Part shown: positions 1 to 64,000 of the stretch, one piece after another
Layout of the letters: each line of letters starts with the position of its first letter
Position numbering within the stretch: position 1 is the stretch's first letter
Assembly (NCBI GenBank): GCA_963816145.1
Contig: CAWFJP010000003.1
Coordinates: 192,001-256,000 of the forward strand
Direction: 5' to 3'
Source: an uncultured delta proteobacterium
Lineage (GTDB): Bacteria > Desulfobacterota > Binatia > UBA9968
DNA: 64,000 nucleotides
Notes under the pieces: generated by a model
Database searches by the model: none
Told to the model about the DNA's origin: nothing
Seen by the model: only the letters and a program-made list of their open reading frames with translations
Position numbers and translations under genes: made by a program

Positions 1-711
1 CCACTCGTCCAGCAATCTGCCGTAGCCTTTGACCGAATTTTTTCTGTCAAGCATCGATAGCACATTCCAAAACATCGCTGGGTTGCTGGCGATGACCGGC
101 AGGTTCAATTCGTTTTCTAACCTCTGGATGATCGGCAGTGGATCCATGGTGGCGCCTTGGAAATAGATCGCGTTAGACTGAGGATAACTGCGATAGGTTT
201 TCACCACGAGCTCGAACAGTTGGTCCGGCGTTAGATCGACGCCCGAACCCGCCTTGCGACCTTCGAAGGCGGGGCCGAGATGGACGGTGAAGCCGAGGCT
301 GTTAAGATGCGCTTCGATCACGGCGTCCGACTTGGCGTCGAAGGGAGTCATCAGCAGCAGGGATTTGACATTGTAGACGCTCAAAGCCGCGACCGCCGAT
401 GACACTGCCGTCGCCACGGGCAACTGGATCGCTTCGGCGACTTTGACATCGATGCCGGGATTGAACAGGCCGATGAAACCGCCGGTCAATACCAGGCCGT
501 CGACTTTGTTGCGTGCGACGAAATCCTTGGACTTGGCAATCACCACATCGGACTTGCCCGCGAGATCCTGATACGCCTCGCCCAACAAGCCCAAGCCTTC
601 ATGGATCAGCGATACTCCTGGTGGTAACAACGCATCGACATGTCTGAAGTGCGGCTTGTTCGGTGTCGCCGGGGAGAGGAGGCCGAGGGTGATCTTTCGA
701 TATAATGCCAT
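1..711 (-). CDS. Asp/Glu racemase-fold (arylmalonate decarboxylase / maleate isomerase-like) protein, 3' end runs off window
   Basis: Not in the ORF track. Manual translation from ATG 711 (upstream AGAGGAG) gives MALYRKITLGLLSP...LLMTPF...AIYFQGA...PVIASNPAMFW...GYGRLLDEW. Clear paralog of 22965-23675. Confidence 0.85.
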   Translation of the reverse strand, partial: MALYRKITLGLLSPATPNKPHFRHVDALLPPGVSLIHEGLGLLGEAYQDLAGKSDVVIAKSKDFVARNKVDGLVLTGGFIGLFNPGIDVKVAEAIQLPVATAVSSAVAALSVYNVKSLLLMTPFDAKSDAVIEAHLNSLGFTVHLGPAFEGRKAGSGVDLTPDQLFELVVKTYRSYPQSNAIYFQGATMDPLPIIQRLENELNLPVIASNPAMFWNVLSMLDRKNSVKGYGRLLDEW

Positions 712-748
712 GATGTTCTCCTCTATGGAACGGCTATAGCATGAAAAA

Positions 749-822
749 CCGTAAGGGGTGAAGGGTAAGGGGTAAGGCGTCCGATCCGAAACGCTTTACC
801 CCTAACCCCTGACGCCTTACGG
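749..822. repeat. 7-bp-periodic imperfect palindrome, copy 1
   Basis: GTAAGGG-like heptamers, central GATCCGAAAC, complementary CCCCTAA/CCTTAC heptamers. Homologous to 1829-1900 and 25469-25535. Confidence 0.8.
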
Positions 823-900
823 GTTTGTCTTAGCAGTCGATTGATCCGCGGCAATCAATCTCGCATAGTCGAGTATAACAACCTGTGCCTGGAGGTTCCC

Positions 901-1824
901 GTGCAGTTTCGTATCGCAGCGGTGGATTTGGTCAGCAACACTTGTTTTCCCGCCTTAGCGGCGGATGAGTTGGGATTTTTTAAAGCCGAAGGGCTGGACG
1001 CGCGCATCGAGTTGGTCGCCATGTTGGGTGCGACCAAGGCACTGCGCCAAGGGAGCGCCGATGTTATGATCGCCGGGTCGGTCTTCGATCTTCTCACCGA
1101 GTTTCCCAATTGGAAAGGGGCGAAGATCGCGGTCGCGCTATCGCAGGGTACGCCGTGGCTGCTCGTAGTGCGTTCCGATCTCGCGGCCAAGCGCGGCGAC
1201 TTGCAGGCGCTCAGAGAATTGCGCATTACGGCTGCCGAAGGTCCCGATCTGGTACTGAAGCAATTGCTCAAGTGCGGCGGGCTCGAAGTCGGCCGCGACC
1301 TCGAGATTGTCGAATTACCGGGGGCAAAATCGAGGGACGTGTCCTTTGGTGTCTTTGCCGCGCGGGCACTGCAGGCGCGTCAGATCGACGGCTTTTGGGC
1401 CAACGCCATGGGCGGTGAAACCGCCACCAGCAGCGGTGCGGGCAAGATTCTCGTCGACGTGCGCCGGGGCGACGATCCGGCGGAGGTGCGCTTCTGCACT
1501 TTTGCCGGGATGGCGACCACCGACGATTTCATCGCCCGCGAACCCGAAGCCATGGCCGCTGCAGTGCGCGCCATCGTCAAGGCACAAAAAGCATTAGGCG
1601 CGAATCCCGCGCTGGCTCGCGAAGTCGGCCGGCGTAAATTCCCCAACGACGCCGCCGAACTGATCGCCAACGTGGTCGCCCGAGATGTCGAGTTTTACCA
1701 ACCTGCAATCAGCGAAGAACGCATCACCAAGATGAACCGCTTCGCCGCATCCGTCGGCCAACTGACAGCGGCGGTACAGTATGAGGACGTGGTGGCGGTA
1801 AGGTATCGGGAGTTGTGGAATTGA
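901..1824 (+). CDS. NitT/TauT/SsuA-family ABC substrate-binding protein
   Basis: ELGFFKAEGLDARIE motif and FIAREPEAMAAAVRAIVKA helix. GTG 901 follows GGAGG (track start 841). No obvious signal peptide. Confidence 0.85.
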   Translation: MQFRIAAVDLVSNTCFPALAADELGFFKAEGLDARIELVAMLGATKALRQGSADVMIAGSVFDLLTEFPNWKGAKIAVALSQGTPWLLVVRSDLAAKRGDLQALRELRITAAEGPDLVLKQLLKCGGLEVGRDLEIVELPGAKSRDVSFGVFAARALQARQIDGFWANAMGGETATSSGAGKILVDVRRGDDPAEVRFCTFAGMATTDDFIAREPEAMAAAVRAIVKAQKALGANPALAREVGRRKFPNDAAELIANVVARDVEFYQPAISEERITKMNRFAASVGQLTAAVQYEDVVAVRYRELWN

Positions 1825-1828
1825 TCCT

Positions 1829-1900
1829 CGTAAGGAGTAAAGGGTGAGGGGTAAAGCGTTCGATCCGAAACCCCTTACGCCTCGCCCCTCACGCCTGACG
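1829..1900. repeat. 7-bp-periodic imperfect palindrome, copy 2 (overlaps MFS 3' end)
   Basis: Same arms and GATCCGAAAC centre as 749-822. Confidence 0.8.
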
Positions 1901-3146
1901 GTTTTCTCACCATCGCATACAACAGGCTGGCAACCAGCAGCAGCGCCGCAGATGCCCAGATCAAGATCTCGTAGCTCTTAGTTTGATCGTAAACGAAGCC
2001 GGCCAAGACCGGACCGATGACACTGCCCCAGGAGGACACGAAGCCCATGGAGCCGCGAATCTTGGCGAAGTTTTTCCGGCCGAAATATTCGCCCACCGTC
2101 GACCAGTTCACCGGAAAGGTTGACTCCACCGTGCTGAACAGGGCGGTGAAAAGTAAGATAGCCCATTCGGATCTGACCACTCCCAATAGAATCAACGCCG
2201 CCAGCGCCGACAACATGCAGGCGGCCATCAGTTTAGGCTTATTCACTTTGTCGCCTAACCAGCCGAACAGAATATGCGACGGCAGCGCCATGAACGCTTG
2301 GATCGCGAGAAAAACCGCGGCGCGCTGCTGGCTCATGCCGGTCCAGACCATCAGCGCAACGTAGTGCACGTTGACGGCGCTCAAGACAATCACGCGTATC
2401 GCCGTCGCTGCCGTGATAAACCAGAAGGCCGAGGTGTGCAGCGCTTGGCGCAGGGTAAAGTCGGCTGCATCGGTGCTGGCAGAGTGCGTGCCATTTGCGC
2501 TTTTCACTACCGGCGGTACTGGATCACCGTCAGGCTGCAGCCCCATGCTCTCCGGCGAGCGGCGAACCATCAAGGCCAAAGGCAGGCCGATGACGATAAA
2601 CACGATGCCGCAGGCGAAGGCAGTCGGGCGCCAGCCGAAGTCATGCACAGCCATGGACAAGAATGGCGTGAAGATAAAACCGCCGATGCCGATGGAGCCG
2701 CTGATCATGGCCATCGCCATGGTGCGCTGGCGGATGAACCAGGTGTTGGCGATCACCATCGGCGCGTCCATGAAGCCGGCGTGAAATGCCAGGGAAACCA
2801 CGCCCATGTAGACCAAGAGCAGCATGACGTAACTGTTTACACCGGCGAGCAGCATATGGCCGATGCCGGCGGTCATGATCGCCAGGATCATCAAGGGCCG
2901 CGGACCATGCCGGTCCATGAAATAGCCCGCCAAGGGGCCCTCGAACGCCCCCTGCGCGCGGGCGAGGGAAAATACCAACGAAGTCGACGCGCGGCTGAGG
3001 CCCAGGTCCTGGCTCAGCGGCAAGAAGAAAACCGAGAAGCCGTAAAAATAAAGCCCGCCGCCCAATATACGCAGGACCGAGCCGACGGCGACCATGCGCC
3101 AGCCAAAATAAACATCGGACAACCGTCCGCCGATTCGTGTAAACAA
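1875..3146 (-). CDS. MFS transporter (OFA/MCT-like)
   Basis: About 12 hydrophobic segments; motif A GYFMDRHGPR and GWLGDK; YFGW N-terminus. TTG 3146 chosen for upstream AGGA (track start 3215). Confidence 0.9.
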   Translation of the reverse strand: MFTRIGGRLSDVYFGWRMVAVGSVLRILGGGLYFYGFSVFFLPLSQDLGLSRASTSLVFSLARAQGAFEGPLAGYFMDRHGPRPLMILAIMTAGIGHMLLAGVNSYVMLLLVYMGVVSLAFHAGFMDAPMVIANTWFIRQRTMAMAMISGSIGIGGFIFTPFLSMAVHDFGWRPTAFACGIVFIVIGLPLALMVRRSPESMGLQPDGDPVPPVVKSANGTHSASTDAADFTLRQALHTSAFWFITAATAIRVIVLSAVNVHYVALMVWTGMSQQRAAVFLAIQAFMALPSHILFGWLGDKVNKPKLMAACMLSALAALILLGVVRSEWAILLFTALFSTVESTFPVNWSTVGEYFGRKNFAKIRGSMGFVSSWGSVIGPVLAGFVYDQTKSYEILIWASAALLLVASLLYAMVRKPSGVRGEA

Positions 3147-3264
3147 TATTTTTCCTATTGAGAAATTCCGAAGTGCCGGCAAATCCCTGGGCGGGACAAC
3201 AGGCGAGAATTGCAAAAGTAACTGAGGCGGCGCGGGAATTCAATGAAGTGAGCCGAGGAGATTA

Positions 3265-3535
3265 TCACCGCAGAGTGTTCATGAGCTTACGCTCATCTAC
3301 AGATTATGAAATTGCCCGGCATCCCTCCACAGGTACTTTCATTGATCCGTCATGCCGGCGGAGGCCGGCATCCATGGAAGGGAGGGGGATGGATACCGGC
3401 TTTCGCCGGTATGACGAAACCTCCGCGCTGTCGTCTCCCGGTTCATGCCTGCACATGTATTTTCGAAGGAGCACGCAGAGATCACAGAGGGTTAGAAAAT
3501 TATTATCTCTGTCTCCTCTGTGCCCTCAGTGGTGA
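3265..3535. repeat. 9-bp-periodic palindrome (CACAGAG type) interrupted by element copy A
   Basis: CACCGCAGAG|insert|CACGCAGAG ATCACAGAG - AT-rich spacer - CTCTGTCTC CTCTGTGCC CTCAGTGGTG. Confidence 0.8.
3276..3471 (+). mobile_element. Non-autonomous site-specific element, copy A (196 bp, contains REP doublet)
   Basis: TGTTCATGAGCTTACGCTC...ATGAAATTGC left end, GTCATGCCGGCGGAGGCCGGCATCC / GGATACCGGCTTTCGCCGGTATGAC doublet, CATGTATTTTCGAAGGAG right end. Five copies in the window. Confidence 0.8.
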
Positions 3536-3549
3536 ATTTTCCTGTCCGG

Positions 3550-4269
3550 CTATGTTTCTAAGCCGTACTCACGGAGGACGCTTTCTAACGTATCGAAGTC
3601 GGCGAGCGTGCGCAGCGTGGCGAAGGTCGGGAAGATCATCGGCAATTCGTTGCGGTTGCAGAGTTGCATGGCGTGGTCGGGGGTGAGCCAGACGCTGTGG
3701 GCGACTTCATAGGAGGTTGGCAGCGGAATCTGGCCTTGTGGCAGCGCTGCGAGGAAAAAGCGCGTATCGAAGCGCATGGTAAACTGTGCCGGGGTCTGCC
3801 AAGACGAGAAGTGGCTCAAGCTGGCAAGATCGCAATAGAGCTGTTCGCGTTCCAAGAGCCCGGCGAAGCTGAGAGTTTTTTCTGACAGCTCGCCGTGGCA
3901 ATGGGCCAAGTGTGCAGCGCGCTCCGGGGTCATCGACATTTTCGCGCCGTTTGCATCGGCTGCCAACAGCACGCCGACCTCCTCGAAGACTTCGCGCACC
4001 GCGGCGATCCACAGACCGATGGCTTCATCCGGCGTGAAAGCGGCGCCGATAATCTGGCGTGCTTGCTTTGGCGTGCGGCCGACGGTGCGGGCGATCATCG
4101 CGGCGCGGTAATCTTCCTTGCTCACCGTGCCGCCGGGGTAGCAATACATGCCGCCCAAAAACGGCATAGCGTCGGGCCGGCGGGTGAGAAAGACTTCGAA
4201 ACCTCGATGTCCCGCCGGACGCAGCAGGATAACCGTGGCCGCCTGTTTGGGCTTGCGCGGTTCGCTCAT
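3550..4269 (-). CDS. NUDIX hydrolase (Nudt19-like)
   Basis: AATVILLR, YPGG, AAVREVFEEVGV, RFDTRFF, IFPT motifs. Confidence 0.9.
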   Translation of the reverse strand: MSEPRKPKQAATVILLRPAGHRGFEVFLTRRPDAMPFLGGMYCYPGGTVSKEDYRAAMIARTVGRTPKQARQIIGAAFTPDEAIGLWIAAVREVFEEVGVLLAADANGAKMSMTPERAAHLAHCHGELSEKTLSFAGLLEREQLYCDLASLSHFSSWQTPAQFTMRFDTRFFLAALPQGQIPLPTSYEVAHSVWLTPDHAMQLCNRNELPMIFPTFATLRTLADFDTLESVLREYGLET

Positions 4270-5042
4270 CGAATTGCCAAACTCACCGGGCCGGAGAAGT
4301 CATTTTGGCAAGGCGGGCCGGGGCAGAAATATGTATCGAAGCGCGCGCGCGCCGCCACCAGAGCGACGATACTCGACGACACCGTGCCGGTCATCTCGCG
4401 GTGCACACAGATGGCGTCGCCGGGATCGTCGGAGCCATCGTGCAGCGTATGGTCGGCCAGCACCGCGCGTAATTCTGCGAGCCAGTCTCGCGGATCAGCC
4501 GCATTAACCGGTATGCGGTCTTTCAAGCGAGCGAATCGCGGATGGGCACGGTCTGCCTTAGCGGAATTCAAGTCCAGCTCCGCGGCGCTGCTGAACACAT
4601 GGAGGCCGGGGTCGAGCTGCTTGGCGACGATCCTGGGCTCGTGGTTGTTGTAGGCGACTCCGGCCGATTTTTGGTCGGCAAATATCAGGGTGAAGGGGTT
4701 ATAGATCGCCTCGTGCGCGGCGATGAAATCGAACCCCTCGGCGAGGTTGCGGAGCCGCAACATATCCATGCACAAGAGGCCGCGCGATCGTGGCGTTGGC
4801 GTCAGTGAAACGTTGTCGCCGCTTTCATTTTGGCGCCGATTCAAGATACCGACGAGCAGGCCATGCTCGTTGACGCCCAGCCAGGTGCCGCCGACCCGCA
4901 GGTCTCGCCCGGCAACGATAAGCGGCACGCCTTCGATCTGGGCTGGCGGCGCCGACGGCCGGTCGAAATGCTCGTCGCGATTGGCCGCCACCAGCAAGGG
5001 CATATCGTCAAAAACATTAAAATAAAGCGCCAAGGTGCACAC
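4266..5042 (-). CDS. NRDE / TANGO2 (DUF833) family protein
   Basis: N-terminal MC, AANRDE, GGTWLG, SRGLL, GTVSSS; overlaps NUDIX start. Confidence 0.92.
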   Translation of the reverse strand: MCTLALYFNVFDDMPLLVAANRDEHFDRPSAPPAQIEGVPLIVAGRDLRVGGTWLGVNEHGLLVGILNRRQNESGDNVSLTPTPRSRGLLCMDMLRLRNLAEGFDFIAAHEAIYNPFTLIFADQKSAGVAYNNHEPRIVAKQLDPGLHVFSSAAELDLNSAKADRAHPRFARLKDRIPVNAADPRDWLAELRAVLADHTLHDGSDDPGDAICVHREMTGTVSSSIVALVAARARFDTYFCPGPPCQNDFSGPVSLAIR

Positions 5043-5149
5043 GCTTAAATGATTTATCGAATGGTCCGCGCTTGTGCAAACTTCGGGTCGTTCCTCTCGC
5101 CAGGAACAGCGCGAAGGGTTTCGACAATTTCAACTCCGAACTTCTTGAT

Positions 5150-5341
5150 CTCCTTAGAAAATACATGCGCAAGCACGATCTGGGCGACGAGTTGCCATAA
5201 GGCTTCCGTCATACCGGCGAAAGCCGGTATCCATCTCCTCCCTCCCCTGGATGCCGGCCTTCGCCGGCATGACGAATCGGGGGGAGGCGTGCAGGGGGGC
5301 TGCAATTTCATACTCTGTGGACGAGCGTAAGCTCATGGACA
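5150..5341 (-). mobile_element. Site-specific element, copy B (192 bp)
   Basis: Reverse complement: CACCACGAAG|TGTCCATGAGCTTACGCTC...CATGTATTTTCTAAGGAG|ATCAAGAAG. Confidence 0.8.
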
Positions 5342-5438
5342 CTTCGTGGTGCACACCGTTCTCGCAATTTCCACGCTAAACCTTGATTGTTGTTGAATAA
5401 TGTTTGTGTTAGCTTCGATAAATTCGGAAAGGGCAACC

Positions 5439-6395
5439 ATGTTTCAATCTGTTGACGAAGTCATCGCCGGCCTGGGCACGCAGAAATATCTGTGCAACAA
5501 GAATGTCGCCACCGTGGTCTACCTGGGCACGTCGCTGCAAAAACCGCTGCTGGTCGAGGGACCAGCGGGAGTAGGGAAGACCGAACTCGGCAAAGTGCTG
5601 GCCGACTCCCTGGGCATGGAGCTGATCCGGCTCCAATGCTACGAAGGGCTCGACGAAGCCAAAGCTCTGTACGAGTGGGAGTACGCAAAACAGCTGCTCT
5701 ATACCCAAATCCTCAAAGACAAGATCGGCGAGATCCTGGAGGGCGCCAAGACCCTGCAAGACGCCGTCGATCATGTCGCCAAACAGGACGGGGTGTTTTT
5801 TTCCGATAAATTTCTCCTGCCGCGGCCGCTGCTGCGCGCGCTATTATCGGACAAACCGGTGGTGCTGTTGATCGACGAGATCGACAAATCGGACGCCGAA
5901 TTCGAGGCGTTTTTGCTTGAAGTTTTGAGCGATTTTCAGATCACCGTGCCGGAAATCGGCACGCTCAAGGCGAAGCATATCCCTCTGGTGGTGCTGACCA
6001 GCAATAACAGCCGGGAGGTTTCCGATGCTCTCAAGCGCCGCTGCCTGCATCTGTTCCTCGACTTTCCGGATCCCGAGCGCGAAAAAGAAATCATCAAGCT
6101 CAAAGTGCCGAATGTCGGCGACAAGCTCGCTGACGAAGTGGTGCGCTTGCTGCACCGGCTGCGTAAGCTCGATTTGAAAAAGACCCCGAGCATCAGCGAA
6201 AGCCTCGACTGGGTGCGCGCCCTGACCCTGCTCAATATCAAGGATCTCGACAACGAGTTGGTCGAGCAGACCATGTCGGCGTTGATGAAGTACGAAGCGG
6301 ACATTCGCAAGGCGCACCAGGAACTGAAAAGCTACCTGGCCGAAAAGCAAGCCCGGCGTCAGGACGCCGGCGACGAGAAAGATCATTTGCATTAG
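5439..6395 (+). CDS. MoxR-family AAA+ ATPase (CoxD-like)
   Basis: Walker A GPAGVGKT, RLQCYEGLD, Walker B LLIDEIDK, SDALKRRC. Confidence 0.93.
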   Translation: MFQSVDEVIAGLGTQKYLCNKNVATVVYLGTSLQKPLLVEGPAGVGKTELGKVLADSLGMELIRLQCYEGLDEAKALYEWEYAKQLLYTQILKDKIGEILEGAKTLQDAVDHVAKQDGVFFSDKFLLPRPLLRALLSDKPVVLLIDEIDKSDAEFEAFLLEVLSDFQITVPEIGTLKAKHIPLVVLTSNNSREVSDALKRRCLHLFLDFPDPEREKEIIKLKVPNVGDKLADEVVRLLHRLRKLDLKKTPSISESLDWVRALTLLNIKDLDNELVEQTMSALMKYEADIRKAHQELKSYLAEKQARRQDAGDEKDHLH

Positions 6396-6422
6396 CCGCT
6401 TGCGTGCGGCATCCCCAAGATC

Positions 6423-7829
6423 ATGCAAGCCCGGGTTATCGAGTTCGCCAATATTTTGCGCCGCAACGGCATCCGCGTGTCGTTGGCGGAAAACATGGAC
6501 GCGTTTCGCGCCCTGGAATTGATCGGCATCGCCGATCCACAGATGTTCCGCAACGCCCTACGGACCACGCTGATCAAGCGCAGCGGCGACCAGAAGCCCT
6601 TCGACGAATTGTTCGATTATTTCTTCCTTGGCATCGGCCAGGCCCTCGACGCCATCGACCGTAAGATCATGGAAGAGCTCGGGCTGTCACCGGAAAAGTT
6701 TCAGGAGATGTTGGAACAGATCCAGAAACTCTTAAAAGAAATGGAAGGGGACTTATCAGATCTCACCAAGGCGCTGCTCAATAACAATCGCGCCGAGCTG
6801 GAACGCCAGCTGCGCGAAGCGATGCAGCAGGAAATGCAAAACGGCAACCCCGAGACCATGCGCCACACGCCCTACACGCGCATGATGATGCGTTTGGGGC
6901 TCGACCGGGTGCAGAGCGAGATCGAGCGCTTCCGCGGCATGCTGCAAATGCTCGGCGAGAACGGCGAGGATCTGCAAAACGTCATGCGCTACCTGGACGA
7001 GCGCATGCGCGACTTGAATCGTTTGTTGCGCGAGATCATCCAGCAGGAGCAGCGCAAGCAGGGCGCCGAACCGCGCGACTACTCGCAGCGCAGCGCTCTG
7101 GCCGACAAGAGTTTTTCATTCTACACCGAAGACGATATCCGGCGCATGAACGACGCCGTGGCGCGCTTGGCCCAGCGCTTGAAAAACCGCCTATCGGTGC
7201 GGCGTAAGAAGGCCGCCCGCGGCCGCTTCGACATCAAGGCGACCCTGCGTAAGAATATGCAATACGGCGGCGTGCCGTTTGACATTCAGCTCGACCGACG
7301 CAAAAAAACCAAGCCGCAGGTGATGGTGCTGTGCGATATTTCCGACTCGGTGTTGAACGCGTCACGCTTCATGCTGCAGTTCGTCTATTCGATCCAGGAT
7401 CTTTACGCCAAGGTGCGCAGCTTCGTGTTCGTCGCCGAGATCGGTGAGGTGACCAAGCTCTTCGAGGAACACGACATCCAGACCGCGGTCGAGACCGCTT
7501 TGAAAGGCGACGTCATCGACGTTTTTTCCCATTCCAATTTCGGCCGCGCTTTCGAACAGTTCCACCGAAACTTTTTCGCTTCGATCACCAGCAAGACCAC
7601 GGTCTTGATCATCGGCGACGGGCGCAATAATTATAACCGGCCCAACGATTGGGTGCTGCGCGAGGTCAAACAAAAGGCCAAGCAGTTGATCTGGCTCAAC
7701 CCTGAAAGCCGCATGACCTGGGGCATCGGCGACAGCGAGATGCCGCGCTACGCGCCGCATTGCCATGTCGCCGAAGAGTGCCGCAGCATCAATCAACTTT
7801 ACAAAATTGTCGATTTGATCGCGCCATGA
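6423..7829 (+). CDS. VWA domain protein (CoxE-like)
   Basis: MIDAS CDISDS, IIGDGRNN, WLNPE, WGIGDSEM; follows MoxR gene. Confidence 0.92.
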   Translation: MQARVIEFANILRRNGIRVSLAENMDAFRALELIGIADPQMFRNALRTTLIKRSGDQKPFDELFDYFFLGIGQALDAIDRKIMEELGLSPEKFQEMLEQIQKLLKEMEGDLSDLTKALLNNNRAELERQLREAMQQEMQNGNPETMRHTPYTRMMMRLGLDRVQSEIERFRGMLQMLGENGEDLQNVMRYLDERMRDLNRLLREIIQQEQRKQGAEPRDYSQRSALADKSFSFYTEDDIRRMNDAVARLAQRLKNRLSVRRKKAARGRFDIKATLRKNMQYGGVPFDIQLDRRKKTKPQVMVLCDISDSVLNASRFMLQFVYSIQDLYAKVRSFVFVAEIGEVTKLFEEHDIQTAVETALKGDVIDVFSHSNFGRAFEQFHRNFFASITSKTTVLIIGDGRNNYNRPNDWVLREVKQKAKQLIWLNPESRMTWGIGDSEMPRYAPHCHVAEECRSINQLYKIVDLIAP

Positions 7830-9190
7830 AGAAGCTTTACATCCAGACCTACGGCTGCCAGATGAACCAGTACGATTCGGAAAAAATCGCCCAGGTGCTG
7901 GCGCGCAAAGATTATGTCCAAACCGATCGCATCGATAGCGCCGACGTAATCCTGCTCAACACGTGCAGCGTGCGCGACAAGGCCGAGCAAAAGGTCTACA
8001 GCGCGCTCGGCAGTTGGAAGCAATTCAAAGACTACCGCGACGGCGTCATCATCGGCGTCGGCGGCTGCGTCGCCCAGCAGGAAGGCGAAAATCTTTTAAA
8101 GCGCGTTCCCCATCTGGATTTGGTTTTCGGCACGCACAACATTCACAAGCTGCCGGAGATGATCGAGCAGGTGGAACGTAGCCGGGCCCGGCCGGTGGAG
8201 ACCGCTTTTTACCGCGATCCGGCGTACATGGACGACGGCGAACTGCGCACCCAAGTCGACGGCGTCAAGGCCTTCGTGACGATCATGCAAGGCTGCAACA
8301 AGGTCTGCAGCTTCTGCATCGTGCCCCATGTGCGCGGCCGCGAAGTGAGCCGGCCCAGCGATAAGATTCTCGCCGAAATCGAATCGCTGGCGCGCCATGG
8401 CGTTAAAGAAGTGATGCTGCTCGGCCAGAACGTTAATTCCTACGGCAAGCTCACTCCCGGCGAGCTGAGTTTTGCCGAGCTGCTCAACCGGGTCGATAAA
8501 ATTGATGGTTTACGCCGCATCCGTTTCACCACCTCGCATCCGCAGGATTTGTCGCCGGAGCTGATTGAGGACTTCGCCACGTTGAGAAACCTCTGCGAAC
8601 ATCTCCATTTGCCCGTGCAGTCCGGTTCGGATTCTGTTTTAACGCGTATGCGCCGCGGTTACACCATGACGGAGTATTTGGACCGGCTCCATCGTCTCCG
8701 GGCGCGTTGTCCTAAAGTAGCGCTGAGCACCGACATCATCGTCGGCTTTCCCGGTGAAACTGACACTGAATTCGAGCAGACGCTAGAATTGCTGCGAGAG
8801 GTGGAGTACGATGACATTTACTCGTTCAACTATTCACCGCGGCCGCAGACCGTCTCAGCGAAAATTTATCCCGACGATGTTCCCAACGACGTGAAGAAGG
8901 ACCGTCTGAAGAAAGTGCAAACCTTGCAGCGTGAAATCTCGCTGGCGAAAAACCGCCAGCGCATCGGCGACCGCGAGGAAGTCCTGGTCGACGGGCCGTC
9001 CAAACTGAAGGCCGAGCAGGTCATGGGCCGCACCCGCGCCAACCGCATCGTCAACCTCACCGGTTCGACTCGATTGATCGGTGAGTTCGTTCAGGTACAT
9101 ATAACCGGCGCCACCGCCAACTCGTTGCTCGGCGAGTCGATGTGCGCTAATGCTGCGGTAGCATCCCAGCAAGAAGGGGATAGGCAATGA
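7826..9190 (+). CDS. miaB: tRNA methylthiotransferase MiaB
   Basis: TYGCQMN, NTCSVR, GCVAQ, radical SAM GCNKVCSFC, HLPVQSG, C-terminal TRAM domain; ATGA overlap with VWA gene. Confidence 0.96.
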   Translation: MKKLYIQTYGCQMNQYDSEKIAQVLARKDYVQTDRIDSADVILLNTCSVRDKAEQKVYSALGSWKQFKDYRDGVIIGVGGCVAQQEGENLLKRVPHLDLVFGTHNIHKLPEMIEQVERSRARPVETAFYRDPAYMDDGELRTQVDGVKAFVTIMQGCNKVCSFCIVPHVRGREVSRPSDKILAEIESLARHGVKEVMLLGQNVNSYGKLTPGELSFAELLNRVDKIDGLRRIRFTTSHPQDLSPELIEDFATLRNLCEHLHLPVQSGSDSVLTRMRRGYTMTEYLDRLHRLRARCPKVALSTDIIVGFPGETDTEFEQTLELLREVEYDDIYSFNYSPRPQTVSAKIYPDDVPNDVKKDRLKKVQTLQREISLAKNRQRIGDREEVLVDGPSKLKAEQVMGRTRANRIVNLTGSTRLIGEFVQVHITGATANSLLGESMCANAAVASQQEGDRQ

Positions 9191-9714
9191 GCGCGAAACC
9201 AGACTGCATCGAAATGTCCGTCGGCGGATTGACCCTCGACCCGGTGACCAAGACGCCGATCGTGATTCTCAAAGACACGGAAAATAAACTCAATTTGCCG
9301 ATCTGGATCGGCCTGTTGGAAGCGACCGCCATGGCCACCGAAATCGAGGGCATCGCCATGGCCCGGCCGATGACCCATGATTTGCTCAAGACGCTGTTGG
9401 CCGAAGTCGGCTGCACGGTGCAGTCGATCGAGATCACCGAGCTCAAAGAAAACACTTACTATGCTGCGATAAATCTATCGGTCTCTGGGGGTCGCCAGTT
9501 GGTGCTCGACTCGCGCCCGAGCGATGCCATCGCATTGGCGCTGCGGGCCAAATGTCCCATCTATGTCGCCAAGGCGGTGCTGGAAGCTTCCAGCGTCTTG
9601 CAGCAGGACGAAAGCAAAGATGTGCCCGTGGAGAACGTCTCCAACGTATCCCAAGAAAAATGGGGTGAGATTCTCGAAAAAATGACCCCAGACGATTTCA
9701 AGTACAAGCAGTAA
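9187..9714 (+). CDS. Bifunctional nuclease family protein (DUF151)
   Basis: LPIWIG, RPMTHDL, DSRPSDAIALA. Confidence 0.93.
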   Translation: MSAKPDCIEMSVGGLTLDPVTKTPIVILKDTENKLNLPIWIGLLEATAMATEIEGIAMARPMTHDLLKTLLAEVGCTVQSIEITELKENTYYAAINLSVSGGRQLVLDSRPSDAIALALRAKCPIYVAKAVLEASSVLQQDESKDVPVENVSNVSQEKWGEILEKMTPDDFKYKQ

Positions 9715-9785
9715 GGTCCCTTCGTGCCGCTCTATCATTAGTTCAAGTTATAGTTGAGAAATCATCTGATTTTCGCACCAAATAC

Positions 9786-10478
9786 ATGGCTACATCGCAT
9801 ACTCGAAGAATCACCCGCAAAGAACTTCGCCAGCCCGACCGATTTCAGATCGCCACCGAACAGGCGCTGGAATTCTATCAGTCCCACCAGAACTTAGTTT
9901 TCGCCGCCATCGGCGCGTTGGTGCTGATCGGTGTAGTGATTTTGGGTTGGCAGATGTTTAAGGAGCGGCAAAATACCGCGGCGGCTCAGGAGTTCACCAA
10001 CGCGACGGAACTTTATCAAGCTGAAAAGTATCGCGAAGCGCTGGCGGCCTTTGAAAAGGTCGAAAAGTACCGCTGGTCTCGTTACGCCGGCTTGGCTTAT
10101 CTGTACCAAGCCAACAGCCAAATTGCTCTCGGCGAATTGGATAAGGCTCTAAGCTCGGCGCAGCGTGCCGTCACGGCCAGCACACCCAATACGTTGTACC
10201 GCCAGTTGGCGCTGATGGCCCTGGCGAATGCTGCGGAACAAAAGAACGATTGCCGCCAAGCCATCGAGCCTTATAACGAAGCGCATAAGATCGCCGCGGC
10301 ACAACAAGCCGAAGCATTGCTCGGTAAAGCGCGCTGCTTGGAGAAGACCGGCGACGCCGCCGGGGCATTGGTTGCGTACAAGGAATATGTGAAAGACCAG
10401 CCGGGTTCGATTATAAGCGCGAAAATTGCCGAGCTTGAGAGCGTCAAGGGTGTACCGCCGGCGCCAGCGGCTAAATAG
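9786..10478 (+). CDS. YfgM-like membrane-anchored TPR protein
   Basis: RKELRQPD.F N-terminus, single TM, TPR-like helices. Confidence 0.8.
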   Translation: MATSHTRRITRKELRQPDRFQIATEQALEFYQSHQNLVFAAIGALVLIGVVILGWQMFKERQNTAAAQEFTNATELYQAEKYREALAAFEKVEKYRWSRYAGLAYLYQANSQIALGELDKALSSAQRAVTASTPNTLYRQLALMALANAAEQKNDCRQAIEPYNEAHKIAAAQQAEALLGKARCLEKTGDAAGALVAYKEYVKDQPGSIISAKIAELESVKGVPPAPAAK

Positions 10479-10491
10479 CCGCATCTAGTTA

Positions 10492-10519
10492 ACGTCTGAT
10501 AAGATATATTATGTAAACT
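10492..10519 (+). other. dif: dif site (XerC/XerD chromosome dimer resolution)
   Basis: ACGTCTGATAA-GATATA-TTATGTAAACT has the 11-6-11 architecture and a conserved XerD arm (E. coli TTATGTTAAAT). It is intergenic between convergent genes. Confidence 0.88.
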
Positions 10520-10639
10520 TTATAGTGGAGGCTCTACCCGAGGTTCTTATGGCCTGAACCGCCGGCACAACTCAATCTCTACTAACTCAATTCTGTTCAA
10601 TCTCCTCTTCCGATATTCATCCATTCAGGCAATTCCGCG

Positions 10640-11632
10640 CTACCGCTTCGATAGTTGATCGATAAAGCCGCTGTCGTCGAGTTTCTTGAGCATCGACTGA
10701 TTGATAACCATCTCCGGTTTGATCTTAGCGACGAGCGGGTCCGATTCGGCGATAAATTCGATCATAGATGCGATGCCGGCAACGTCGACATAAGGTTTGG
10801 CCGTCAGCACTTTAATCGCTGACTGGTAATGCTCCTCAGCTTTGTCGATGCGGTCCAATCGCAAGTATTTGGCGATGATTTGCTTGACCCGCTCCTTATT
10901 GCGCGGGTCGAGGCTGAAACTGTTGCCGGCGACGATACCCTTGAGCGCACGCTCGACAAACTCCGGGTCGGTTTTGAGGGTGCGCTCGCGAATGCTCATG
11001 GTTTGCTGCGGATATGGGATTGGCAATTCGGTGAAGTCGGCCAGGATTAAATTGCCGCGCTCCTTGAGCGTCGGTCCGAGACCGGGATTGACGATGATCG
11101 CATCGCTGCCGCCGGATTGGAGCGAGCCGACCCGCGCCGCTTGATTGCCCAACTGGAGGATCGTAATGCGGTCGCGCCGGGCATCGAGCCCCCAGTGCTT
11201 CAAGCCAAGCAACACGGCATGATAAGAGGCCGTGCCGGCTTGGGCCGCGCCAATCCGTTTCCCTTTGAGATCTTCCGGTTTCTTAATCGTTGCGGAAGTC
11301 ACTAGGATATAGTTCATTTTGTTGACGACGCCGGCGAACATGGTCAAGTCGGCGCCGCGCGCCCGCGCGCTGATCACCGGCTGGCCCGACATGCCCATGA
11401 TGGGAATATCGCCGGAGATCAAAGCCTGGGCGCCGCGAGTGCCGCCTTCGATCAAGATCAAATCAGGCTCGCTGCCGTAGCGTTTAAATAGCCCCTCATC
11501 TTTGGCCACCCACAGAGGCGTCTGATTGGAACTAAATGAAGAATAGCCGAGCAGAAACTTGGTTTGCGCGTTGGCGAGATTCGGCAGAATAGCCAACGCG
11601 ACCAGAAGTAGATCCCGAATAAATTTTTTCAT
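10640..11632 (-). CDS. NitT/TauT-family substrate-binding protein
   Basis: Signal peptide MKKFIRDLLLVALAILPNLANA; PLWVAKDEGLFKRYG; DLKGKRIG. Confidence 0.9.
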   Translation of the reverse strand: MKKFIRDLLLVALAILPNLANAQTKFLLGYSSFSSNQTPLWVAKDEGLFKRYGSEPDLILIEGGTRGAQALISGDIPIMGMSGQPVISARARGADLTMFAGVVNKMNYILVTSATIKKPEDLKGKRIGAAQAGTASYHAVLLGLKHWGLDARRDRITILQLGNQAARVGSLQSGGSDAIIVNPGLGPTLKERGNLILADFTELPIPYPQQTMSIRERTLKTDPEFVERALKGIVAGNSFSLDPRNKERVKQIIAKYLRLDRIDKAEEHYQSAIKVLTAKPYVDVAGIASMIEFIAESDPLVAKIKPEMVINQSMLKKLDDSGFIDQLSKR

Positions 11633-11689
11633 CGACATCCTCGCGCGACGCCCAAAGATTGTATTCTTTGGATTCCCGGACTTTCCGAT

Positions 11690-12781
11690 TCAGGGATGAA
11701 CGTCTTGAGTAAACCACTCCCCAGGCACTTCGCGCCCCAAGCCTTTCGCGATCGCCGCGTCGTAAACCTTTTTACCGACGGCGGCGAACTGTGCGCCCAT
11801 GCCGATGTTGTTGACGAAGCCGGTGATTTGCCGATCGTTCTCGCGCCCCTTGATGCGGCCGATCAGAAGATCCGAAAGCGTTGGCAACGACTGCCAATCG
11901 ATGGAACGCGACGTCGGATGATCGCGCAGCTTAAAGTCGTCGCGCTCGAAATGGGCCAGTGCCGACGATGTCACGTTGTTTTCCGTCGAATGGGTGTGCA
12001 GCACCAGCGGCTGGCAGGCCATCAGCGCTTGGTCATCGAACTCATCGCGTTGCATGGCACTGATATGCAAGCCCTCGCGCAGCGCCCATTTGCCAAGAAA
12101 CGGCGTGCGCGCGTTGGTCGAGGTAATCAGGATATCGACATCCTTGGCCGCAGCCTCGTAAGAATCCACCGGGACGATCTCGACGCCGGTTTTTTCGCTG
12201 GTTTCCTTGGCGAAATTTTCCCGATTGGCTTTGGTCGGACTATAAACTTTGATGTGCTTGACCTGGCGCGCTTCACACACGGCTAACACTTGCGTGCCGG
12301 CTTGCCAGCCCGAACCGATCAAGCCGACGGTTTCGGCATTTGCCCGCGCCATGTACTTGGTTGACACGCCGTTGGCCCCGCCGACACGGAAGCGTTGCAA
12401 CACGCCGTCGTTCATCACCGCCAGCAACTCGCCGTTGGCCGAGCTGAAAAGCAAGATAATGCCCATCCAGCGCTGTCCGGGCAGCATCGGTAATTTCTCC
12501 CGGCGCATGCCGCCGCCGGTGTCGCGCCAAGCGACAATGTCGGAGGAAAAACGCAGCGCCGCGGTGCCGAAGTGCGGGCTCGCGCCGCTCATGCTTTTCA
12601 AATAATGCGCCATCGGCCCCTCGGCACTTTGCGCCGCGGCCGTTGGACTATGAACATCGGAACGCGGCGCGGTCACGGCGGCCCCCTGCCCCATTTCACG
12701 ATAGAGAATCTCCAACGCCTCCATCGTATCCTTCATGGTGATTACCTGATCGACTTCATCGTTGTTGAGAAATAATGGCAT
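11690..12781 (-). CDS. Ornithine cyclodeaminase / mu-crystallin family protein
   Basis: LQRFRVGG, Rossmann GLIGSGWQA, GMGAQFAA. Confidence 0.9.
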   Translation of the reverse strand: MPLFLNNDEVDQVITMKDTMEALEILYREMGQGAAVTAPRSDVHSPTAAAQSAEGPMAHYLKSMSGASPHFGTAALRFSSDIVAWRDTGGGMRREKLPMLPGQRWMGIILLFSSANGELLAVMNDGVLQRFRVGGANGVSTKYMARANAETVGLIGSGWQAGTQVLAVCEARQVKHIKVYSPTKANRENFAKETSEKTGVEIVPVDSYEAAAKDVDILITSTNARTPFLGKWALREGLHISAMQRDEFDDQALMACQPLVLHTHSTENNVTSSALAHFERDDFKLRDHPTSRSIDWQSLPTLSDLLIGRIKGRENDRQITGFVNNIGMGAQFAAVGKKVYDAAIAKGLGREVPGEWFTQDVHP

Positions 12782-12799
12782 ATCGTCCTCGAAAGATTT

Positions 12800-12893
12800 C
12801 CCCTCGCCCGCTTGCGGGAGAGGGCTAGGGTGAGGGTTTTTTGAGAATTGATCGAATCAGCCCTCACCTCAATCCTCTCCCAAAGGGAGAGGA
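12800..12893. repeat. CCCTCTCCC...GGGAGAGGG-type inverted REP-like doublet
   Basis: CCCTCGCCCGCTTGCGGGAGAGGGCTAGGGTGAGGG ... CCCTCACCTCAATCCTCTCCCAAAGGGAGAGG. Confidence 0.75.
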
Positions 12894-12904
12894 CTTTAAA
12901 TTCA

Positions 12905-14008
12905 TTAATCCCTGATATCTTGTAAGAACCACTCCGTCGGCAGCTCACGGCCGAGGCCGCGTGCTTTGGCCAACTCATAAACTTTCCCGGCCACGGAAAA
13001 AAATTGCGCGCCTTGAATGTTGCCGCGCTCGGAGTACGTCACCTGCTGGTCCGATGTTCGTCCTTGCTTAGTACCCCTCAGTATTTCAGAGAAAAATACC
13101 GCGCGATCTTCGGCGATCACTCCATGACCGCGGTTGCCGGCTCGTTTCATTTGAAAGCCGGCATGGTCTTTCGGCTTGGCGGCATAGGTAATATATTCAT
13201 CGGCGAGGCCGAACTCGGGCAGGCCCCAGGGCGCCGGTGCCGTACCGAGTCGCAATGAGACGTCGATTCGCTTCAAGGTGTCGTCGTCCGGTTTTCCGCC
13301 GACGCAGGTGACATGAGTCCCCTCCTCCAGCCATTTGCCGATCACGATCGGCACGGCGGAATCAGTGCAGCCGGCGACGATATGTGCGCCTTTATATACA
13401 TCCTGCGGGTGACTCATCGGCACAACTTCGAGGCCGTACTCTGTGCTGATTTCCTTAGCATAGGCTTCGCGATTAGCCTTGGTCGGACTGTAGACTTGAA
13501 TCTTTTTGAGATTGGGACGGGCCTGCAAAAACGACTCGACATGGGAACGCGCCATGCCGCCGGAACCGATCATGCCGACCACCGTGGCATCTTGGCGCGC
13601 CATGTACTTGGCGCCGATGCCGGAGTCAGCTCCGACTCGCATATGCTGCAAATAGCCGTCGTTGATCATCGCCAGCGGTTCGCCGTTCTCGATGCTATTC
13701 AACATGATCAACCCGCAAAAACTACCCGGGCGCACGCAGTATTTTTCCTGAGTAATAGCGCCTTGATACTCCTGCTCATAGATCACGTCAGATTTCATGC
13801 GGATGGCGAAGTAGCCCGACATGGAGCCGCCTTCCATGGTGCCCCACTGATAGATCTTGTCCGGATCGCTAGTGGGAATCTGAAGATCGATGCGTGGCCG
13901 GCAGACGGCTTCCTGGCGCGCCAACTCCCGATAGGCCTGGTCCAGCGCATTCATGGTCAGTTCCATGGTCAGCACTTGTTTGACATCATCGTTATTGAGA
14001 AAAAGCAT
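12905..14008 (-). CDS. Ornithine cyclodeaminase / mu-crystallin family protein
   Basis: LQHMRVGA, GMIGSGGMA; tandem paralog of 11690-12781. Confidence 0.9.
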   Translation of the reverse strand: MLFLNNDDVKQVLTMELTMNALDQAYRELARQEAVCRPRIDLQIPTSDPDKIYQWGTMEGGSMSGYFAIRMKSDVIYEQEYQGAITQEKYCVRPGSFCGLIMLNSIENGEPLAMINDGYLQHMRVGADSGIGAKYMARQDATVVGMIGSGGMARSHVESFLQARPNLKKIQVYSPTKANREAYAKEISTEYGLEVVPMSHPQDVYKGAHIVAGCTDSAVPIVIGKWLEEGTHVTCVGGKPDDDTLKRIDVSLRLGTAPAPWGLPEFGLADEYITYAAKPKDHAGFQMKRAGNRGHGVIAEDRAVFFSEILRGTKQGRTSDQQVTYSERGNIQGAQFFSVAGKVYELAKARGLGRELPTEWFLQDIRD

Positions 14009-14053
14009 TTTGTTCCTCTACGATTGACTCAAATTTTTGCAATGGTTGATTTC

Positions 14054-14132
14054 CACCACGAAGACACGAAGGGCACGAAGGTATCGAAGGAAAAATTTTC
14101 CGAACTTCGTGCTCTTCGTGTCCTTCGTGGTG
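14054..14132. repeat. 9-bp-periodic palindrome (CACGAAG type), empty site
   Basis: CACCACGAAG ACACGAAG GGCACGAAG ... CTTCGTGCT CTTCGTGTC CTTCGTGGTG. Confidence 0.85.
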
Positions 14133-14147
14133 AATTTCCCGAATATT

Positions 14148-15167
14148 CTATGGAGCGCGACCCCATAGCTTGGTGAAAAAACCCTCGTCGACCAACTCCT
14201 GCACCAGACTATTATCGTAGAACTGCGCCGGCTTGGCTTGCTTCGCCTTGGCATTGGTGCGCGCGATCTCATCGAGGGTTACTTGAAATCCCGCAGCTTT
14301 CACGAACGGCACTTTCTCCATGAATTCGTAGCCGTACTTCAGCGTGGCTTCCAAAATTTTCTGGTCCTGGACTTTGGTGTACTTTTGGAAGATCTTCAAG
14401 CTGTCTTCTTTACGGTTGTAGAGAAAATGCATCGAGCGCGCGTAGGCGCGCATGAAAGCTTTGGCTTGCAGCCGATGTTCCTTGATAAAACGCTTGGTGG
14501 TCGTGATGCTCAAGTGGACGAACGGAATCTCGTCCTTGACCATGTTGGCGAGCAGCCGCGCGCCCTGTTGCTCGGCCACCGCGGCCATCGGTTGCGACAT
14601 GGCGGCTGCGGCGATGAGTTTTTTCGACAGCGCCGCGGCGATTTCCGGCTGGCCGCCGATCTGCACGAAAGCGACATCTTTGTTGGCTTCAAGCCCATAC
14701 TTGGCGAGAAACATGCGCGTGCCAAAATCGGACGCCGCGCCGAAGCGCGAGATGCCCACCGATTTGCCCTTGAGATCGGCGATGGTTTTTATCTCGGGAG
14801 TGGCCATCATGTAAAACGGCACGATGTTGACCACCGCGCCAATAGAAACTAAATCGCCGCCGGCCAATCCGGAATCGGCGACCACCTGGCTGTTTTGCGC
14901 GCTGATCGCAATATCGCCGGCTAACGTCGCCTTCGCCGCGGTCGGCGAACTCAGGATAAATATCGTATCGACGTCCAAGCCTTCCTGTTTATAAAGGCCG
15001 GCTTCCGGCATGATCCAAAAAGGCGAATTAAAGGCGCTCACCGAGGTCCAGGCGATGACCAGTTTCTGCGCGGCGACCGGAGCGCCATACAAAACCAGCA
15101 TCAAGATAGCGACGGCGCATGCCCTGATCAAACCCCGAACACAATCACGAACACGCAATCTTGTCAC
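14148..15167 (-). CDS. NitT/TauT-family substrate-binding protein
   Basis: Signal peptide ending PVAA-QK; GLYKQEGLD; DLKGKSVG; GTGA overlap with upstream paralog. Confidence 0.9.
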   Translation of the reverse strand: MTRLRVRDCVRGLIRACAVAILMLVLYGAPVAAQKLVIAWTSVSAFNSPFWIMPEAGLYKQEGLDVDTIFILSSPTAAKATLAGDIAISAQNSQVVADSGLAGGDLVSIGAVVNIVPFYMMATPEIKTIADLKGKSVGISRFGAASDFGTRMFLAKYGLEANKDVAFVQIGGQPEIAAALSKKLIAAAAMSQPMAAVAEQQGARLLANMVKDEIPFVHLSITTTKRFIKEHRLQAKAFMRAYARSMHFLYNRKEDSLKIFQKYTKVQDQKILEATLKYGYEFMEKVPFVKAAGFQVTLDEIARTNAKAKQAKPAQFYDNSLVQELVDEGFFTKLWGRAP

Positions 15168-16153
15168 GGCATCTTCCCCCACAATTTCACATAAAACCCT
15201 TCGTCAATCAGTTCCTGGACCAAACTGTTATCGTAGAACTGTTCCGGTCTGGCGCTCTTAGCTTTGGGATTTTTCTTGGCGATGTCGTCAAGCGTGATCT
15301 GAAATCCGGCCGGCTTCACCAGCGGCACCTTTTCGATGAAATCATAGCCATAGGTCATACTGCCATCGAGCATGCCTTGATCTTTGATCTTGGTGTACTT
15401 GGCGATGATCGCTTTGGCGTCTTCTTTTCTCGTGTGCATGAAATGGACGGCGCGGCCGTAGGCGCGCAGGTAGGCCTTCGCTTGGGCGCGCCGTTCGCGG
15501 ATGAACTTGCGCGTCGTGGTCACCCCAACATGGAGAAACGGGATATTTTCTTTCGCCAGATTCGCCAACTGATGCGCTCCACCCTGCTGTGCGACATAGG
15601 CCATCGGTTGGGAAAAAGCCGAAGCCTGGACGGTGCGCTTGCCCATCGCCGCGGCGATTTCCGGCAGACCGCCAAGCTGAATCATGGGCACGTCTTTCAC
15701 CGGCTCCAAGCCGTATTTAGTTAGAAACATCCGCATGCCGACATCGCCCGACGAGCCGAAGCGCGTAACCCCGACGGTTTTGCCCTTCAGATCGGCGATG
15801 GTTTTGATCTCCGGCGTTGCCATGATGTAGAAAGCGACGACGTTCGTGATGCCGCCCATCGCCACCAGATCACCGCCCTGCAGTCCAACATCGGCGATCA
15901 CCTGGCCGTTGGCCGGCGAGATCACCACCTCGCCGGCGAGGGTCGCCTGCGCCACCGTCGACGAACTGGGAATGTAAACCAGCTCGGTATCGAGCCCTTC
16001 TTGCTTGGCAAAACCGACGTCTTGAATGATCCAGAAGGTTGCATTAAGCGTGCTGATCGACGAGTAAGCGTGAACGAATTTCTGCGAATGCGCTGAGCTG
16101 GGTAAAATCAACAGAGCAACTGCGATCAAGATGATAGCTATCTTATGAGTCAT
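15164..16153 (-). CDS. NitT/TauT-family substrate-binding protein
   Basis: Signal peptide MTHKIAIILIAVALLILPSSAHS; close tandem paralog of 14148-15167. Confidence 0.9.
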   Translation of the reverse strand: MTHKIAIILIAVALLILPSSAHSQKFVHAYSSISTLNATFWIIQDVGFAKQEGLDTELVYIPSSSTVAQATLAGEVVISPANGQVIADVGLQGGDLVAMGGITNVVAFYIMATPEIKTIADLKGKTVGVTRFGSSGDVGMRMFLTKYGLEPVKDVPMIQLGGLPEIAAAMGKRTVQASAFSQPMAYVAQQGGAHQLANLAKENIPFLHVGVTTTRKFIRERRAQAKAYLRAYGRAVHFMHTRKEDAKAIIAKYTKIKDQGMLDGSMTYGYDFIEKVPLVKPAGFQITLDDIAKKNPKAKSARPEQFYDNSLVQELIDEGFYVKLWGKMP

Positions 16154-16283
16154 ATTCGTCCTATTCGTCTGATTCTTTGAAATAGCAGTCGTACCGGCAG
16201 GCCCGGAAACTGTCAAGCCTGGTAGATATTGGCTTGCAACCGAAATGCGTCTGTCCTATGGTCCGGCTGAAAGCGGACACTCT

Positions 16284-17477
16284 ATGAGCATAACCAATAA
16301 AGCAGCAATCGTTGGCATCGGCGATACGCCGACGGATCGCTTGGGCTCCAAGCCCGGCGAACCGCGCAAATCGAGCGCCGAGTATTTATCCTGGGCCATG
16401 CATCTCGCGCTGGAAGACGCGGGCTTGAGCCTCAAGGACTTTCAGGGACAGGGGCTCGGCGTAACCATTCCGACCGCCTACCCGCAACCGTTCTGGCCCG
16501 AAGAAGTGAGCGAGATCCTCGGCATCACACCCGGCTTCTTGCTCGGCGGCGCCACTGGCGGCGCCGGTGCCGTGTCGCTCATCGGCGGCATGAGCGCGGC
16601 GATCAATTCCGGATTGATCGATCTCGCGTTGGTGCTCGGCGCGGCCGCGCCGTTCTCCGAACATTGGAGCGGCGGAATCCAGCCCGGCGACATGCGCGAT
16701 TGGGAGATCCCCTACGGCACCATGGGGCCCAACAGCAAGATCGCCATGGTTATGCGCCGCCATATGCATGAATACGGCACGACCCTCGATCATCTGGGCA
16801 AGATCGCCGTCACCGCGCGCTACCATGCAAGCTTGAACCCGCTCGGCTACCTGCGCACGCCGATGACCATCGACGATTACAAGAACTCACGTTTAGTTGC
16901 CGACCCGGTGCGCTTGTTCGATTGCGTCATGCCGGCCAACGGCGGCAAAGCGTATATCTTGGCCTCCCCCGAGCGCGCTAAATCTCTGCGCAAGAAGCCA
17001 GTATGGGTCAAGGGATTCGGCGAGCGCAGCAATCCGTCGTATGGGCCGCGCGCCGGCTCCGATGCGCTAGTGATGGGCGTCAAAGACGCCGGTCGAGTCG
17101 CCATGGAAATGGCCGGCGTCAAACATAAAGACATCAATTTTCTCCAACTCTACGACGATTACGTGATCGTCGTTTACTTGCAGATCGAAGATCTGGGCTT
17201 TTGCCAGAAAGGCGATCTCAAGTTCTTCGAGAACACCGACTTTACTTTCAAAGGCCAGCTGCCGATCCAGACCGGCGGCGGCATCATCAACTGCGGCCAA
17301 CCCTCCACCGCCGGCGGCGTGCATCATATCCTCGAGGGCGTGCGCCAGTTGCGCGGCGAAGGCGGCGACCGCCAAGTGCCCAACGCCAAGATCGGCTTGA
17401 TCTCCGGTTTGGGCGTGCTCCCCTACGGCAAAAATCTTGGCTGCTGCGCGGTAGCCATTTTAGGAAACGAAGTGTAA
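16284..17477 (+). CDS. Thiolase-like (SCP-x / Ltp2-type) protein
   Basis: AAIVGIG, VRLFDC, QLYDDY, PIQTGGG, EGVRQLRG..RQV; no N-terminal catalytic Cys. Confidence 0.88.
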   Translation: MSITNKAAIVGIGDTPTDRLGSKPGEPRKSSAEYLSWAMHLALEDAGLSLKDFQGQGLGVTIPTAYPQPFWPEEVSEILGITPGFLLGGATGGAGAVSLIGGMSAAINSGLIDLALVLGAAAPFSEHWSGGIQPGDMRDWEIPYGTMGPNSKIAMVMRRHMHEYGTTLDHLGKIAVTARYHASLNPLGYLRTPMTIDDYKNSRLVADPVRLFDCVMPANGGKAYILASPERAKSLRKKPVWVKGFGERSNPSYGPRAGSDALVMGVKDAGRVAMEMAGVKHKDINFLQLYDDYVIVVYLQIEDLGFCQKGDLKFFENTDFTFKGQLPIQTGGGIINCGQPSTAGGVHHILEGVRQLRGEGGDRQVPNAKIGLISGLGVLPYGKNLGCCAVAILGNEV

Positions 17478-17482
17478 CGACC

Positions 17483-17911
17483 ATGGCTGAACTCGATGTA
17501 AGAAAACCCTTGCCGGCGATCACCAGCGAAGCGAAAGCCTTTTGGGACGCCGCGGCGCAACAGAAACTGACCATCCAACGCTGCCAGGATTGCCGCGCCT
17601 GGGTCTGGACGCCGCGCCCGTCATGCAACGAATGCGGCAGTGAGAAAGTCGAATGGACGCCGATGAGCGGCAAAGGCGAAGTCTATTCCTTCACCGTCAT
17701 CCGCCAAGTGGTCGGCCGCGCCGCTTCGAAATCCTTCGAGCCGGACATCCCTTATGTGATCGCCTGGGTGGATTTAGAAGAAGGCCCCCGCCTGATCACC
17801 AACATCGTCGGCTGCCCGGTCGAGGATGTGAAACTCGGCATGAAAGTGACCGTGCAGTTCGATAAGGCCTCCGAAAAGATCTGGCTGCCGAAGTTCGGAC
17901 CGGCGGCTTAA
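17483..17911 (+). CDS. DUF35 Zn-ribbon / OB-fold protein
   Basis: FWDAA, QRCQDC..PR..CNEC, GEVYSFTV, PYVIAWVDLEEG. Confidence 0.92.
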   Translation: MAELDVRKPLPAITSEAKAFWDAAAQQKLTIQRCQDCRAWVWTPRPSCNECGSEKVEWTPMSGKGEVYSFTVIRQVVGRAASKSFEPDIPYVIAWVDLEEGPRLITNIVGCPVEDVKLGMKVTVQFDKASEKIWLPKFGPAA

Positions 17912-17992
17912 TCGCTGTCGAAAGCCCAGATTTGGTTTAAGTCAGTTTTGGAAATAGTCGAAACGTTTCACATTTTGGGAAACCACCTGTGA

Positions 17993-18098
17993 GTCTTGGC
18001 GGCACAGAGCTTGCCCCGGACTCGATCCGAGGCCGGCATCCATCTTCTTCATCGAATCAACGGTCTAAGACTGGATACCGGCCTCCGCCGGTATGACG
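17993..18098. repeat. GTCA-type REP doublet with nested 24-bp insert
   Basis: GTCTTGGCGGCACAG[AGCTTGCCCCGGACTCGATCCGAG]GCCGGCATCC ... GGATACCGGCCTCCGCCGGTATGAC. Confidence 0.75.
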
Positions 18099-18197
18099 GA
18101 ATTGGATCAACTTGGTTGGCTGTCAGTGCCGAGTGACAGAATTGCCGCTCCATGTCCAAGCCTCTTTCGCCGACAACCCGCCAACTCCACCCATTGG

Positions 18198-18377
18198 CTA
18201 GCCGCTGGTGATTACGATGCCGCATTTTTCACAGCGATAACGAGCTTCGCGGCCGCCCGCATGAGTCAGTTCCTCAAACTCGAAGTGTTTGATGCCGCTG
18301 CTGTCGAAACACTCCGGGCAATGACCGTCGCCTAACTCTTCCGCGGCCAGGGTCAAATGGCAGCGCCGGCAACGCAT
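18198..18377 (-). CDS. Small Cys-rich (three CxxC) zinc-ribbon-like protein
   Basis: MRCRRC...HCPEC...YRCEKCG, 59 aa, co-oriented downstream of uup. Confidence 0.6.
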   Translation of the reverse strand: MRCRRCHLTLAAEELGDGHCPECFDSSGIKHFEFEELTHAGGREARYRCEKCGIVITSG

Positions 18378-18446
18378 GGTGCTCTTGCGTTCAACAAGGA
18401 GTTCTAAAGTTGCGTGCCGGCACGAAGTCATCGATTCGGAGGGTAA

Positions 18447-20360
18447 TCAGTTGTTCGCCGCCGCCGTCAACAGCTCCAACTCCTGCCAGCGTGTGTAACA
18501 GGTGTCGAGTTCGGTTTTCACCGCCTCCAACCGCTCCATCGTCACGCTGATCTTTTCGCTGCCCTGACGGTAAAAGCCCGGTTCGCCCATGCGGCGGTTG
18601 ATCTCCGCCTGTTCAGCTTCCAAAGTTTCGATTTGTTCCGGCAACGCCGTTAGTTCACGTTGTTCCTTGTAAGTGAGTTTGCGCGGCTTGTCCCTGCGTT
18701 TGCTGTCGACCGGCGTGGGCATGGCTGCGCCATTGGCGCGCTTCTTGGTTTCGCCGGGGACGTCGGGAATTTGCCGCTGATAGCGAGCCCAGTCTTCGTA
18801 GCCGCCGGCATATTCGGTGAACCTGCCATCGCCTTCGAAGACCAGCGTGCTGGTGACAACGTTATCGAGAAAGGTGCGATCGTGGCTGACAAGCAAAAGC
18901 GTTCCTTCGTATTCGGACAACAGCTCTTCAAGAAGTTCCAAGGTGTCGACGTCGAGATCGTTGGTTGGCTCATCGAGCACCATCAAGTTGGCCGACTGAG
19001 TGAACAGCTTGGCCAACAGCAGCCGATTGCGTTCGCCTCCGGATAGCGCACTGACCGGCGAATCGATGCGCTGAGGCGGGAATAGAAAATCCTTCAAGTA
19101 ACCGATCACATGGCGCGAGCGGCCCCGGACGGTGACATAATCCGAGTCGCTCAAGTTCTCGCGCACGGTCTTGTCCGGGTCGAGAGTACGGCGGTGCTGA
19201 TCGAAATAAGCGACCTGCAGCCGGGTGCCCAACAACACTTCGCCGCTGGTCGGCTCGAGTTCGCCCAAGATCAGTTTCAGCAGAGTGCTCTTGCCGGATC
19301 CGTTGGGACCGATGATGCCGACCCGGTCGCCGCGCAGAATGCGCGTTGACAGTTCGCGAATGATTGGCTGGTCGCCGTAACGAAAACTCACGCGGCGCAC
19401 ATCGACCACCAGCTTGCCGGAAGTGGAGCCAGCGTCGAGAGTGAAACGGGCCTTGCCCTGAGCATCCAAGCGGTCGGCCTTTTCTTTACGTAGGGCTTGC
19501 AGCGCGCGCACCCGCCCTTCATTGCGGGTGCGCCGCGCCCTCACGCCTTTGCGGATCCAGACCTCTTCCTCGGCGAGCTTCTTGTCGAACTTGGCGGCGG
19601 CGCGCTCCTCTATTTCCAAGAGCTCGTCTTTTTTTTGCAAGTAGCGATCGAAGTCGCCGGGAAACGATAGGAGTTTGCCGCGGTCGAGTTCAACGATGCG
19701 AGTCGCCAGACGGCGGACAAAAGTTCGATCATGGGTGATAAACATGACCGCGCCTTGGTAATTGAGCAGGTATTTTTCCAGCCAGTTGATGGCATTGATA
19801 TCGAGATGGTTGGTCGGCTCATCGAGCAGCAACAAGTCGGGCTCGCTGGCGAGCGCGCGCGCCAACATCACCTGGCGGCGTATACCGCCGGAGCACTCGG
19901 CGAGGCGCTTATCCTCCGGAAGGTTCAAACGCGTGAGCACGGTTTCGACTCGTTGATTGATGTTCCAACCGCCCAGGCTCTCGATCCTGGCCTGCAGCCG
20001 CGCCAGCAAAAGCAACGATTCGCGATTGCCCACTCCGTCACCATGGGTGAGGTTGTGATACTCGGCCAGCAGTTGGCCAAGCTCGCCGGTGCCGCTGGCG
20101 ACGACTTCAAAAACCGTCTGGTCGGTGTCGGGCGGTACCTCCTGTTCTAAGTGGGCAACGCGCAATGAGTCGGCGCGCCAGATCTCGCCATCGTCGGCAA
20201 GCGTGTCTCCGGAGATTATCCGAAACAGCGTCGTCTTACCGGTGCCATTGCGCCCGACCAGACAGACCCGTTCACCGGCATCGATTTGAAAACCGACCTG
20301 GGACAAGAGCGGAATATGGCCGTAGGCGTGGGAAATATTATCGAGACGAAGTAACGGCAT
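18447..20360 (-). CDS. uup: ABC-F ATPase Uup
   Basis: Two ABC cassettes (GRNGTGKT, GPNGSGKS, LDEPTN twice), RARRTRNEGRVRAL linker, KLTYKEQREL C-terminal domain. Confidence 0.94.
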   Translation of the reverse strand: MPLLRLDNISHAYGHIPLLSQVGFQIDAGERVCLVGRNGTGKTTLFRIISGDTLADDGEIWRADSLRVAHLEQEVPPDTDQTVFEVVASGTGELGQLLAEYHNLTHGDGVGNRESLLLLARLQARIESLGGWNINQRVETVLTRLNLPEDKRLAECSGGIRRQVMLARALASEPDLLLLDEPTNHLDINAINWLEKYLLNYQGAVMFITHDRTFVRRLATRIVELDRGKLLSFPGDFDRYLQKKDELLEIEERAAAKFDKKLAEEEVWIRKGVRARRTRNEGRVRALQALRKEKADRLDAQGKARFTLDAGSTSGKLVVDVRRVSFRYGDQPIIRELSTRILRGDRVGIIGPNGSGKSTLLKLILGELEPTSGEVLLGTRLQVAYFDQHRRTLDPDKTVRENLSDSDYVTVRGRSRHVIGYLKDFLFPPQRIDSPVSALSGGERNRLLLAKLFTQSANLMVLDEPTNDLDVDTLELLEELLSEYEGTLLLVSHDRTFLDNVVTSTLVFEGDGRFTEYAGGYEDWARYQRQIPDVPGETKKRANGAAMPTPVDSKRRDKPRKLTYKEQRELTALPEQIETLEAEQAEINRRMGEPGFYRQGSEKISVTMERLEAVKTELDTCYTRWQELELLTAAANN

Positions 20361-20431
20361 CGGAGCGTATATCTAGTTCCATTCGAATTAATGCAAGTTG
20401 TTACGAAATACCGACGCTCGCAGCGATCGCC

Positions 20432-20725
20432 TCAGCGCATCAACGCCGCAGCCAAAGCAATGGCCGCCAAAGTCGCGGTAGCGATCAGGGCGATCAGCAC
20501 AAACTGCACGGTCTTGCGCAATTTGGCCAGTTGCACTCGCAGCACGGTGAATTGCACATCCACCGTCTCGTTGAGTTCGGCCTGAAGTTCGAAGCTTTTC
20601 TCCAGGGCAACCAGGCGATCCCCACAGTGGTCGGGGCGCAGGTCGGCGAGCCGCTTTCGCAGCGATCCCGCCGCGGTGGCGCCGCCTGACACCAGCGGCC
20701 GTAATTTGGCGAATAGCTGCTTCAT
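20432..20725 (-). CDS. Hypothetical coiled-coil protein with C-terminal membrane anchor
   Basis: 97 aa; heptad-like middle; hydrophobic C-terminus. Confidence 0.6.
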   Translation of the reverse strand: MKQLFAKLRPLVSGGATAAGSLRKRLADLRPDHCGDRLVALEKSFELQAELNETVDVQFTVLRVQLAKLRKTVQFVLIALIATATLAAIALAAALMR

Positions 20726-20893
20726 CGCTCGAGTTCGCTCAACTCGTTCATGTCAAGATATTACCCTAATCCTGATGCGGGATAAACTCGGCACGAAGGT
20801 ATGCCGTTGGTGCATAGTTTCGTTGAATAGGCTGCTAGCGAAGAATTCTTCGGGGTGGCTATCGCAGCGCATTCCCCATAATCCGGTCACCTC

Positions 20894-21427
20894 TTATGGA
20901 TCATGGTAGTTCATCGTGTTGTGTTGAATGGTGTTCATGAAATAGAGCGCCAACGGCCGGCCCTGCGCGTCCGCCGCCGCGAGCAAGCGCGGCGAGGTCT
21001 CGTAACGTCGAAAGAAATTATCGTAGCCGAGCTGTTCATAAGCGTTCTGTTCCGGCAGACTGCGAGCGTAAATGATGCCCGAGCGAGTCGCGCGAAGTTC
21101 TTGCGGCACGGCTTGGGCCAGCGGCAAGCCCTGCCCGGAATTGTTGCCGATGATGACGTAGTCGACCGCCTTGGCTAACTCGGCTAGCGTTCTGATAATG
21201 CCAGGCAGCGATACTTCATCCCAGTTTTTCATCTCGGCTTTGCCCAGCGCTGCGTTCAACACTTTGGGATACCCTTCGGCGATCTGAAACATGCCGTTTT
21301 GCTGTACGATGCGCGCCCAGGGCAGCGGCGGCTCGGTGACGAATTCGCCGACAGTGACTTCGTTATCGAGAATCAGCGCGACGAACTGCTGGTTTCGCGC
21401 CTGATGAAGCAGTGTAGTTAAATCCAT
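20894..21427 (-). CDS. Hypothetical protein
   Basis: 177 aa ORF with ATG, globular composition, IIGNNSGQG loop. Confidence 0.7.
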   Translation of the reverse strand: MDLTTLLHQARNQQFVALILDNEVTVGEFVTEPPLPWARIVQQNGMFQIAEGYPKVLNAALGKAEMKNWDEVSLPGIIRTLAELAKAVDYVIIGNNSGQGLPLAQAVPQELRATRSGIIYARSLPEQNAYEQLGYDNFFRRYETSPRLLAAADAQGRPLALYFMNTIQHNTMNYHDP

Positions 21428-21446
21428 TAAATATAACCCTTTCGAA

Positions 21447-21643
21447 CTCCTAAAATTACATGTGCAAGTATGAGCGGGCGGCGAATTGGCACGAGGTTTC
21501 CGTCATACCGGCGAAAGCCGGTATCCATCCCCTCCCGCCCCTGGATGCCGGCCTTCGCCGGCATGACGAATCAAGGAAAACACCATGGGCTGTTGGGATG
21601 GTTGCAATTTCATACTCTGTAGACGAGCGTAAGCTCATGAACA
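21447..21643 (-). mobile_element. Site-specific element, copy C (197 bp)
   Basis: Reverse complement: GTTCGAAG GCCACGAAG|TGTTCATGAGCTTACGCTC...CATGTAATTTTAGGAG|TTCGAAAG; host repeat degenerate. Confidence 0.78.
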
Positions 21644-21728
21644 CTTCGTGGCCTTCGAACTACTATGACTGAGAATTTGCGCGGCCTGCGCAAATATTAT
21701 CGCCGTGCAATCGCCAACCCACCGCGCC

Positions 21729-21752
21729 AGGGCGTATGCCATACGCCCCTAC
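21729..21752 (-). repeat. GTAG-type REP-like hairpin
   Basis: Reverse complement GTAGGGGCGTATGGCATACGCCCT. Confidence 0.6.
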
Positions 21753-21896
21753 ATTCGGAATACCTCCGAGAGTTTGTTTTGCGTTCTTTGCACCATTTGC
21801 GGTTAAATCATCCGAGTCCGAATCTTCTGCGGTTGCGGCGCCGCCGCGCTGTGTTCTGCATGGTGAAGATCTGATTCCCCGGATCTCGAACCATCA

Positions 21897-22955
21897 TTAT
21901 TCGTATAAACTTTTGATGAAGCCGCTGTCTTCCATGGATTTGAGTATGCCCGGATCGCTGAACGATGCCGGATCGGCGCCCTTGGCTTTGGGGAATTCTT
22001 TGGCGATGGAGTCGAGCACGGTGCGAATCCCGCTCATGGACGGATACGGCACGCGATCGAAGTAAGTGTTGGCGTACTGATCGTAGGTGCGCTCGGCGTA
22101 TTTCTCTTTGTCCGCCTCCATGCGCATTTTCTTCAAAATAATCCGAATGCTTTCCTTCTTGTTGCGTTTGAAATAGGCGATGCCCTCGACATAAGCGCGC
22201 ATGACTCGGGTCGCCTGATCGCGATTGCCGCGCAGATAGCCGCGCGTCGACACCAGCATGCTTTGCAGATAGTGAATGTTCATCTTGGCGAGGTCCGCCA
22301 GAACTCGAAAACCATTGTCCTCGGCGATGAAATAGGACGGATCCGTAAGAACCGCGCCGTCGACGATTTTCTTTTGCAGGCTCACCAGCATGGTCGGTGA
22401 GGAACCGATCTGCAAGACGTTCAGCTCCTCCTGGCGCAGGTTCCAATGATTGAGCAAGAGAGTCAGAACCGTATGGGATGCGGTGCCGAAGGCGGTAATG
22501 GCGATGCGCTTGCCCTTCAAGGCCTCCGGCGTATCGATATCCGGCCGCACCAGCAGCCGATGAACGCCTTTGTTGTTGAGCGCAGCGATCATCATCACAT
22601 CGCTGCCCTTGAGCATGGAGCTGATCACCGGACCGCCGCTAGCGCTGGCGAATTGAATATCGCCTGCCAGCAAAGCGTTAATGCCGCGCGCCGCCCCGCC
22701 GCCGATGAAGATCGCCTCGACGTCAAGGCCATGCTTCTTGAAAAACCCGTGCTCCTCGGCCACCCATATCGCGCTATTGCTCGGGCTAAAGGCGCCCATG
22801 CCAATGCGAATTTTGTCCAACGCTTGGACCGATTCAGGCGGACAGAGGCTGAAGATGTTCACCACGAAGGACACGAAGATCACGAAGGTCGGAAAATTAC
22901 TTGATTGAAACCTTCGTGTCCTTCGTGCTCTTCGTGGTGATAATGAATTTGTCAT
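21897..22955 (-). CDS. NitT/TauT-family substrate-binding protein; N-terminus encoded by a palindromic repeat
   Basis: IWVAEEHGFFKKHGLDVE, LKGKRIA; ATG 10 nt after upstream stop; VQA-LD cleavage site. Confidence 0.88.
   Translation of the reverse strand: MTNSLSPRRARRTRRFQSSNFPTFVIFVSFVVNIFSLCPPESVQALDKIRIGMGAFSPSNSAIWVAEEHGFFKKHGLDVEAIFIGGGAARGINALLAGDIQFASASGGPVISSMLKGSDVMMIAALNNKGVHRLLVRPDIDTPEALKGKRIAITAFGTASHTVLTLLLNHWNLRQEELNVLQIGSSPTMLVSLQKKIVDGAVLTDPSYFIAEDNGFRVLADLAKMNIHYLQSMLVSTRGYLRGNRDQATRVMRAYVEGIAYFKRNKKESIRIILKKMRMEADKEKYAERTYDQYANTYFDRVPYPSMSGIRTVLDSIAKEFPKAKGADPASFSDPGILKSMEDSGFIKSLYE
22859..22940. repeat. 9-bp-periodic palindrome (CACGAAG type) inside CDS
   Basis: TCACCACGAAG GACACGAAG ATCACGAAG ... 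CTTCGTGTC CTTCGTGCT CTTCGTGGTGA. Confidence 0.85.
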
Positions 22956-22964
22956 CGTAGTTGC

Positions 22965-23675
22965 TCAACTCGGCCAGTCCGCTAGCAGTTTGCCATACCC
23001 TGGGAGCGGCGCGGGTTGCCCCAATTGTGAAAGAATTTCCCAAAGCATCGCCGGATTGCTGGCGACGGTGGTGATCTTTAAATCGTTTTCGATCTGTTGC
23101 AGCACCGGCAAGGGATCGAGCACGGCGCCTTGAAAATAGATCGCGTCGACCGAACCCACTTCGGCCAACGACTGTTTAGTCAGATCGTAGACAGCCGCCG
23201 GCCCCAAGCGGCCAGCTTCAGCGATATTGGCGAAGGACTTGGGCGCCCGCACCGAGAATCCGGCCTCGGTCAGATACTCTTCGATCATGCCGTTCAACCG
23301 GTTTTCGAAGGGCGTCAGCAGCAGCAATCGCTGGGCGCCGTAGCGGCGCAACGCATGCACCGATGCTGTAAGCGCGGTGGTCACGGGGATTTGCAGCGCT
23401 GCTTTGAGTTCGCCGAACAGTCCGGGATTCATCACCTCGGTGGGCGCGCCGATGAGAATGGCGGCGTGCCATTTCTTTTCAGCGGCAAGTTCAACGATGC
23501 GGCGCACGACTTCCTGCTTCTTGCCGATGATTTCGTAAAGTGATTGGCCGAACAGTCCCAACCCTTGAAAGTCGAACTTCGCAAAGTCCGGCACCAGTTT
23601 CATAAAGCCATCATAATGCGGCCAGGTCGCCGGCCCAGGACTGACGAAACCGATATTGAGAGTGGCGGAGGTCAT
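22965..23675 (-). CDS. Asp/Glu racemase-fold (AMDase / maleate isomerase-like) protein
   Basis: LLLTPF, DAIYFQGA, VASNPAMLW, GYGKLL; no cysteines. Confidence 0.85.
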   Translation of the reverse strand: MTSATLNIGFVSPGPATWPHYDGFMKLVPDFAKFDFQGLGLFGQSLYEIIGKKQEVVRRIVELAAEKKWHAAILIGAPTEVMNPGLFGELKAALQIPVTTALTASVHALRRYGAQRLLLLTPFENRLNGMIEEYLTEAGFSVRAPKSFANIAEAGRLGPAAVYDLTKQSLAEVGSVDAIYFQGAVLDPLPVLQQIENDLKITTVASNPAMLWEILSQLGQPAPLPGYGKLLADWPS

Positions 23676-23758
23676 CGACCAATTCCTCGCATGACTAGAT
23701 CAATAGCATAGCAGATTAAGAAAACCACGTTAGGCGTTAAGTTGTATTGGAGTGCAAG

Positions 23759-23873
23759 CCCGCGCTAAAAAGGCAGTAATGTCCCACCCGACAAGTTTGC
23801 TGCATGGTGCACCAGTGAATGCGGGCAACCCGGGCGACGCTACCAATCTTGTGACCCATCTTTTTAGCGGGAG
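23759..23873. mobile_element. Possible 115-bp MITE
   Basis: 14-bp imperfect TIR CCCGCGCTAAAAAG / CTTTTTAGCGGGAG, flanked by AAG on both sides; single copy. Confidence 0.35.
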
Positions 23874-23905
23874 AAGGGAGTTGCGGGCAGATGGATATTT
23901 GTGAT

Positions 23906-24050
23906 CTCCCCTTTTGGAAAAGGGGGTTCAAGGGAGATTTGATTGATTGGCGTGTCGGTATGCTTCGTAGCCATCGGACTCTGCTCTGAACCGATAGAGC
24001 TGCAAGATCGAAAAAACATCTCCCCTGTCCCCCTCTTTTTCAAAGCGGGG
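23906..24050. repeat. CCCCTTT...AAAGGGG-type inverted REP-like doublet
   Basis: CTCCCCTTTTGGAAAAGGGGGTTCAAGGGAGAT ... ATCTCCCCTGTCCCCCTCTTTTTCAAAGCGGGG. Confidence 0.65.
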
Positions 24051-24143
24051 TATCAATCAACGAAAGCTAGGGTCGGTCCTGATTTCCAAATAACTGGCGA
24101 GGCGGGACGATCGACTGAGAACTGAGAACCAGAAAGAAGTTGA

Positions 24144-25481
24144 ATGTCAAACCAAACCGATATCCCTCTAGAAGATCGCTTGGTCGAGCTCATGCGTCAT
24201 CTTGGCATCGAGCGCAGCCATTTCGCCGCTTGCATGCCGCGCGATTGGGAAGGCTTGGCGCAGCATCGTCGCGAGCAAATTGCCTCGTTAACTCTGATCT
24301 GTCCCATGGGAATCAATCACAAGGCGCTGGGCGACAAGCTGATACCGATTCTGATCGTCGCCGGCGACCGCGGTCGAGCCGCGTTGGCCGCCCATGAGGA
24401 CGCTGGGAAAATTGCCGGAGCTACCGATCTCACGCTGGCGAATTACTTCAGCCCCTCCTGGGCCGACGCCATCGCCGACCGCCCGATTGAGATCGGCAAC
24501 GCTATGAAGAAATTCATTGGGCGGAATGCGGGTCTCGTCGCGCCGACCGAGTTCTCCGCCAATAGAGCCGAAGGCGAAATTGCCGAAATTAGTTACACGA
24601 TCCTCGGCAAGGGCGAGCCGTTGATACTCATGCCTCTCGCTTTGGCGCCATCCCAGTGGCAGCCGTTAATTGACGAATTGAGCCAACACTTCTGTACCAT
24701 CACGCTAGGCGGCAAGCATTTGGGAATGGTCGCTCATCTCGAAATCCGCGCCCAGTCGAGTTACATGCGCGTCATCGATCAGCTGCTCGGCGAGTTGAAC
24801 CTTGCGCCGGGGCAATCGTTGTTGGAGGTTGGCTGCGGCCCGGGGGCAATCGTGCGCCGTATCGCTGCCTCTAGCCGAGGCGCGAATCCGATCGTCGCCG
24901 CTGACGTGAACCGCTACTTGATGCGCGAAGCCGCAGCGCTCGCAAAACGCGAGGGGCTTGACCGCTTTATCGAATTCCGCGAAGGTGACGCCGAGAAATT
25001 GCCCTTCGCCGCTAACCGATTCGATCGCACGATCTCCTGCACCGTAATGGAGGAAGGCGACGCCGACCGCATGCTAAGCGAATTTGTCCGGGTCACCAAA
25101 CCTGGCGGCAAAGTCGGCGCGGTAGTTCGCTCCACCGACTTGCCCCGTTGGGTCAATCTCCCGTTAAGCGCGCAATTGAAAGTCAAAGTTGATTCCGCCG
25201 GATTCTTCGTTGGCAACGTCACCGAAAAGGGCTGCGCCGACGCGAGCCTGTACCGGCGCATGATCGCCGCCGGTTTGAAAGATGTCGCGATGCTGCCGCA
25301 ATGGGCGAGCCACAAAGATGGCGAAAGATTAGATTACCTGCATGACCGCATCGTCAGCTTGCTTAACCCGAACGAAATCAGCGAATGGCGCGGCGCCGTC
25401 GAACGCGCCCAGGCTGACGGGACTTTTTTTATCTCAGAACCATTTCACTGCGCGGTGGGGGTGAAGCCAGGTAAGGGGTAA
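24144..25481 (+). CDS. Degenerate alpha/beta-hydrolase-like N-terminus fused to class I SAM methyltransferase
   Basis: LGIERSHF, ILIVAGD, YTILGKGEPLIL..QWQPLIDELSQHF; then LLEVGCGPG, GDAEKLPF, RVTKPGG. Confidence 0.8.
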   Translation: MSNQTDIPLEDRLVELMRHLGIERSHFAACMPRDWEGLAQHRREQIASLTLICPMGINHKALGDKLIPILIVAGDRGRAALAAHEDAGKIAGATDLTLANYFSPSWADAIADRPIEIGNAMKKFIGRNAGLVAPTEFSANRAEGEIAEISYTILGKGEPLILMPLALAPSQWQPLIDELSQHFCTITLGGKHLGMVAHLEIRAQSSYMRVIDQLLGELNLAPGQSLLEVGCGPGAIVRRIAASSRGANPIVAADVNRYLMREAAALAKREGLDRFIEFREGDAEKLPFAANRFDRTISCTVMEEGDADRMLSEFVRVTKPGGKVGAVVRSTDLPRWVNLPLSAQLKVKVDSAGFFVGNVTEKGCADASLYRRMIAAGLKDVAMLPQWASHKDGERLDYLHDRIVSLLNPNEISEWRGAVERAQADGTFFISEPFHCAVGVKPGKG

Positions 25482-25535
25482 AGGGTTAAGCGTAAGGCGT
25501 CAGATCCGAAACCCTCACCCTTCACCTTTTTACCT
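25469..25535. repeat. 7-bp-periodic imperfect palindrome, copy 3 (contains methyltransferase stop codon)
   Basis: GGTAAGGGGTAAAGGGTTAAGCGTAAGGCGTCAGATCCGAAACCCTCACCCTTCACCTTTTTACC. Confidence 0.8.
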
Positions 25536-25544
25536 CTAATCGTT

Positions 25545-26534
25545 TTAAGAACGTAGCGCCGGGAGCACTTCTTCGCCCAACAAATCGATCTGCTCGTACC
25601 AGTCGGTGAAGCGCAGGCGCAAATCGTAGACGATGTGATTGGCGCCGGCCGCTTCATAGGCTTGGCTTTCGCGAACGATGTCGGCGGGCGAGCCGGCGAT
25701 CAGCACGCCGCCCAAGTCTTCGAGGGTTTCAAATTTTCCAGACGGCGGTTTGACCCAGGTCGACGAATTGTGAGCTTCGTCCAAAAGACCTTTGAGATCG
25801 ATGCCGCGCAGCGCACTAGCGATATCATTGCCGATCGTGGTGAACGGCATGACTGCAGTCTCGACCATCGGACGACCGGCTTGGCCACACAGGCCGCGCA
25901 GATACTCCACCCTCTTGTGAAAAGTCGGGTAGTTGATGCGTGCGGGCATCCAGCCATCACCGAGTGTTACGGCGCGGCGGCACGCCGCCGGCGAACTGCC
26001 GCCGATCCAGATGGGAATCGGTTTCTTGGGCAGCGGCTTCAGCGCTACGTCTCGGAATTCGAAATAGGCGCTCCGATGCGACAATGTTTCACCGCGCCAC
26101 AGAGCGCGGCAGATTTCGATATTGATGCGGGCCAGCTCGGCGCGCTCGGCTAGTGACGTTGGCCGCCCGACGGCGGCGAACTCATGCGGGAATCCGCCTA
26201 AACCTAGACCCAAAATAAGCCGTCCGTTCGAGATCTCGCTCAACCCGGCGCAGGATTGCGCCAGATGAATCGGATGACGATGGCAGATCGCCATTGCGGT
26301 GCCGAATTGCAGCTTCGTCGTCACCGATGCCAACGCTGACAGGGTTAACAAGCCTTCCAGATGGCGCGCGTCTCCCCCTTCACCGGCATGCGGTTTGAAA
26401 ACCAGGTGATCACGCACCCATACCGAATCGAAACCATAAGCTTCAGCGCGCCGCGCTCCTTCACGGCAGTCAGTAACCGACAGATGAGCACCGAAATGGG
26501 GCAGCAGGAGACCGAATTTGAGCTTTGCCGTCAT
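25545..26534 (-). CDS. LLM-class (luciferase-like, possibly F420-dependent) oxidoreductase
   Basis: AEAYGFDSVWVRDH, SNGRLILGLG, PIPIWIGG, GDGWMP. Confidence 0.9.
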   Translation of the reverse strand: MTAKLKFGLLLPHFGAHLSVTDCREGARRAEAYGFDSVWVRDHLVFKPHAGEGGDARHLEGLLTLSALASVTTKLQFGTAMAICHRHPIHLAQSCAGLSEISNGRLILGLGLGGFPHEFAAVGRPTSLAERAELARINIEICRALWRGETLSHRSAYFEFRDVALKPLPKKPIPIWIGGSSPAACRRAVTLGDGWMPARINYPTFHKRVEYLRGLCGQAGRPMVETAVMPFTTIGNDIASALRGIDLKGLLDEAHNSSTWVKPPSGKFETLEDLGGVLIAGSPADIVRESQAYEAAGANHIVYDLRLRFTDWYEQIDLLGEEVLPALRS

Positions 26535-26600
26535 GATGTCGTGCAGTGCAGATAGATCGATGGAATCGTTCTGATCGGAGTCGATAATAGAAATTGATCG

Positions 26601-27119
26601 TTAAAAATCGATGCTGTACTCCTGGCCCAACTGGCTTTTACAGCGGCCGAAGCCGCTGCCGGTGTAGGACGAGCCGATAAAAAAGCAGCCGAGCACGGTG
26701 CGTCGGTCGCCTTGTAGCGAAGCGACCCAGTAAAACAGCGGGCCGGTGATCGACTTCGTCGCCCTTCCCTCCGCTGCGCCGACCGGATCGGCATAAGCGG
26801 TTTCGTGAAAACCCGATGTCGGCCCCAGAACCCCGCTTAGGGATCCGGCGTGGCGCGATAAGTCTGGGCCGTCAAGTTCTATGGTGCCGCGACCGAAGAT
26901 TTTTTCATAGCTCTCAACAAATGCCGTACGGCCGACGCGGGAGAAGCGGCCCACCAACACTTCGTTTTCCGGCCCGTAGATTTGCATGAGACCACTGTCT
27001 TCGCGGCCGAAGCGATAGCGCCCGTCGTAGCTCACCCCTTCCGGCGATACCATGGTCATCGGATGGGCGCAGGCGCTGAACATCAAGAGCGCAAGGGCGA
27101 GATCACGCAACGACATCAT
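26601..27119 (-). CDS. Hypothetical lipoprotein
   Basis: MMSLRDLALALLMFSAC lipobox; C-terminal GSGFGRC motif. Confidence 0.7.
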   Translation of the reverse strand: MMSLRDLALALLMFSACAHPMTMVSPEGVSYDGRYRFGREDSGLMQIYGPENEVLVGRFSRVGRTAFVESYEKIFGRGTIELDGPDLSRHAGSLSGVLGPTSGFHETAYADPVGAAEGRATKSITGPLFYWVASLQGDRRTVLGCFFIGSSYTGSGFGRCKSQLGQEYSIDF

Positions 27120-27258
27120 ACGATAAATCTTAACATGCTTTTTGCGCGGCGAGAAATCCGTTTGCGAAAATCCGCTGGCAACGACTATCTGCGCTTCGCC
27201 CAATTGTGCTAAAGATCAACTTGAAGGCACAATTCAGCAATCGGGAGTCAAACTTCAC

Positions 27259-28386
27259 ATGACGCAAAATCCTCGCATCGAAGCCTTGATGGCAGCCTTT
27301 CGTAAGACCACTTACTTTCGCTGGATGGCCAAGGAAGGTATCCCGGTGGTCGACGGTTATGGCGTCGAGGATGTGCGTGATGTCGCCACCGCGGCTTGGG
27401 CGCGCACCGGCGGCAAGGCGGCGTTCTTGAATCTCTACGGCATGGAAGGCGTCACCGGCATGTATGTCGGCGAAATCCCCGCCGGCGGCGCATTAAATTC
27501 GGAAAAGCATTTTTACGAAGAAGTGATCGTCGTCCTCGAAGGCCAAGGCGCCACCGAAGTTTGGCAGGACGGCGGTAAGAAACAGATGTTCGAGTGGGGT
27601 CCCTGGAGCCTGTTCGCGCCGCCGCTCAACACCTGGCACCGCCTGATCAACGGCGGCCGAACGCCAGTCAAATACCTATCGGTCAGCAATGCGCCGTTGG
27701 TCATGGACATCGTTCATAGCGACGATTTTATTTTTAACTGTCCATATAATTTCTCCGACCGCTATCCGGCCGACGACGGCTATTTCAATCAGGGACTCAA
27801 ACGCTACGAGTCCGGCATGCAGCATATCTGGGAGACCAATTTCATTAGCGATATCCAAACCGCCAACGTCGACAAGCGCGAGGTCAAAGGCGCCGGCGTT
27901 GGCATCACCCAGTTCGAAATAGCCGGCAACAGCTTGATCGGCCATCTGGCCACCTGGCCGGCGGCGCGCTATCACAAGGCGCATTATCACGGCGCCGGCG
28001 CAATTTTGCTGGGCTTGCAATCCTCTGGTTATGTCTTGCTCTGGTCGAAAGAATTGGGCACGCATCCTTTCGAGAGCGGGCGCGGTGATGAGGTCGTTGA
28101 AGTCAAGTGGAAAGCCGGCAGCGTCTATTGCCCCGGCGGCGGATGGTTCCATCAACATTTCAACACCGGCGCCGTGCCGGCACGCCATTTAGCTCTGCGC
28201 TACGGCAGCCGCATCCATCCCATCGGTTTCAAGATTGCCGACAAACGCAGTGAAGACGGCGTCTACATCGATGTCAAACAAGGCGGCACGCTGATCGAGT
28301 ACGCCGACGAAGATCCCTATATTCGCAGACACTACGACGATGAATTGAAAAAGACCGGGGTAAGAAGCGCGATGCCAACTCTTTGA
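27259..28386 (+). CDS. Bicupin domain protein
   Basis: EKHFYEE...PLNTWH and HKAHYH...WFHQHFN cupin motifs. Confidence 0.88.
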   Translation: MTQNPRIEALMAAFRKTTYFRWMAKEGIPVVDGYGVEDVRDVATAAWARTGGKAAFLNLYGMEGVTGMYVGEIPAGGALNSEKHFYEEVIVVLEGQGATEVWQDGGKKQMFEWGPWSLFAPPLNTWHRLINGGRTPVKYLSVSNAPLVMDIVHSDDFIFNCPYNFSDRYPADDGYFNQGLKRYESGMQHIWETNFISDIQTANVDKREVKGAGVGITQFEIAGNSLIGHLATWPAARYHKAHYHGAGAILLGLQSSGYVLLWSKELGTHPFESGRGDEVVEVKWKAGSVYCPGGGWFHQHFNTGAVPARHLALRYGSRIHPIGFKIADKRSEDGVYIDVKQGGTLIEYADEDPYIRRHYDDELKKTGVRSAMPTL

Positions 28387-28480
28387 AGGCTCAAATCGTT
28401 CAATCCGAATCAAAAAACGTTGATCCTTGATCGTTTGAACGGATTTTGAAACATCCCTGCCGGAGATCGAAAGCGAAGCT

Positions 28481-29824
28481 ATGCCGGAAACCAAACTGCG
28501 CGACAAATTTTCCGCCTCGAGTCGATTTCTCAAAAGCGAAATTTGGCGCATCCAGGCGCGCAAATTAAATCGTCGAGAACTTTTCTATATCAACCCGCTC
28601 AGGATTCTGCTTTTGGCGATCCGCCGATTCTTTGAGGACAAGTGTGAATTGCGCGCGTCGGCTTTGACCTTTTACACCTTGCTTTCGATCGTGCCCGTGG
28701 TCGCGATGGCTTTCGGCGTCGCCAAGGGATTCGGCCTGGAGAAAATCCTCGAAACCCAGCTGCTCGCCAAACTGGAAGGACAGCCGGAAATCGCCGATCG
28801 CCTGATCGGCTTTTCCCGCACCCTGTTGGAGAACACCAAGGGCGGCGCCATCGCCGGGGTTGGTGTGGCGGTTTTGTTTTGGAGTGTCATCAAAGTTTTA
28901 GGCAATATTGAAAGCGCTCTCAACGATATTTGGGGCATCCCCAGAGCGCGCGCCTTGGGCCGCAAGCTTGCCGATTATTTGTCGGTAATGATGATCTGTC
29001 CGGTGCTGTTGATTATCGCCAGCAGCACGACCCTGTTGGTGACCACGCAAATTACCGCGATGATCGAAAAGCTCGCCTTCCTCGGGTATGCCGGCGGCGT
29101 GATCATTTTTCAAATCAAGCTTTTGCCGTACACCGTGATATGGATTTTGTTCACTTTCATGTATGTTTTTTTGCCAAACACTAAGGTACAGCTTAAATCG
29201 GCAATCTGGGGCGGCATCCTGGCGGGGACAATCTATCAACTGACGCAGTTCGCCTACATCAAATTCCAGGTCGGGGTCTCCAGTTACGGTGCGATCTATG
29301 GCAGCTTCGCGGCGCTGCCGCTCTTTCTGGTCTGGCTGCAATTAAGCTGGCTAATCGTTCTCTTCGGCGCTGAAGTCTCCTTTGCCCATCAGAATGTCGC
29401 GGCTTATGAGTTCGCCGCGGACTGTGCCAGTCTCAGCCATCGTTTCAAACGCACGATAGCGCTGTTCATCACGAATCATTGCGTCAAGGCGTTTGTCCAG
29501 GCGCAGAACGCGCCGACCGCCGAAGCGATCGCCCAAGAATTGGAAATTCCCATCCGCTTAGTTCGATCGACGATTTTCGAATTGACGGAAGCGCGGATTC
29601 TTGCGGAGGTTTACCACGGCGACCTCGCCGAGATCGGCTACCAGCCGGGGAGTCCGCTCGACCAGATGACAATAGCCAATATTTTGGGCGCGCTCGACCG
29701 CCATGGCGCGGATGCTCTCCTGCTGGCGGACTCCCCCAGACTGGACAAGTTGCGCGAGATCACGCGTAAGTTCGACGAGATCTTGGAAACCGCTCCGGCG
29801 AATCTAAAGATTCAAGACTTGTGA
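28481..29824 (+). CDS. YihY / BrkB family membrane protein with C-terminal winged HTH
   Basis: RASALTFYTLLSIVP, IYGSFAALPLFLVW; Rrf2-like C-terminus. Confidence 0.9.
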   Translation: MPETKLRDKFSASSRFLKSEIWRIQARKLNRRELFYINPLRILLLAIRRFFEDKCELRASALTFYTLLSIVPVVAMAFGVAKGFGLEKILETQLLAKLEGQPEIADRLIGFSRTLLENTKGGAIAGVGVAVLFWSVIKVLGNIESALNDIWGIPRARALGRKLADYLSVMMICPVLLIIASSTTLLVTTQITAMIEKLAFLGYAGGVIIFQIKLLPYTVIWILFTFMYVFLPNTKVQLKSAIWGGILAGTIYQLTQFAYIKFQVGVSSYGAIYGSFAALPLFLVWLQLSWLIVLFGAEVSFAHQNVAAYEFAADCASLSHRFKRTIALFITNHCVKAFVQAQNAPTAEAIAQELEIPIRLVRSTIFELTEARILAEVYHGDLAEIGYQPGSPLDQMTIANILGALDRHGADALLLADSPRLDKLREITRKFDEILETAPANLKIQDL

Positions 29825-29903
29825 GCCCATCAGTATTTCTGACCATTGCCGGCTTTGCGTTTTTGTCGGAGTTAATCCGAATCCCATGTTCGCGATCGGC
29901 AGA

Positions 29904-30890
29904 CTACCTGCGGCCGTAAAGCTTATCGATAAAGCCGCTGCTGCGCATTTGATCGACGAAACGGAGGTCGACGAAGTCCTCGGCTTTGGCCTTGGCGACC
30001 TTGGGATCCCATGACGATTGGATTTCGAGCGTATTGCGCAAGCCTTCCAGAGTTGGATAGGTGTCTTCGACGAACAATTTGTAGTAGGCCGCGTAGGCGC
30101 CTTCGAGGATCGCTCGATCGGCGCCACGGGTGTATTTGCTCATGATCTTAAAGGTCTCTTCCTTGTTGGTCTTGAAGAAGTGAACCCCGGCGGCGATCGC
30201 TTCGGCCATGCGCCGCACGGTGTCGGGCTGTTCGCGAATCATCTTGGTGGAAGTCACCGTGCAGGTGAATAGAAACGGCACTTTGAGTTCGGCCAGATCG
30301 ATAATCACTTTCTGGCCGACTCTCTCCCCTTGAATCTTCTCGGCGTCGCTGACGATGGTGAATTCCGCCTGACCGTTGATCAAGGCGCCGATACGTGCCG
30401 GCCCACCGCCGACGGTGATCGCTTTGATCTGATTGTACGGCAGGTTGATACTCTTGAGTCCGAGCCGCAGAGCGAAGTCGGCGGCCGTGCCCGGTATATG
30501 CACCGCCGCGGTGCGCCCCTTGAGATCATCGCGCGATTTGATCGTCGGATTACCGATAATGTAATAAGGCAGCGTGTTGACCACGCCGTTGATGATCGCG
30601 ATATTGCCACCGGCTATCTTGCCGTTGATTGCCGAAGTTCCCACCGCTTCGGTGAAGCCAAGGTCACCGGCCAAAAGTGCTTGAATGCCGCGGCTGCTGC
30701 CGTCGATGAAAACCAGGTCGATATCCAAGCCATATCTTTTAAAAATTCCGGTTTCCTTGGCGATCCATTGCGGCACCGACGAGCTCGGTGAGTCTGAGAT
30801 ATAGGCGATGGTAATCTTGGCTTGGGACGGCATGGCCGTCCCCATCAACAAAATGATGGTCAGAAACATCCGGCGAAAATATTTCGACAT
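29904..30890 (-). CDS. NitT/TauT-family substrate-binding protein
   Basis: Signal peptide ending PSQA; WIAKETGIFKRYGLD; DLKGRT. Confidence 0.9.
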   Translation of the reverse strand: MSKYFRRMFLTIILLMGTAMPSQAKITIAYISDSPSSSVPQWIAKETGIFKRYGLDIDLVFIDGSSRGIQALLAGDLGFTEAVGTSAINGKIAGGNIAIINGVVNTLPYYIIGNPTIKSRDDLKGRTAAVHIPGTAADFALRLGLKSINLPYNQIKAITVGGGPARIGALINGQAEFTIVSDAEKIQGERVGQKVIIDLAELKVPFLFTCTVTSTKMIREQPDTVRRMAEAIAAGVHFFKTNKEETFKIMSKYTRGADRAILEGAYAAYYKLFVEDTYPTLEGLRNTLEIQSSWDPKVAKAKAEDFVDLRFVDQMRSSGFIDKLYGRR

Positions 30891-31026
30891 ACAGTCTCCC
30901 CCGCTCAACCAAGCGTTATGAGTTGGTTCGTTTCATCGGCCTCGCAATTTGAATAGCTCGATGGCCCTTGTTCGCGTGCAGCGTGCCAGTTGTCAATCGG
31001 CAAACTGGCGTTGACGCGGACCGTTG

Positions 31027-31536
31027 CTATTTTTGCGGCGCCCGGCGGAAGCGGCTTCGCAGGGTGAGTTCACGGAGCTTAGCAATGCTGAGTATTTCTT
31101 GAACACGGCTGCCGTCCGCCAGCTGATAATCGAGATGAACCTCCTGCTCCCCCCAGGAGACGCGGAAGGAATGGGGTTCGACGCGGTCCAGATGACGGCC
31201 GAGCGTGCGCAATAACTGCGGCAGATTCTTGGTGGCGCTCGTCGGCGCGGAGAAGCGCTTGCGCCGCTTGCGCTTCCCTTGCGCATCCAGCCAGGAGACA
31301 TAGCTGTCTTCGTAATGCAGCGCGCCGTCCTCGCGAAATAGTTTGGCGTGGCGCCGGGTACTCGTCTGAGTCTCCCAAATCTTTTCCGATACATTAGGTT
31401 TTATCAACTTCGCGGGATCGACCGGTACGGCGCTGCGAACGACGAATCCTGGCCCAACTTTCTCTAGGACGAACCTGGTTACGCCGAGAAATTGCAGCGA
31501 ATCACCGACCGCTCTGAGAAATTTCGAATGGGGCAT
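31027..31536 (-). CDS. Hypothetical protein with internal LRxxGxxL repeat
   Basis: FLRAVGDSL ... LLRTLGRHLD; homologous to 32875-33357. Confidence 0.7.
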   Translation of the reverse strand: MPHSKFLRAVGDSLQFLGVTRFVLEKVGPGFVVRSAVPVDPAKLIKPNVSEKIWETQTSTRRHAKLFREDGALHYEDSYVSWLDAQGKRKRRKRFSAPTSATKNLPQLLRTLGRHLDRVEPHSFRVSWGEQEVHLDYQLADGSRVQEILSIAKLRELTLRSRFRRAPQK

Positions 31537-31616
31537 AATGACGTATTATAGCCGATCCCAGGGCTCCTTGGCGACAGGCAAGCGCTTGTCTCTAAAAACC
31601 GAGCAACGCGGTAACG

Positions 31617-32435
31617 TCAGTCCTTTTCCAGCTTCATCGTGCCCGATACCGGGCGCAGTTTTTTCTCGACGAATTGTTCCAATCCGGGCCGGCCGCCTTG
31701 CTCGCGGATGATCCGCTCGGAAATAAAGTTGGAGATCAGGAAGCCGATATCCGGCGACGCTTTCATACTGGTGTACCAAGCCTCTTTGACGGCGCGTAAC
31801 GCCCGCGGGCTCTTTTCGGACAGGCACTTGGCAAATTCATCGACCTCGGTATCGAGTTCCGCGCGCGGCACCACCCGCGAAATCAGGCCGATCCGTTCGG
31901 CTTCGAGCGCCGACATCGTCTTTCCCGACAAGGCGTAATAGAGTCCATGCTTCGATTGCAAATAATTGGCCAGGATCGGCGTCGTTTCGCCGGCGGGAAA
32001 ATGGCCGAAGTTGACTTCCGGCAAACCGAACTTGGCGTCGTCGGCGGCGATCGCCACGTCGCAGCCCACCGTTACCGTGAGCGCGCCACCCAAACACCAG
32101 CCGGAGATGCGCGCGATGATCGGTTGCGGCAAAGTGCGCAAGAGTTCGGTGCGCCACTTGCGCACTTTTTCGCGGATCTCGTCCTTTACCCATTCAGGCT
32201 GCGATTCCATTTCAAGGCCATACTGTTTCAAATCTTGCCCGGCACAGAAGTTATCTCCGGCGCCGGTTAGAACTACGACCTGGGTTTGCTTGTCGTAGCG
32301 CAGTTCGGTCAAGACTTGGTACATCTCGCGATGCAGTTGCGGGCTCATGGCGTTGCGCTTTTCCGGTCGATTGAATGTAATCGTGGTGATGCCGCCGTCG
32401 CGGGTGAGCAATAATGTTTCAAATGTCTCGGTCAT
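31617..32435 (-). CDS. Enoyl-CoA hydratase/lyase (crotonase, hydroxycinnamoyl-CoA hydratase-lyase-like)
   Basis: FNRPEKRNAMSP, FCAGQDLK, GWCLGG, FGLPEVNFG. Confidence 0.9.
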   Translation of the reverse strand: MTETFETLLLTRDGGITTITFNRPEKRNAMSPQLHREMYQVLTELRYDKQTQVVVLTGAGDNFCAGQDLKQYGLEMESQPEWVKDEIREKVRKWRTELLRTLPQPIIARISGWCLGGALTVTVGCDVAIAADDAKFGLPEVNFGHFPAGETTPILANYLQSKHGLYYALSGKTMSALEAERIGLISRVVPRAELDTEVDEFAKCLSEKSPRALRAVKEAWYTSMKASPDIGFLISNFISERIIREQGGRPGLEQFVEKKLRPVSGTMKLEKD

Positions 32436-32874
32436 GAAGCTTCTCCTTTGCCGTTGGTTGGAATCAATTTGACACAGACGAGCTTACTAGGCCAACCTTT
32501 GGAACAATTTGCGGCTGTAATTACTGGCGGCCCCATGATCAAGCGTATACCCGCCATGCTGTTTCGGTTTCTATCCATACAACTCCCATCGGCATAAGTC
32601 TCATTCTTGACAGGCAACCGGACAGTTTCGAGAGCTCGAATCATTTAATATGCTTGGGTACCGACACCCCTTTCAAAACAAACCACGATCTGACCAAGGC
32701 CGTGTTGCGGTGCACTTCCCAGTAAGAATAGACGGCGGGAAAGTTTCGTGACTCGAAAACGTTGCCGCGTCGGAGTGTTGCCTCCGATACTATTGGATGG
32801 TAAAGCCGTTGACCCACGGCGGGCGGTGATTAGACCGGTTGCGTCGCCTTGGGGAATGCGATAAGAGCCTCGCT

Positions 32875-33357
32875 ATGGCGCCGATTTATAGCCATGCACG
32901 GGAGCTTAGAACCATAGGGCAGCAACTCGACAAGCAGGGTATCGATATATTCGATCTACGCTATGTGGAGGGCGATTATCTGCTGGAATGCGCCGATCCG
33001 AACCCGCCGTTCACCGATCTGATCCATCTGCGATACTCGGACTTCGAGCTCAAATCACTGGAGCTCGCCGCGGCCCAGGCACGCAGCGCCGGATTCACGC
33101 ATGTTAATTTCCAGAGCATGGCGGAATCGCTTCGCGCGGCCGGTCGCTATGTCGAGAGACTCAACGCCAAGCTGCTACGCATTTCGGCCCCGGATGCTGG
33201 ATTGGACGGTATCCTGTTTAAAATCGAGTACCAGAGCCGTGACGGTCGTCACTGCTTCGAAGATATCCGTAACAACGACCTCGCAGAGGTGGCGATACGC
33301 ATGTATAAAGAGCGCGCCCGAATTAGCAGTTCACGAGATCCTCGCTCCGAGACGTAA
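32875..33357 (+). CDS. Hypothetical protein with internal LRxxGxxL repeat
   Basis: ELRTIGQQLD ... SLRAAGRYVE; homologous to 31027-31536. Confidence 0.72.
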   Translation: MAPIYSHARELRTIGQQLDKQGIDIFDLRYVEGDYLLECADPNPPFTDLIHLRYSDFELKSLELAAAQARSAGFTHVNFQSMAESLRAAGRYVERLNAKLLRISAPDAGLDGILFKIEYQSRDGRHCFEDIRNNDLAEVAIRMYKERARISSSRDPRSET

Positions 33358-33405
33358 TCGAGCCGTCGAATCTCTAACTCACTCCCCGACACCCATCTAA
33401 GAATT

Positions 33406-34872
33406 TCAGCCACGCCGCTCCAGGCGAATCGCCAAATCGCCCCGCTGCACGACCACCTGGCGAAATCTTTTCTGCTTACTCAGCCCGTCGATCAACAGCA
33501 TCAACGGCTGCCGCACGCTCGAGTATGGCCACAGCGGTTGCGCGGCTTTCATGTTCTCGACGTCCTCTCGGCCGGCAAAGTAGCGCAACAACAATTCATC
33601 GTCGGAGATCCCGGCGCCATCGAGTTTGGCGCGAAACTGTCGCAGCGTCGGATCGGGAGCGTGCCAATTCCTTAATTCGCGCGCCCGCGGCCGGTCGAGG
33701 ATCTTGTCTTTTATATCGGCATTGATGGATGAACTTTCCTCTTCCCCCCAGCTGCCGAGCGCGTAGTGAATCAATTCGTCGGTAACTTCCTTGTAGCGCT
33801 CGCCGAGAATGACGTTCATCGCCGCCTGCACGCCGACGAACTGCGAGTACGGCGTCACCATGATCGGGTAGCCCAACTCCTGGCGCACCTGCGCAGTCTC
33901 TTCGAGCACCTCGCCAACCCGATGCGCCATCCCGAGCTTGCCCAACTGAAAGCGAAAATTGGAAATCATTCCGCCCGGCACTTGATGGCGGTAGTGATAG
34001 CTGTCGTATTCGCGCGGTTCCCCTAGAGCAAAGCCTTCGCGCTTGGCAATGAAGTTGAAGTGATCTTCGACCGGCTTCAGTACCGCTTGATCGATGGCGG
34101 TAAGATAACCCAAGGCCCGGGCGTTTCGCGCGACGCTGAACAGCGACGGGTTGGATGAACCGTTAGCCAGCGGCGGGATCGCCGTGTTGATCGAACGGAC
34201 GCCCAACTTGATCGCTTCGTAACAGCACATCGGCCCAAGCCCGGTAATACAATGGGTATGAAACTCGACCGGGATAGCGCCGACAGCGGCGAGCACGGTG
34301 GGCACTAACGTTCGGGTGCGCTCCGGCGTCAAAAGCGCGCCTGGGTCCTTGATGCAAATCCGCGCCGGGCGCAGTGCGGCGGCTTGACGGGCGCGTTCGA
34401 GGTAGTAACCATCGGTATGTTTGGGCGATTCTGAAAAGGTCAGATTGATGATCGTCGCCACTCCGACTTGGTTGGCTGAGCGCACCATCTCGGCCCAATT
34501 CGCTGCGGTGTTGGACGGATCGGAACTGCGCAATTCGCGAATCCCGTTGGCCGCCAACCGTTCGAGCCACAACTGAGAGGCACAAGCCGGGGTCACCTGA
34601 AAGCCGGCCATGTAGCGGTTACGGATACCGCGCAGCGGTGTTTTGTTGACGCGCTGGCGCATCAGCCGAATGCGCTGCCAAACGTCTTCTTTGAATTCTC
34701 GGCAGGCTTTTTTGAAGAACGACGGCGCAACCAGTTCGATGGCTTCGAACCCCGCTTGGTCCATGCGCGCGGCGATCGGCAGGATCATGCCAGTTAGCAT
34801 GCCCTCGGCCCACAAACTCTGATGGCCGTCGCGCAGCGTGGTGTCGACGAAGCGAATCTCATCCATGATCAT
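33406..34872 (-). CDS. Pyruvate carboxylase B / oxaloacetate decarboxylase alpha-like carboxyltransferase (no biotinyl domain)
   Basis: DTTLRDGHQSL, CIKD, FHTHC, HQVPGGMISN, GYPIMVTPYSQFVG; no AMKM. Confidence 0.88.
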   Translation of the reverse strand: MIMDEIRFVDTTLRDGHQSLWAEGMLTGMILPIAARMDQAGFEAIELVAPSFFKKACREFKEDVWQRIRLMRQRVNKTPLRGIRNRYMAGFQVTPACASQLWLERLAANGIRELRSSDPSNTAANWAEMVRSANQVGVATIINLTFSESPKHTDGYYLERARQAAALRPARICIKDPGALLTPERTRTLVPTVLAAVGAIPVEFHTHCITGLGPMCCYEAIKLGVRSINTAIPPLANGSSNPSLFSVARNARALGYLTAIDQAVLKPVEDHFNFIAKREGFALGEPREYDSYHYRHQVPGGMISNFRFQLGKLGMAHRVGEVLEETAQVRQELGYPIMVTPYSQFVGVQAAMNVILGERYKEVTDELIHYALGSWGEEESSSINADIKDKILDRPRARELRNWHAPDPTLRQFRAKLDGAGISDDELLLRYFAGREDVENMKAAQPLWPYSSVRQPLMLLIDGLSKQKRFRQVVVQRGDLAIRLERRG

Positions 34873-35363
34873 TTGCCTTCGGTATCGAGATACTTCCAGG
34901 CGCTAAAAGTCGCCGCCTGCCCGTAGGGCGCGCCCCGTTCGTCCAACACCGTCCATACGGTCGCCGTGTCGATCAAAAAACGCCGACCGGTTCTGGAAAT
35001 GCGAACGCCGCGGTAATCGTCGATATATCCCTGCCGTGTCACGGTGTCGAGCAAGCGTGCGCGTTCATCGCGATGTACCGGCTCGGCCGTCAAGCGCGAT
35101 GGCGTTTGACTCAGCTCCTCCCAGTTAAGCTCGAAGAGCTGCATGGCGGCGCGATTGCCATAATTCAAAATCGGATCGGCTGCCGTATCGTGCGATAGCA
35201 GCGCAAACGGTGCAGCAAATAGCTGCCGCGCCTGCTCGACCCTTGGCAGCTGCGGATCGACCAGATCGCGCCCTGTCCAACGGCGTAGGCTAACGAGCAA
35301 GAGAGCGACGTGTTCAGCGGAGAATTGGTTCGCTTCGCAGGGTTCACTATTCGGGAAATTCAT
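34869..35363 (-). CDS. Stand-alone MEKHLA (PAS-like) domain protein
   Basis: APFALLSH..ADPILNYGN, PSRLTAE, YRGVRISRTGRRF, GQAATF. Confidence 0.9.
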   Translation of the reverse strand: MNFPNSEPCEANQFSAEHVALLLVSLRRWTGRDLVDPQLPRVEQARQLFAAPFALLSHDTAADPILNYGNRAAMQLFELNWEELSQTPSRLTAEPVHRDERARLLDTVTRQGYIDDYRGVRISRTGRRFLIDTATVWTVLDERGAPYGQAATFSAWKYLDTEGK

Positions 35364-35416
35364 GGCACATGCAGAGAAACAGTGAGATTGGTTAAACCTA
35401 TGGCATGATACTCAAC

Positions 35417-35442
35417 GGGGCCGGTGCTATGCACCCGGCCCC
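35417..35442. terminator. GC-rich hairpin, possible terminator of the flavoprotein gene
   Basis: GGGGCCGG-TGCTATGCAC-CCGGCCCC; weak U-tract. Confidence 0.4.
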
Positions 35443-35477
35443 GCTAGCGACAATCTACCGACGAAACGAAGCCTTGC

Positions 35478-37208
35478 TCATCCCCTGCTCGGCTCCTTCG
35501 CCGCATTGACTCCAGAAATGAACCCCTGAGTCGTGCAGCGGCCCAAGCCGTGCTGGTTGAAGCCGCCGGCGCTTTCGCCGGCGCAGAACAGGCCGGGGAT
35601 GACCTGGCCGTTCATATCAAGGACTTGGCATTTGGCGTTGATGCGCAAACCGGAGCGGGTGTCATGGACATTCGGGGTGTCCCAAGCAGCGTAGAATGGC
35701 GGTTTTTCGATCTTGTACTTGGGCGATGGCTTGCCGAATTCCTCGTCCTTGCCGGCATCGACGAAGGAATTATACCGTGCCACGGTGGCTTCCAACACTT
35801 CGCCCTTCATCGGTTTCGCTTGGAATTCGCTTTTGATCTTGCCGGCAAGTTCTCTCAAAGTGTTGGCGCTGAAGAAATATCCGTCAGGATCGACGTGCGG
35901 CGGTTCGACGATCCATTTGTTGCGCGCCACCGCGTCGGCGTCAAAGATCGCCCAGATCGGACCGGCGGAATATTCCGGCGGCTCCGAGTATTCGTTCATC
36001 GCCACCGCGGCATTGAAAAAATTATACTGCGTCGGGTGATAATGAATGTTTTCGTTGTTGCGATAATCGTTGGGTGTGTAAGGATCGATATCCCCGGCAA
36101 CATTGCCGTGCGGGTAGTCGCCTTTGGTCTCATCGTAGAAGCGCTTGCCCACCTGATTGACCAGGATAACGTTCTGCCAGTCCTTTAACGTCAGGCCGAC
36201 CGCTTTGACCAAAGGAAATATCGGCGACTCCAATTCCCAATTCATATAGTTCCACTTGGTGCCGAGCACGCGTTGAGTGCGGATCTGATCGCCGACCTCC
36301 AGGGTCTGGTTGACCAGGCCCCAAAGCGACGCGCCGATCTCCATGGCGGCGCGCTCGCCGCTGGCGTCTTGATAGCTGTAGGGTTCGCCGGCGACGGTGA
36401 GCACTTCGGTCAAGCGTGGATCGAACATGCGGCGGAAATTCACGTCGCTGGTCATGCCGCCGGTGGCGACGATCACGCCCTTCTTGGCGCGGATGCGCAT
36501 GGTCGGCTTGGTGCTATCGATGTTGCCGTCGGAACGAAAGCTTTTCAGCGGCGTCGATTGTCCCGGCATGATGCGCGGCGAGTATTCGGCGGTGATACCG
36601 AGAACCGCGCCGCTCTTCTGCCCCTCGCGAACGAAGCCGGTCATCTTATATCTGAGCAAAAACTTCGCGCCCTTTTTCCGCGCGCTATCTTCCAACGGCC
36701 GGATCACGCCGGTGCCGGGGCGCGCATTGGGACTTTCCAGGCCGGCTCCTTTGGTCCAGAAGGCATGATTTTCTCGCGGCGCGGTGTTGCCTAGACAATG
36801 TCCACCCTGATTGTCGGGCGGGATTTCCTTGAACTTGACGCCGTTCTCGAGCAGGAATTCGAAGGTCGGCGCGCAATGGTCGGCGAAGGCGCGCATGACC
36901 TCGCGATCGTTGTACCGATAGTTCGGCCAGCCGTTGTTCTCGACCACGGTCCAGTCGGTGAGGTCGCTGAACACGATGTCGGGAGAATCCTTGATGCCAT
37001 ATTTTTTTTGCGCGCTAGTGCCGCCGCCTAGCGGCACGTTGCCGCCGCTGACGATCGCATGGCCGCCGACATCGTAGTTGGCCTCGACCACGATCACCGT
37101 AGCGCCCCCATCGCGCGCCTTGACCGCCGCCGGCAGACCCGCCGCCCCGGCGCCGATCACCACGACGTCCGCCTCGAGATCCCAGCCGTTCGCTCCTGCT
37201 TGTGCCAT
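35478..37208 (-). CDS. FAD-dependent oxidoreductase (FAD_binding_2; flavocytochrome c / KstD-like)
   Basis: VVVIGAGAAG, SGG, VIVATGG, VNQVGKRF.DE, IPGLFCAGE. Confidence 0.9.
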   Translation of the reverse strand: MAQAGANGWDLEADVVVIGAGAAGLPAAVKARDGGATVIVVEANYDVGGHAIVSGGNVPLGGGTSAQKKYGIKDSPDIVFSDLTDWTVVENNGWPNYRYNDREVMRAFADHCAPTFEFLLENGVKFKEIPPDNQGGHCLGNTAPRENHAFWTKGAGLESPNARPGTGVIRPLEDSARKKGAKFLLRYKMTGFVREGQKSGAVLGITAEYSPRIMPGQSTPLKSFRSDGNIDSTKPTMRIRAKKGVIVATGGMTSDVNFRRMFDPRLTEVLTVAGEPYSYQDASGERAAMEIGASLWGLVNQTLEVGDQIRTQRVLGTKWNYMNWELESPIFPLVKAVGLTLKDWQNVILVNQVGKRFYDETKGDYPHGNVAGDIDPYTPNDYRNNENIHYHPTQYNFFNAAVAMNEYSEPPEYSAGPIWAIFDADAVARNKWIVEPPHVDPDGYFFSANTLRELAGKIKSEFQAKPMKGEVLEATVARYNSFVDAGKDEEFGKPSPKYKIEKPPFYAAWDTPNVHDTRSGLRINAKCQVLDMNGQVIPGLFCAGESAGGFNQHGLGRCTTQGFISGVNAAKEPSRG

Positions 37209-37282
37209 CGTTCTAACCTCCAATTTCGAATGTCAAATTTAGATTCGATTACAACCGGCGGAGGAAAAATACAAGGGAAAAC

Positions 37283-37314
37283 AATGGAGAATTGAGAATT
37301 GAAAATGGAGAATG
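37283..37314. repeat. Heptamer tandem repeat (AATKGAR)
   Basis: AATGGAG AATTGAG AATTGAA AATGGAG AATG in a divergent intergenic region. Confidence 0.65.
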
Positions 37315-37412
37315 CGAAGAGGATCTCGGTTCAGCTATCCAGTTTGGTTAACGATCAGCGGGGAGATGTGATATGAGGATCCGATCCACAACGATTTGCC
37401 AGAGGAGTAGCC

Positions 37413-37955
37413 ATGCCACGATTGCCTGAACTGAATGAAGCTAAATTATCCCCGGAACAGAAGACTATTTACGACGAAATTATGCGTGTGCGCGGACGGG
37501 TGCGCGGGCCGTTTGCGGTTTGGCTGCGCAATGCCGAATTGGCGGAGGGAGCTTTAAAGCTGCAGGATATGTTCGCGTCGCGGGTAAAAATGGAGCGGCG
37601 GCTGATCCAGTTGATGATTCTCGTGGCGGCGCGCTGCGCCGGCGCCCAGTATGCCTGGTACATCCATGAGCCCCACGCCCTCGAGCACGGCATCTCGCGC
37701 GAGATCGTCGAGGCGATCCGCGAGCGGCGCACCCCCGACTTCACGCGTGAAGACGAAAGACTGGTCTATGACATTACGCTAGAACTCAACACCACCCAAA
37801 GGTTGTCGGACCCCACTTTCGGCCGTGGCATGGCGCTGTTCGGCGAGCAGCAAATGGTCGAGCTGGTTTCCGGCGTAGGCTTTTATGCCATGGTGGCGAT
37901 GACGCTCAACACCTTCGACGTGGCGGTTCCCGACGGCAAGAAACCGTTGGCGTGA
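37413..37955 (+). CDS. Carboxymuconolactone decarboxylase / AhpD-like protein
   Basis: RGPFAVWL, QYAWYIH, FGEQQMVEL..VGFY; RBS GAGGAG. Confidence 0.88.
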   Translation: MPRLPELNEAKLSPEQKTIYDEIMRVRGRVRGPFAVWLRNAELAEGALKLQDMFASRVKMERRLIQLMILVAARCAGAQYAWYIHEPHALEHGISREIVEAIRERRTPDFTREDERLVYDITLELNTTQRLSDPTFGRGMALFGEQQMVELVSGVGFYAMVAMTLNTFDVAVPDGKKPLA

Positions 37956-37961
37956 GGCAGA

Positions 37962-38096
37962 TTAAGATTTTTTGGCTTCTGGCTTCGGCGCTTCGGGGCG
38001 CTTGCCGATCTGCTCACCGTTGGGCAGGTGCTGATACTTCAGTTCGACTCGCTTGTCCATGGCCGCGTACTTCTTCACCCAATCTGTTGGTTTCAT
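37962..38096 (-). CDS. Small hypothetical protein (44 aa, below ORF-track cut-off)
   Basis: GGGAGG-TTTCG-ATG; MKPTDWVKKYAAMDKRVELKYQHLPNGEQIGKRPEAPKPEAKKS; GC3-rich codons. Confidence 0.6.
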   Translation of the reverse strand: MKPTDWVKKYAAMDKRVELKYQHLPNGEQIGKRPEAPKPEAKKS

Positions 38097-38366
38097 CGAA
38101 AACCTCCCGAAATAATTACTATTACAAATACTGAACCCGGAACTGAAAAGCCAGTGCCCAGCTCAACAAACTCATCAGGATTTGGCTCGCTTTTAGCCGA
38201 CATCGGTGACCAGAAAGATTTCTCGCTTTGCTCGAAATGACAGGCGAGCAATGAGCTGTCATCGCGAACGAACCGTGGGATCATGCCAAACGAAACCATC
38301 ATCATAAATCCGATTGACTTGTAGTCTGGGTCCAGCCGATATTCATCCAAAAGCGTAATCATATCT

Positions 38367-40628
38367 ATGGCCGAATCACGCATAATCCGCACTGTCTGCG
38401 ATCCCAATTGCCACGCCAGCCCGCGCTGCGGGATTGCCGCTCATGTGGTCGCCGGGCGCATTGACAAGATCGAGGCTGGGCGCTTTCCCTTGCCGGAATA
38501 TGATCGGCGCATCTGCGCCATGGGCATGGCGCGATTGGAGCAACAGTATCATCCGGATCGGCTGCGCTATCCCCTGCAGCGTGTCGGCCCCCGTGGCGCA
38601 GGCAAATGGCAGCGTATCAGCTGGGACGAAGCGTATGATCTAATCGCCGAACGATTGAGCGCTCTTGGCGCGCGCTACGGCTCGCGTTCACTAGCCTTCT
38701 TTACCGGCAGTGGTGCTGCCGGCGTGCTGACCAAGGGATCGGTGCAACGCTTCGCCGCCGCCATTGGCGGCACGGCCTATCGCGCCGGCGGCGTCGATTA
38801 CGGCGTGCCCAAGGGTTTGGAGTACACGTTCGGCGTTCCCGCCTCGACCTATTTCAGACCGGGTGGACACGAGTACGCCGATGCCGTGAATTCAAAAATG
38901 ATTCTTTTCTGGGGCGGCAACGCTGCCGATACCCGGCTGGTGGATTTTCATTTCGTTTTGGAAGCCCAGCGGCGCGGCGCCAAGATCGTCTGCATCGATC
39001 CTAACCGCAGCGCCACGGCGCGCCATGCCGATCGGTGGATCTCACCCCGACCTGGAACTGACACGGCATTGGCGCTCGCGCTGCTCAATGAGATTATCGC
39101 CAATAATCTATACGCCGCCGGATTTTTATCGCGCCATACCAACGCGCCGTTTCTGGTCCGGCGCGACAACGGCGAGTTCCTTCGCAGGGAATCTTCGGAT
39201 TACTTAGTTTGGGATTGCGCTCGTAGCGAAGCGCTGCCCTGCAACGAAGTCACGATGCCAGCACTCACGGGTGAGCATCATGTGAAGACCGATTCCGGCG
39301 CGATCATCGATTGCGTCCCAGCGTTTCAACTTCTGGTCGAACTTTGCGCCAGTTACAGCGCCGATCGCGCCGCGCAAATCACTAGCGTTCCCGCTCCGGT
39401 CATTCGCCAATTGGCAAGGGACTTCGCCGATGCCAAACCGGCGGCGATTCGCATCGGCTACGGTGTCGACCGTTGGTACTATTCCGATTATACCGCACGC
39501 GCGGCGGCCAATCTGGTCATCGCCACCGGCAACATCGGCATCGCCGGCGGCGGCATCAGCGTCCACGACGGCACTTACGCCGCGCCGCTAAACTTAAATC
39601 CATTTCGCACGCCGGGCGGTCGGCAAGCGGCCACCCTCGATATCATCGGCCTGATGCGAGCCATCGAGCATGACGATCCCTATCCCGTCCGCTCCCTATG
39701 GCTGTCGGCTTCGAACATGTTCAATCAGACCTCGGCCAATCGCAGCCATGTGTTACGCGACATTCTGCCCAAGTTGGAACTCTTCGTCGCCGTCGATCTC
39801 TTCATGACCGATACCGCGATAATGGCCGATATCGTGCTGCCGGCCTGTTCGATATTCGAAAAATCAGATCTCATCGCCGGCATGTTTCTGCAACTGCAAC
39901 GCCAAGTGGTAGCGCCGGAGGGCGAAAGCAAAGCCGATTTGGATATTTTCGCCGGCTTGGCACAGCGCATGGGGCTGGAACAGTTTTTCGACCGCTCACC
40001 GGAGGACTACTTACGCGAGATGCTCGAAAGCAACGATCCCTTACTCAGCGGCATCAGCCTCGATCGGTTGCAGCGCGAAGACGCGCTCCTGCTGAATCGG
40101 CCCGCTGCGCCTTATGTCGGATTGGCCGATTTGCGCTTCAATACACCATCCGGGCGCATCGAGCTTTACAAAGAAGAGCTGGTTCAACATGGCGCCGAGC
40201 TGCCCTGCTACCGTGAGCCCATTGAAGCCACGCCCAAGAATTCACTCTATTCGAAGTATCCGTTGACCTTGATCTTCTCCCACAGCCCTCACCGGATTCA
40301 CTCGACCTTCGCCAATCTGTCTGCGACAAAAGAACACGAACCCGAGCCGGTGGCCGAGATCCATCCGAGCGACGCCGGCCGGCGCCGGTTGAGCGATGCC
40401 AAGCTTGTGCGGGTTTACAACCAGCGCGGCAGCGTGGAACTCAAGTGGCGCGCCAACGCCGATCTGCGTCCGGGCGTGGTGGTGATTTCCGAGGGCTCCT
40501 GGGTCAGGGATTTTCCCAAAGGCGATCCCTACAGCCTGACCCATGAACAAGTGAGCCCGACCTCGGACAACTACGCTTTCTTCGACACGTTGGTCGAGAT
40601 CGAACTCGCTGGTGATATCACGGATTAA
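38367..40628 (+). CDS. Molybdopterin oxidoreductase catalytic subunit (DMSO reductase family)
   Basis: CDPNCHASPRC...C Fe-S motif, RLRYPL, ISWDEA, PGTDTAL, ADIVLPA, TPSGRIE, HRIHST, EIHPSDA. Confidence 0.92.
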   Translation: MAESRIIRTVCDPNCHASPRCGIAAHVVAGRIDKIEAGRFPLPEYDRRICAMGMARLEQQYHPDRLRYPLQRVGPRGAGKWQRISWDEAYDLIAERLSALGARYGSRSLAFFTGSGAAGVLTKGSVQRFAAAIGGTAYRAGGVDYGVPKGLEYTFGVPASTYFRPGGHEYADAVNSKMILFWGGNAADTRLVDFHFVLEAQRRGAKIVCIDPNRSATARHADRWISPRPGTDTALALALLNEIIANNLYAAGFLSRHTNAPFLVRRDNGEFLRRESSDYLVWDCARSEALPCNEVTMPALTGEHHVKTDSGAIIDCVPAFQLLVELCASYSADRAAQITSVPAPVIRQLARDFADAKPAAIRIGYGVDRWYYSDYTARAAANLVIATGNIGIAGGGISVHDGTYAAPLNLNPFRTPGGRQAATLDIIGLMRAIEHDDPYPVRSLWLSASNMFNQTSANRSHVLRDILPKLELFVAVDLFMTDTAIMADIVLPACSIFEKSDLIAGMFLQLQRQVVAPEGESKADLDIFAGLAQRMGLEQFFDRSPEDYLREMLESNDPLLSGISLDRLQREDALLLNRPAAPYVGLADLRFNTPSGRIELYKEELVQHGAELPCYREPIEATPKNSLYSKYPLTLIFSHSPHRIHSTFANLSATKEHEPEPVAEIHPSDAGRRRLSDAKLVRVYNQRGSVELKWRANADLRPGVVVISEGSWVRDFPKGDPYSLTHEQVSPTSDNYAFFDTLVEIELAGDITD

Positions 40629-41233
40629 TGCTCGTACGAGTATTTCTCCCGGCAGTCGATCTTAGCGCGGCGGCAAAAGAAATCCTTCACATCGGCGGCA
40701 TGCATAAAGCGGTCATAGTCATAGTTGGGTCCATAGCTCGACCAGATTTCTTCACCGGCGCCAATGTCGCGTAGCGCATAAAACTCAAAATACGGCGGCT
40801 GGCAGAGTCTTCTAATCGCCGCGTTCTGAAAATTGGTTTCGCGGCCGTTGATTTTACTCGGCGCAAAGTTGATTCGGCTGACGTTGGCGCCGTTGTCTTT
40901 AGCGTCGAGGTAGACGTAGGGATAGGCTTGTTTATGGGCGCACTCCAAGAGCGCGGCGATATAATGGTTGCCCTGGGGATATTTGTCGGCGGGCAGCAGC
41001 CGTCCGCCGAGCTCGCCGATCACCTCACCCTTTTTGATCGGCACACGGGCATACAAGCCATTGCCGCCGTTTGGGATCAGTGATTTCTTGATTTCGGTGC
41101 GCTTGTCCAGCTCCTTATTGATTTTGAGCAGCGGGAACTCTTCTTTCGCCTTCTCTGCCGCCCGCAGCGGTACGGCGGAGATAACCAGTTGGGCCATGAA
41201 GCTAGTCAGAATCAATGCATTCAGTCTTTTCAT
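40625..41233 (-). CDS. Secreted SET-domain protein
   Basis: Signal peptide MKRLNAL..PLRA; KSLIPNGGNGLYA..IKKGEVI; SRINF; ALRDIGAGEEI..SYG. Confidence 0.85.
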   Translation of the reverse strand: MKRLNALILTSFMAQLVISAVPLRAAEKAKEEFPLLKINKELDKRTEIKKSLIPNGGNGLYARVPIKKGEVIGELGGRLLPADKYPQGNHYIAALLECAHKQAYPYVYLDAKDNGANVSRINFAPSKINGRETNFQNAAIRRLCQPPYFEFYALRDIGAGEEIWSSYGPNYDYDRFMHAADVKDFFCRRAKIDCREKYSYEH

Positions 41234-41275
41234 AGTGGGTCGTGAGTCGGTTGTTCCTCTCAAACATTTTTCAGT

Positions 41276-42073
41276 TTATTTCAGATTGAATATTCTCTTG
41301 GCGTTGCCGGCCAAAATGTTGGCCTTGTCGGCATCGCTGATCTTGGCGCTCTTGATCTCTTCCAACGAGACGCAATGGTCGTAGCTCGCCGGATGGGAAT
41401 AGAACAAGCTGCCAAAGATCATCCGCTCGGAACCCACCGCTTCGACGAAATTTTTCACGTAGCCGGGGCCGCGCACATGAGCAGTGTCGAAAATGATGTT
41501 TTTGGTGCGCTTGGCGATGTCCAATGCCAACTGGCTGTTGGTATTAGTGGTCAAAGCGTCTAACGAGACAAATGTCAATTCTGGGAATTCGCCGGCGAGC
41601 CGCTCCAAGCGCCAAACCGCTTCCAGATTGGATTCGGCATTGGTATGAATCAGCGGTACCAAACCCAACTCTCTGACCTTCTTCAGCAGCGGCCGCATCA
41701 GTGGATGGTCCACCGCGACCCCCTGGAACCGGCTATGCCAGACCACGCCGTCGAGACCGAGTTCATGCTTCATGCGCTCCAACTCGTCGAGGGAGCGGGC
41801 GCCGTGCAGCGGCTCGACGATGCCGCAGGCGATCGGAAATCGCTTGGGATCGCGCTTGCGGTAGGCCGCCACCACGTCGTTGGAACGCATGGTGTCTTTG
41901 ATGCCGTCGGCTTGAATATATCCCGTCGCCGCCAGGATCGCCGCGGCGCTGACGCCGTTGGCGTCCATGATGCGCACGCGATTGGCGTAGTCTCGGTCTT
42001 GCCACCCGTCACCTTCTTGTAGGCTGCCGCCGTTGAGCGCACCCAAGTGATGATGAATGTCGAGCACTTCCAT
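41276..42073 (-). CDS. Amidohydrolase_2 family protein
   Basis: DIHHH, LIHT, IFDTA, ERMIFGS, ILAGNAKRIF. Confidence 0.88.
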   Translation of the reverse strand: MEVLDIHHHLGALNGGSLQEGDGWQDRDYANRVRIMDANGVSAAAILAATGYIQADGIKDTMRSNDVVAAYRKRDPKRFPIACGIVEPLHGARSLDELERMKHELGLDGVVWHSRFQGVAVDHPLMRPLLKKVRELGLVPLIHTNAESNLEAVWRLERLAGEFPELTFVSLDALTTNTNSQLALDIAKRTKNIIFDTAHVRGPGYVKNFVEAVGSERMIFGSLFYSHPASYDHCVSLEEIKSAKISDADKANILAGNAKRIFNLK

Positions 42074-42090
42074 AGCACCTCCTTGCCTAC

Positions 42091-42702
42091 TTACGGCTCG
42101 AATGAATAGTTTTCACGGCAGTCAATTTTAGCCTGTTGGCAAAAAAACTCGCGTACCGCCGGTTCGTACATGAACTGATCGTAGTGATAATAGGGCCCGT
42201 AGCTGGCCCAGATTTCCTTGCCGGGCTCGATGTCCCGGAGGGCGACGAAAATCACATATGGATAATTGCACAGCTGGCGCAGCGCGGCATTTTGAAAGCC
42301 AGTTTCGACACCGTTGATTGTTTTCGGCGCGAAATTGATCCGGCTCACATGGGCGCCGAAATATTTGGAGTCAAGATATTTATACGGCTTGGTTTCCTCC
42401 CAAGCGCATTCGGGGATGGACGCCAGATAATAATTGCCCGGCGGATAATCCTCATCGGTGCGCAGTTGGCCGCCGAGCATACCGATGACATCGCCCTGCT
42501 TGATCGCCACGGCCGCGTATAAACCATTGCCGGCGCCGGGAATCAGGGACGGCTTGATCACCGTGCGCTTGTCCAAATCCTCGTCGATTTTCAGAACCGG
42601 CACCAACCGGGGCGGCTTTTCCTCTTCGGCTCCCCGTACGACCTCAACGGTTGCGATCCATATCAACATCAGCGAGCAAAGGCGCGCTATAAATTTCTTC
42701 AT
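42091..42702 (-). CDS. Secreted SET-domain protein
   Basis: Signal peptide MKKFIARL..VRG; PSLIPGAGNGLYA; SRINF; ALRDIEPGKEI..SYG; paralog of 40625-41233. Confidence 0.85.
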   Translation of the reverse strand: MKKFIARLCSLMLIWIATVEVVRGAEEEKPPRLVPVLKIDEDLDKRTVIKPSLIPGAGNGLYAAVAIKQGDVIGMLGGQLRTDEDYPPGNYYLASIPECAWEETKPYKYLDSKYFGAHVSRINFAPKTINGVETGFQNAALRQLCNYPYVIFVALRDIEPGKEIWASYGPYYHYDQFMYEPAVREFFCQQAKIDCRENYSFEP

Positions 42703-42834
42703 GTACACGGCAAACTTCTCTTGCTGAACTCTCTAGGAATCATGCCCGCAGAGCGATGTCAAATAATCCTGCGTTTGCACGTTGACAGTGGCGCCAAGGG
42801 CGCGCTAGAAGCTGGCAACAGCGGAGGTAATCTT

Positions 42835-43908
42835 ATGCCAACCATCGATTCCGATGCCCATGTGGTCGAGAGCGAGCGCACCTGGGACTACATGGAGAAG
42901 GCCGATCAGAAGTACCGTCCGGTGATCGTCAAGCCGCGCAGCGGCAGCAACGCCGAGTACTGGTTTATCGACGGCAAGATCCGCGGCCTGGTGCGGGTCA
43001 TCATGACCGCCAAGGAGATGGCAGAGGTCGCGCAGCGCACTGGCCGGGTCATGGGCACGCCGCAGGAAACCCGCGAGATGGAAAACGTCCCGGCGCGGCT
43101 CAAGCATATGGACGAACTCGGTATCGATGTTCAAGTCCTCTACCCGACGATGTTCATCGAACAGATCACCGAAAAGCCCGCCTGGGAGGTCGCCATCTGC
43201 CGCGGTTACAATCGCTGGCTCGCCGATATTTATCAACAGGGGCGAGGGCGGCTGCGCTGGATCTGCGTCCTGCCGCTACTCGACATGAGCGCGTCGCTGG
43301 AGGATCTCAAGTTTTGCCAACAGAACGGCGCCGTCGGTGTCTTCATGCGCGGCATCGAAGGCAGCCGTATGATCACCGACCCATATTTTTATCCGCTCTA
43401 CGACGCCATGAGCCGGCTCGACATGGCGGTGGGGGTACATGTCGGCAACGGCAGCCCGCAAAATGCCGACATGGTGTCGCAGTACAACGGCGGCGGCAGC
43501 TTTTGGAAATTTCGTATTCCGGTGATCGGCGCATTCCATTCGATCATCATGGGCGAGATTCCGCACCAGTTTTCCAAGCTGCGTTTTCATTGGGCCGAGG
43601 CGGCCGCCAACTGGGTACCCTATGTGGTGAAAGATTTGCAGCGGCGCTGGGCAACGCAGAATAAAGATTTACCGGACAACCCGCTGAAAGAATTCCGCCA
43701 ATATGTTTCTTGTCAAACCGACGACGATATCGACTACGTGATCAAATACTCGGGAGAGGACAACCTCACGATCGGCACGGACTATGGCCACAACGATCAA
43801 TCCACTGAGGTCGAAGCGCTAGGCAATTTGAAGAAGACCGGTAGGATCAGCGATGGCCAGTACGACAAGATCTGTTATTACAATCCCAAGGCGCTGTTTG
43901 CCCTGTAG
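42835..43908 (+). CDS. Amidohydrolase_2 (ACMSD/LigW-like) family protein
   Basis: IDSDAH, MDELGIDVQVLYPT, YNRWLAD, VHVG, GTDYGH; RBS GGAGG. Confidence 0.9.
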   Translation: MPTIDSDAHVVESERTWDYMEKADQKYRPVIVKPRSGSNAEYWFIDGKIRGLVRVIMTAKEMAEVAQRTGRVMGTPQETREMENVPARLKHMDELGIDVQVLYPTMFIEQITEKPAWEVAICRGYNRWLADIYQQGRGRLRWICVLPLLDMSASLEDLKFCQQNGAVGVFMRGIEGSRMITDPYFYPLYDAMSRLDMAVGVHVGNGSPQNADMVSQYNGGGSFWKFRIPVIGAFHSIIMGEIPHQFSKLRFHWAEAAANWVPYVVKDLQRRWATQNKDLPDNPLKEFRQYVSCQTDDDIDYVIKYSGEDNLTIGTDYGHNDQSTEVEALGNLKKTGRISDGQYDKICYYNPKALFAL

Positions 43909-44072
43909 TTCGAAGTTCTGCGAAACGATCGCGAAGCGCGAATCTATCGGCACGAAGTTATAGGTTATCTGGATTGGAGCTCCTGAGGTTCAGCGAGTGG
44001 CGCGGCCGTGCGGACCGGGGCATGCACCCCTTCGGCGCGAAAGGTCGCTGGCCCTAAGCGGCTGAAAGCCGC

Positions 44073-44267
44073 CTATTCAGCCTTGAGCAAGTCGGCTGGG
44101 TCGGAATCGGGAGAAGGGATCGTGTTGGGTTGTTGGGGGTTCACGATGGGGCGTCGTCGTTGCTGATTCTCCTGCACCTTCATGGCGTTCAACCGTTCGC
44201 GAAACCAGGTCTTCTCCGGCCACTGCCAGTTTTGCCCGCCTTGAGACATATTGTTTGGCTGTTTCAT
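44073..44267 (-). CDS. Small hypothetical protein (64 aa)
   Basis: AGGA-TTGCC-ATG; MKQPNNMSQGGQNWQWPEKTWFRERL...; hairpin GCGGCTGAAAGCCGC directly after the stop. Confidence 0.4.
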   Translation of the reverse strand: MKQPNNMSQGGQNWQWPEKTWFRERLNAMKVQENQQRRRPIVNPQQPNTIPSPDSDPADLLKAE

Positions 44268-44443
44268 GGCAATCCTGTTCGTCTTGGTGAGCAATCGATA
44301 GACCAGCCGCAAGCCAATACGTCGGAAGTAATTGCGGGAACCTTGATGCCACTAATGTGACGAGTGGCCCAGACATGGCGCGCAGTTTTGGCGCCTCGGG
44401 CCGGCTTGATTTACAATTCTGTTATCGCTCTGGACAAGTGCGA

Positions 44444-45631
44444 CTACTTCGAGAGAAGCTTTACCCGCTGGCCGGCTCGCAACTGTTGCAACGGGTAGCG
44501 GGTCCCGCGCCAATCGATGCCGCCCTGGGCGAGGCATTTCCAGGCCGCATGAACCATCATGGCGCCGATCATCAGGAGCCCCAACGGGGCAAATAGCAGA
44601 CTGAAGCGGCTGCGCCAGCCTTGGGTGGCGGCGCACAAGCTGAACGACCAATGCAGCGCCAGCGCGCTAAGTCCAGCGCTAGACAAAAGTCCGCGGCTTT
44701 CGCTCAGACCGACAAACAGAGCAAGAGCCGGCGCCGCCGCCAAGGCAGTGAGGCCCAAGGTATCAATAGCCGTTAGCCACCAGCGATAATTGGCGGTCGA
44801 GCCAAAGAGATTTTTCTCGAGACCTTTGAACATCGCCGCAACCGAGGGGTACCACACCACGGTTAAATGTTGCTGCGCGAAGGCAAAAAAAGACCGCCCG
44901 CCGGCGCGTTTGACCATCAGTCCCAAACCAACATCATCGCAGGGCTCAAGACGCAGCCATGGGAAGCCAGGCGTGCGCTGGAATGCCGCGCGGCGCACGA
45001 GGTTGAATGCCCCGACACCGGCAAACGCACGGCTGCTCGGCCGATTGATCCCCACAGCTCTGGTGCCAAGCAGAAACAGCAACATGAACGTGTGCACGAC
45101 GATATCGAGCAGGAAACTCTGCTGCACCGCCAATGGCGCCAGCGCCAGATGGTCGATTCGGTTAGCGGCGGCCCAACCCACCGCCCGACTGAGCGTCCCA
45201 GGAGCGAAGTGGACATCAGCATCGGTGAACAGCAGCCAATCGCCTTTGGTAATTTCGAATCCGCGGTGGAGAGCGTGGACCTTACCCAACCAGCCCTTGG
45301 GCAAGGTTCTCACATGCAAGGCGCGAAGGCGCGGCTCGCGCGCTGCCAGGCGATCGATGATCTCTCCCGTCCCGTCGGTGGAGCGGTCGTCGACCAGGAC
45401 GATTTCGAAGTTGGCATAGTCTTGCTGAAGCAGCGACTCGACTGCGGCCTCGATATTTGCCGCCTCGTTGCAAGCTGGGATGACTATGCTGAGCAAAGGC
45501 CGATCTTTAGGTTCGCTGAATTGCAGCCGATGCAATTGGGGCACGTGAAACGTGGCCCTGAATAGATAAAGAAATCCTAGGGCCCAAAATCCGCAGAGAG
45601 CGATCAGCGTGGCCTCGTATACCGATGTCAT
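44444..45631 (-). CDS. Family 2 glycosyltransferase (HpnB/CrtQ-like)
   Basis: SIVIPACNE, DDRSTDGT, GWLGK, FTDAD, DDVGLG, WRG C-terminus. Confidence 0.9.
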   Translation of the reverse strand: MTSVYEATLIALCGFWALGFLYLFRATFHVPQLHRLQFSEPKDRPLLSIVIPACNEAANIEAAVESLLQQDYANFEIVLVDDRSTDGTGEIIDRLAAREPRLRALHVRTLPKGWLGKVHALHRGFEITKGDWLLFTDADVHFAPGTLSRAVGWAAANRIDHLALAPLAVQQSFLLDIVVHTFMLLFLLGTRAVGINRPSSRAFAGVGAFNLVRRAAFQRTPGFPWLRLEPCDDVGLGLMVKRAGGRSFFAFAQQHLTVVWYPSVAAMFKGLEKNLFGSTANYRWWLTAIDTLGLTALAAAPALALFVGLSESRGLLSSAGLSALALHWSFSLCAATQGWRSRFSLLFAPLGLLMIGAMMVHAAWKCLAQGGIDWRGTRYPLQQLRAGQRVKLLSK

Positions 45632-45691
45632 GGATGAATGTCCCACTCAGGGGTGGTTGAAATCAGTCGCCTTCAGGCAATGAGAAGATTT

Positions 45692-45822
45692 GTCATTCCG
45701 GCGCTATCGTCACCCCGGTGAAAACCGGGGTCCATCCCCCCTCCCCAGAATCTAGATACCGTTTTTCAACGGTATGACGGACGCTGTCCGTCACCTGGAT
45801 TCCGGCCTCCGCCGGAATGACG
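45692..45822. repeat. Nested GTCA-type REP doublets
   Basis: GTCATTCCGGCG / GTCACCCCGGTGAAAACCGGGGTCC / GATACCGTTTTTCAACGGTATGAC / GGATTCCGGCCTCCGCCGGAATGAC. Confidence 0.72.
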
Positions 45823-45857
45823 AAAGGAAGATTCGACTTCCAGTCGACGATTGAAGA

Positions 45858-45882
45858 GCCCCTCGGCTTAAAGCCGAGGGGC
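45858..45882. other. Perfect 11-bp-stem hairpin downstream of maf
   Basis: GCCCCTCGGCT-TAA-AGCCGAGGGGC. Confidence 0.5.
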
Positions 45883-45916
45883 ATAAGTCGCGCGAAGTTG
45901 CCAAGCGGCGCACGGT

Positions 45917-46546
45917 CTACGCGAACTCACGCCAATTGAGAAAATTCTTGGCAGCGTATAGAGCGTCGACATCCACCGGCAGTTCGATGTGACGACGGTG
46001 CAAGTAGTCGGCGATGGGACGCAGGGGCATACCCACCGCGGCGAGGAAATCGCCGTCGATGGCCGCGATGAGCTTACTCCCCTCCCCTTGGATCGAATAA
46101 GCGCCGGCTTTGTCCAACGATTCATTATAGGCAAGATAACCGTCGATGGCATTATCGTCGTAGCAATGCATCTCGACGGACACTTTGGCCATCATTTGCA
46201 CACCGTCGCCGCCACCGCCGTCAAGAATCGCGACACTGGTGTAGATCACATGAGTCTGGCCCGACAGGAGGCGCAAAATCCGCTTGGCATCGCTGCCGTC
46301 CGCGGGCTTGCCGATCTTGGCGCCGTCGAGAAAGATCATCGTATCGCTGCCGATGACGAGAGCCTCGGGATGATGACGCGCGACCGAACCCGCTTTGCCG
46401 ACGGCAAAGGCGAGAACTTCATCTTCAATGCTCAGTTGTGGAGAAATGGTCTCGGTGAAATCGGGAGCGATAACCTCGAAGGGCAAACCTAACAACGCCA
46501 GAATCTCCCGGCGTCGGGGTGATGTGGATGCGAGAATCAAGCGCAT
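45917..46546 (-). CDS. maf: Maf nucleoside triphosphate pyrophosphatase
   Basis: LILASTSPRRREIL, IGSDT, GKP, LSG..H, DKAGAYSIQG, VGMPL. Confidence 0.95.
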   Translation of the reverse strand: MRLILASTSPRRREILALLGLPFEVIAPDFTETISPQLSIEDEVLAFAVGKAGSVARHHPEALVIGSDTMIFLDGAKIGKPADGSDAKRILRLLSGQTHVIYTSVAILDGGGGDGVQMMAKVSVEMHCYDDNAIDGYLAYNESLDKAGAYSIQGEGSKLIAAIDGDFLAAVGMPLRPIADYLHRRHIELPVDVDALYAAKNFLNWREFA

Positions 46547-46563
46547 GAAAAGTCAAAAAGAAA

Positions 46564-47727
46564 TCACGGCACAGACACCGGCGTTTGTGCTGCTTGCCGC
46601 GCGACCGGCGGCGCACCAGCCTGCGCTTCGCGCCAGTCTTGGTAATCGCGCAAACATTGGATAACATCGCCGGTGCCATTGACGCGCACCATTTTTGTGC
46701 GCAACTCCGCGGCGCCGCGAAAATCCCGGCAGTACCAGATCAAGTGTTTGCGCATGCCGACAAAGTTGCGCTCCTGCACGTAGGTTTCAAAATGATGCGA
46801 GTGCTCGACGATGACGCGAAACCGCTCGGCTAAACTGATCGGTTCGGCGGCCACCGGCGGCACGGAATCGCGCAACGCCTGTTTCAGCTGCTCCTTGGCC
46901 TTGAAGATCCACGGATTTCCCTCGGCAGCACGGCCGAGCAAAACACCGTCAACACCGAATTGGCGGACGCGCCGGTAAACATCGGCCATGTGGCGCAGGT
47001 CGCCATTGCCAAGAATCAACGTTGGCGTCGCCTTGGCGGTCTCGACCGCGCGCGCGATCGCATCCCAATCGGCGTCGCCCTTGTAGCCCTGCTTGAGAGT
47101 TCGGCCATGGACGGAAATCGCCACCGGCTTTGCTTCGAGCAAGTTGGCGATCCAGTCGTCAATGACGACCTGGTCATAGCCGATACGGGTTTTCACCGAC
47201 AATGGTATCGGCCGGCGCACCGGCGGCGTCTCCCAACCGCTGCGCAGTTGGTTCGAGCTTTTGACCGTCTCGCGAAGTTTCTGGCGCAAGCCCAGATTAT
47301 CCAGGGTCTGGCCGGCCACCCAATCGTCAATGCCTTGTCTCGTCTGTTGGATAATCTCCCGGGCCAGTTCCGGCGTGCGAATCAGCGCCGCGCCGCTGCC
47401 CGAGGCGGCGACATTTTTCGCCGGACAGCCCATATTGATATCCAGCCCGTCGAACCCCAGCTCGCAGACCACATGGGCTGCTTGGTAGAAGAGTTCCGGC
47501 TTGTTGCCATAGATCTGCGCGATGATCGGCCGTTCGATCTCGGAGTAGGTAAAGTCACGGATCAACGTGTGCGGCGCATGAATCGCTGCATCGACATTGG
47601 TAAACTCGGTGAGCGTAATATCCGGCCCGCCATGCCGGGCGACGATCCAGCGAAACGAAGCATCGGTGACGCCATCCATCGGCGCCAAGCCAATGATCGG
47701 CTTGGGTATGTCATGCCAAAAACTCAT
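46564..47727 (-). CDS. dus: tRNA-dihydrouridine synthase
   Basis: LAPMDGVTD, DINMGCP, SVKTRIG, VHGRT, GNGD, GNPWIF, MRKH. Confidence 0.93.
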   Translation of the reverse strand: MSFWHDIPKPIIGLAPMDGVTDASFRWIVARHGGPDITLTEFTNVDAAIHAPHTLIRDFTYSEIERPIIAQIYGNKPELFYQAAHVVCELGFDGLDINMGCPAKNVAASGSGAALIRTPELAREIIQQTRQGIDDWVAGQTLDNLGLRQKLRETVKSSNQLRSGWETPPVRRPIPLSVKTRIGYDQVVIDDWIANLLEAKPVAISVHGRTLKQGYKGDADWDAIARAVETAKATPTLILGNGDLRHMADVYRRVRQFGVDGVLLGRAAEGNPWIFKAKEQLKQALRDSVPPVAAEPISLAERFRVIVEHSHHFETYVQERNFVGMRKHLIWYCRDFRGAAELRTKMVRVNGTGDVIQCLRDYQDWREAQAGAPPVARQAAQTPVSVP

Positions 47728-47810
47728 GATCGTAAGATCAGCTAGTTTGACATCGGCGCAACGCAAAATCTACTGATGTGGCGGAGCGTCTTAAGATCGG
47801 AACGACGCTG

Positions 47811-48107
47811 CACCACAGAGGGCACAGAGCACACAGAGAATATAGTTTGTTCAAACCCTCTGTGAACTCTGTGTGCTCCTTTCAAAATACCTGTGCAGGT
47901 ATGATCTGGGCGACCACATGGCGCGAAGGTTCCGTCATACCGGCGAAAGCCGGTATTCCATCCCCCTCCCTCCCTTGGATGCCCGCCCCGGATCGAGTCC
48001 GGGGCAGGCTCTGCGCCGGAATGACGGATCAATGAACGAACCGGTGGGGGGGGCTGGGCAATTTCATACTCTGTAGACGAGCGTAAGCTCACGAACACTC
48101 TGTGGTG
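47811..48107. repeat. 9-bp-periodic palindrome (CACAGAG type) interrupted by element copy D
   Basis: CACCACAGAG GGCACAGAG CACACAGAG ... CTCTGTGAA CTCTGTGTG|insert|CTCTGTGGTG. Confidence 0.85.
47876..48097 (-). mobile_element. Site-specific element, copy D (222 bp; REP carries 24-bp insert at 47987-48010)
   Basis: Reverse complement: CACCACAGAG|TGTTCGTGAGCTTACGCTC...GTATTTTGAAAGGAG|CACACAGAG. Confidence 0.82.
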
Positions 48108-48128
48108 AAAATCCGATCTTAATCGACG

Positions 48129-48410
48129 TTACTGGCGCTGCTTCAAAACATCCTCGAGCTTCTTACGGTCGTCGTCGAGGATTTTTTCCTGCGATCGTTT
48201 GGTTGGCTCTGTGTTTTTACCGGCTTTCTCCAGCTTGCGAGTGGCGCCCGGCACCTTGTGCTCCTTGTCCGAGTCTTTGGAAAACATCCTGGTGATGTCG
48301 TCCCAATACAGCCAGGTGACGAATGCGAGAAACCAGACAATCAGCGGAACGAAAATATAAATGAGCAGGGTTTTGAGCCAACTGCGTTTGGGTGGTTTTT
48401 TTCGCGCCAT
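48129..48410 (-). CDS. Small single-pass membrane protein
   Basis: Basic N-terminus, one TM, C-terminal EKILDDDRKKLEDVLK. Confidence 0.7.
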   Translation of the reverse strand: MARKKPPKRSWLKTLLIYIFVPLIVWFLAFVTWLYWDDITRMFSKDSDKEHKVPGATRKLEKAGKNTEPTKRSQEKILDDDRKKLEDVLKQRQ

Positions 48411-48521
48411 GTTGAACGTGCCGACGCCGGCCCACACCGTCCGGTGCTGAAAAGCGAGCGGACCTAAGCGCCGCTCGGGTGGAGCACTGACGGTATGAAA
48501 AGGGTGTCCGCGATAACTCGA

Positions 48522-49472
48522 TCAGTACATCGGTTTGTGATCGAAATAGTGCGTTGCATCGATCACCCGAATGGTTTTGGTCTTGGAGCGCATGACCACG
48601 GATTGGGTGGTCGCGCCGCCGGCGAAGAAATGGACGCCGCGCAAATAATCGCCGTCAGTAACGCCGGTGGCGGAGAACATAACATCGCCGGCGGCCAACT
48701 CGTCGATATTGAATTTCTTCTTGATGTCGGTAACCCCCATTTTTTTCGCGCGTTCGATCTCTTCATTGTTGCGCGGCGCCAAGCGCCCCTGGAACTCGCC
48801 GCCGACACAACGCAGCGCCGCCGCCGCCAAGACCCCTTCGGGCGCGCCGCCGATGCCTATCAATAGATCAATGCCGGTTTCCGCCTTAGTGGTGGCGATG
48901 GCCGCGGCGACATCGCCGTCGCCGATCAAGCGAATTCGCGCGCCGGCTTTGCGCACTTCGGCAATGATCGCGTCGTGGCGCGGGCGGGCCAGGATAATCA
49001 CCATCAGATCGTCGACCTTGCAGCGCTTGGCTTCGGCCAAGGCGCGGAGATTTTCGGTCGGCGATTTGTCTAGATCGATGACCCCTTTGCCCGCCGGGCC
49101 GCAGGCGATCTTCGCCATGTAGGTATCGGGGCAGTGCAGGAGATTGCCGCCGTCGGCCATGGCGAGAACCGCTAGTGCATTGGGGCCGCCGGTGGCGCAG
49201 ATGGTCGTGCCTTCTAGGGGATCCAGTGCGATATCAACCTTGGGGCCGCCGGAGCCGACCTTTTCGCCGATGTAGAGCATGGGCGCTTCGTCGCGTTCGC
49301 CCTCGCCGATCACCACCGTGCCGTCGATGGCGAGCGCGTCGAAGGCTTTGCGCATGGCGTCGACCGCCGCTTGGTCCGCCGCCTTCTCATCACCGCAACC
49401 CGTCAGCCTCGCGCAATTAAGCGCCGCCGCTTCGGTCACACGCACTGCTTCGAGAGCTAAATTTCGGTCCAT
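48522..49472 (-). CDS. glpX: Class II fructose-1,6-bisphosphatase
   Basis: VIGEGERDEAPML, DPLEGT, RPRH, GGAPEGV. Confidence 0.96.
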   Translation of the reverse strand: MDRNLALEAVRVTEAAALNCARLTGCGDEKAADQAAVDAMRKAFDALAIDGTVVIGEGERDEAPMLYIGEKVGSGGPKVDIALDPLEGTTICATGGPNALAVLAMADGGNLLHCPDTYMAKIACGPAGKGVIDLDKSPTENLRALAEAKRCKVDDLMVIILARPRHDAIIAEVRKAGARIRLIGDGDVAAAIATTKAETGIDLLIGIGGAPEGVLAAAALRCVGGEFQGRLAPRNNEEIERAKKMGVTDIKKKFNIDELAAGDVMFSATGVTDGDYLRGVHFFAGGATTQSVVMRSKTKTIRVIDATHYFDHKPMY

Positions 49473-50677
49473 GTCGGTCTCCCTTCGATCAACGATTCCA
49501 TCAGTCGATAAGCCTGTTCCGCAACTACGCCGGTCTTAAGTGCGTCTTTTTCATTGTAACCCAGGGCGCCGTTATCGCGCTCCTCTTGGGGCGAATACAA
49601 CACAAATGGCACCGGTTCGGAAACATGGGTCTTCAGTGCGCAGGCCGTCGGATGGTCGGGCATGAGCAAAATACGATAATCCCGGCGCTGCGCCATACCC
49701 TTCAACACCGTGCCGACAACTTTCTCATCGAAATCTTCCAGCGCCTGGATCTTCGCCTTGACGTCGCCCATGTGGCCGGCCTCGTCGGTAGCCTCGACGT
49801 GGATAAACACCAGATCGTTTTTCTCCAATGAGCGCACGCCGTATTCGCCCTTGCCGATAAAGTTAGTATCGAGAAAGCCGGTGATGCCGGGAACGTCGAT
49901 GCGCTCCAATCCAGCGTAGACACCTAAACCGTGAATGATATCGACGGCCGAAATTACCCCGCCTTTGATGCCGAAGCGCTCGGTCAGCGGTGGCAATTGC
50001 GGCGCCCGCCCCTGGCCCCACAGCCAGATCGTCGTCGCTTGGCGACGTCCTTCGGTTTTGCGCTTTAGGTTTACCGGATGCTGCGCCAGCGCCTTTTGCG
50101 ACGCTGCCATCAATTTGAGCAGGCGGTCTGCGCCCTCACCTTTAGGCATGTAACCGGCGGTCTTTTGATCGGTGATATCATGGGGTGGGGTAGTATCCAT
50201 TTTCTCCAGGCCGTCGCGCCAGACCATCAGGTGGCGGTAACTCACGCCGGGGAAAAATTCGATGCCATCGCCGCCCAGTTCACGGCCCAGGTCACGGATA
50301 ATTTCCGCCGCTTCTTCGGTCGAGATATGGCCGGAAGTAAAATCCTCCATGGTGGCATCCGTGCCGCTGCCGGCGACGGTGACCAGATTACAACGAAAGG
50401 CGATGTCTTTTGGCCCGAGAGCCACGCCCATGCTGGCGGCTTCCAAGGGCGAACGGCCGGTGTGATAGATCGCCGGATCGTAACCCATGATGCTCATGTT
50501 GCCGACATCGCTGCCGGGCGGAAAACCTTTGGGAATGACATGGGCGATGCCGTATACGCCATGTTGCGCCAGCCAGTCCATATTGGGCGTGCGCGCCGCT
50601 TCCAACGGTGTCCGGTTGCCGAGGGACTCGATCGGATAATCGGCCATGCCGTCGCCTTGAAGAATGATATATTTCAT
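49457..50677 (-). CDS. apgM: ApgM-family cofactor-independent phosphoglycerate mutase / proposed alternative homoserine kinase
   Basis: GDGMAD, PGSDV, GRSPLEAA, FRCN, PPHDI, HVEATDEAGH, PDHPT. Confidence 0.9.
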   Translation of the reverse strand: MKYIILQGDGMADYPIESLGNRTPLEAARTPNMDWLAQHGVYGIAHVIPKGFPPGSDVGNMSIMGYDPAIYHTGRSPLEAASMGVALGPKDIAFRCNLVTVAGSGTDATMEDFTSGHISTEEAAEIIRDLGRELGGDGIEFFPGVSYRHLMVWRDGLEKMDTTPPHDITDQKTAGYMPKGEGADRLLKLMAASQKALAQHPVNLKRKTEGRRQATTIWLWGQGRAPQLPPLTERFGIKGGVISAVDIIHGLGVYAGLERIDVPGITGFLDTNFIGKGEYGVRSLEKNDLVFIHVEATDEAGHMGDVKAKIQALEDFDEKVVGTVLKGMAQRRDYRILLMPDHPTACALKTHVSEPVPFVLYSPQEERDNGALGYNEKDALKTGVVAEQAYRLMESLIEGRPTWTEI

Positions 50678-50742
50678 CGATCCAATCCGCCTTGATTTTT
50701 CTGGTACAAATGCTCGTTTCGGTTTTCCCCTGAGGAAGGTTT

Positions 50743-51024
50743 CACCACAGAGTGTTCATGAGCTTACGCTCGTCTACAGAGTATGAAATTGCCCGGCATC
50801 CATCCACAGGTACTTTCATTGATCCGTCATGCCGGCGGAGGCCGGCATCCATGGAAGGGAGGGGATGGATACCGGCTTTCGCCGGTATGACGGAACCTCC
50901 GCGCTGTCGTCTCCCGGTTCATACCTGTACATGTATTTTCGAAGGAGGCACAGAGTTCGCAGAGATCAGAGTAAATATTTTGATTAAACATTCTTTCCTC
51001 TGCGTCCTCAGCGCCTCTGCGGTG
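50743..51024. repeat. 9-bp-periodic palindrome interrupted by element copy E
   Basis: CACCACAGAG|insert|GCACAGAG TTCGCAGAG ... CTCTGCGTC CTCAGCGC CTCTGCGGTG. Confidence 0.8.
50753..50947 (+). mobile_element. Site-specific element, copy E (195 bp), near-identical to copy A
   Basis: Same ends, spacers and REP doublet as 3276-3471 with few substitutions. Confidence 0.82.
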
Positions 51025-51071
51025 CAATCTCCGGATAGCGAATTCACAGTAAAGCCCCAATACCCCGATGC

Positions 51072-52466
51072 CTAGTTGGAACTCCAGATCGGAAACCACA
51101 CCGGCTCAACCAGGATATAGTCACGATTACGGATAGAAGCCAGCGCCCGGCGCATCTGCCGCAGACTCGTGCGCTCAAGCGTCATGACGAAGGGCAAAAT
51201 TTCTCCCTGTTTCTGTTTTAGCCGGTAACTTTGCATCAAACTGTGCAGTTCCTCTTCGACATGGCGCAGTTGCCAAATCTCGGAAATATTCACACCGATC
51301 CGGCCGAAGGTCTTGCCGATATCGCCGACAATACCGGCGCGGTCTTTGACCACGAAGCGCACGTAAAACGGCACATCGATCTCGTCTTCACGTTGCAGCT
51401 TAAGCGTGCCCGGCGCGATCAAACTCGGCGCGCCGCTGAACTTGCGCGCGCCGCGTGCCAGCTCACAAACATCGCCGAGCACAGCCACAGCCGTGGGACC
51501 GCCGCCGGCACCCGGTCCGACCAGAACATAATCGCAATCTCGTCCGCCACGCCCGCCGCCGCTGCTCTTGCCAGCAAAACAAATCGCGTTGGTCGCGCCA
51601 TCGACGCTCGCGAGAAAGTTATCGCCCGAGACCAACGCCGGTGAGACAAAGACTTGCACCGCCGAACCGCGCCGGCGCGCCACCGCCAATTGTTTGATGG
51701 TACTGGCGCCGATGCGTTGGGCATAACGAAAATCGACCGCTTGGATCTCTTCGATGCCCTTGCGCCAAATCTTGCCCGGTTCGATCTGCAAACCGAAGGC
51801 GACCATGCTGAGCAGGAGCAGCTTGGCTTCGGCGTCGCTGCCGTCGACGTCGGAGGCAGGGTTAGTCTCCGCGTAGCCTTTTTGCTGCGCTTCCCGCAGC
51901 GCTTCGGCGTAGGGTTTGCCGCTCTTCTCCATCTGCGACAGGATGTAATTGCAAGTGCCGTTGACGATGCCGAAGATCGCTTCGGGCTGCTCGACGGCGA
52001 AGCTCTCGCTGAGCGAGCGGATCACTGGAATGCCGCCACCGACACAGGCTTCGAAGCGCAATTGTTGGCCGGAACTCTTCACCGCCGCCCAAATCTCCTT
52101 GCCGTAGCGCGCCAACACTGCCTTATCGGAAGTCACCACGGACTTGCCATTGCGCAAAGCGCGCAGTATGTAGTCGCGAAACTGCGGCAAATGGGTCGCC
52201 GATTGAAAGCCCAAGGCTTCAATCACGATGTCGACGCCCGGATGATCGAGTACTTCTTCAGGCCGGTTGGTGAACAGGGCCTCGCGCTGGCCGAACCATT
52301 TTTTGTCTTTGGGATTGCGCGTGTAGATTTTGCGGATCTCAAGCTCAACATCGATTCCGACATATCCCTTGAGATCATGAAACAAAATGTCTTGAATCGC
52401 CTCGCCGACCACTCCTGAGCCGAGCAGTCCGACACCGACTTTGCGCCGCGAGTTAACCGTTGCCAT
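51072..52466 (-). CDS. hom: Homoserine dehydrogenase with ACT domain
   Basis: GLLGSGVVG, FEACVGGGIP, NGTCNYIL, GYAE..P..DVDG.D, GPGAGGGPTA. Confidence 0.95.
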   Translation of the reverse strand: MATVNSRRKVGVGLLGSGVVGEAIQDILFHDLKGYVGIDVELEIRKIYTRNPKDKKWFGQREALFTNRPEEVLDHPGVDIVIEALGFQSATHLPQFRDYILRALRNGKSVVTSDKAVLARYGKEIWAAVKSSGQQLRFEACVGGGIPVIRSLSESFAVEQPEAIFGIVNGTCNYILSQMEKSGKPYAEALREAQQKGYAETNPASDVDGSDAEAKLLLLSMVAFGLQIEPGKIWRKGIEEIQAVDFRYAQRIGASTIKQLAVARRRGSAVQVFVSPALVSGDNFLASVDGATNAICFAGKSSGGGRGGRDCDYVLVGPGAGGGPTAVAVLGDVCELARGARKFSGAPSLIAPGTLKLQREDEIDVPFYVRFVVKDRAGIVGDIGKTFGRIGVNISEIWQLRHVEEELHSLMQSYRLKQKQGEILPFVMTLERTSLRQMRRALASIRNRDYILVEPVWFPIWSSN

Positions 52467-52528
52467 TTTAGTAGATTATGGATTCTTCAGGTTCTAGTGT
52501 AGATGTTCTGTCATATTCAAGGTGCATA

Positions 52529-52610
52529 TTTCACCACGAAGGCACGAAGGACACGAAGGTTTCTGAAAATTTATCTTTTCTAACTTCTCTTCGTGTCCTT
52601 CGTGGTGAAA
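52529..52610. repeat. 9-bp-periodic palindrome (CACGAAG type), empty site
   Basis: TTTCACCACGAAG GCACGAAG GACACGAAG ... CTTCGTGTC CTTCGTGGTGAAA. Confidence 0.82.
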
Positions 52611-52646
52611 GGATCTTGACTTATTATTTAGAAATCACCACCACGC

Positions 52647-53825
52647 TTAGTCGAGCAGTTTGCCGAGTGACTTCTTGATCTTGCGCACGGCCTGCTTGGT
52701 GCGGTGCTCGTTCTCGATCAAGGCGAAACGGACATGGTCATCGCCATACTGGCCAAAGCCGATGCCCGGCGATACCGCGACTTGCGCTTCCTGAAGCAAG
52801 TATTTGCAAAACTCGACCGAGCCCATCTTCTTTGCCGGCTCGGGGATTTCCGCCCAGACGAACATGGTGCCTTTGGGCCGGGGAATATGCCAACCGGCAC
52901 GGTCGAGGCCGTCGAGCAGCGAGTCGCGGCGCTTCTGATACATCGAGCAAATTTCTTCGACGCATTCCTGTGGCCCATCCAGCGCGGCAATCGCGGCGAT
53001 CTGGATCGGTTGAAAGATGCCGTAATCCAAATAGCTCTTGATCCGCGCCAAGGCTTGGACGATCTCCTTATTGCCGACGCAGAAGCCGACGCGCCAACCC
53101 GGCATGTTGTAACTCTTGGATAAGGAAAAAAACTCCACACCGACATCCTTGGCCCCCGCCGCCTGGAGAAAGCTCGGTGCCTGGTAGCCGTCGAAAGTAA
53201 GATCCGCATAGGCGAGATCGTGGACAACGAGGAAGTTATGCTCCTTTGCCGCTTTGACCACTTTCTCGAAAAAATCGAGCTCGACCACCTGCGTGGTCGG
53301 ATTATGCGGAAAGCTGATGATCAGCATTTTGGGTTTGGGCCAAGTTTGGCGGATCGCCTCGTCGAGATTGCCGAAAAATTCCTCACTGGTGGTCAGTGGA
53401 ATGCAGCGCAGATCGCCGCCGGCTAAGACCACTGCATACTGATGAATCGGATAGGTCGGGCTGGGACAGAGCACGACGTCGCCAGGATCGATGGTCGCCC
53501 AGGCCAGGTGCGACAACCCTTCTTTCGCGCCGATGGTGACGATCGCCTCGCTGTCTGGGTCGATGGTCACACCGTAGCGCCGCTGGTACCACTTGGCGAT
53601 GGCGACCCGGAGTTTATAAATACCGCGGGATACCGAATAGCGGTGGTTTGCGGGTTTGGATGCGGCCTCGATCAACTTTGCCACCACATGGGGCGGTGTG
53701 GGCAAATCCGGGTTGCCCATGCCGAAGTCGACGATATCTTCGCCTCGATGCCGCGCCTCCATCTTCATGCCATCGATGATGCTGAAGACATAGGGCGGCA
53801 GCCGCTTAATCCGCTGAAATTCCAC
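52647..53825 (-). CDS. alaC: Class I aminotransferase, AlaC-like
   Basis: [43 protein letters not shown]. Confidence 0.88.
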
Positions 53826-53934
53826 GCGCCGTCACCTCTGCTATATTTAGAAATTCAATGAGTTTTCCTATTTATAAGGCATCGCTGCCACAGGTGCAAA
53901 TCAGGACCCGCCAATGCAAAAGGAATTGCCAACC

Positions 53935-56130
53935 CTACCCCACTGCCCCCAACTGCAAGCGCTTGCCCCAGCGATGTTTGAGGATTTCCCGCATGCCGGC
54001 GGACTCTTTACTTTTCAGCTGCGGGTCTTTTTCCAGCCAGGCCAAGGCTTCTTGACGCGCGGCGATGAGCAATTGCGTATCGCGGGTTAGGCTGGCCAAA
54101 CGGAAATCAGCCAAACCCGACTGCCGGGTGCCGAGAAGCTCACCGGGACCGCGCAGTTTGAGATCGGCTTCAGCGATCCTGAAACCGTCGTGCTCTTTGG
54201 CCATGACGCGCAACCGTTCGGCTGCGACGGTACTGGCGGTGCCGCGATTGACCAGTAAACAGTAGCCAAGCGCTTGGCCGCGGCCGACCCGGCCACGCAG
54301 TTGATGCAGCTGCGACAAGCCGAAACGCTCGGCGTGCTCGATGACCATGACGGTGGCGTTGGGGATGTCGATACCGACCTCGATGACCGTGGTGGCGACG
54401 AGAATGCCTAAATTGCCGTCGCGAAACTCCCGCATGGTTCGATCGCGCTCGTCGCCTTTCATTCGACCATGAACTAGACCGACACCGAAATCTTTAAATA
54501 ATGTCTGGCGCATTTTGTCGGCCATCTGGGTGGCGTCTTTCACCTGCTGCAGTTGCTCGGAGGGTTCGACCAAAGGCAGGACGACAAAGGCTTGATGGCC
54601 TTTTTTTAACTCGTTGAGAACGACCGTGTAGACCTGTTTGCGCTCGCGTTCATTGAAGACTCTGGTGTGCACCGGCTTGCGGCCCGGCGGCATTTCGTCT
54701 ACGAAGGAAACTTCCATATCGCCATAGAGCACCATCGCCAGGCTGCGCGGGATCGGCGTGGCGCTCAGCAACAGCATATGCGGCTCCTGATTCGTTGACG
54801 ACAGCGATTCTTTGCCGGCAACTAACTGGCGCAACGACAAGCGCTGGGCGACGCCGAATCGATGCTGTTCGTCGATGACGCCCAGCCCCATGCGCGGCGC
54901 ATGGATGTCCTCTTGAATCACCGCGTGTGTACCGACGACGAATTGGACCTCGCCGCTCTCTATGCGCGGCAGCAACTCCTTGCGTTGTTTTGCGGACGTG
55001 TGGGCGGTCACCAGCGCAGCGCTCACTCCTAATGCTTCGGCGTAACCCGACAGGCCGCGAAAATGCTGCTCGGCGAGGATTTCCGTGGGCGCCATCCACA
55101 GCGCCTGATAGCCTTGTTCGATGGTTCGCAGCGACGCCAACCAGGCCACCATGGTTTTGCCCGAGCCGACATCTCCTTGAACCAGGCGCTGCATCGGCTG
55201 CGCCCCAGCCATATCCGTTACGATTTCGTTAAAAACTCGTTGCTGCGCGCCAGTGAGCTTGAACGGCAGTAGTTCGCGCATCCGTTTAACCAGCGCACCA
55301 TCGGTTACAGCAACCGGTTGCGCCCGGCTCTGTGTGCGCGAATATTTGCGCAGTCCCAATCCCAACTGCATGTAAAACAATTCTTCGAAGATCACACTGC
55401 GGTGTGCCGGCGAACTGGCGTCGTTCAACGCGGCCACGCTGCCATCGAGGGACGGCAGGTGCAATTGGCGCAGCGCCTCTGGGATCGACGCCAACTGCAA
55501 TCGGTTTGCGATGCTACCGGGCAATCCCGACGGCAGATAGTGCTGGTATTGATCGAGCGCTTGCGCCGCCAGTTTGCGCATGAACGACATCGGCATACCG
55601 CCGGGCCGTAGATACACCGGCAAAATACGCGCATGATCGCTTTCCTCGCCGGGCTCTAAAACTTCGAAGTCCGGATGAACGATGCGCAGCCGCCCCTGCG
55701 CCCCCTGCTCGACCTTGCCGTGGACTAAAAGGTTCTGCCCTTGCGCCAGGCCGTTGGCCAAATAGCTTGGCGCCCGATACCACAGGAGATCAATCATGCC
55801 GCTCTCGTCGCGCAGCACGGCGGTCAGCATCTGACTGCGCCGGCGCGGATTGAAGCGGTTTTGCAGCAGCACCAGCTGGCCGGAAAAGCTTTCTTCTTGT
55901 CCGAGCACGGCCTGGCTTATTTTCTTTAATTGACGCCGGTCTTCGTAGCGAAACGGCAAGTGATAAAGAACATCTTCGACGGTGGCCAAACCGGCGGCTT
56001 CGAGCTGCGCCGCGCGCTTGGGGCCGACGCCTTTGAGAAATTGCACCGATGTAGAAAGCGCCCGCAAGCAGTCACGCGCACTGGGCTGAGAGTCGGAAGT
56101 CCCCGATACGGAATGGGAAATATTTGCCAC
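53935..56130 (-). CDS. recG: ATP-dependent DNA helicase RecG
   Basis: LKGVGP, P.RYEDR, QGDVGSGKT, DEQHRFG, SATPIPR, QLHQLRGRVGRG, DGF.IAE.DL. Confidence 0.97.
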   Translation of the reverse strand: MANISHSVSGTSDSQPSARDCLRALSTSVQFLKGVGPKRAAQLEAAGLATVEDVLYHLPFRYEDRRQLKKISQAVLGQEESFSGQLVLLQNRFNPRRRSQMLTAVLRDESGMIDLLWYRAPSYLANGLAQGQNLLVHGKVEQGAQGRLRIVHPDFEVLEPGEESDHARILPVYLRPGGMPMSFMRKLAAQALDQYQHYLPSGLPGSIANRLQLASIPEALRQLHLPSLDGSVAALNDASSPAHRSVIFEELFYMQLGLGLRKYSRTQSRAQPVAVTDGALVKRMRELLPFKLTGAQQRVFNEIVTDMAGAQPMQRLVQGDVGSGKTMVAWLASLRTIEQGYQALWMAPTEILAEQHFRGLSGYAEALGVSAALVTAHTSAKQRKELLPRIESGEVQFVVGTHAVIQEDIHAPRMGLGVIDEQHRFGVAQRLSLRQLVAGKESLSSTNQEPHMLLLSATPIPRSLAMVLYGDMEVSFVDEMPPGRKPVHTRVFNERERKQVYTVVLNELKKGHQAFVVLPLVEPSEQLQQVKDATQMADKMRQTLFKDFGVGLVHGRMKGDERDRTMREFRDGNLGILVATTVIEVGIDIPNATVMVIEHAERFGLSQLHQLRGRVGRGQALGYCLLVNRGTASTVAAERLRVMAKEHDGFRIAEADLKLRGPGELLGTRQSGLADFRLASLTRDTQLLIAARQEALAWLEKDPQLKSKESAGMREILKHRWGKRLQLGAVG

Positions 56131-56168
56131 GTATCAAACCAGACGGATTGTCTTCATTTCTCATAAAC

Positions 56169-56265
56169 CCCGCCTCTTGAGGCGGGCACAACTAACTGGA
56201 GTTTCCAAAGGGGGCGAGCATCCCCTTTGCACTATTGAAATTGGCGGCGGGGTTAAATCCCCGCC
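56169..56265. other. Cluster of three GC-rich hairpins between carB and recG
   Basis: CCCGCCTCTTGAGGCGGG; CAAAGGGGGCGAGCATCCCCTTTG; GGCGGGGTTAAATCCCCGCC. Confidence 0.5.
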
Positions 56266-56371
56266 CGCGAAGTGGTTTCGTTTAATGACGGCGGTCTCGA
56301 CGTGCAAAGAATCCCGGATGATCCAAATGCACGGCTATTTTCCAGATCACTCGCTAAGCACCGAATGACCG

Positions 56372-59300
56372 CTAGGATAACCGTGGGATCTCATAATCCT
56401 GCAACGCCTTCACGTCGAATTCGCTCTGCTTCAGCAACTCAATTCCTTCAGTGGCCGCTTCGGCTCCTGCCATCGTTGTGAAATAAGGGACTTGATAGTC
56501 GACGGCATAACGCCGAATCGCGAACGAGTCAGCATGGGACCGGGAATCCTCGGGGGTGTTGATCACCATGGCGATATCGCCAACCCGGATCCGATCGCCA
56601 ATATGAGGGCTACCATCCTGAACCTTTTTGACGATTTCCGTGGGAACATTGTGGTCTTTAAAGTAGTTTGCCGTACCACGGGTGGCCATAATAAAAAAAC
56701 CGACACGATAAAGCCTGCGCGCAAGAAACGCGGCCGATTCTTTATCGTCGTCTCGCACGCTGATAAACACGCGGCCGGTCTTAGGTAAACGCATGCCGCC
56801 ACCCAGCTGAGCTTTGGCGAAGGCCATGCCGAAATAGTTATCGATACCCATTACTTCCCCGGTGGATTTCATCTCCGGTCCAAGAATGGTGTCGACGCCC
56901 GGGAATTTGTTGAAGGGAAACACCGCTTCCTTCACCGAGATATGGGTCGGTACGATTTCACGCGTCAGTCCTAACTCCTTGAGTTTCCTGCCAACCATGA
57001 TTTTGGCCGCCATCTTCGCCAGCGGCACGCCGATCGCCTTGCTCACGAACGGCACGGTGCGCGATGCTCGCGGGTTCACTTCCAAAACAAAAACGTTGGA
57101 ACCTTGCACGGCGAACTGGACGTTCATTAAGCCGCGCACGTTGAGCGCCTTGGCCAGCGCAATCGTGTGGCGGCGGATTGCATCTTGAACTTCCCGGTTG
57201 ATGGTTTTCGGCGGTAGGCTGCACGCGCTGTCGCCGGAGTGCACCCCGGCATGTTCGATATGCTCCATGATGCCGCCGATAACATAATCGTCGCCATCGC
57301 CCAGCGCATCGACGTCGACCTCGATGGCATCGTCGAGAAACCTATCGATCAACACCGGGTGCTCAGGCGATGCGGACACCGCATGGGTCATGTAGTTTTG
57401 CAAAGCCTCACCGTCATACACGATTTGCATGGCACGGCCGCCGAGCACATAGGAAGGCCGTACCAACACCGGATAGCCAAGCCCCTCGGCGATCTTGAAC
57501 GCTTCGTCGTACGAGCGCGCGATGCCGTTGTCGGGCTGCTTGATCGCCAGGCGGTTGATCAGCGCCGAGAAGCGTTCGCGGTCCTCTGCCAGATCGATGC
57601 TGTCGGGCGATGTGCCGATGATCGGCACACCGGCGTGTTCCAGTGCCAAGGCGAGCTTAAGCGGTGTCTGGCCGCCAAACTGAACGATGACGCCGTCCGG
57701 CTTCTCCCGGTCGACGATATTCATCACCTCTTCCATGGTCAGAGGTTCGAAATAGAGTTTGTCCGAAGTATCGTAGTCCGTGCTCACGGTCTCGGGATTA
57801 CAGTTGACCATGATAGTCTCATAGTCTTCTTCTTTGAGGGCGAACGCCGCATGGACGCAACAGTAATCGAACTCGATGCCTTGGCCGATGCGGTTGGGGC
57901 CGCCGCCAAGAATCATTATTTTCTTGCGCGGCGTGCGCTTGGATTCGTCGGCGCCTTCATAGGTGGAATATAAATACGGCGTGAACGCCTCGAACTCGGC
58001 GCCGCAGGTGTCGACGGAATTGAACACCGCATCGACGCCCTTCTGTTTGCGTGTTTCTCTCACTGCCGCTTCCGTAGCGCCGGTCAACTTGGCGATTCGC
58101 GCATCGGCAAAACCCATTTCCTTCCAACTGCGCAGCGTCGCCGCGTCCAGCTCACTCAGTTTGCCGTGGCAATTTTCAATTTCCCGGTCGGTGGCAATGA
58201 GCTCGCGAATCTTTTCAAGAAACCAGGGATCGTAGGCTGACAGCTGAAAGATATCCTCGGTGCTCATCCCTAGACGATAGGCGTCGCCGACATACCAGAG
58301 CCGCTGCGCGTTGGGATTTTTGAGTTTCTCCCGGACGATCACCAGGGATTCCTGCCGATTCCCGTCGCTGAGGTCCACTTTGGGCTCGAAACCAAAGGAG
58401 CCGGTTTCCAAAGAGCGCATGGCTTTTTGCAAAGACTCCTTGAACGTCCGGCCGATGGCCATCGCTTCGCCCACCGATTTCATTTGCGGTGTCAGCAGAT
58501 CCTTGGCTTGAGGAAATTTTTCGAAGGTGAAACGCGGGATCTTGGTCACCACATAATCGATGGTCGGCTCGAAGCAGGCGGGCGTCTCGCGCGTGATGTC
58601 ATTGCGGATCTCATCCAGGGTGTAGCCGATCGCCAGCTTGGCAGCGATCTTAGCGATGGGAAATCCTGTCGCCTTGCTCGCCAACGCCGAGCTGCGCGAC
58701 ACCCGCGGATTCATCTCGATCACGGTCATGCGGCCGTCCTGCGGATTGACCGCGAATTGAATGTTCGAACCGCCGGTGTCGACACCGATCTCGCGGATGA
58801 CCCGCAAGGAGGCGTCGCGCATGATCTGATACTCTTTGTCCGTCAGCGTCTGCGCCGGCGCCACCGTGATCGAATCGCCGGTGTGCACGCCCATGGGATC
58901 GACGTTTTCTATGGAGCAGATGATCACGACATTGTCTTTGTGATCGCGCATGACCTCCAACTCGTATTCCTTCCAGCCCAAGACCGATTCTTCGATCAGC
59001 ACTTCATGCACCGGCGATATCGCCAGACCGGCTTGCACGACTTCCTTGAATTCGGCGGCGCTATAGGCGAAGTTGCCACCGCTGCCGCCCAATGTGCGCG
59101 ACGCGCGGATGATCACCGGAAAATTGAGGCGCTTTTGGATCCGCTGGGCGTCCTTCATGCTGCGCGCATAGCCGCTGCGCGGCAGGTCCAAGCCGATGCG
59201 GCGCATGGCTTCCTTGAACAGATCGCGGTCTTCCGCTTTTTTGATCGACTCCAGTTTGGCGCCGATCATCTCGACGCCGTACTTTTCCAGGATGCCTTTC

Positions 59301-59611
59301 TCAGCCAAATCAATGGCCAGGTTGAGCGCCGTCTGTCCACCGAGGGTCGGCAAGATCACGTCGGGCCGCTCCTTGGCGATGATTTTCTCGACGATGTCGG
59401 TGGTGATCGGTTCTATATAGGTCCGGTCGGCGAAACCGGGGTCGGTCATGATGGTGGCCGGATTGGAGTTGACCAGGATAACCCGGTAACCCTCTTCCTT
59501 GAGCGCCTTCAAAGCTTGGGTGCCGGAGTAATCGAACTCGCAGGCCTGGCCGATGATAATCGGCCCGGCGCCGATGAGTAAAACGGATTGGATGTCGGTG
59601 CGTTTGGGCAT
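56372..59611 (-). CDS. carB: Carbamoyl-phosphate synthase large chain
   Basis: [17 protein letters not shown], duplicated ATP-grasp, C-terminal MGS domain. Confidence 0.98.
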
Positions 59612-59616
59612 GGATG

Positions 59617-60780
59617 CTATGAGCCTCGGTGCTGCGCCATCAGGTCGGTAAAACGTTTGAACAAGTAGTTGGCGTCATGCGGACCGGGCGATGACTCAGG
59701 ATGATACTGCACGGAAAAAATCGGCAACTCGCGGTGGGCCAGCCCTTCCACGGTATTGTCGTTTAAGTTTATATGAGTTAATTGCGCTGCGCCGCCCAGC
59801 GAATCGGCGTCGACGGCAAAGCCATGGTTCTGCGCAGTGATTTCGACCTTGCGCGTGGTCAGATCCATTACCGGCTGATTGCCGCCATGATGGCCGAACT
59901 TGAGTTTGTAAGTCTTGCCGCCTAAGGCCAGGCCCAAGATCTGATGGCCGAGACAGATGCCGAAAATAGGCGTCCTGCCGATCAGTTGCTGCACGTTTTC
60001 TTTCGCGTAAGGCACCGCGTCGGGGTCGCCGGGACCGTTGGAAAGAAAAATCCCATCCGGTTTGAGCGCCAGCACATCGCTGGCCGGCGTCGACGCAGGC
60101 ACCACGCGTACTTGGCAGCCCGATTCGGCGAGATTACGCAGGATGTTGTACTTGATGCCGAAATCATAGGCGACGACGAAATATTTCGGCGCTGAGAAGC
60201 TGCCCTTGCGGCTGCGCTTGGCCGCGCCGCTGCCATTGCGCTGCTTATAGCCACCGACCAGTTGCCACATGCCCTCGTTCCAATCGTAAGCCTCGGGGCA
60301 AGTAACATTCTTGACGAGATCTTGGCCGACCATGCCCGGCGCCGCTTTAGCTTTGGCGACCAGCTCTTCAGCGCTCAGATTGCCGGTCGAGATCACTCCC
60401 TCTTGAGCGCCATGATCGCGCAGATGGCGCACCAGCGTCCGGGTATCGATGCCGTAGATGCCGACGATGCCGTTGGCGCGCATATATTCATGGAGGGACT
60501 GCCCGGCACGCCAGTTGCTCGGCTCGGCGGTGTAGTCTTTGACGATAAAGCCGCGCATGAACGGCCGACGCGACTCGACGTCTTCGAGGTTAACTCCGAC
60601 ATTACCGATTTGCGGATAGGTCATCGCCACCAACTGGCCTTCGTAGGACGGGTCGGTGAGGATCTCCTGGTAGCCGGTCATGCTGGTATTGAACACCACT
60701 TCGCCGGCGGTTTCGCCTTCGGCGCCGAAGCCTACTCCTGTGAAAACTTTGCCGTCCGCCAATGCCAAAATGGCTTTCAT
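59617..60780 (-). CDS. carA: Carbamoyl-phosphate synthase small chain
   Basis: [33 protein letters not shown]. Confidence 0.98.
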
Positions 60781-60784
60781 GAAA

Positions 60785-62737
60785 TTAATGGTTTGCCGCC
60801 TTCTCCCGGCTGGTATTCGCTGCTGTCTGGGCGTTCCCGGCGGGATTGATGATCGAATAGATCACCACGCGGTCATTCACCTCACGGTCCTCGCCGCGCA
60901 AGCGCACCCGCACGCGTTCATTTTCCGAACTCGGAATGTTTTTGCCGACATAGTTGGGCTTCACCGGCACCTCCCGGTGACCGCGATCTACCAACACCGC
61001 CAAGCGCACCGATTGCGGCCGGCCCGAGCGAAAAATAATGCTCAATGCGCTTTTCACCGTGCGTCCGGTATAAATGACGTCGTCAACCAAAACCACTTCG
61101 CGATCTTTAAGGCTGAGCGGCCCGAGGTCGGGATCGGCAGGCCCGATGCGCCGGAGTTCGTCGCCGGAGCCGTAGATTTCAATCTCGCCCAACTCCGGTC
61201 TGCGTTTGCGCCGCGCTTCGATTTGGTTGGCAATGCGTTGGCCCAATTGCGATCCGACGCTTCGGACACCGAGGATCAGCAAGCGGTCGGGATCGCGGCA
61301 GTCGCTGATGATCTCTTGGCTCATGGCCGCCAGGGCATTTTCGATATCGCCCTCAGCCATCAGTATCCGCTGCCCGCTGCTTTTGGTCGGTTCATAGCCC
61401 AACTCTTCAGCTTCCTTGATCGAGTCGAAGAGCGCCAGTTCGCCCTTATCCCACCAGTCATGAATTGTCTCGCTGAGCGCGTTGTCAAACGACGAATAGC
61501 GCTTGGCTTTAACATTGCCGACATAATCGACCTTGAATCGATGATCGCAATAGTCGCAGCCGAGAATCAGCGCGCCGATATGATCGGCGAAGTAAATGCG
61601 AAACCGTCGCTCGGTCGATAGCGGCTCCTTGACCGTAATGCAATTGGCATTATGGCACCTGGGGCCGATGGGCTCGGGACTGCGGAAAGAGCGCTGCGCC
61701 TTGTTCGCGGCGGGCTGTCGCGCGCGATCGCTGCGGAAAAGAAACTCTAACAGCGCCATGCGTACCGGAACACCATAGGCGGCTTGTTTGAAGTAGATAC
61801 CGCGCCGGTCCTTGTCGAGCTCAGGCGAAAGCTCGTCGACCCGCGGCAGCGGATGCATGACGACGGTGTCCTGAAAGCGCTTTTCCTGGAGAAACTCCGG
61901 ACCGATGGTCGGGTAGCCCCCGTTGGCGGCGCCTTCCCTCATCCGTTCTTTTTGTTTGCGGGTCATGTAAAAAACGTCGTAACGCAACCCGGTAGCCATG
62001 CTACTCAGCTGGGATTGAATAACTCTATCCACTTGCGTGTAGAGCGCCAATTGATGCGGCTGCTTGGGCGTCAAATACAAAGCATCAGTTTCAGTAACCA
62101 CGGCATTCAAATCCCCCGACGCCACCGGCGCGAAGCCATAATCGTACTCGCGCTCCAGCCGTTCGATGACGTACTGCGGCAGCTCCATACCATTGGCCGC
62201 CAGCGTCACCACGTTGGCGCCGAAGCGCGCCAAGGCATAGACCAAGGAATGGATTGTCCGGCCGTTCTTAAGATCGCCGCAGACCACCACGGTCAAGCCT
62301 TTGAGATCGCCCTTTTCCTTGCGCAGAGTGTAAAGATCGCACAGCGTCTGGGTCGGATGCTCATGGCCGCCGTCGCCGGCATTGATCACCGGCACATCGG
62401 CATGCTCGGCCATCGCCTGAACCGCACCGTCCCAATTGTGGCGCACGACCAAGACATCGGCATAGCTCGACACGACTTTGGCCGTGTCGGCGACGGTCTC
62501 GCCTTTGGCGGTCGAGGATGCCTTCATATCCGAGCAGGAGATCACCGAACCACCGAGCCGCTGCATCGCCGACTCGAAAGATAGCCGGGTGCGCGTGCTC
62601 GGTTCGTAGAACAACGTCGCCATGATCTGACCGCTGCCGACCTTACCCGCGCGCAGTTTGTCCGCGCCATCGGCCAGCAAAAAGATCTCTTCGATCTCGT
62701 CATTGGTCAGATCGGCTATGGAAATCAGGCTGCGCAT
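60785..62737 (-). CDS. pyrB: Aspartate carbamoyltransferase fused to PyrI-type Zn domain and PyrR-like PRTase domain
   Basis: [30 protein letters not shown]; [10 protein letters not shown]...CDYCD; [35 protein letters not shown]. Confidence 0.92.
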
Positions 62738-62801
62738 GGTTCGTTGCTAGAATATTTGGCGTGCTGCATAAAGAAAATTGGCCACGAGAATTCGGAGAAT
62801 C

Positions 62802-62911
62802 CTCCCGCAAAGGCGCAAAGACGCAAAGTTTGGAGAAATCAAAAGTACACTCTCATTGATGATTTTCACGACTATTCTCCGACCTTTGCGGCCTTAGCGC
62901 CTTTGCCGGAG
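62802..62911. repeat. 8/9-bp-periodic palindrome (CGCAAAG type) inside pyr operon
   Basis: CTCCCGCAAAG GCGCAAAG ACGCAAAG ... CTTTGCGGC CTTAGCGC CTTTGCCGGAG. Confidence 0.75.
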
Positions 62912-62943
62912 ATATTCCGGGTTTCGGTTGCAGTTGAGCCGAA

Positions 62944-63519
62944 CTAGTTACTCTGCGGAACATCAGTCCGGTTCCTTCTCGGCCACTCCGAAACAATCAC
63001 TTGATCGACGCCGTCGGCTTCATCGAGCATTACATTGACCCTCTGGCCATCTTGGACCTCGATATTCTTGCCGACAATGTCGGCGCGGATCGGTAGCTCA
63101 CGGGCGCCGCGATCGATCAATGCAGCGACCAGAATCCGCTTTGGCTGCCCCAAGCGCTCCACCGCTTCCATCGCTGCGCGAATCGTCCGGCCACGGAAAA
63201 TCACGTCGTCGATCAAAACCACAGTCCGTTCATCGACCGTTACCTGTACCTCGAAAGCCCCCACCGCCGCGCTTGACGACTCCTGCGACTTATCGTCGCG
63301 ATACGGTGTAACATCGATCACCCCCACTGCGGGAGCGATCTTGGCGATTTCGCCGATTTTGCGCGCAATCCGTCGCGCCAAATGCACGCCGCGCGATCGA
63401 ATGCCGATCAAAGCCAGCTCCGCCGGACTACTCGCCTTCTCGACGATCTCATGCGCCATCCGGCTAATCATCCGGCCGATGTCGTCGCGTTCGACTACAA
63501 TTTTCTTCTCGTCAACCAT
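62944..63519 (-). CDS. pyrR: PyrR attenuation regulator / UPRTase
   Basis: RMISRMAHEI, GIRSRG, PYRDD, VLIDDVIFRGRT, DRG.RELPIRAD.VGKN; start is ATG 63519 or GTG 63543. Confidence 0.92.
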   Translation of the reverse strand: MVDEKKIVVERDDIGRMISRMAHEIVEKASSPAELALIGIRSRGVHLARRIARKIGEIAKIAPAVGVIDVTPYRDDKSQESSSAAVGAFEVQVTVDERTVVLIDDVIFRGRTIRAAMEAVERLGQPKRILVAALIDRGARELPIRADIVGKNIEVQDGQRVNVMLDEADGVDQVIVSEWPRRNRTDVPQSN

Positions 63520-63555
63520 AAAAAAAGACCCGCCCGGCGTCACCGAGTGGGTCTT
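63520..63555 (-). terminator. Attenuator intrinsic terminator of pyr leader
   Basis: Minus strand AAGACCCACTCGG-TGACG-CCGGGCGGGTCTT running into a T7 tract. Confidence 0.8.
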
Positions 63556-63595
63556 AGAGAGTCGCGATCTTGTAAATTAAGTTTCGTCATTGTGC

Positions 63596-63628
63596 CCTTT
63601 GCCGACCTCACAGGATCGGATTAAAAGG
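63596..63628 (-). promoter_or_regulatory. PyrR-binding RNA loop
   Basis: CCUUUUAAUCCGAUCCUGUGAGGUCGGCAAAGG fits the UUUAA...UCCNGNGAGG PyrR binding-loop pattern, upstream of terminator and pyrR. Confidence 0.88.
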
Positions 63629-63636
63629 TATAAGAA

Positions 63637-63665
63637 TTTTTAACTTGGAGCTCTCTGAATGTCAA
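63637..63665 (-). promoter_or_regulatory. Possible sigma70 promoter of pyr operon
   Basis: TTGACA-17 bp-TAAAAA, ending about 8 nt upstream of the PyrR loop. Confidence 0.45.
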
Positions 63666-63740
63666 TGTGGTGCGAAGAGTTTTTCCATTTCGAACGTCGC
63701 CCGACACAAATAAACGGCCAAGTGTCCGTCTCAGACCGAT

Positions 63741-64000
63741 TCAATATCTGCTGACAAATGACAAGAAGTCGGTGGTTGGCGAGGCGATGTGGACGCCTTC
63801 AACTAAGAATTTGTTAAATTCAAAATTCAGCGAACTCGCCAGTTTCTCGAAATATGGCGCATCCTTCCTCGTGCAGATTTCAATCACGCTTGCAGGATTC
63901 TCGGCCCAATCCATATTGGCAAGACCCGCGCCATGTTGGCCGATATTCGTTTGTGCATACCTGAAGAGTTGGACCTGCTCCATAAATGGCAGCAGTTCCA
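63741..64000 (-). CDS. Glycosyltransferase family 61 (DUF563)-like C-terminal part, 5' end off window
   Basis: ELLPFMEQVQLF..IGQHGAGLAN..VIEI; frame open to window edge; lower GC. Confidence 0.7.
   Translation of the reverse strand, partial: ELLPFMEQVQLFRYAQTNIGQHGAGLANMDWAENPASVIEICTRKDAPYFEKLASSLNFEFNKFLVEGVHIASPTTDFLSFVSRY

Follow-up and report, generated by a model that had tools for sequence, protein, structure and literature searches.

Five copies of a palindrome-associated repeat

The window analyzed here, a stretch of 64,000 nucleotides of Binatia DNA, carries five copies (A through E) of a repeat of ∼195 bp. Each copy abuts a left target unit, and three palindromes of the kind that serves as host are empty. 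The features of the window are as follows.

3266..3275, + strand: left target of copy A, the outermost unit of the palindrome, whose last bases are the core AG
3276..3471, + strand: copy A, putative miniature IS110 element of the CAGAG-host subfamily; 196 bp, blastn boundaries; empty ortholog in G003, G036, and G007
3472..3536, + strand: remaining host palindrome of copy A, comprising two inner units, the loop, and a right arm of three units, like the empty hosts of G003, G036, and G007
5150..5341, − strand: copy B, putative miniature IS110 element of the CGAAG-host subfamily; 192 bp; left target unit 5342–5351; intact empty palindrome in G003
14065..14120: empty palindrome of the CACGAAG host type
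21447..21643, − strand: copy C, putative miniature IS110 element; 197 bp; left target unit 21644–21653; right side without a palindrome
22863..22927: empty palindrome of the CACGAAG host type
47810..47875, − strand: remaining host palindrome of copy D
47876..48097, − strand: copy D, putative miniature IS110 element; 222 bp, the first REP containing an additional insert; left target unit 48098–48107
50753..50947, + strand: copy E, putative miniature IS110 element; 195 bp; left target unit 50743–50752; empty ortholog in G036 and G035
50753..50794, + strand: left end of copy E, with right-donor side, hairpin, and ATGAAA motif, also present in the full-length IS
50826..50891, + strand: cargo of copy E, a REP doublet of two inverted hairpin REPs
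50928..50947, + strand: right end of copy E (left-donor side plus core AG), matching the donor guide word CGAAGGAG
50948..51024, + strand: remaining host palindrome of copy E
52543..52604: empty palindrome of the CACGAAG host type

The five copies were recognized in an initial annotation, and a direct check with blastn boundaries places them at the coordinates and strands that it gave. The three empty hosts that it named are real, at about the positions listed above, and the window indeed contains no transposase; the nearest Pfam Y1 hit lies 3.4 kb past the window end. Recognizable hosts had been counted for four copies. Copy C has no palindrome on its right side, and the right-side palindrome of copy B is degenerate.

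A family of 44 full-length copies

The genome from which the window comes (G000) has a size of 7.8 Mb and is 99.5% complete. A genome-wide search with blastn, suggested earlier as a check on ends and junctions, yielded 44 full-length copies in this genome, with sharp ends and 73%–100% identity to whichever of the five queries matched best, together with seven further left ends in variant or truncated copies. Full-length copies range from 180 to 222 bp, and no recombinase gene is present inside them. The left end, central REP doublet, and right end that had been described for the window copies recur across an alignment of all 44. Copies A, E, and one at C2:40496 are mutually 96% alike. The nearest neighbor of a copy belongs to the same host class in 43 of the 44 cases, such that the element subfamily tracks the host type (CGAAG versus CAGAG).

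The terminal inverted repeats that mark the tips of a classical MITE are absent, since the element starts with TGTYCATG and ends with AAGGAG. The earlier description as TIR-less therefore holds for the tips, but a subterminal complementarity of 5–6 nt exists between GAAA(A/T)T, located ∼35 nt inside the left end, and ATTTTC, located 8–13 nt inside the right end. The alignment of copies reveals no hairpin at the right end that corresponds to the one at the left.

The middle module is matched at 170 places in G000, 125 of which lie outside the element. As expected for REP or REPIN sequences, the cargo unit is short and palindromic, is arranged as an inverted doublet, and is dispersed intergenically. 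The interior of the element is variable and comprises one of four different REP doublets or none, with other cargo types present in relatives. The miniature elements appear to carry a REP doublet in place of a recombinase gene and bridge RNA.

The repeat could instead be a functional noncoding RNA or a regulatory leader under selection, with its terminal GGAG serving as a ribosome-binding site. Copy C ends 19–25 nt upstream of a start codon, and two copies have compensatory changes in the left hairpin. However, the copies are oriented at random with respect to flanking ORFs (15/11/9/9, from crude ORF calling without a gene finder), as is expected of mobile DNA. In addition, an Rfam scan of the window returned no family at gathering thresholds, and the interior can be swapped for another REP doublet or for nothing. 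We consider a leader function highly improbable.

Insertion at one position of a host palindrome

The dinucleotide directly left of the element is AG in 42 of 44 copies, and the preceding 8-mer is CCACGAAG in 24 copies, CCACAGAG in seven, and a variant of these in the other 13. Fixed insertion 3′ of a palindrome unit, as originally proposed, is therefore borne out, with one of the two principal words present in 31 of 44 copies. These words and their variants form the outermost unit in a family of palindromes with a 9-bp period, which has at least 161 copies in G000. The element's own last bases are AG in 35 copies when boundaries are called automatically, and most of the other nine calls are apparently off by 1–2 bases. 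The claim that AG occurs at both junctions is correct for CACGAAG hosts, whereas the overlap at CACAGAG hosts is GAG. Roughly a dozen copies, picked by eye, have no palindrome unit in the right flank.

Related species have element-free orthologs of the host palindrome for four of the window's five copies, and these provide the comparison of filled and empty sites that the initial annotation had sought. The site of copy A is empty in G003, G036, and G007, and that of copy B is empty in G003, where the palindrome is intact. At the site of copy D, the G036 sequence equals that of G000 minus the element. The site of copy E is empty in both G036 and G035.

These sites bear on the idea that palindrome and insert form one composite, REP/BIME-like repeat and spread together, with no separate mobility of the ∼195-bp part. 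The correspondence between element subfamily and host type is consistent with this idea, as is the nature of G000 as a mosaic of nested small repeats. The word CACCACGAAG occurs 404 times in this genome, compared with ∼15 occurrences expected from genome size, and an inner palindrome unit follows directly in 325 of them; modules other than the element are likewise found after it. However, a composite repeat does not fit four loci that are filled in G000 and empty, with exact boundaries, in relatives. About a dozen copies (by eye) lie outside any palindrome yet keep the left word, and the element's position is also taken by a 1.5-kb IS that shares its ends. A composite origin is accordingly given very little credence.

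Full-length relatives encode a DEDD recombinase

Longer copies in which the same ends enclose an ORF, whose existence the initial annotation had proposed as a check, were found. When the left end was searched for as an exact pattern, 75 loci were obtained, at 60 of which …CGAAG directly precedes the element. Among these loci are two full-length elements of 1,537 bp (L112/L119) and 1,544 bp (L111), one of them from a genome of the same genus. Their ORFs of 421 and 422 amino acids match the Pfam families PF01548 (E-values 1e-32 and 1e-29) and PF02371 (3e-18 and 2e-15), both above cut-off in each element, which identifies the products as DEDD IS110 recombinases. The noncoding layout, ∼240 nt left of the ATG and 29 nt right of the stop codon, is the long left end and short right end of the IS110 group (PMC11208160, section 12).

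Full-length elements and miniature copies have the left ∼40 nt, the right-end motif, and the palindrome position in common. The full-length copy of G009 lies between CACCACGAAG and GACACGAAG.AGCACGAAG, exactly like the miniature copies, and its last 13 nt are identical to the right end of copies A and E. When the full IS was compared with G000 by blastn, 136 hits were obtained, 53 of which start in the first 50 nt of the IS; the 12 best cover positions 2–40 at 87%–94% identity. Nothing significant was found in G000 beyond the left end, and the miniature copies contain no recognizable guide-RNA region. Similarity between the two forms is thus confined to about 40 nt on the left and 13–20 nt on the right.

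The parent IS was found in only three of 31 genomes of the genus. A search of the 99.5% complete G000 revealed no close recombinase, the best match being 37% identical and located at C13. This C13 IS110 was rejected as a source, as it has neither the element's ends nor the ATGAAA motif and no matching guide words.

The initial annotation had considered both an IS110-type recombinase and an HUH Y1 enzyme. In the second case, an IS200/IS605 TnpA or a RAYT would move the element as single-stranded DNA, recognizing the subterminal hairpin and cutting 3′ of the left word. It is true that the left flank alone is always conserved, that a hairpin lies ∼5 nt inside the left end, and that G000 has seven hits to Y1_Tnp (PF01797), including a RAYT-like gene that has a different REP family of its own on its flanks. 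However, neither element end lies beside any of these seven genes, the cargo REP was not found flanking any Y1 gene, and wherever these ends bound a full-length element, the enzyme encoded is a DEDD IS110 recombinase. The right end also has no matching hairpin. The left hairpin and the ATGAAA motif recur at the same place, by eye, in most of 24 aligned IS110 relatives, and the hairpin belongs to the IS110 left end. The IS110 alternative is thus upheld, and mobilization by a Y1 enzyme is most unlikely.

Guide segments in the left noncoding region

The left noncoding region of the full-length elements contains two segments, one equal to the element's own left flank plus AG and the other to its own right end plus AG. 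Guide columns were taken from an alignment of 24 related IS copies, which include close relatives and are not independent of each other. In 17 of 24 copies, the first segment is identical to the left junction of the same copy over at least 8 nt, compared with 0.4% of 508 non-cognate pairs, and the match is shorter than 8 nt in the other seven. In 15 of 24 copies, the second segment agrees with the right end of the same copy over at least 7 nt, compared with 1.4% of 434 non-cognate pairs. In most of the copies listed, AG occupies positions 7–8 of both segments.

The guide words seen are CCACGAAG/ACACGAAG, together with ACACAGAG in L125, whose host is a CGCAGAG palindrome, and CAAAGGAG in L111, which sits behind a right end. 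These patterns in the aligned guide columns suggest that the segments behave as bridge-RNA guides do and covary with target and donor. On visual inspection, neither the right flank nor the left end has a convincing complement on the 5′ sides of the two loops that would represent the right guides (RTG and RDG).

The RNAalifold consensus of the 24 left ends has eight pairs (−2.9 kcal/mol), and we do not claim a consensus RNA structure because upstream of the conserved core the MAFFT alignment is of low quality. Stems can be seen at the left-end hairpin in most of the 24 IS copies. Relative to shuffled sequences, the folding energies have a median z of ∼0, with three of 24 below −1.5. This is not significant, and therefore no conserved left-end structure is claimed. 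Rfam has no matching family for L111 or L112, the only match being a chance miRNA hit (E-value 0.6).

A model for mobilization in trans

The best explanation for these observations is that the ∼195-bp repeats are miniature, non-autonomous derivatives of the IS110 group that are mobilized in trans at the outermost unit of the palindrome, and we consider this very probably correct. The central proposal of the initial annotation, a non-autonomous element with an AG core that moves in trans and parasitizes another repeat, is supported by the empty and filled sites, the full-length IS110 elements, and the fixed AG in the guides.

According to this model, each miniature copy would retain ∼42 nt of the IS left end, ∼20 nt of the right end, and the AG core. 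The donor loop of a recombinase–bridge RNA complex, supplied by a full-length copy, would pair with the joined miniature ends (right end–AG–left end), whereas the target loop would pair with CCACGA-AG at the outermost palindrome unit. The complex could then excise the miniature element as a circle and insert it in one orientation. The subfamily in CAGAG hosts may owe its spread to an IS variant with a target guide altered from ACACGAAG to ACACAGAG. Given that the search of G000 found no close recombinase, the copies there would now be stranded unless the genome regains an IS.

An element without its own RNA is mechanistically possible, since for IS621 a 22-bp donor is sufficient when bridge RNA is provided in trans (PMC11208160, section 8). 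However, the miniature copies keep ∼40 nt of the left end, which is beyond what a 22-bp donor explains. Moreover, the IS621 model requires right-target pairing, but a palindrome unit is missing from the right flank in the dozen or so copies noted above.

These IS110 derivatives might still be active here, through an unassembled or plasmid-borne IS copy or the distant C13 recombinase. The 96% likeness of A, E, and the C2:40496 copy is in keeping with activity, and so are contigs assembled from public sequencing runs. In each of two runs from different studies (X3 and X9), one contig skips exactly the 195 bases of copy E, and other contigs of the same runs carry the filled form. However, the short side of this joint is only 21 letters and is flagged by the tool as unreliable. 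Furthermore, a close recombinase is not found in G000 despite its completeness, and the C13 element is without matching guide words. We therefore regard current activity as possible but doubtful. The recent movement proposed initially from the similarity of A and E is plausible, although weakly shown. Public-run contigs also contain joints that skip 68–80 bases inside the element; these stem from other copies.

A more far-reaching reading is that the miniature elements are a natural record of bridge-RNA reprogramming within one bacterial lineage, a cis signal included. We hold this to be rather unlikely. Successive target guides would have been ACACGAAG, ACACAGAG, and the element's own right end, each conceivably leaving a datable wave of miniature copies in the palindromes that fit its guide, a sequence of events that we would put forward only tentatively. 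Equally speculative is the implication that, given the conserved left end and the ATTTTC motif, excision or circle formation would need a cis signal unrecognized in bridge recombinases. In the same reading, the repeatedly acquired REP doublet may fold both ends together.

Relation to known systems

IS elements that target REP sequences were reportedly described by Tobes and Pareja in 2006, and REPIN/RAYT systems are said to have been treated by Ton-Hoang in 2012 and Bertels in 2017. The element described here resembles REPIN/RAYT systems and BIME mosaics in its REP-doublet cargo, which is also present at the 125 other places, and in that G000 has a RAYT-like gene. Unlike them, the whole 195-bp unit has IS110 ends and an IS110 target.

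A close parallel is the pair MITEPpu9/ISPpu9 (IS110 family) of Pseudomonas putida KT2440. MITEPpu9 is a gene-less element with ends like those of an IS110-family IS, is located inside REP sequences, and presumably relies on the transposase of the IS, acting in trans (PMC12288879). A gene-less passenger derived from IS110 is thus a known kind of selfish DNA. MITEPpu9 contains the Ssr9 small RNA gene and has eight copies, whereas the element here has at least 44 copies per genome and a REP-doublet cargo; no part of the guide RNA region of the IS is recognizable in it, and its parent IS was not found in G000.

The full-length relatives share with IS621 and other IS110-group elements that have a left-end bridge RNA a DEDD + Tnp recombinase, a long left and short right end, and the absence of terminal inverted repeats together with a 2-bp core (PMC11208160; PMC11208158). 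Their guide words likewise equal the top strand of left target plus core and of left donor plus core (PMC11208160; PMC11208158). In contrast, the core is AG rather than the CT of IS621, the left-guide words are on the 3′ side of the loops as drawn, and the target is the 9-bp-periodic palindrome of Binatia. ISPpu10 and other REP-targeting IS110/IS1111 elements insert, like the element here, at one position and in one orientation in many copies of a palindromic intergenic repeat (bioRxiv 10.64898/2026.03.19.712850). In the present case, the passengers are mostly non-autonomous.

Implications

The proposed origin would explain a conspicuous repeat family of soil Binatia, whose >50 left ends per genome would otherwise resemble an orphan “TIR-less” transposon. 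In genome annotation, such copies should be masked as IS110-derived. The relatives also appear to provide a natural example of RNA-guided target choice, in which a single IS clade has guides for palindromes of the CACGAAG or CAGAG type or for its own right end; the subfamilies of miniature copies in G000 split along the same line as the IS guide words. If the model is correct, bridge-RNA elements can spawn large passenger families that have neither protein nor RNA and that persist where no parent is found. The conserved 40-nt left end of these passengers may offer a testable hint of a cis requirement in bridge recombinases.

Empty and filled orthologous sites

The five copies of the ~195-bp mini element were found exactly where the initial annotation had placed them. 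Loci orthologous to four of these were compared within the same genus, where flanking genes share about 80–86% identity.

3276–3471, plus strand: copy A; three-unit palindrome without the element in the relatives G003, G036 and G007
5150–5341, minus strand: copy B; palindrome intact and without the element in G003
21447–21643, minus strand: copy C
47876–48097, minus strand: copy D; right arm uninterrupted in G036 at the site of the element, the sequences differing by exactly the element
50753–50947, plus strand: copy E; palindrome empty in G036 and G035, loop and right arm recognisably the same

The initial annotation had proposed such a comparison, and the empty palindromes in relatives at loci A, B, D and E show that the 195-bp part is an insertion. 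In another relative, G040, the D locus holds a related element that shares these ends but has a different REP doublet. Contigs from public soil and wetland metagenomes also hint that copy E is an insertion. One contig each from runs X3 and X9, which belong to different studies, joins position 50749 to position 50945, leaving 3 bases of ambiguity, and skips the 195 bases of copy E, the short side of this joint being only 21 letters and flagged as unreliable. The filled left junction of copy E occurs without mismatch on other contigs of both runs.

Copy number, junctions and host palindrome

When the five copies were used as blastn queries against the whole 7.8-Mb host genome (G000; 31 contigs, the window being C3:192001–256000), each gave 42–46 matches of at least 150 nt. 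After merging, there are 44 full-length loci with sharp ends, 180–222 bp long and 73–100% identical to the best query. AG had been claimed at both junctions, and the genome-wide table bears this out: AG closes the left flank in 42 of the 44 copies and forms the last bases of the element in 35, by an automatic boundary call that is visibly 1–2 bases off in most others. The 8-mer preceding the element is CCACGAAG in 24 copies, CCACAGAG in seven and some variant of the two in the remaining 13.

Searched separately, the left, middle and right modules occur at 47, 170 and 28 places, respectively. Of the left modules, seven fall outside the 44 copies, within variant or truncated copies, and 125 middle modules (REP doublets or single REPs) are free-standing. 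By crude ORF calling, the four arrangements relative to neighbouring ORFs number 15, 11, 9 and 9, with no orientation bias. At C1:154672–155040, a mini copy carries an extra ~130-bp small repeat inside the REP-doublet spacer, giving four nesting layers. The copies at C14:233208–233405 and C22:4068–4265 have identical flanks and are seemingly one stretch assembled twice; the contamination estimate for this genome is 6.7%. The second cargo REP (window 50865–50895) reaches a summed contig depth in the thousands in four soil and wetland runs (X1, X2, X3, X9), so that this REP family is very abundant in these metagenomes.

The host palindrome is itself common. CACGAAG has 2,112 occurrences against about 955 expected, forming 478 doublets at the 9-bp period, and a strict pattern (an outer and two inner units, then the loop and the mirror image) finds 161 palindromes. 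CACCACGAAG occurs 404 times, followed by the inner unit in 325 cases and by the element in at least 20. A different small module, a hairpin resembling GCGCGGCAGAGCCGCAACC, also directly follows CACCACGAAG at C4:22710, C9:37143, C13:139523, on C29 (minus strand) and at locus L157 of G040. The boundary between outer and inner units is thus an insertion hot spot shared by inserts of different kinds.

Full-length relatives of the mini element

The host genome holds one clear IS110-type gene (on C13) and seven Y1 matches, and the ends of the element were found beside none of them. A Y1/HUH source within this genome was rejected on this basis. In the C13 gene (C13:10644–12182), the frame is open for 509 aa and probably extends across the gene's own non-coding left end. 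Outside the window, C3:724497–725126 encodes a 205-aa Y1 (PF01797) protein with GGGGCGGGTTTCAAACCCGCCCC-type REPs on both sides. This gene is RAYT-like and has a REP family of its own; REPs of this type also occur in the related loci L014, L035, L036 and L038.

When 185,579 species genomes were searched for exact matches to a degenerate left-end pattern of 23 letters, 75 loci were found, mainly in MAGs whose titles name Binatia or a "delta proteobacterium". The word just before the element ends in CGAAG in 60, is another AG-ending word in 11 and is neither in four. Mini copies account for most of these loci. Some lack REP cargo and are minimal, at about 85 bp (L047, L092, L098, L057, L102), and others carry different REP doublets. 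At least four different doublets act as cargo (also listed here are G000 C26:8740–8781 and L036 of G040). Small hairpin repeats have been gained repeatedly between the same two ends. The left end also lies on contigs from MAGs with Chloroflexota, Nitrospira, Limnocylindrales and Chromatiales in their titles (L042, L051, L064, L101 and L111, the last a full IS), reflecting either mis-binned Binatia contigs or transfer.

The initial annotation had suggested looking for longer copies enclosing a DEDD IS110 or Y1 HUH gene, and two such copies encode the former. In L112 (identical to a locus of G009, same genus) and L111, the left end runs on into an ORF; the elements span 1,537 and 1,544 bp from shared left end to shared right-end motif. 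The ORFs encode proteins of 421 and 422 aa, in which both DEDD_Tnp_IS110 and Transposase_20 score above cut-off. The G009 element lies between CACCACGAAG and GACACGAAG.AGCACGAAG, the position occupied by the mini copies. About 240 nt of non-coding sequence precede its ORF and 29 nt follow, in common with the long left end and short right end of the IS110 group (Durrant et al., PMC11208160, section 12).

Guide segments in the left end

The non-coding left end of close relatives contains a segment, GCC-ACGA-AG-TGTG or GAC-ACGA-AG-TGTG, in which the left flank is followed by the AG core and the opening bases of the element. The right end plus the core are spelled by another segment, CGAAGG-AG. 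Both segments are as predicted for left target and left donor guides, which in the published bridge-RNA model pair with the bottom strand, core included (PMC11208160, section 7).

We examined 24 IS copies of the clade from 401 genomes of the class (matches at E ≤ 1e-100 in 21 genomes), excluding the G005 copy. The first segment equals its own left junction (exact, at least 8 nt) in 17 of 24 copies versus 0.4% of 508 non-cognate pairs, and the second its own right end (at least 7 nt) in 15 of 24 versus 1.4% of 434; the set includes near-duplicates, so that trials are not independent. In most copies listed, AG occupies positions 7–8 of both segments. The guide segments vary with the insertion site. 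The segment is ACACAGAG in L125, whose host is a CGCAGAG-type palindrome, and CAAAGGAG in L111, which lies directly behind a right-end-like word.

Such words form the left flank in L072, L075, L080, L083, L085, L087 and L111, and in L123 (G400) a mini copy stands head to tail behind a full IS. Such arrangements resemble insertion behind a copy already present, in line with the CAAAGGAG guide of L111. No convincing right-hand guides were found in the left ends of full-length relatives, for which RNAalifold gave no usable consensus structure, and Rfam holds no family matching L111 or L112.

Mini copies as probable passengers of an IS110-family element

Compared with the host genome by blastn, the G009 element gives 53 matches beginning within its first 50 nt, the best spanning positions 2–40 at 87–94% identity. 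Its guide region yields one marginal match (E 0.8), and its gene only weak, scattered short matches, all outside the top 12. Copies A and E share their final 13 nt exactly with the right end of the IS. The mini copies are thus internal-deletion derivatives of the IS, with neither protein nor guide RNA. The closest relative of the G009 recombinase in this genome, the C13 gene, is only 37% identical and lacks the ends and motifs of the element; it was rejected as the parent. For IS621, a 22-bp donor is enough when bridge RNA is supplied in trans (PMC11208160, section 8), which makes it plausible that the mini copies are mobilised in trans.

Elements of this kind are already in print: MITEPpu9, which derives from the IS110-family element ISPpu9, is MITE-like and lies in REP sequences (PMC12288879, Discussion). 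Neither this Binatia family nor mini copies with REP-doublet cargo were found described in open-access papers or on bioRxiv.

Mean identity is 85% within the eight copies in CAGAG hosts (including the C14 and C22 pair, apparently one stretch assembled twice), 79% within the other 36 and 74% between the groups; for 43 of 44 copies, the nearest neighbour shares the host class. IS variants with a changed target guide do exist, as the ACACAGAG guide of L125 shows. We infer that the subfamilies record successive IS variants with differing target guides, each of which would have moved the mini lineage active at that time.

Close homologues of the G009 recombinase occur in three of the 31 genus genomes searched (G009, G032 and the unpublished G005, which enters this tally alone), whereas mini-copy matches occur in all 18 genus genomes of the first draw. 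Thus, the passengers outlive their parent.
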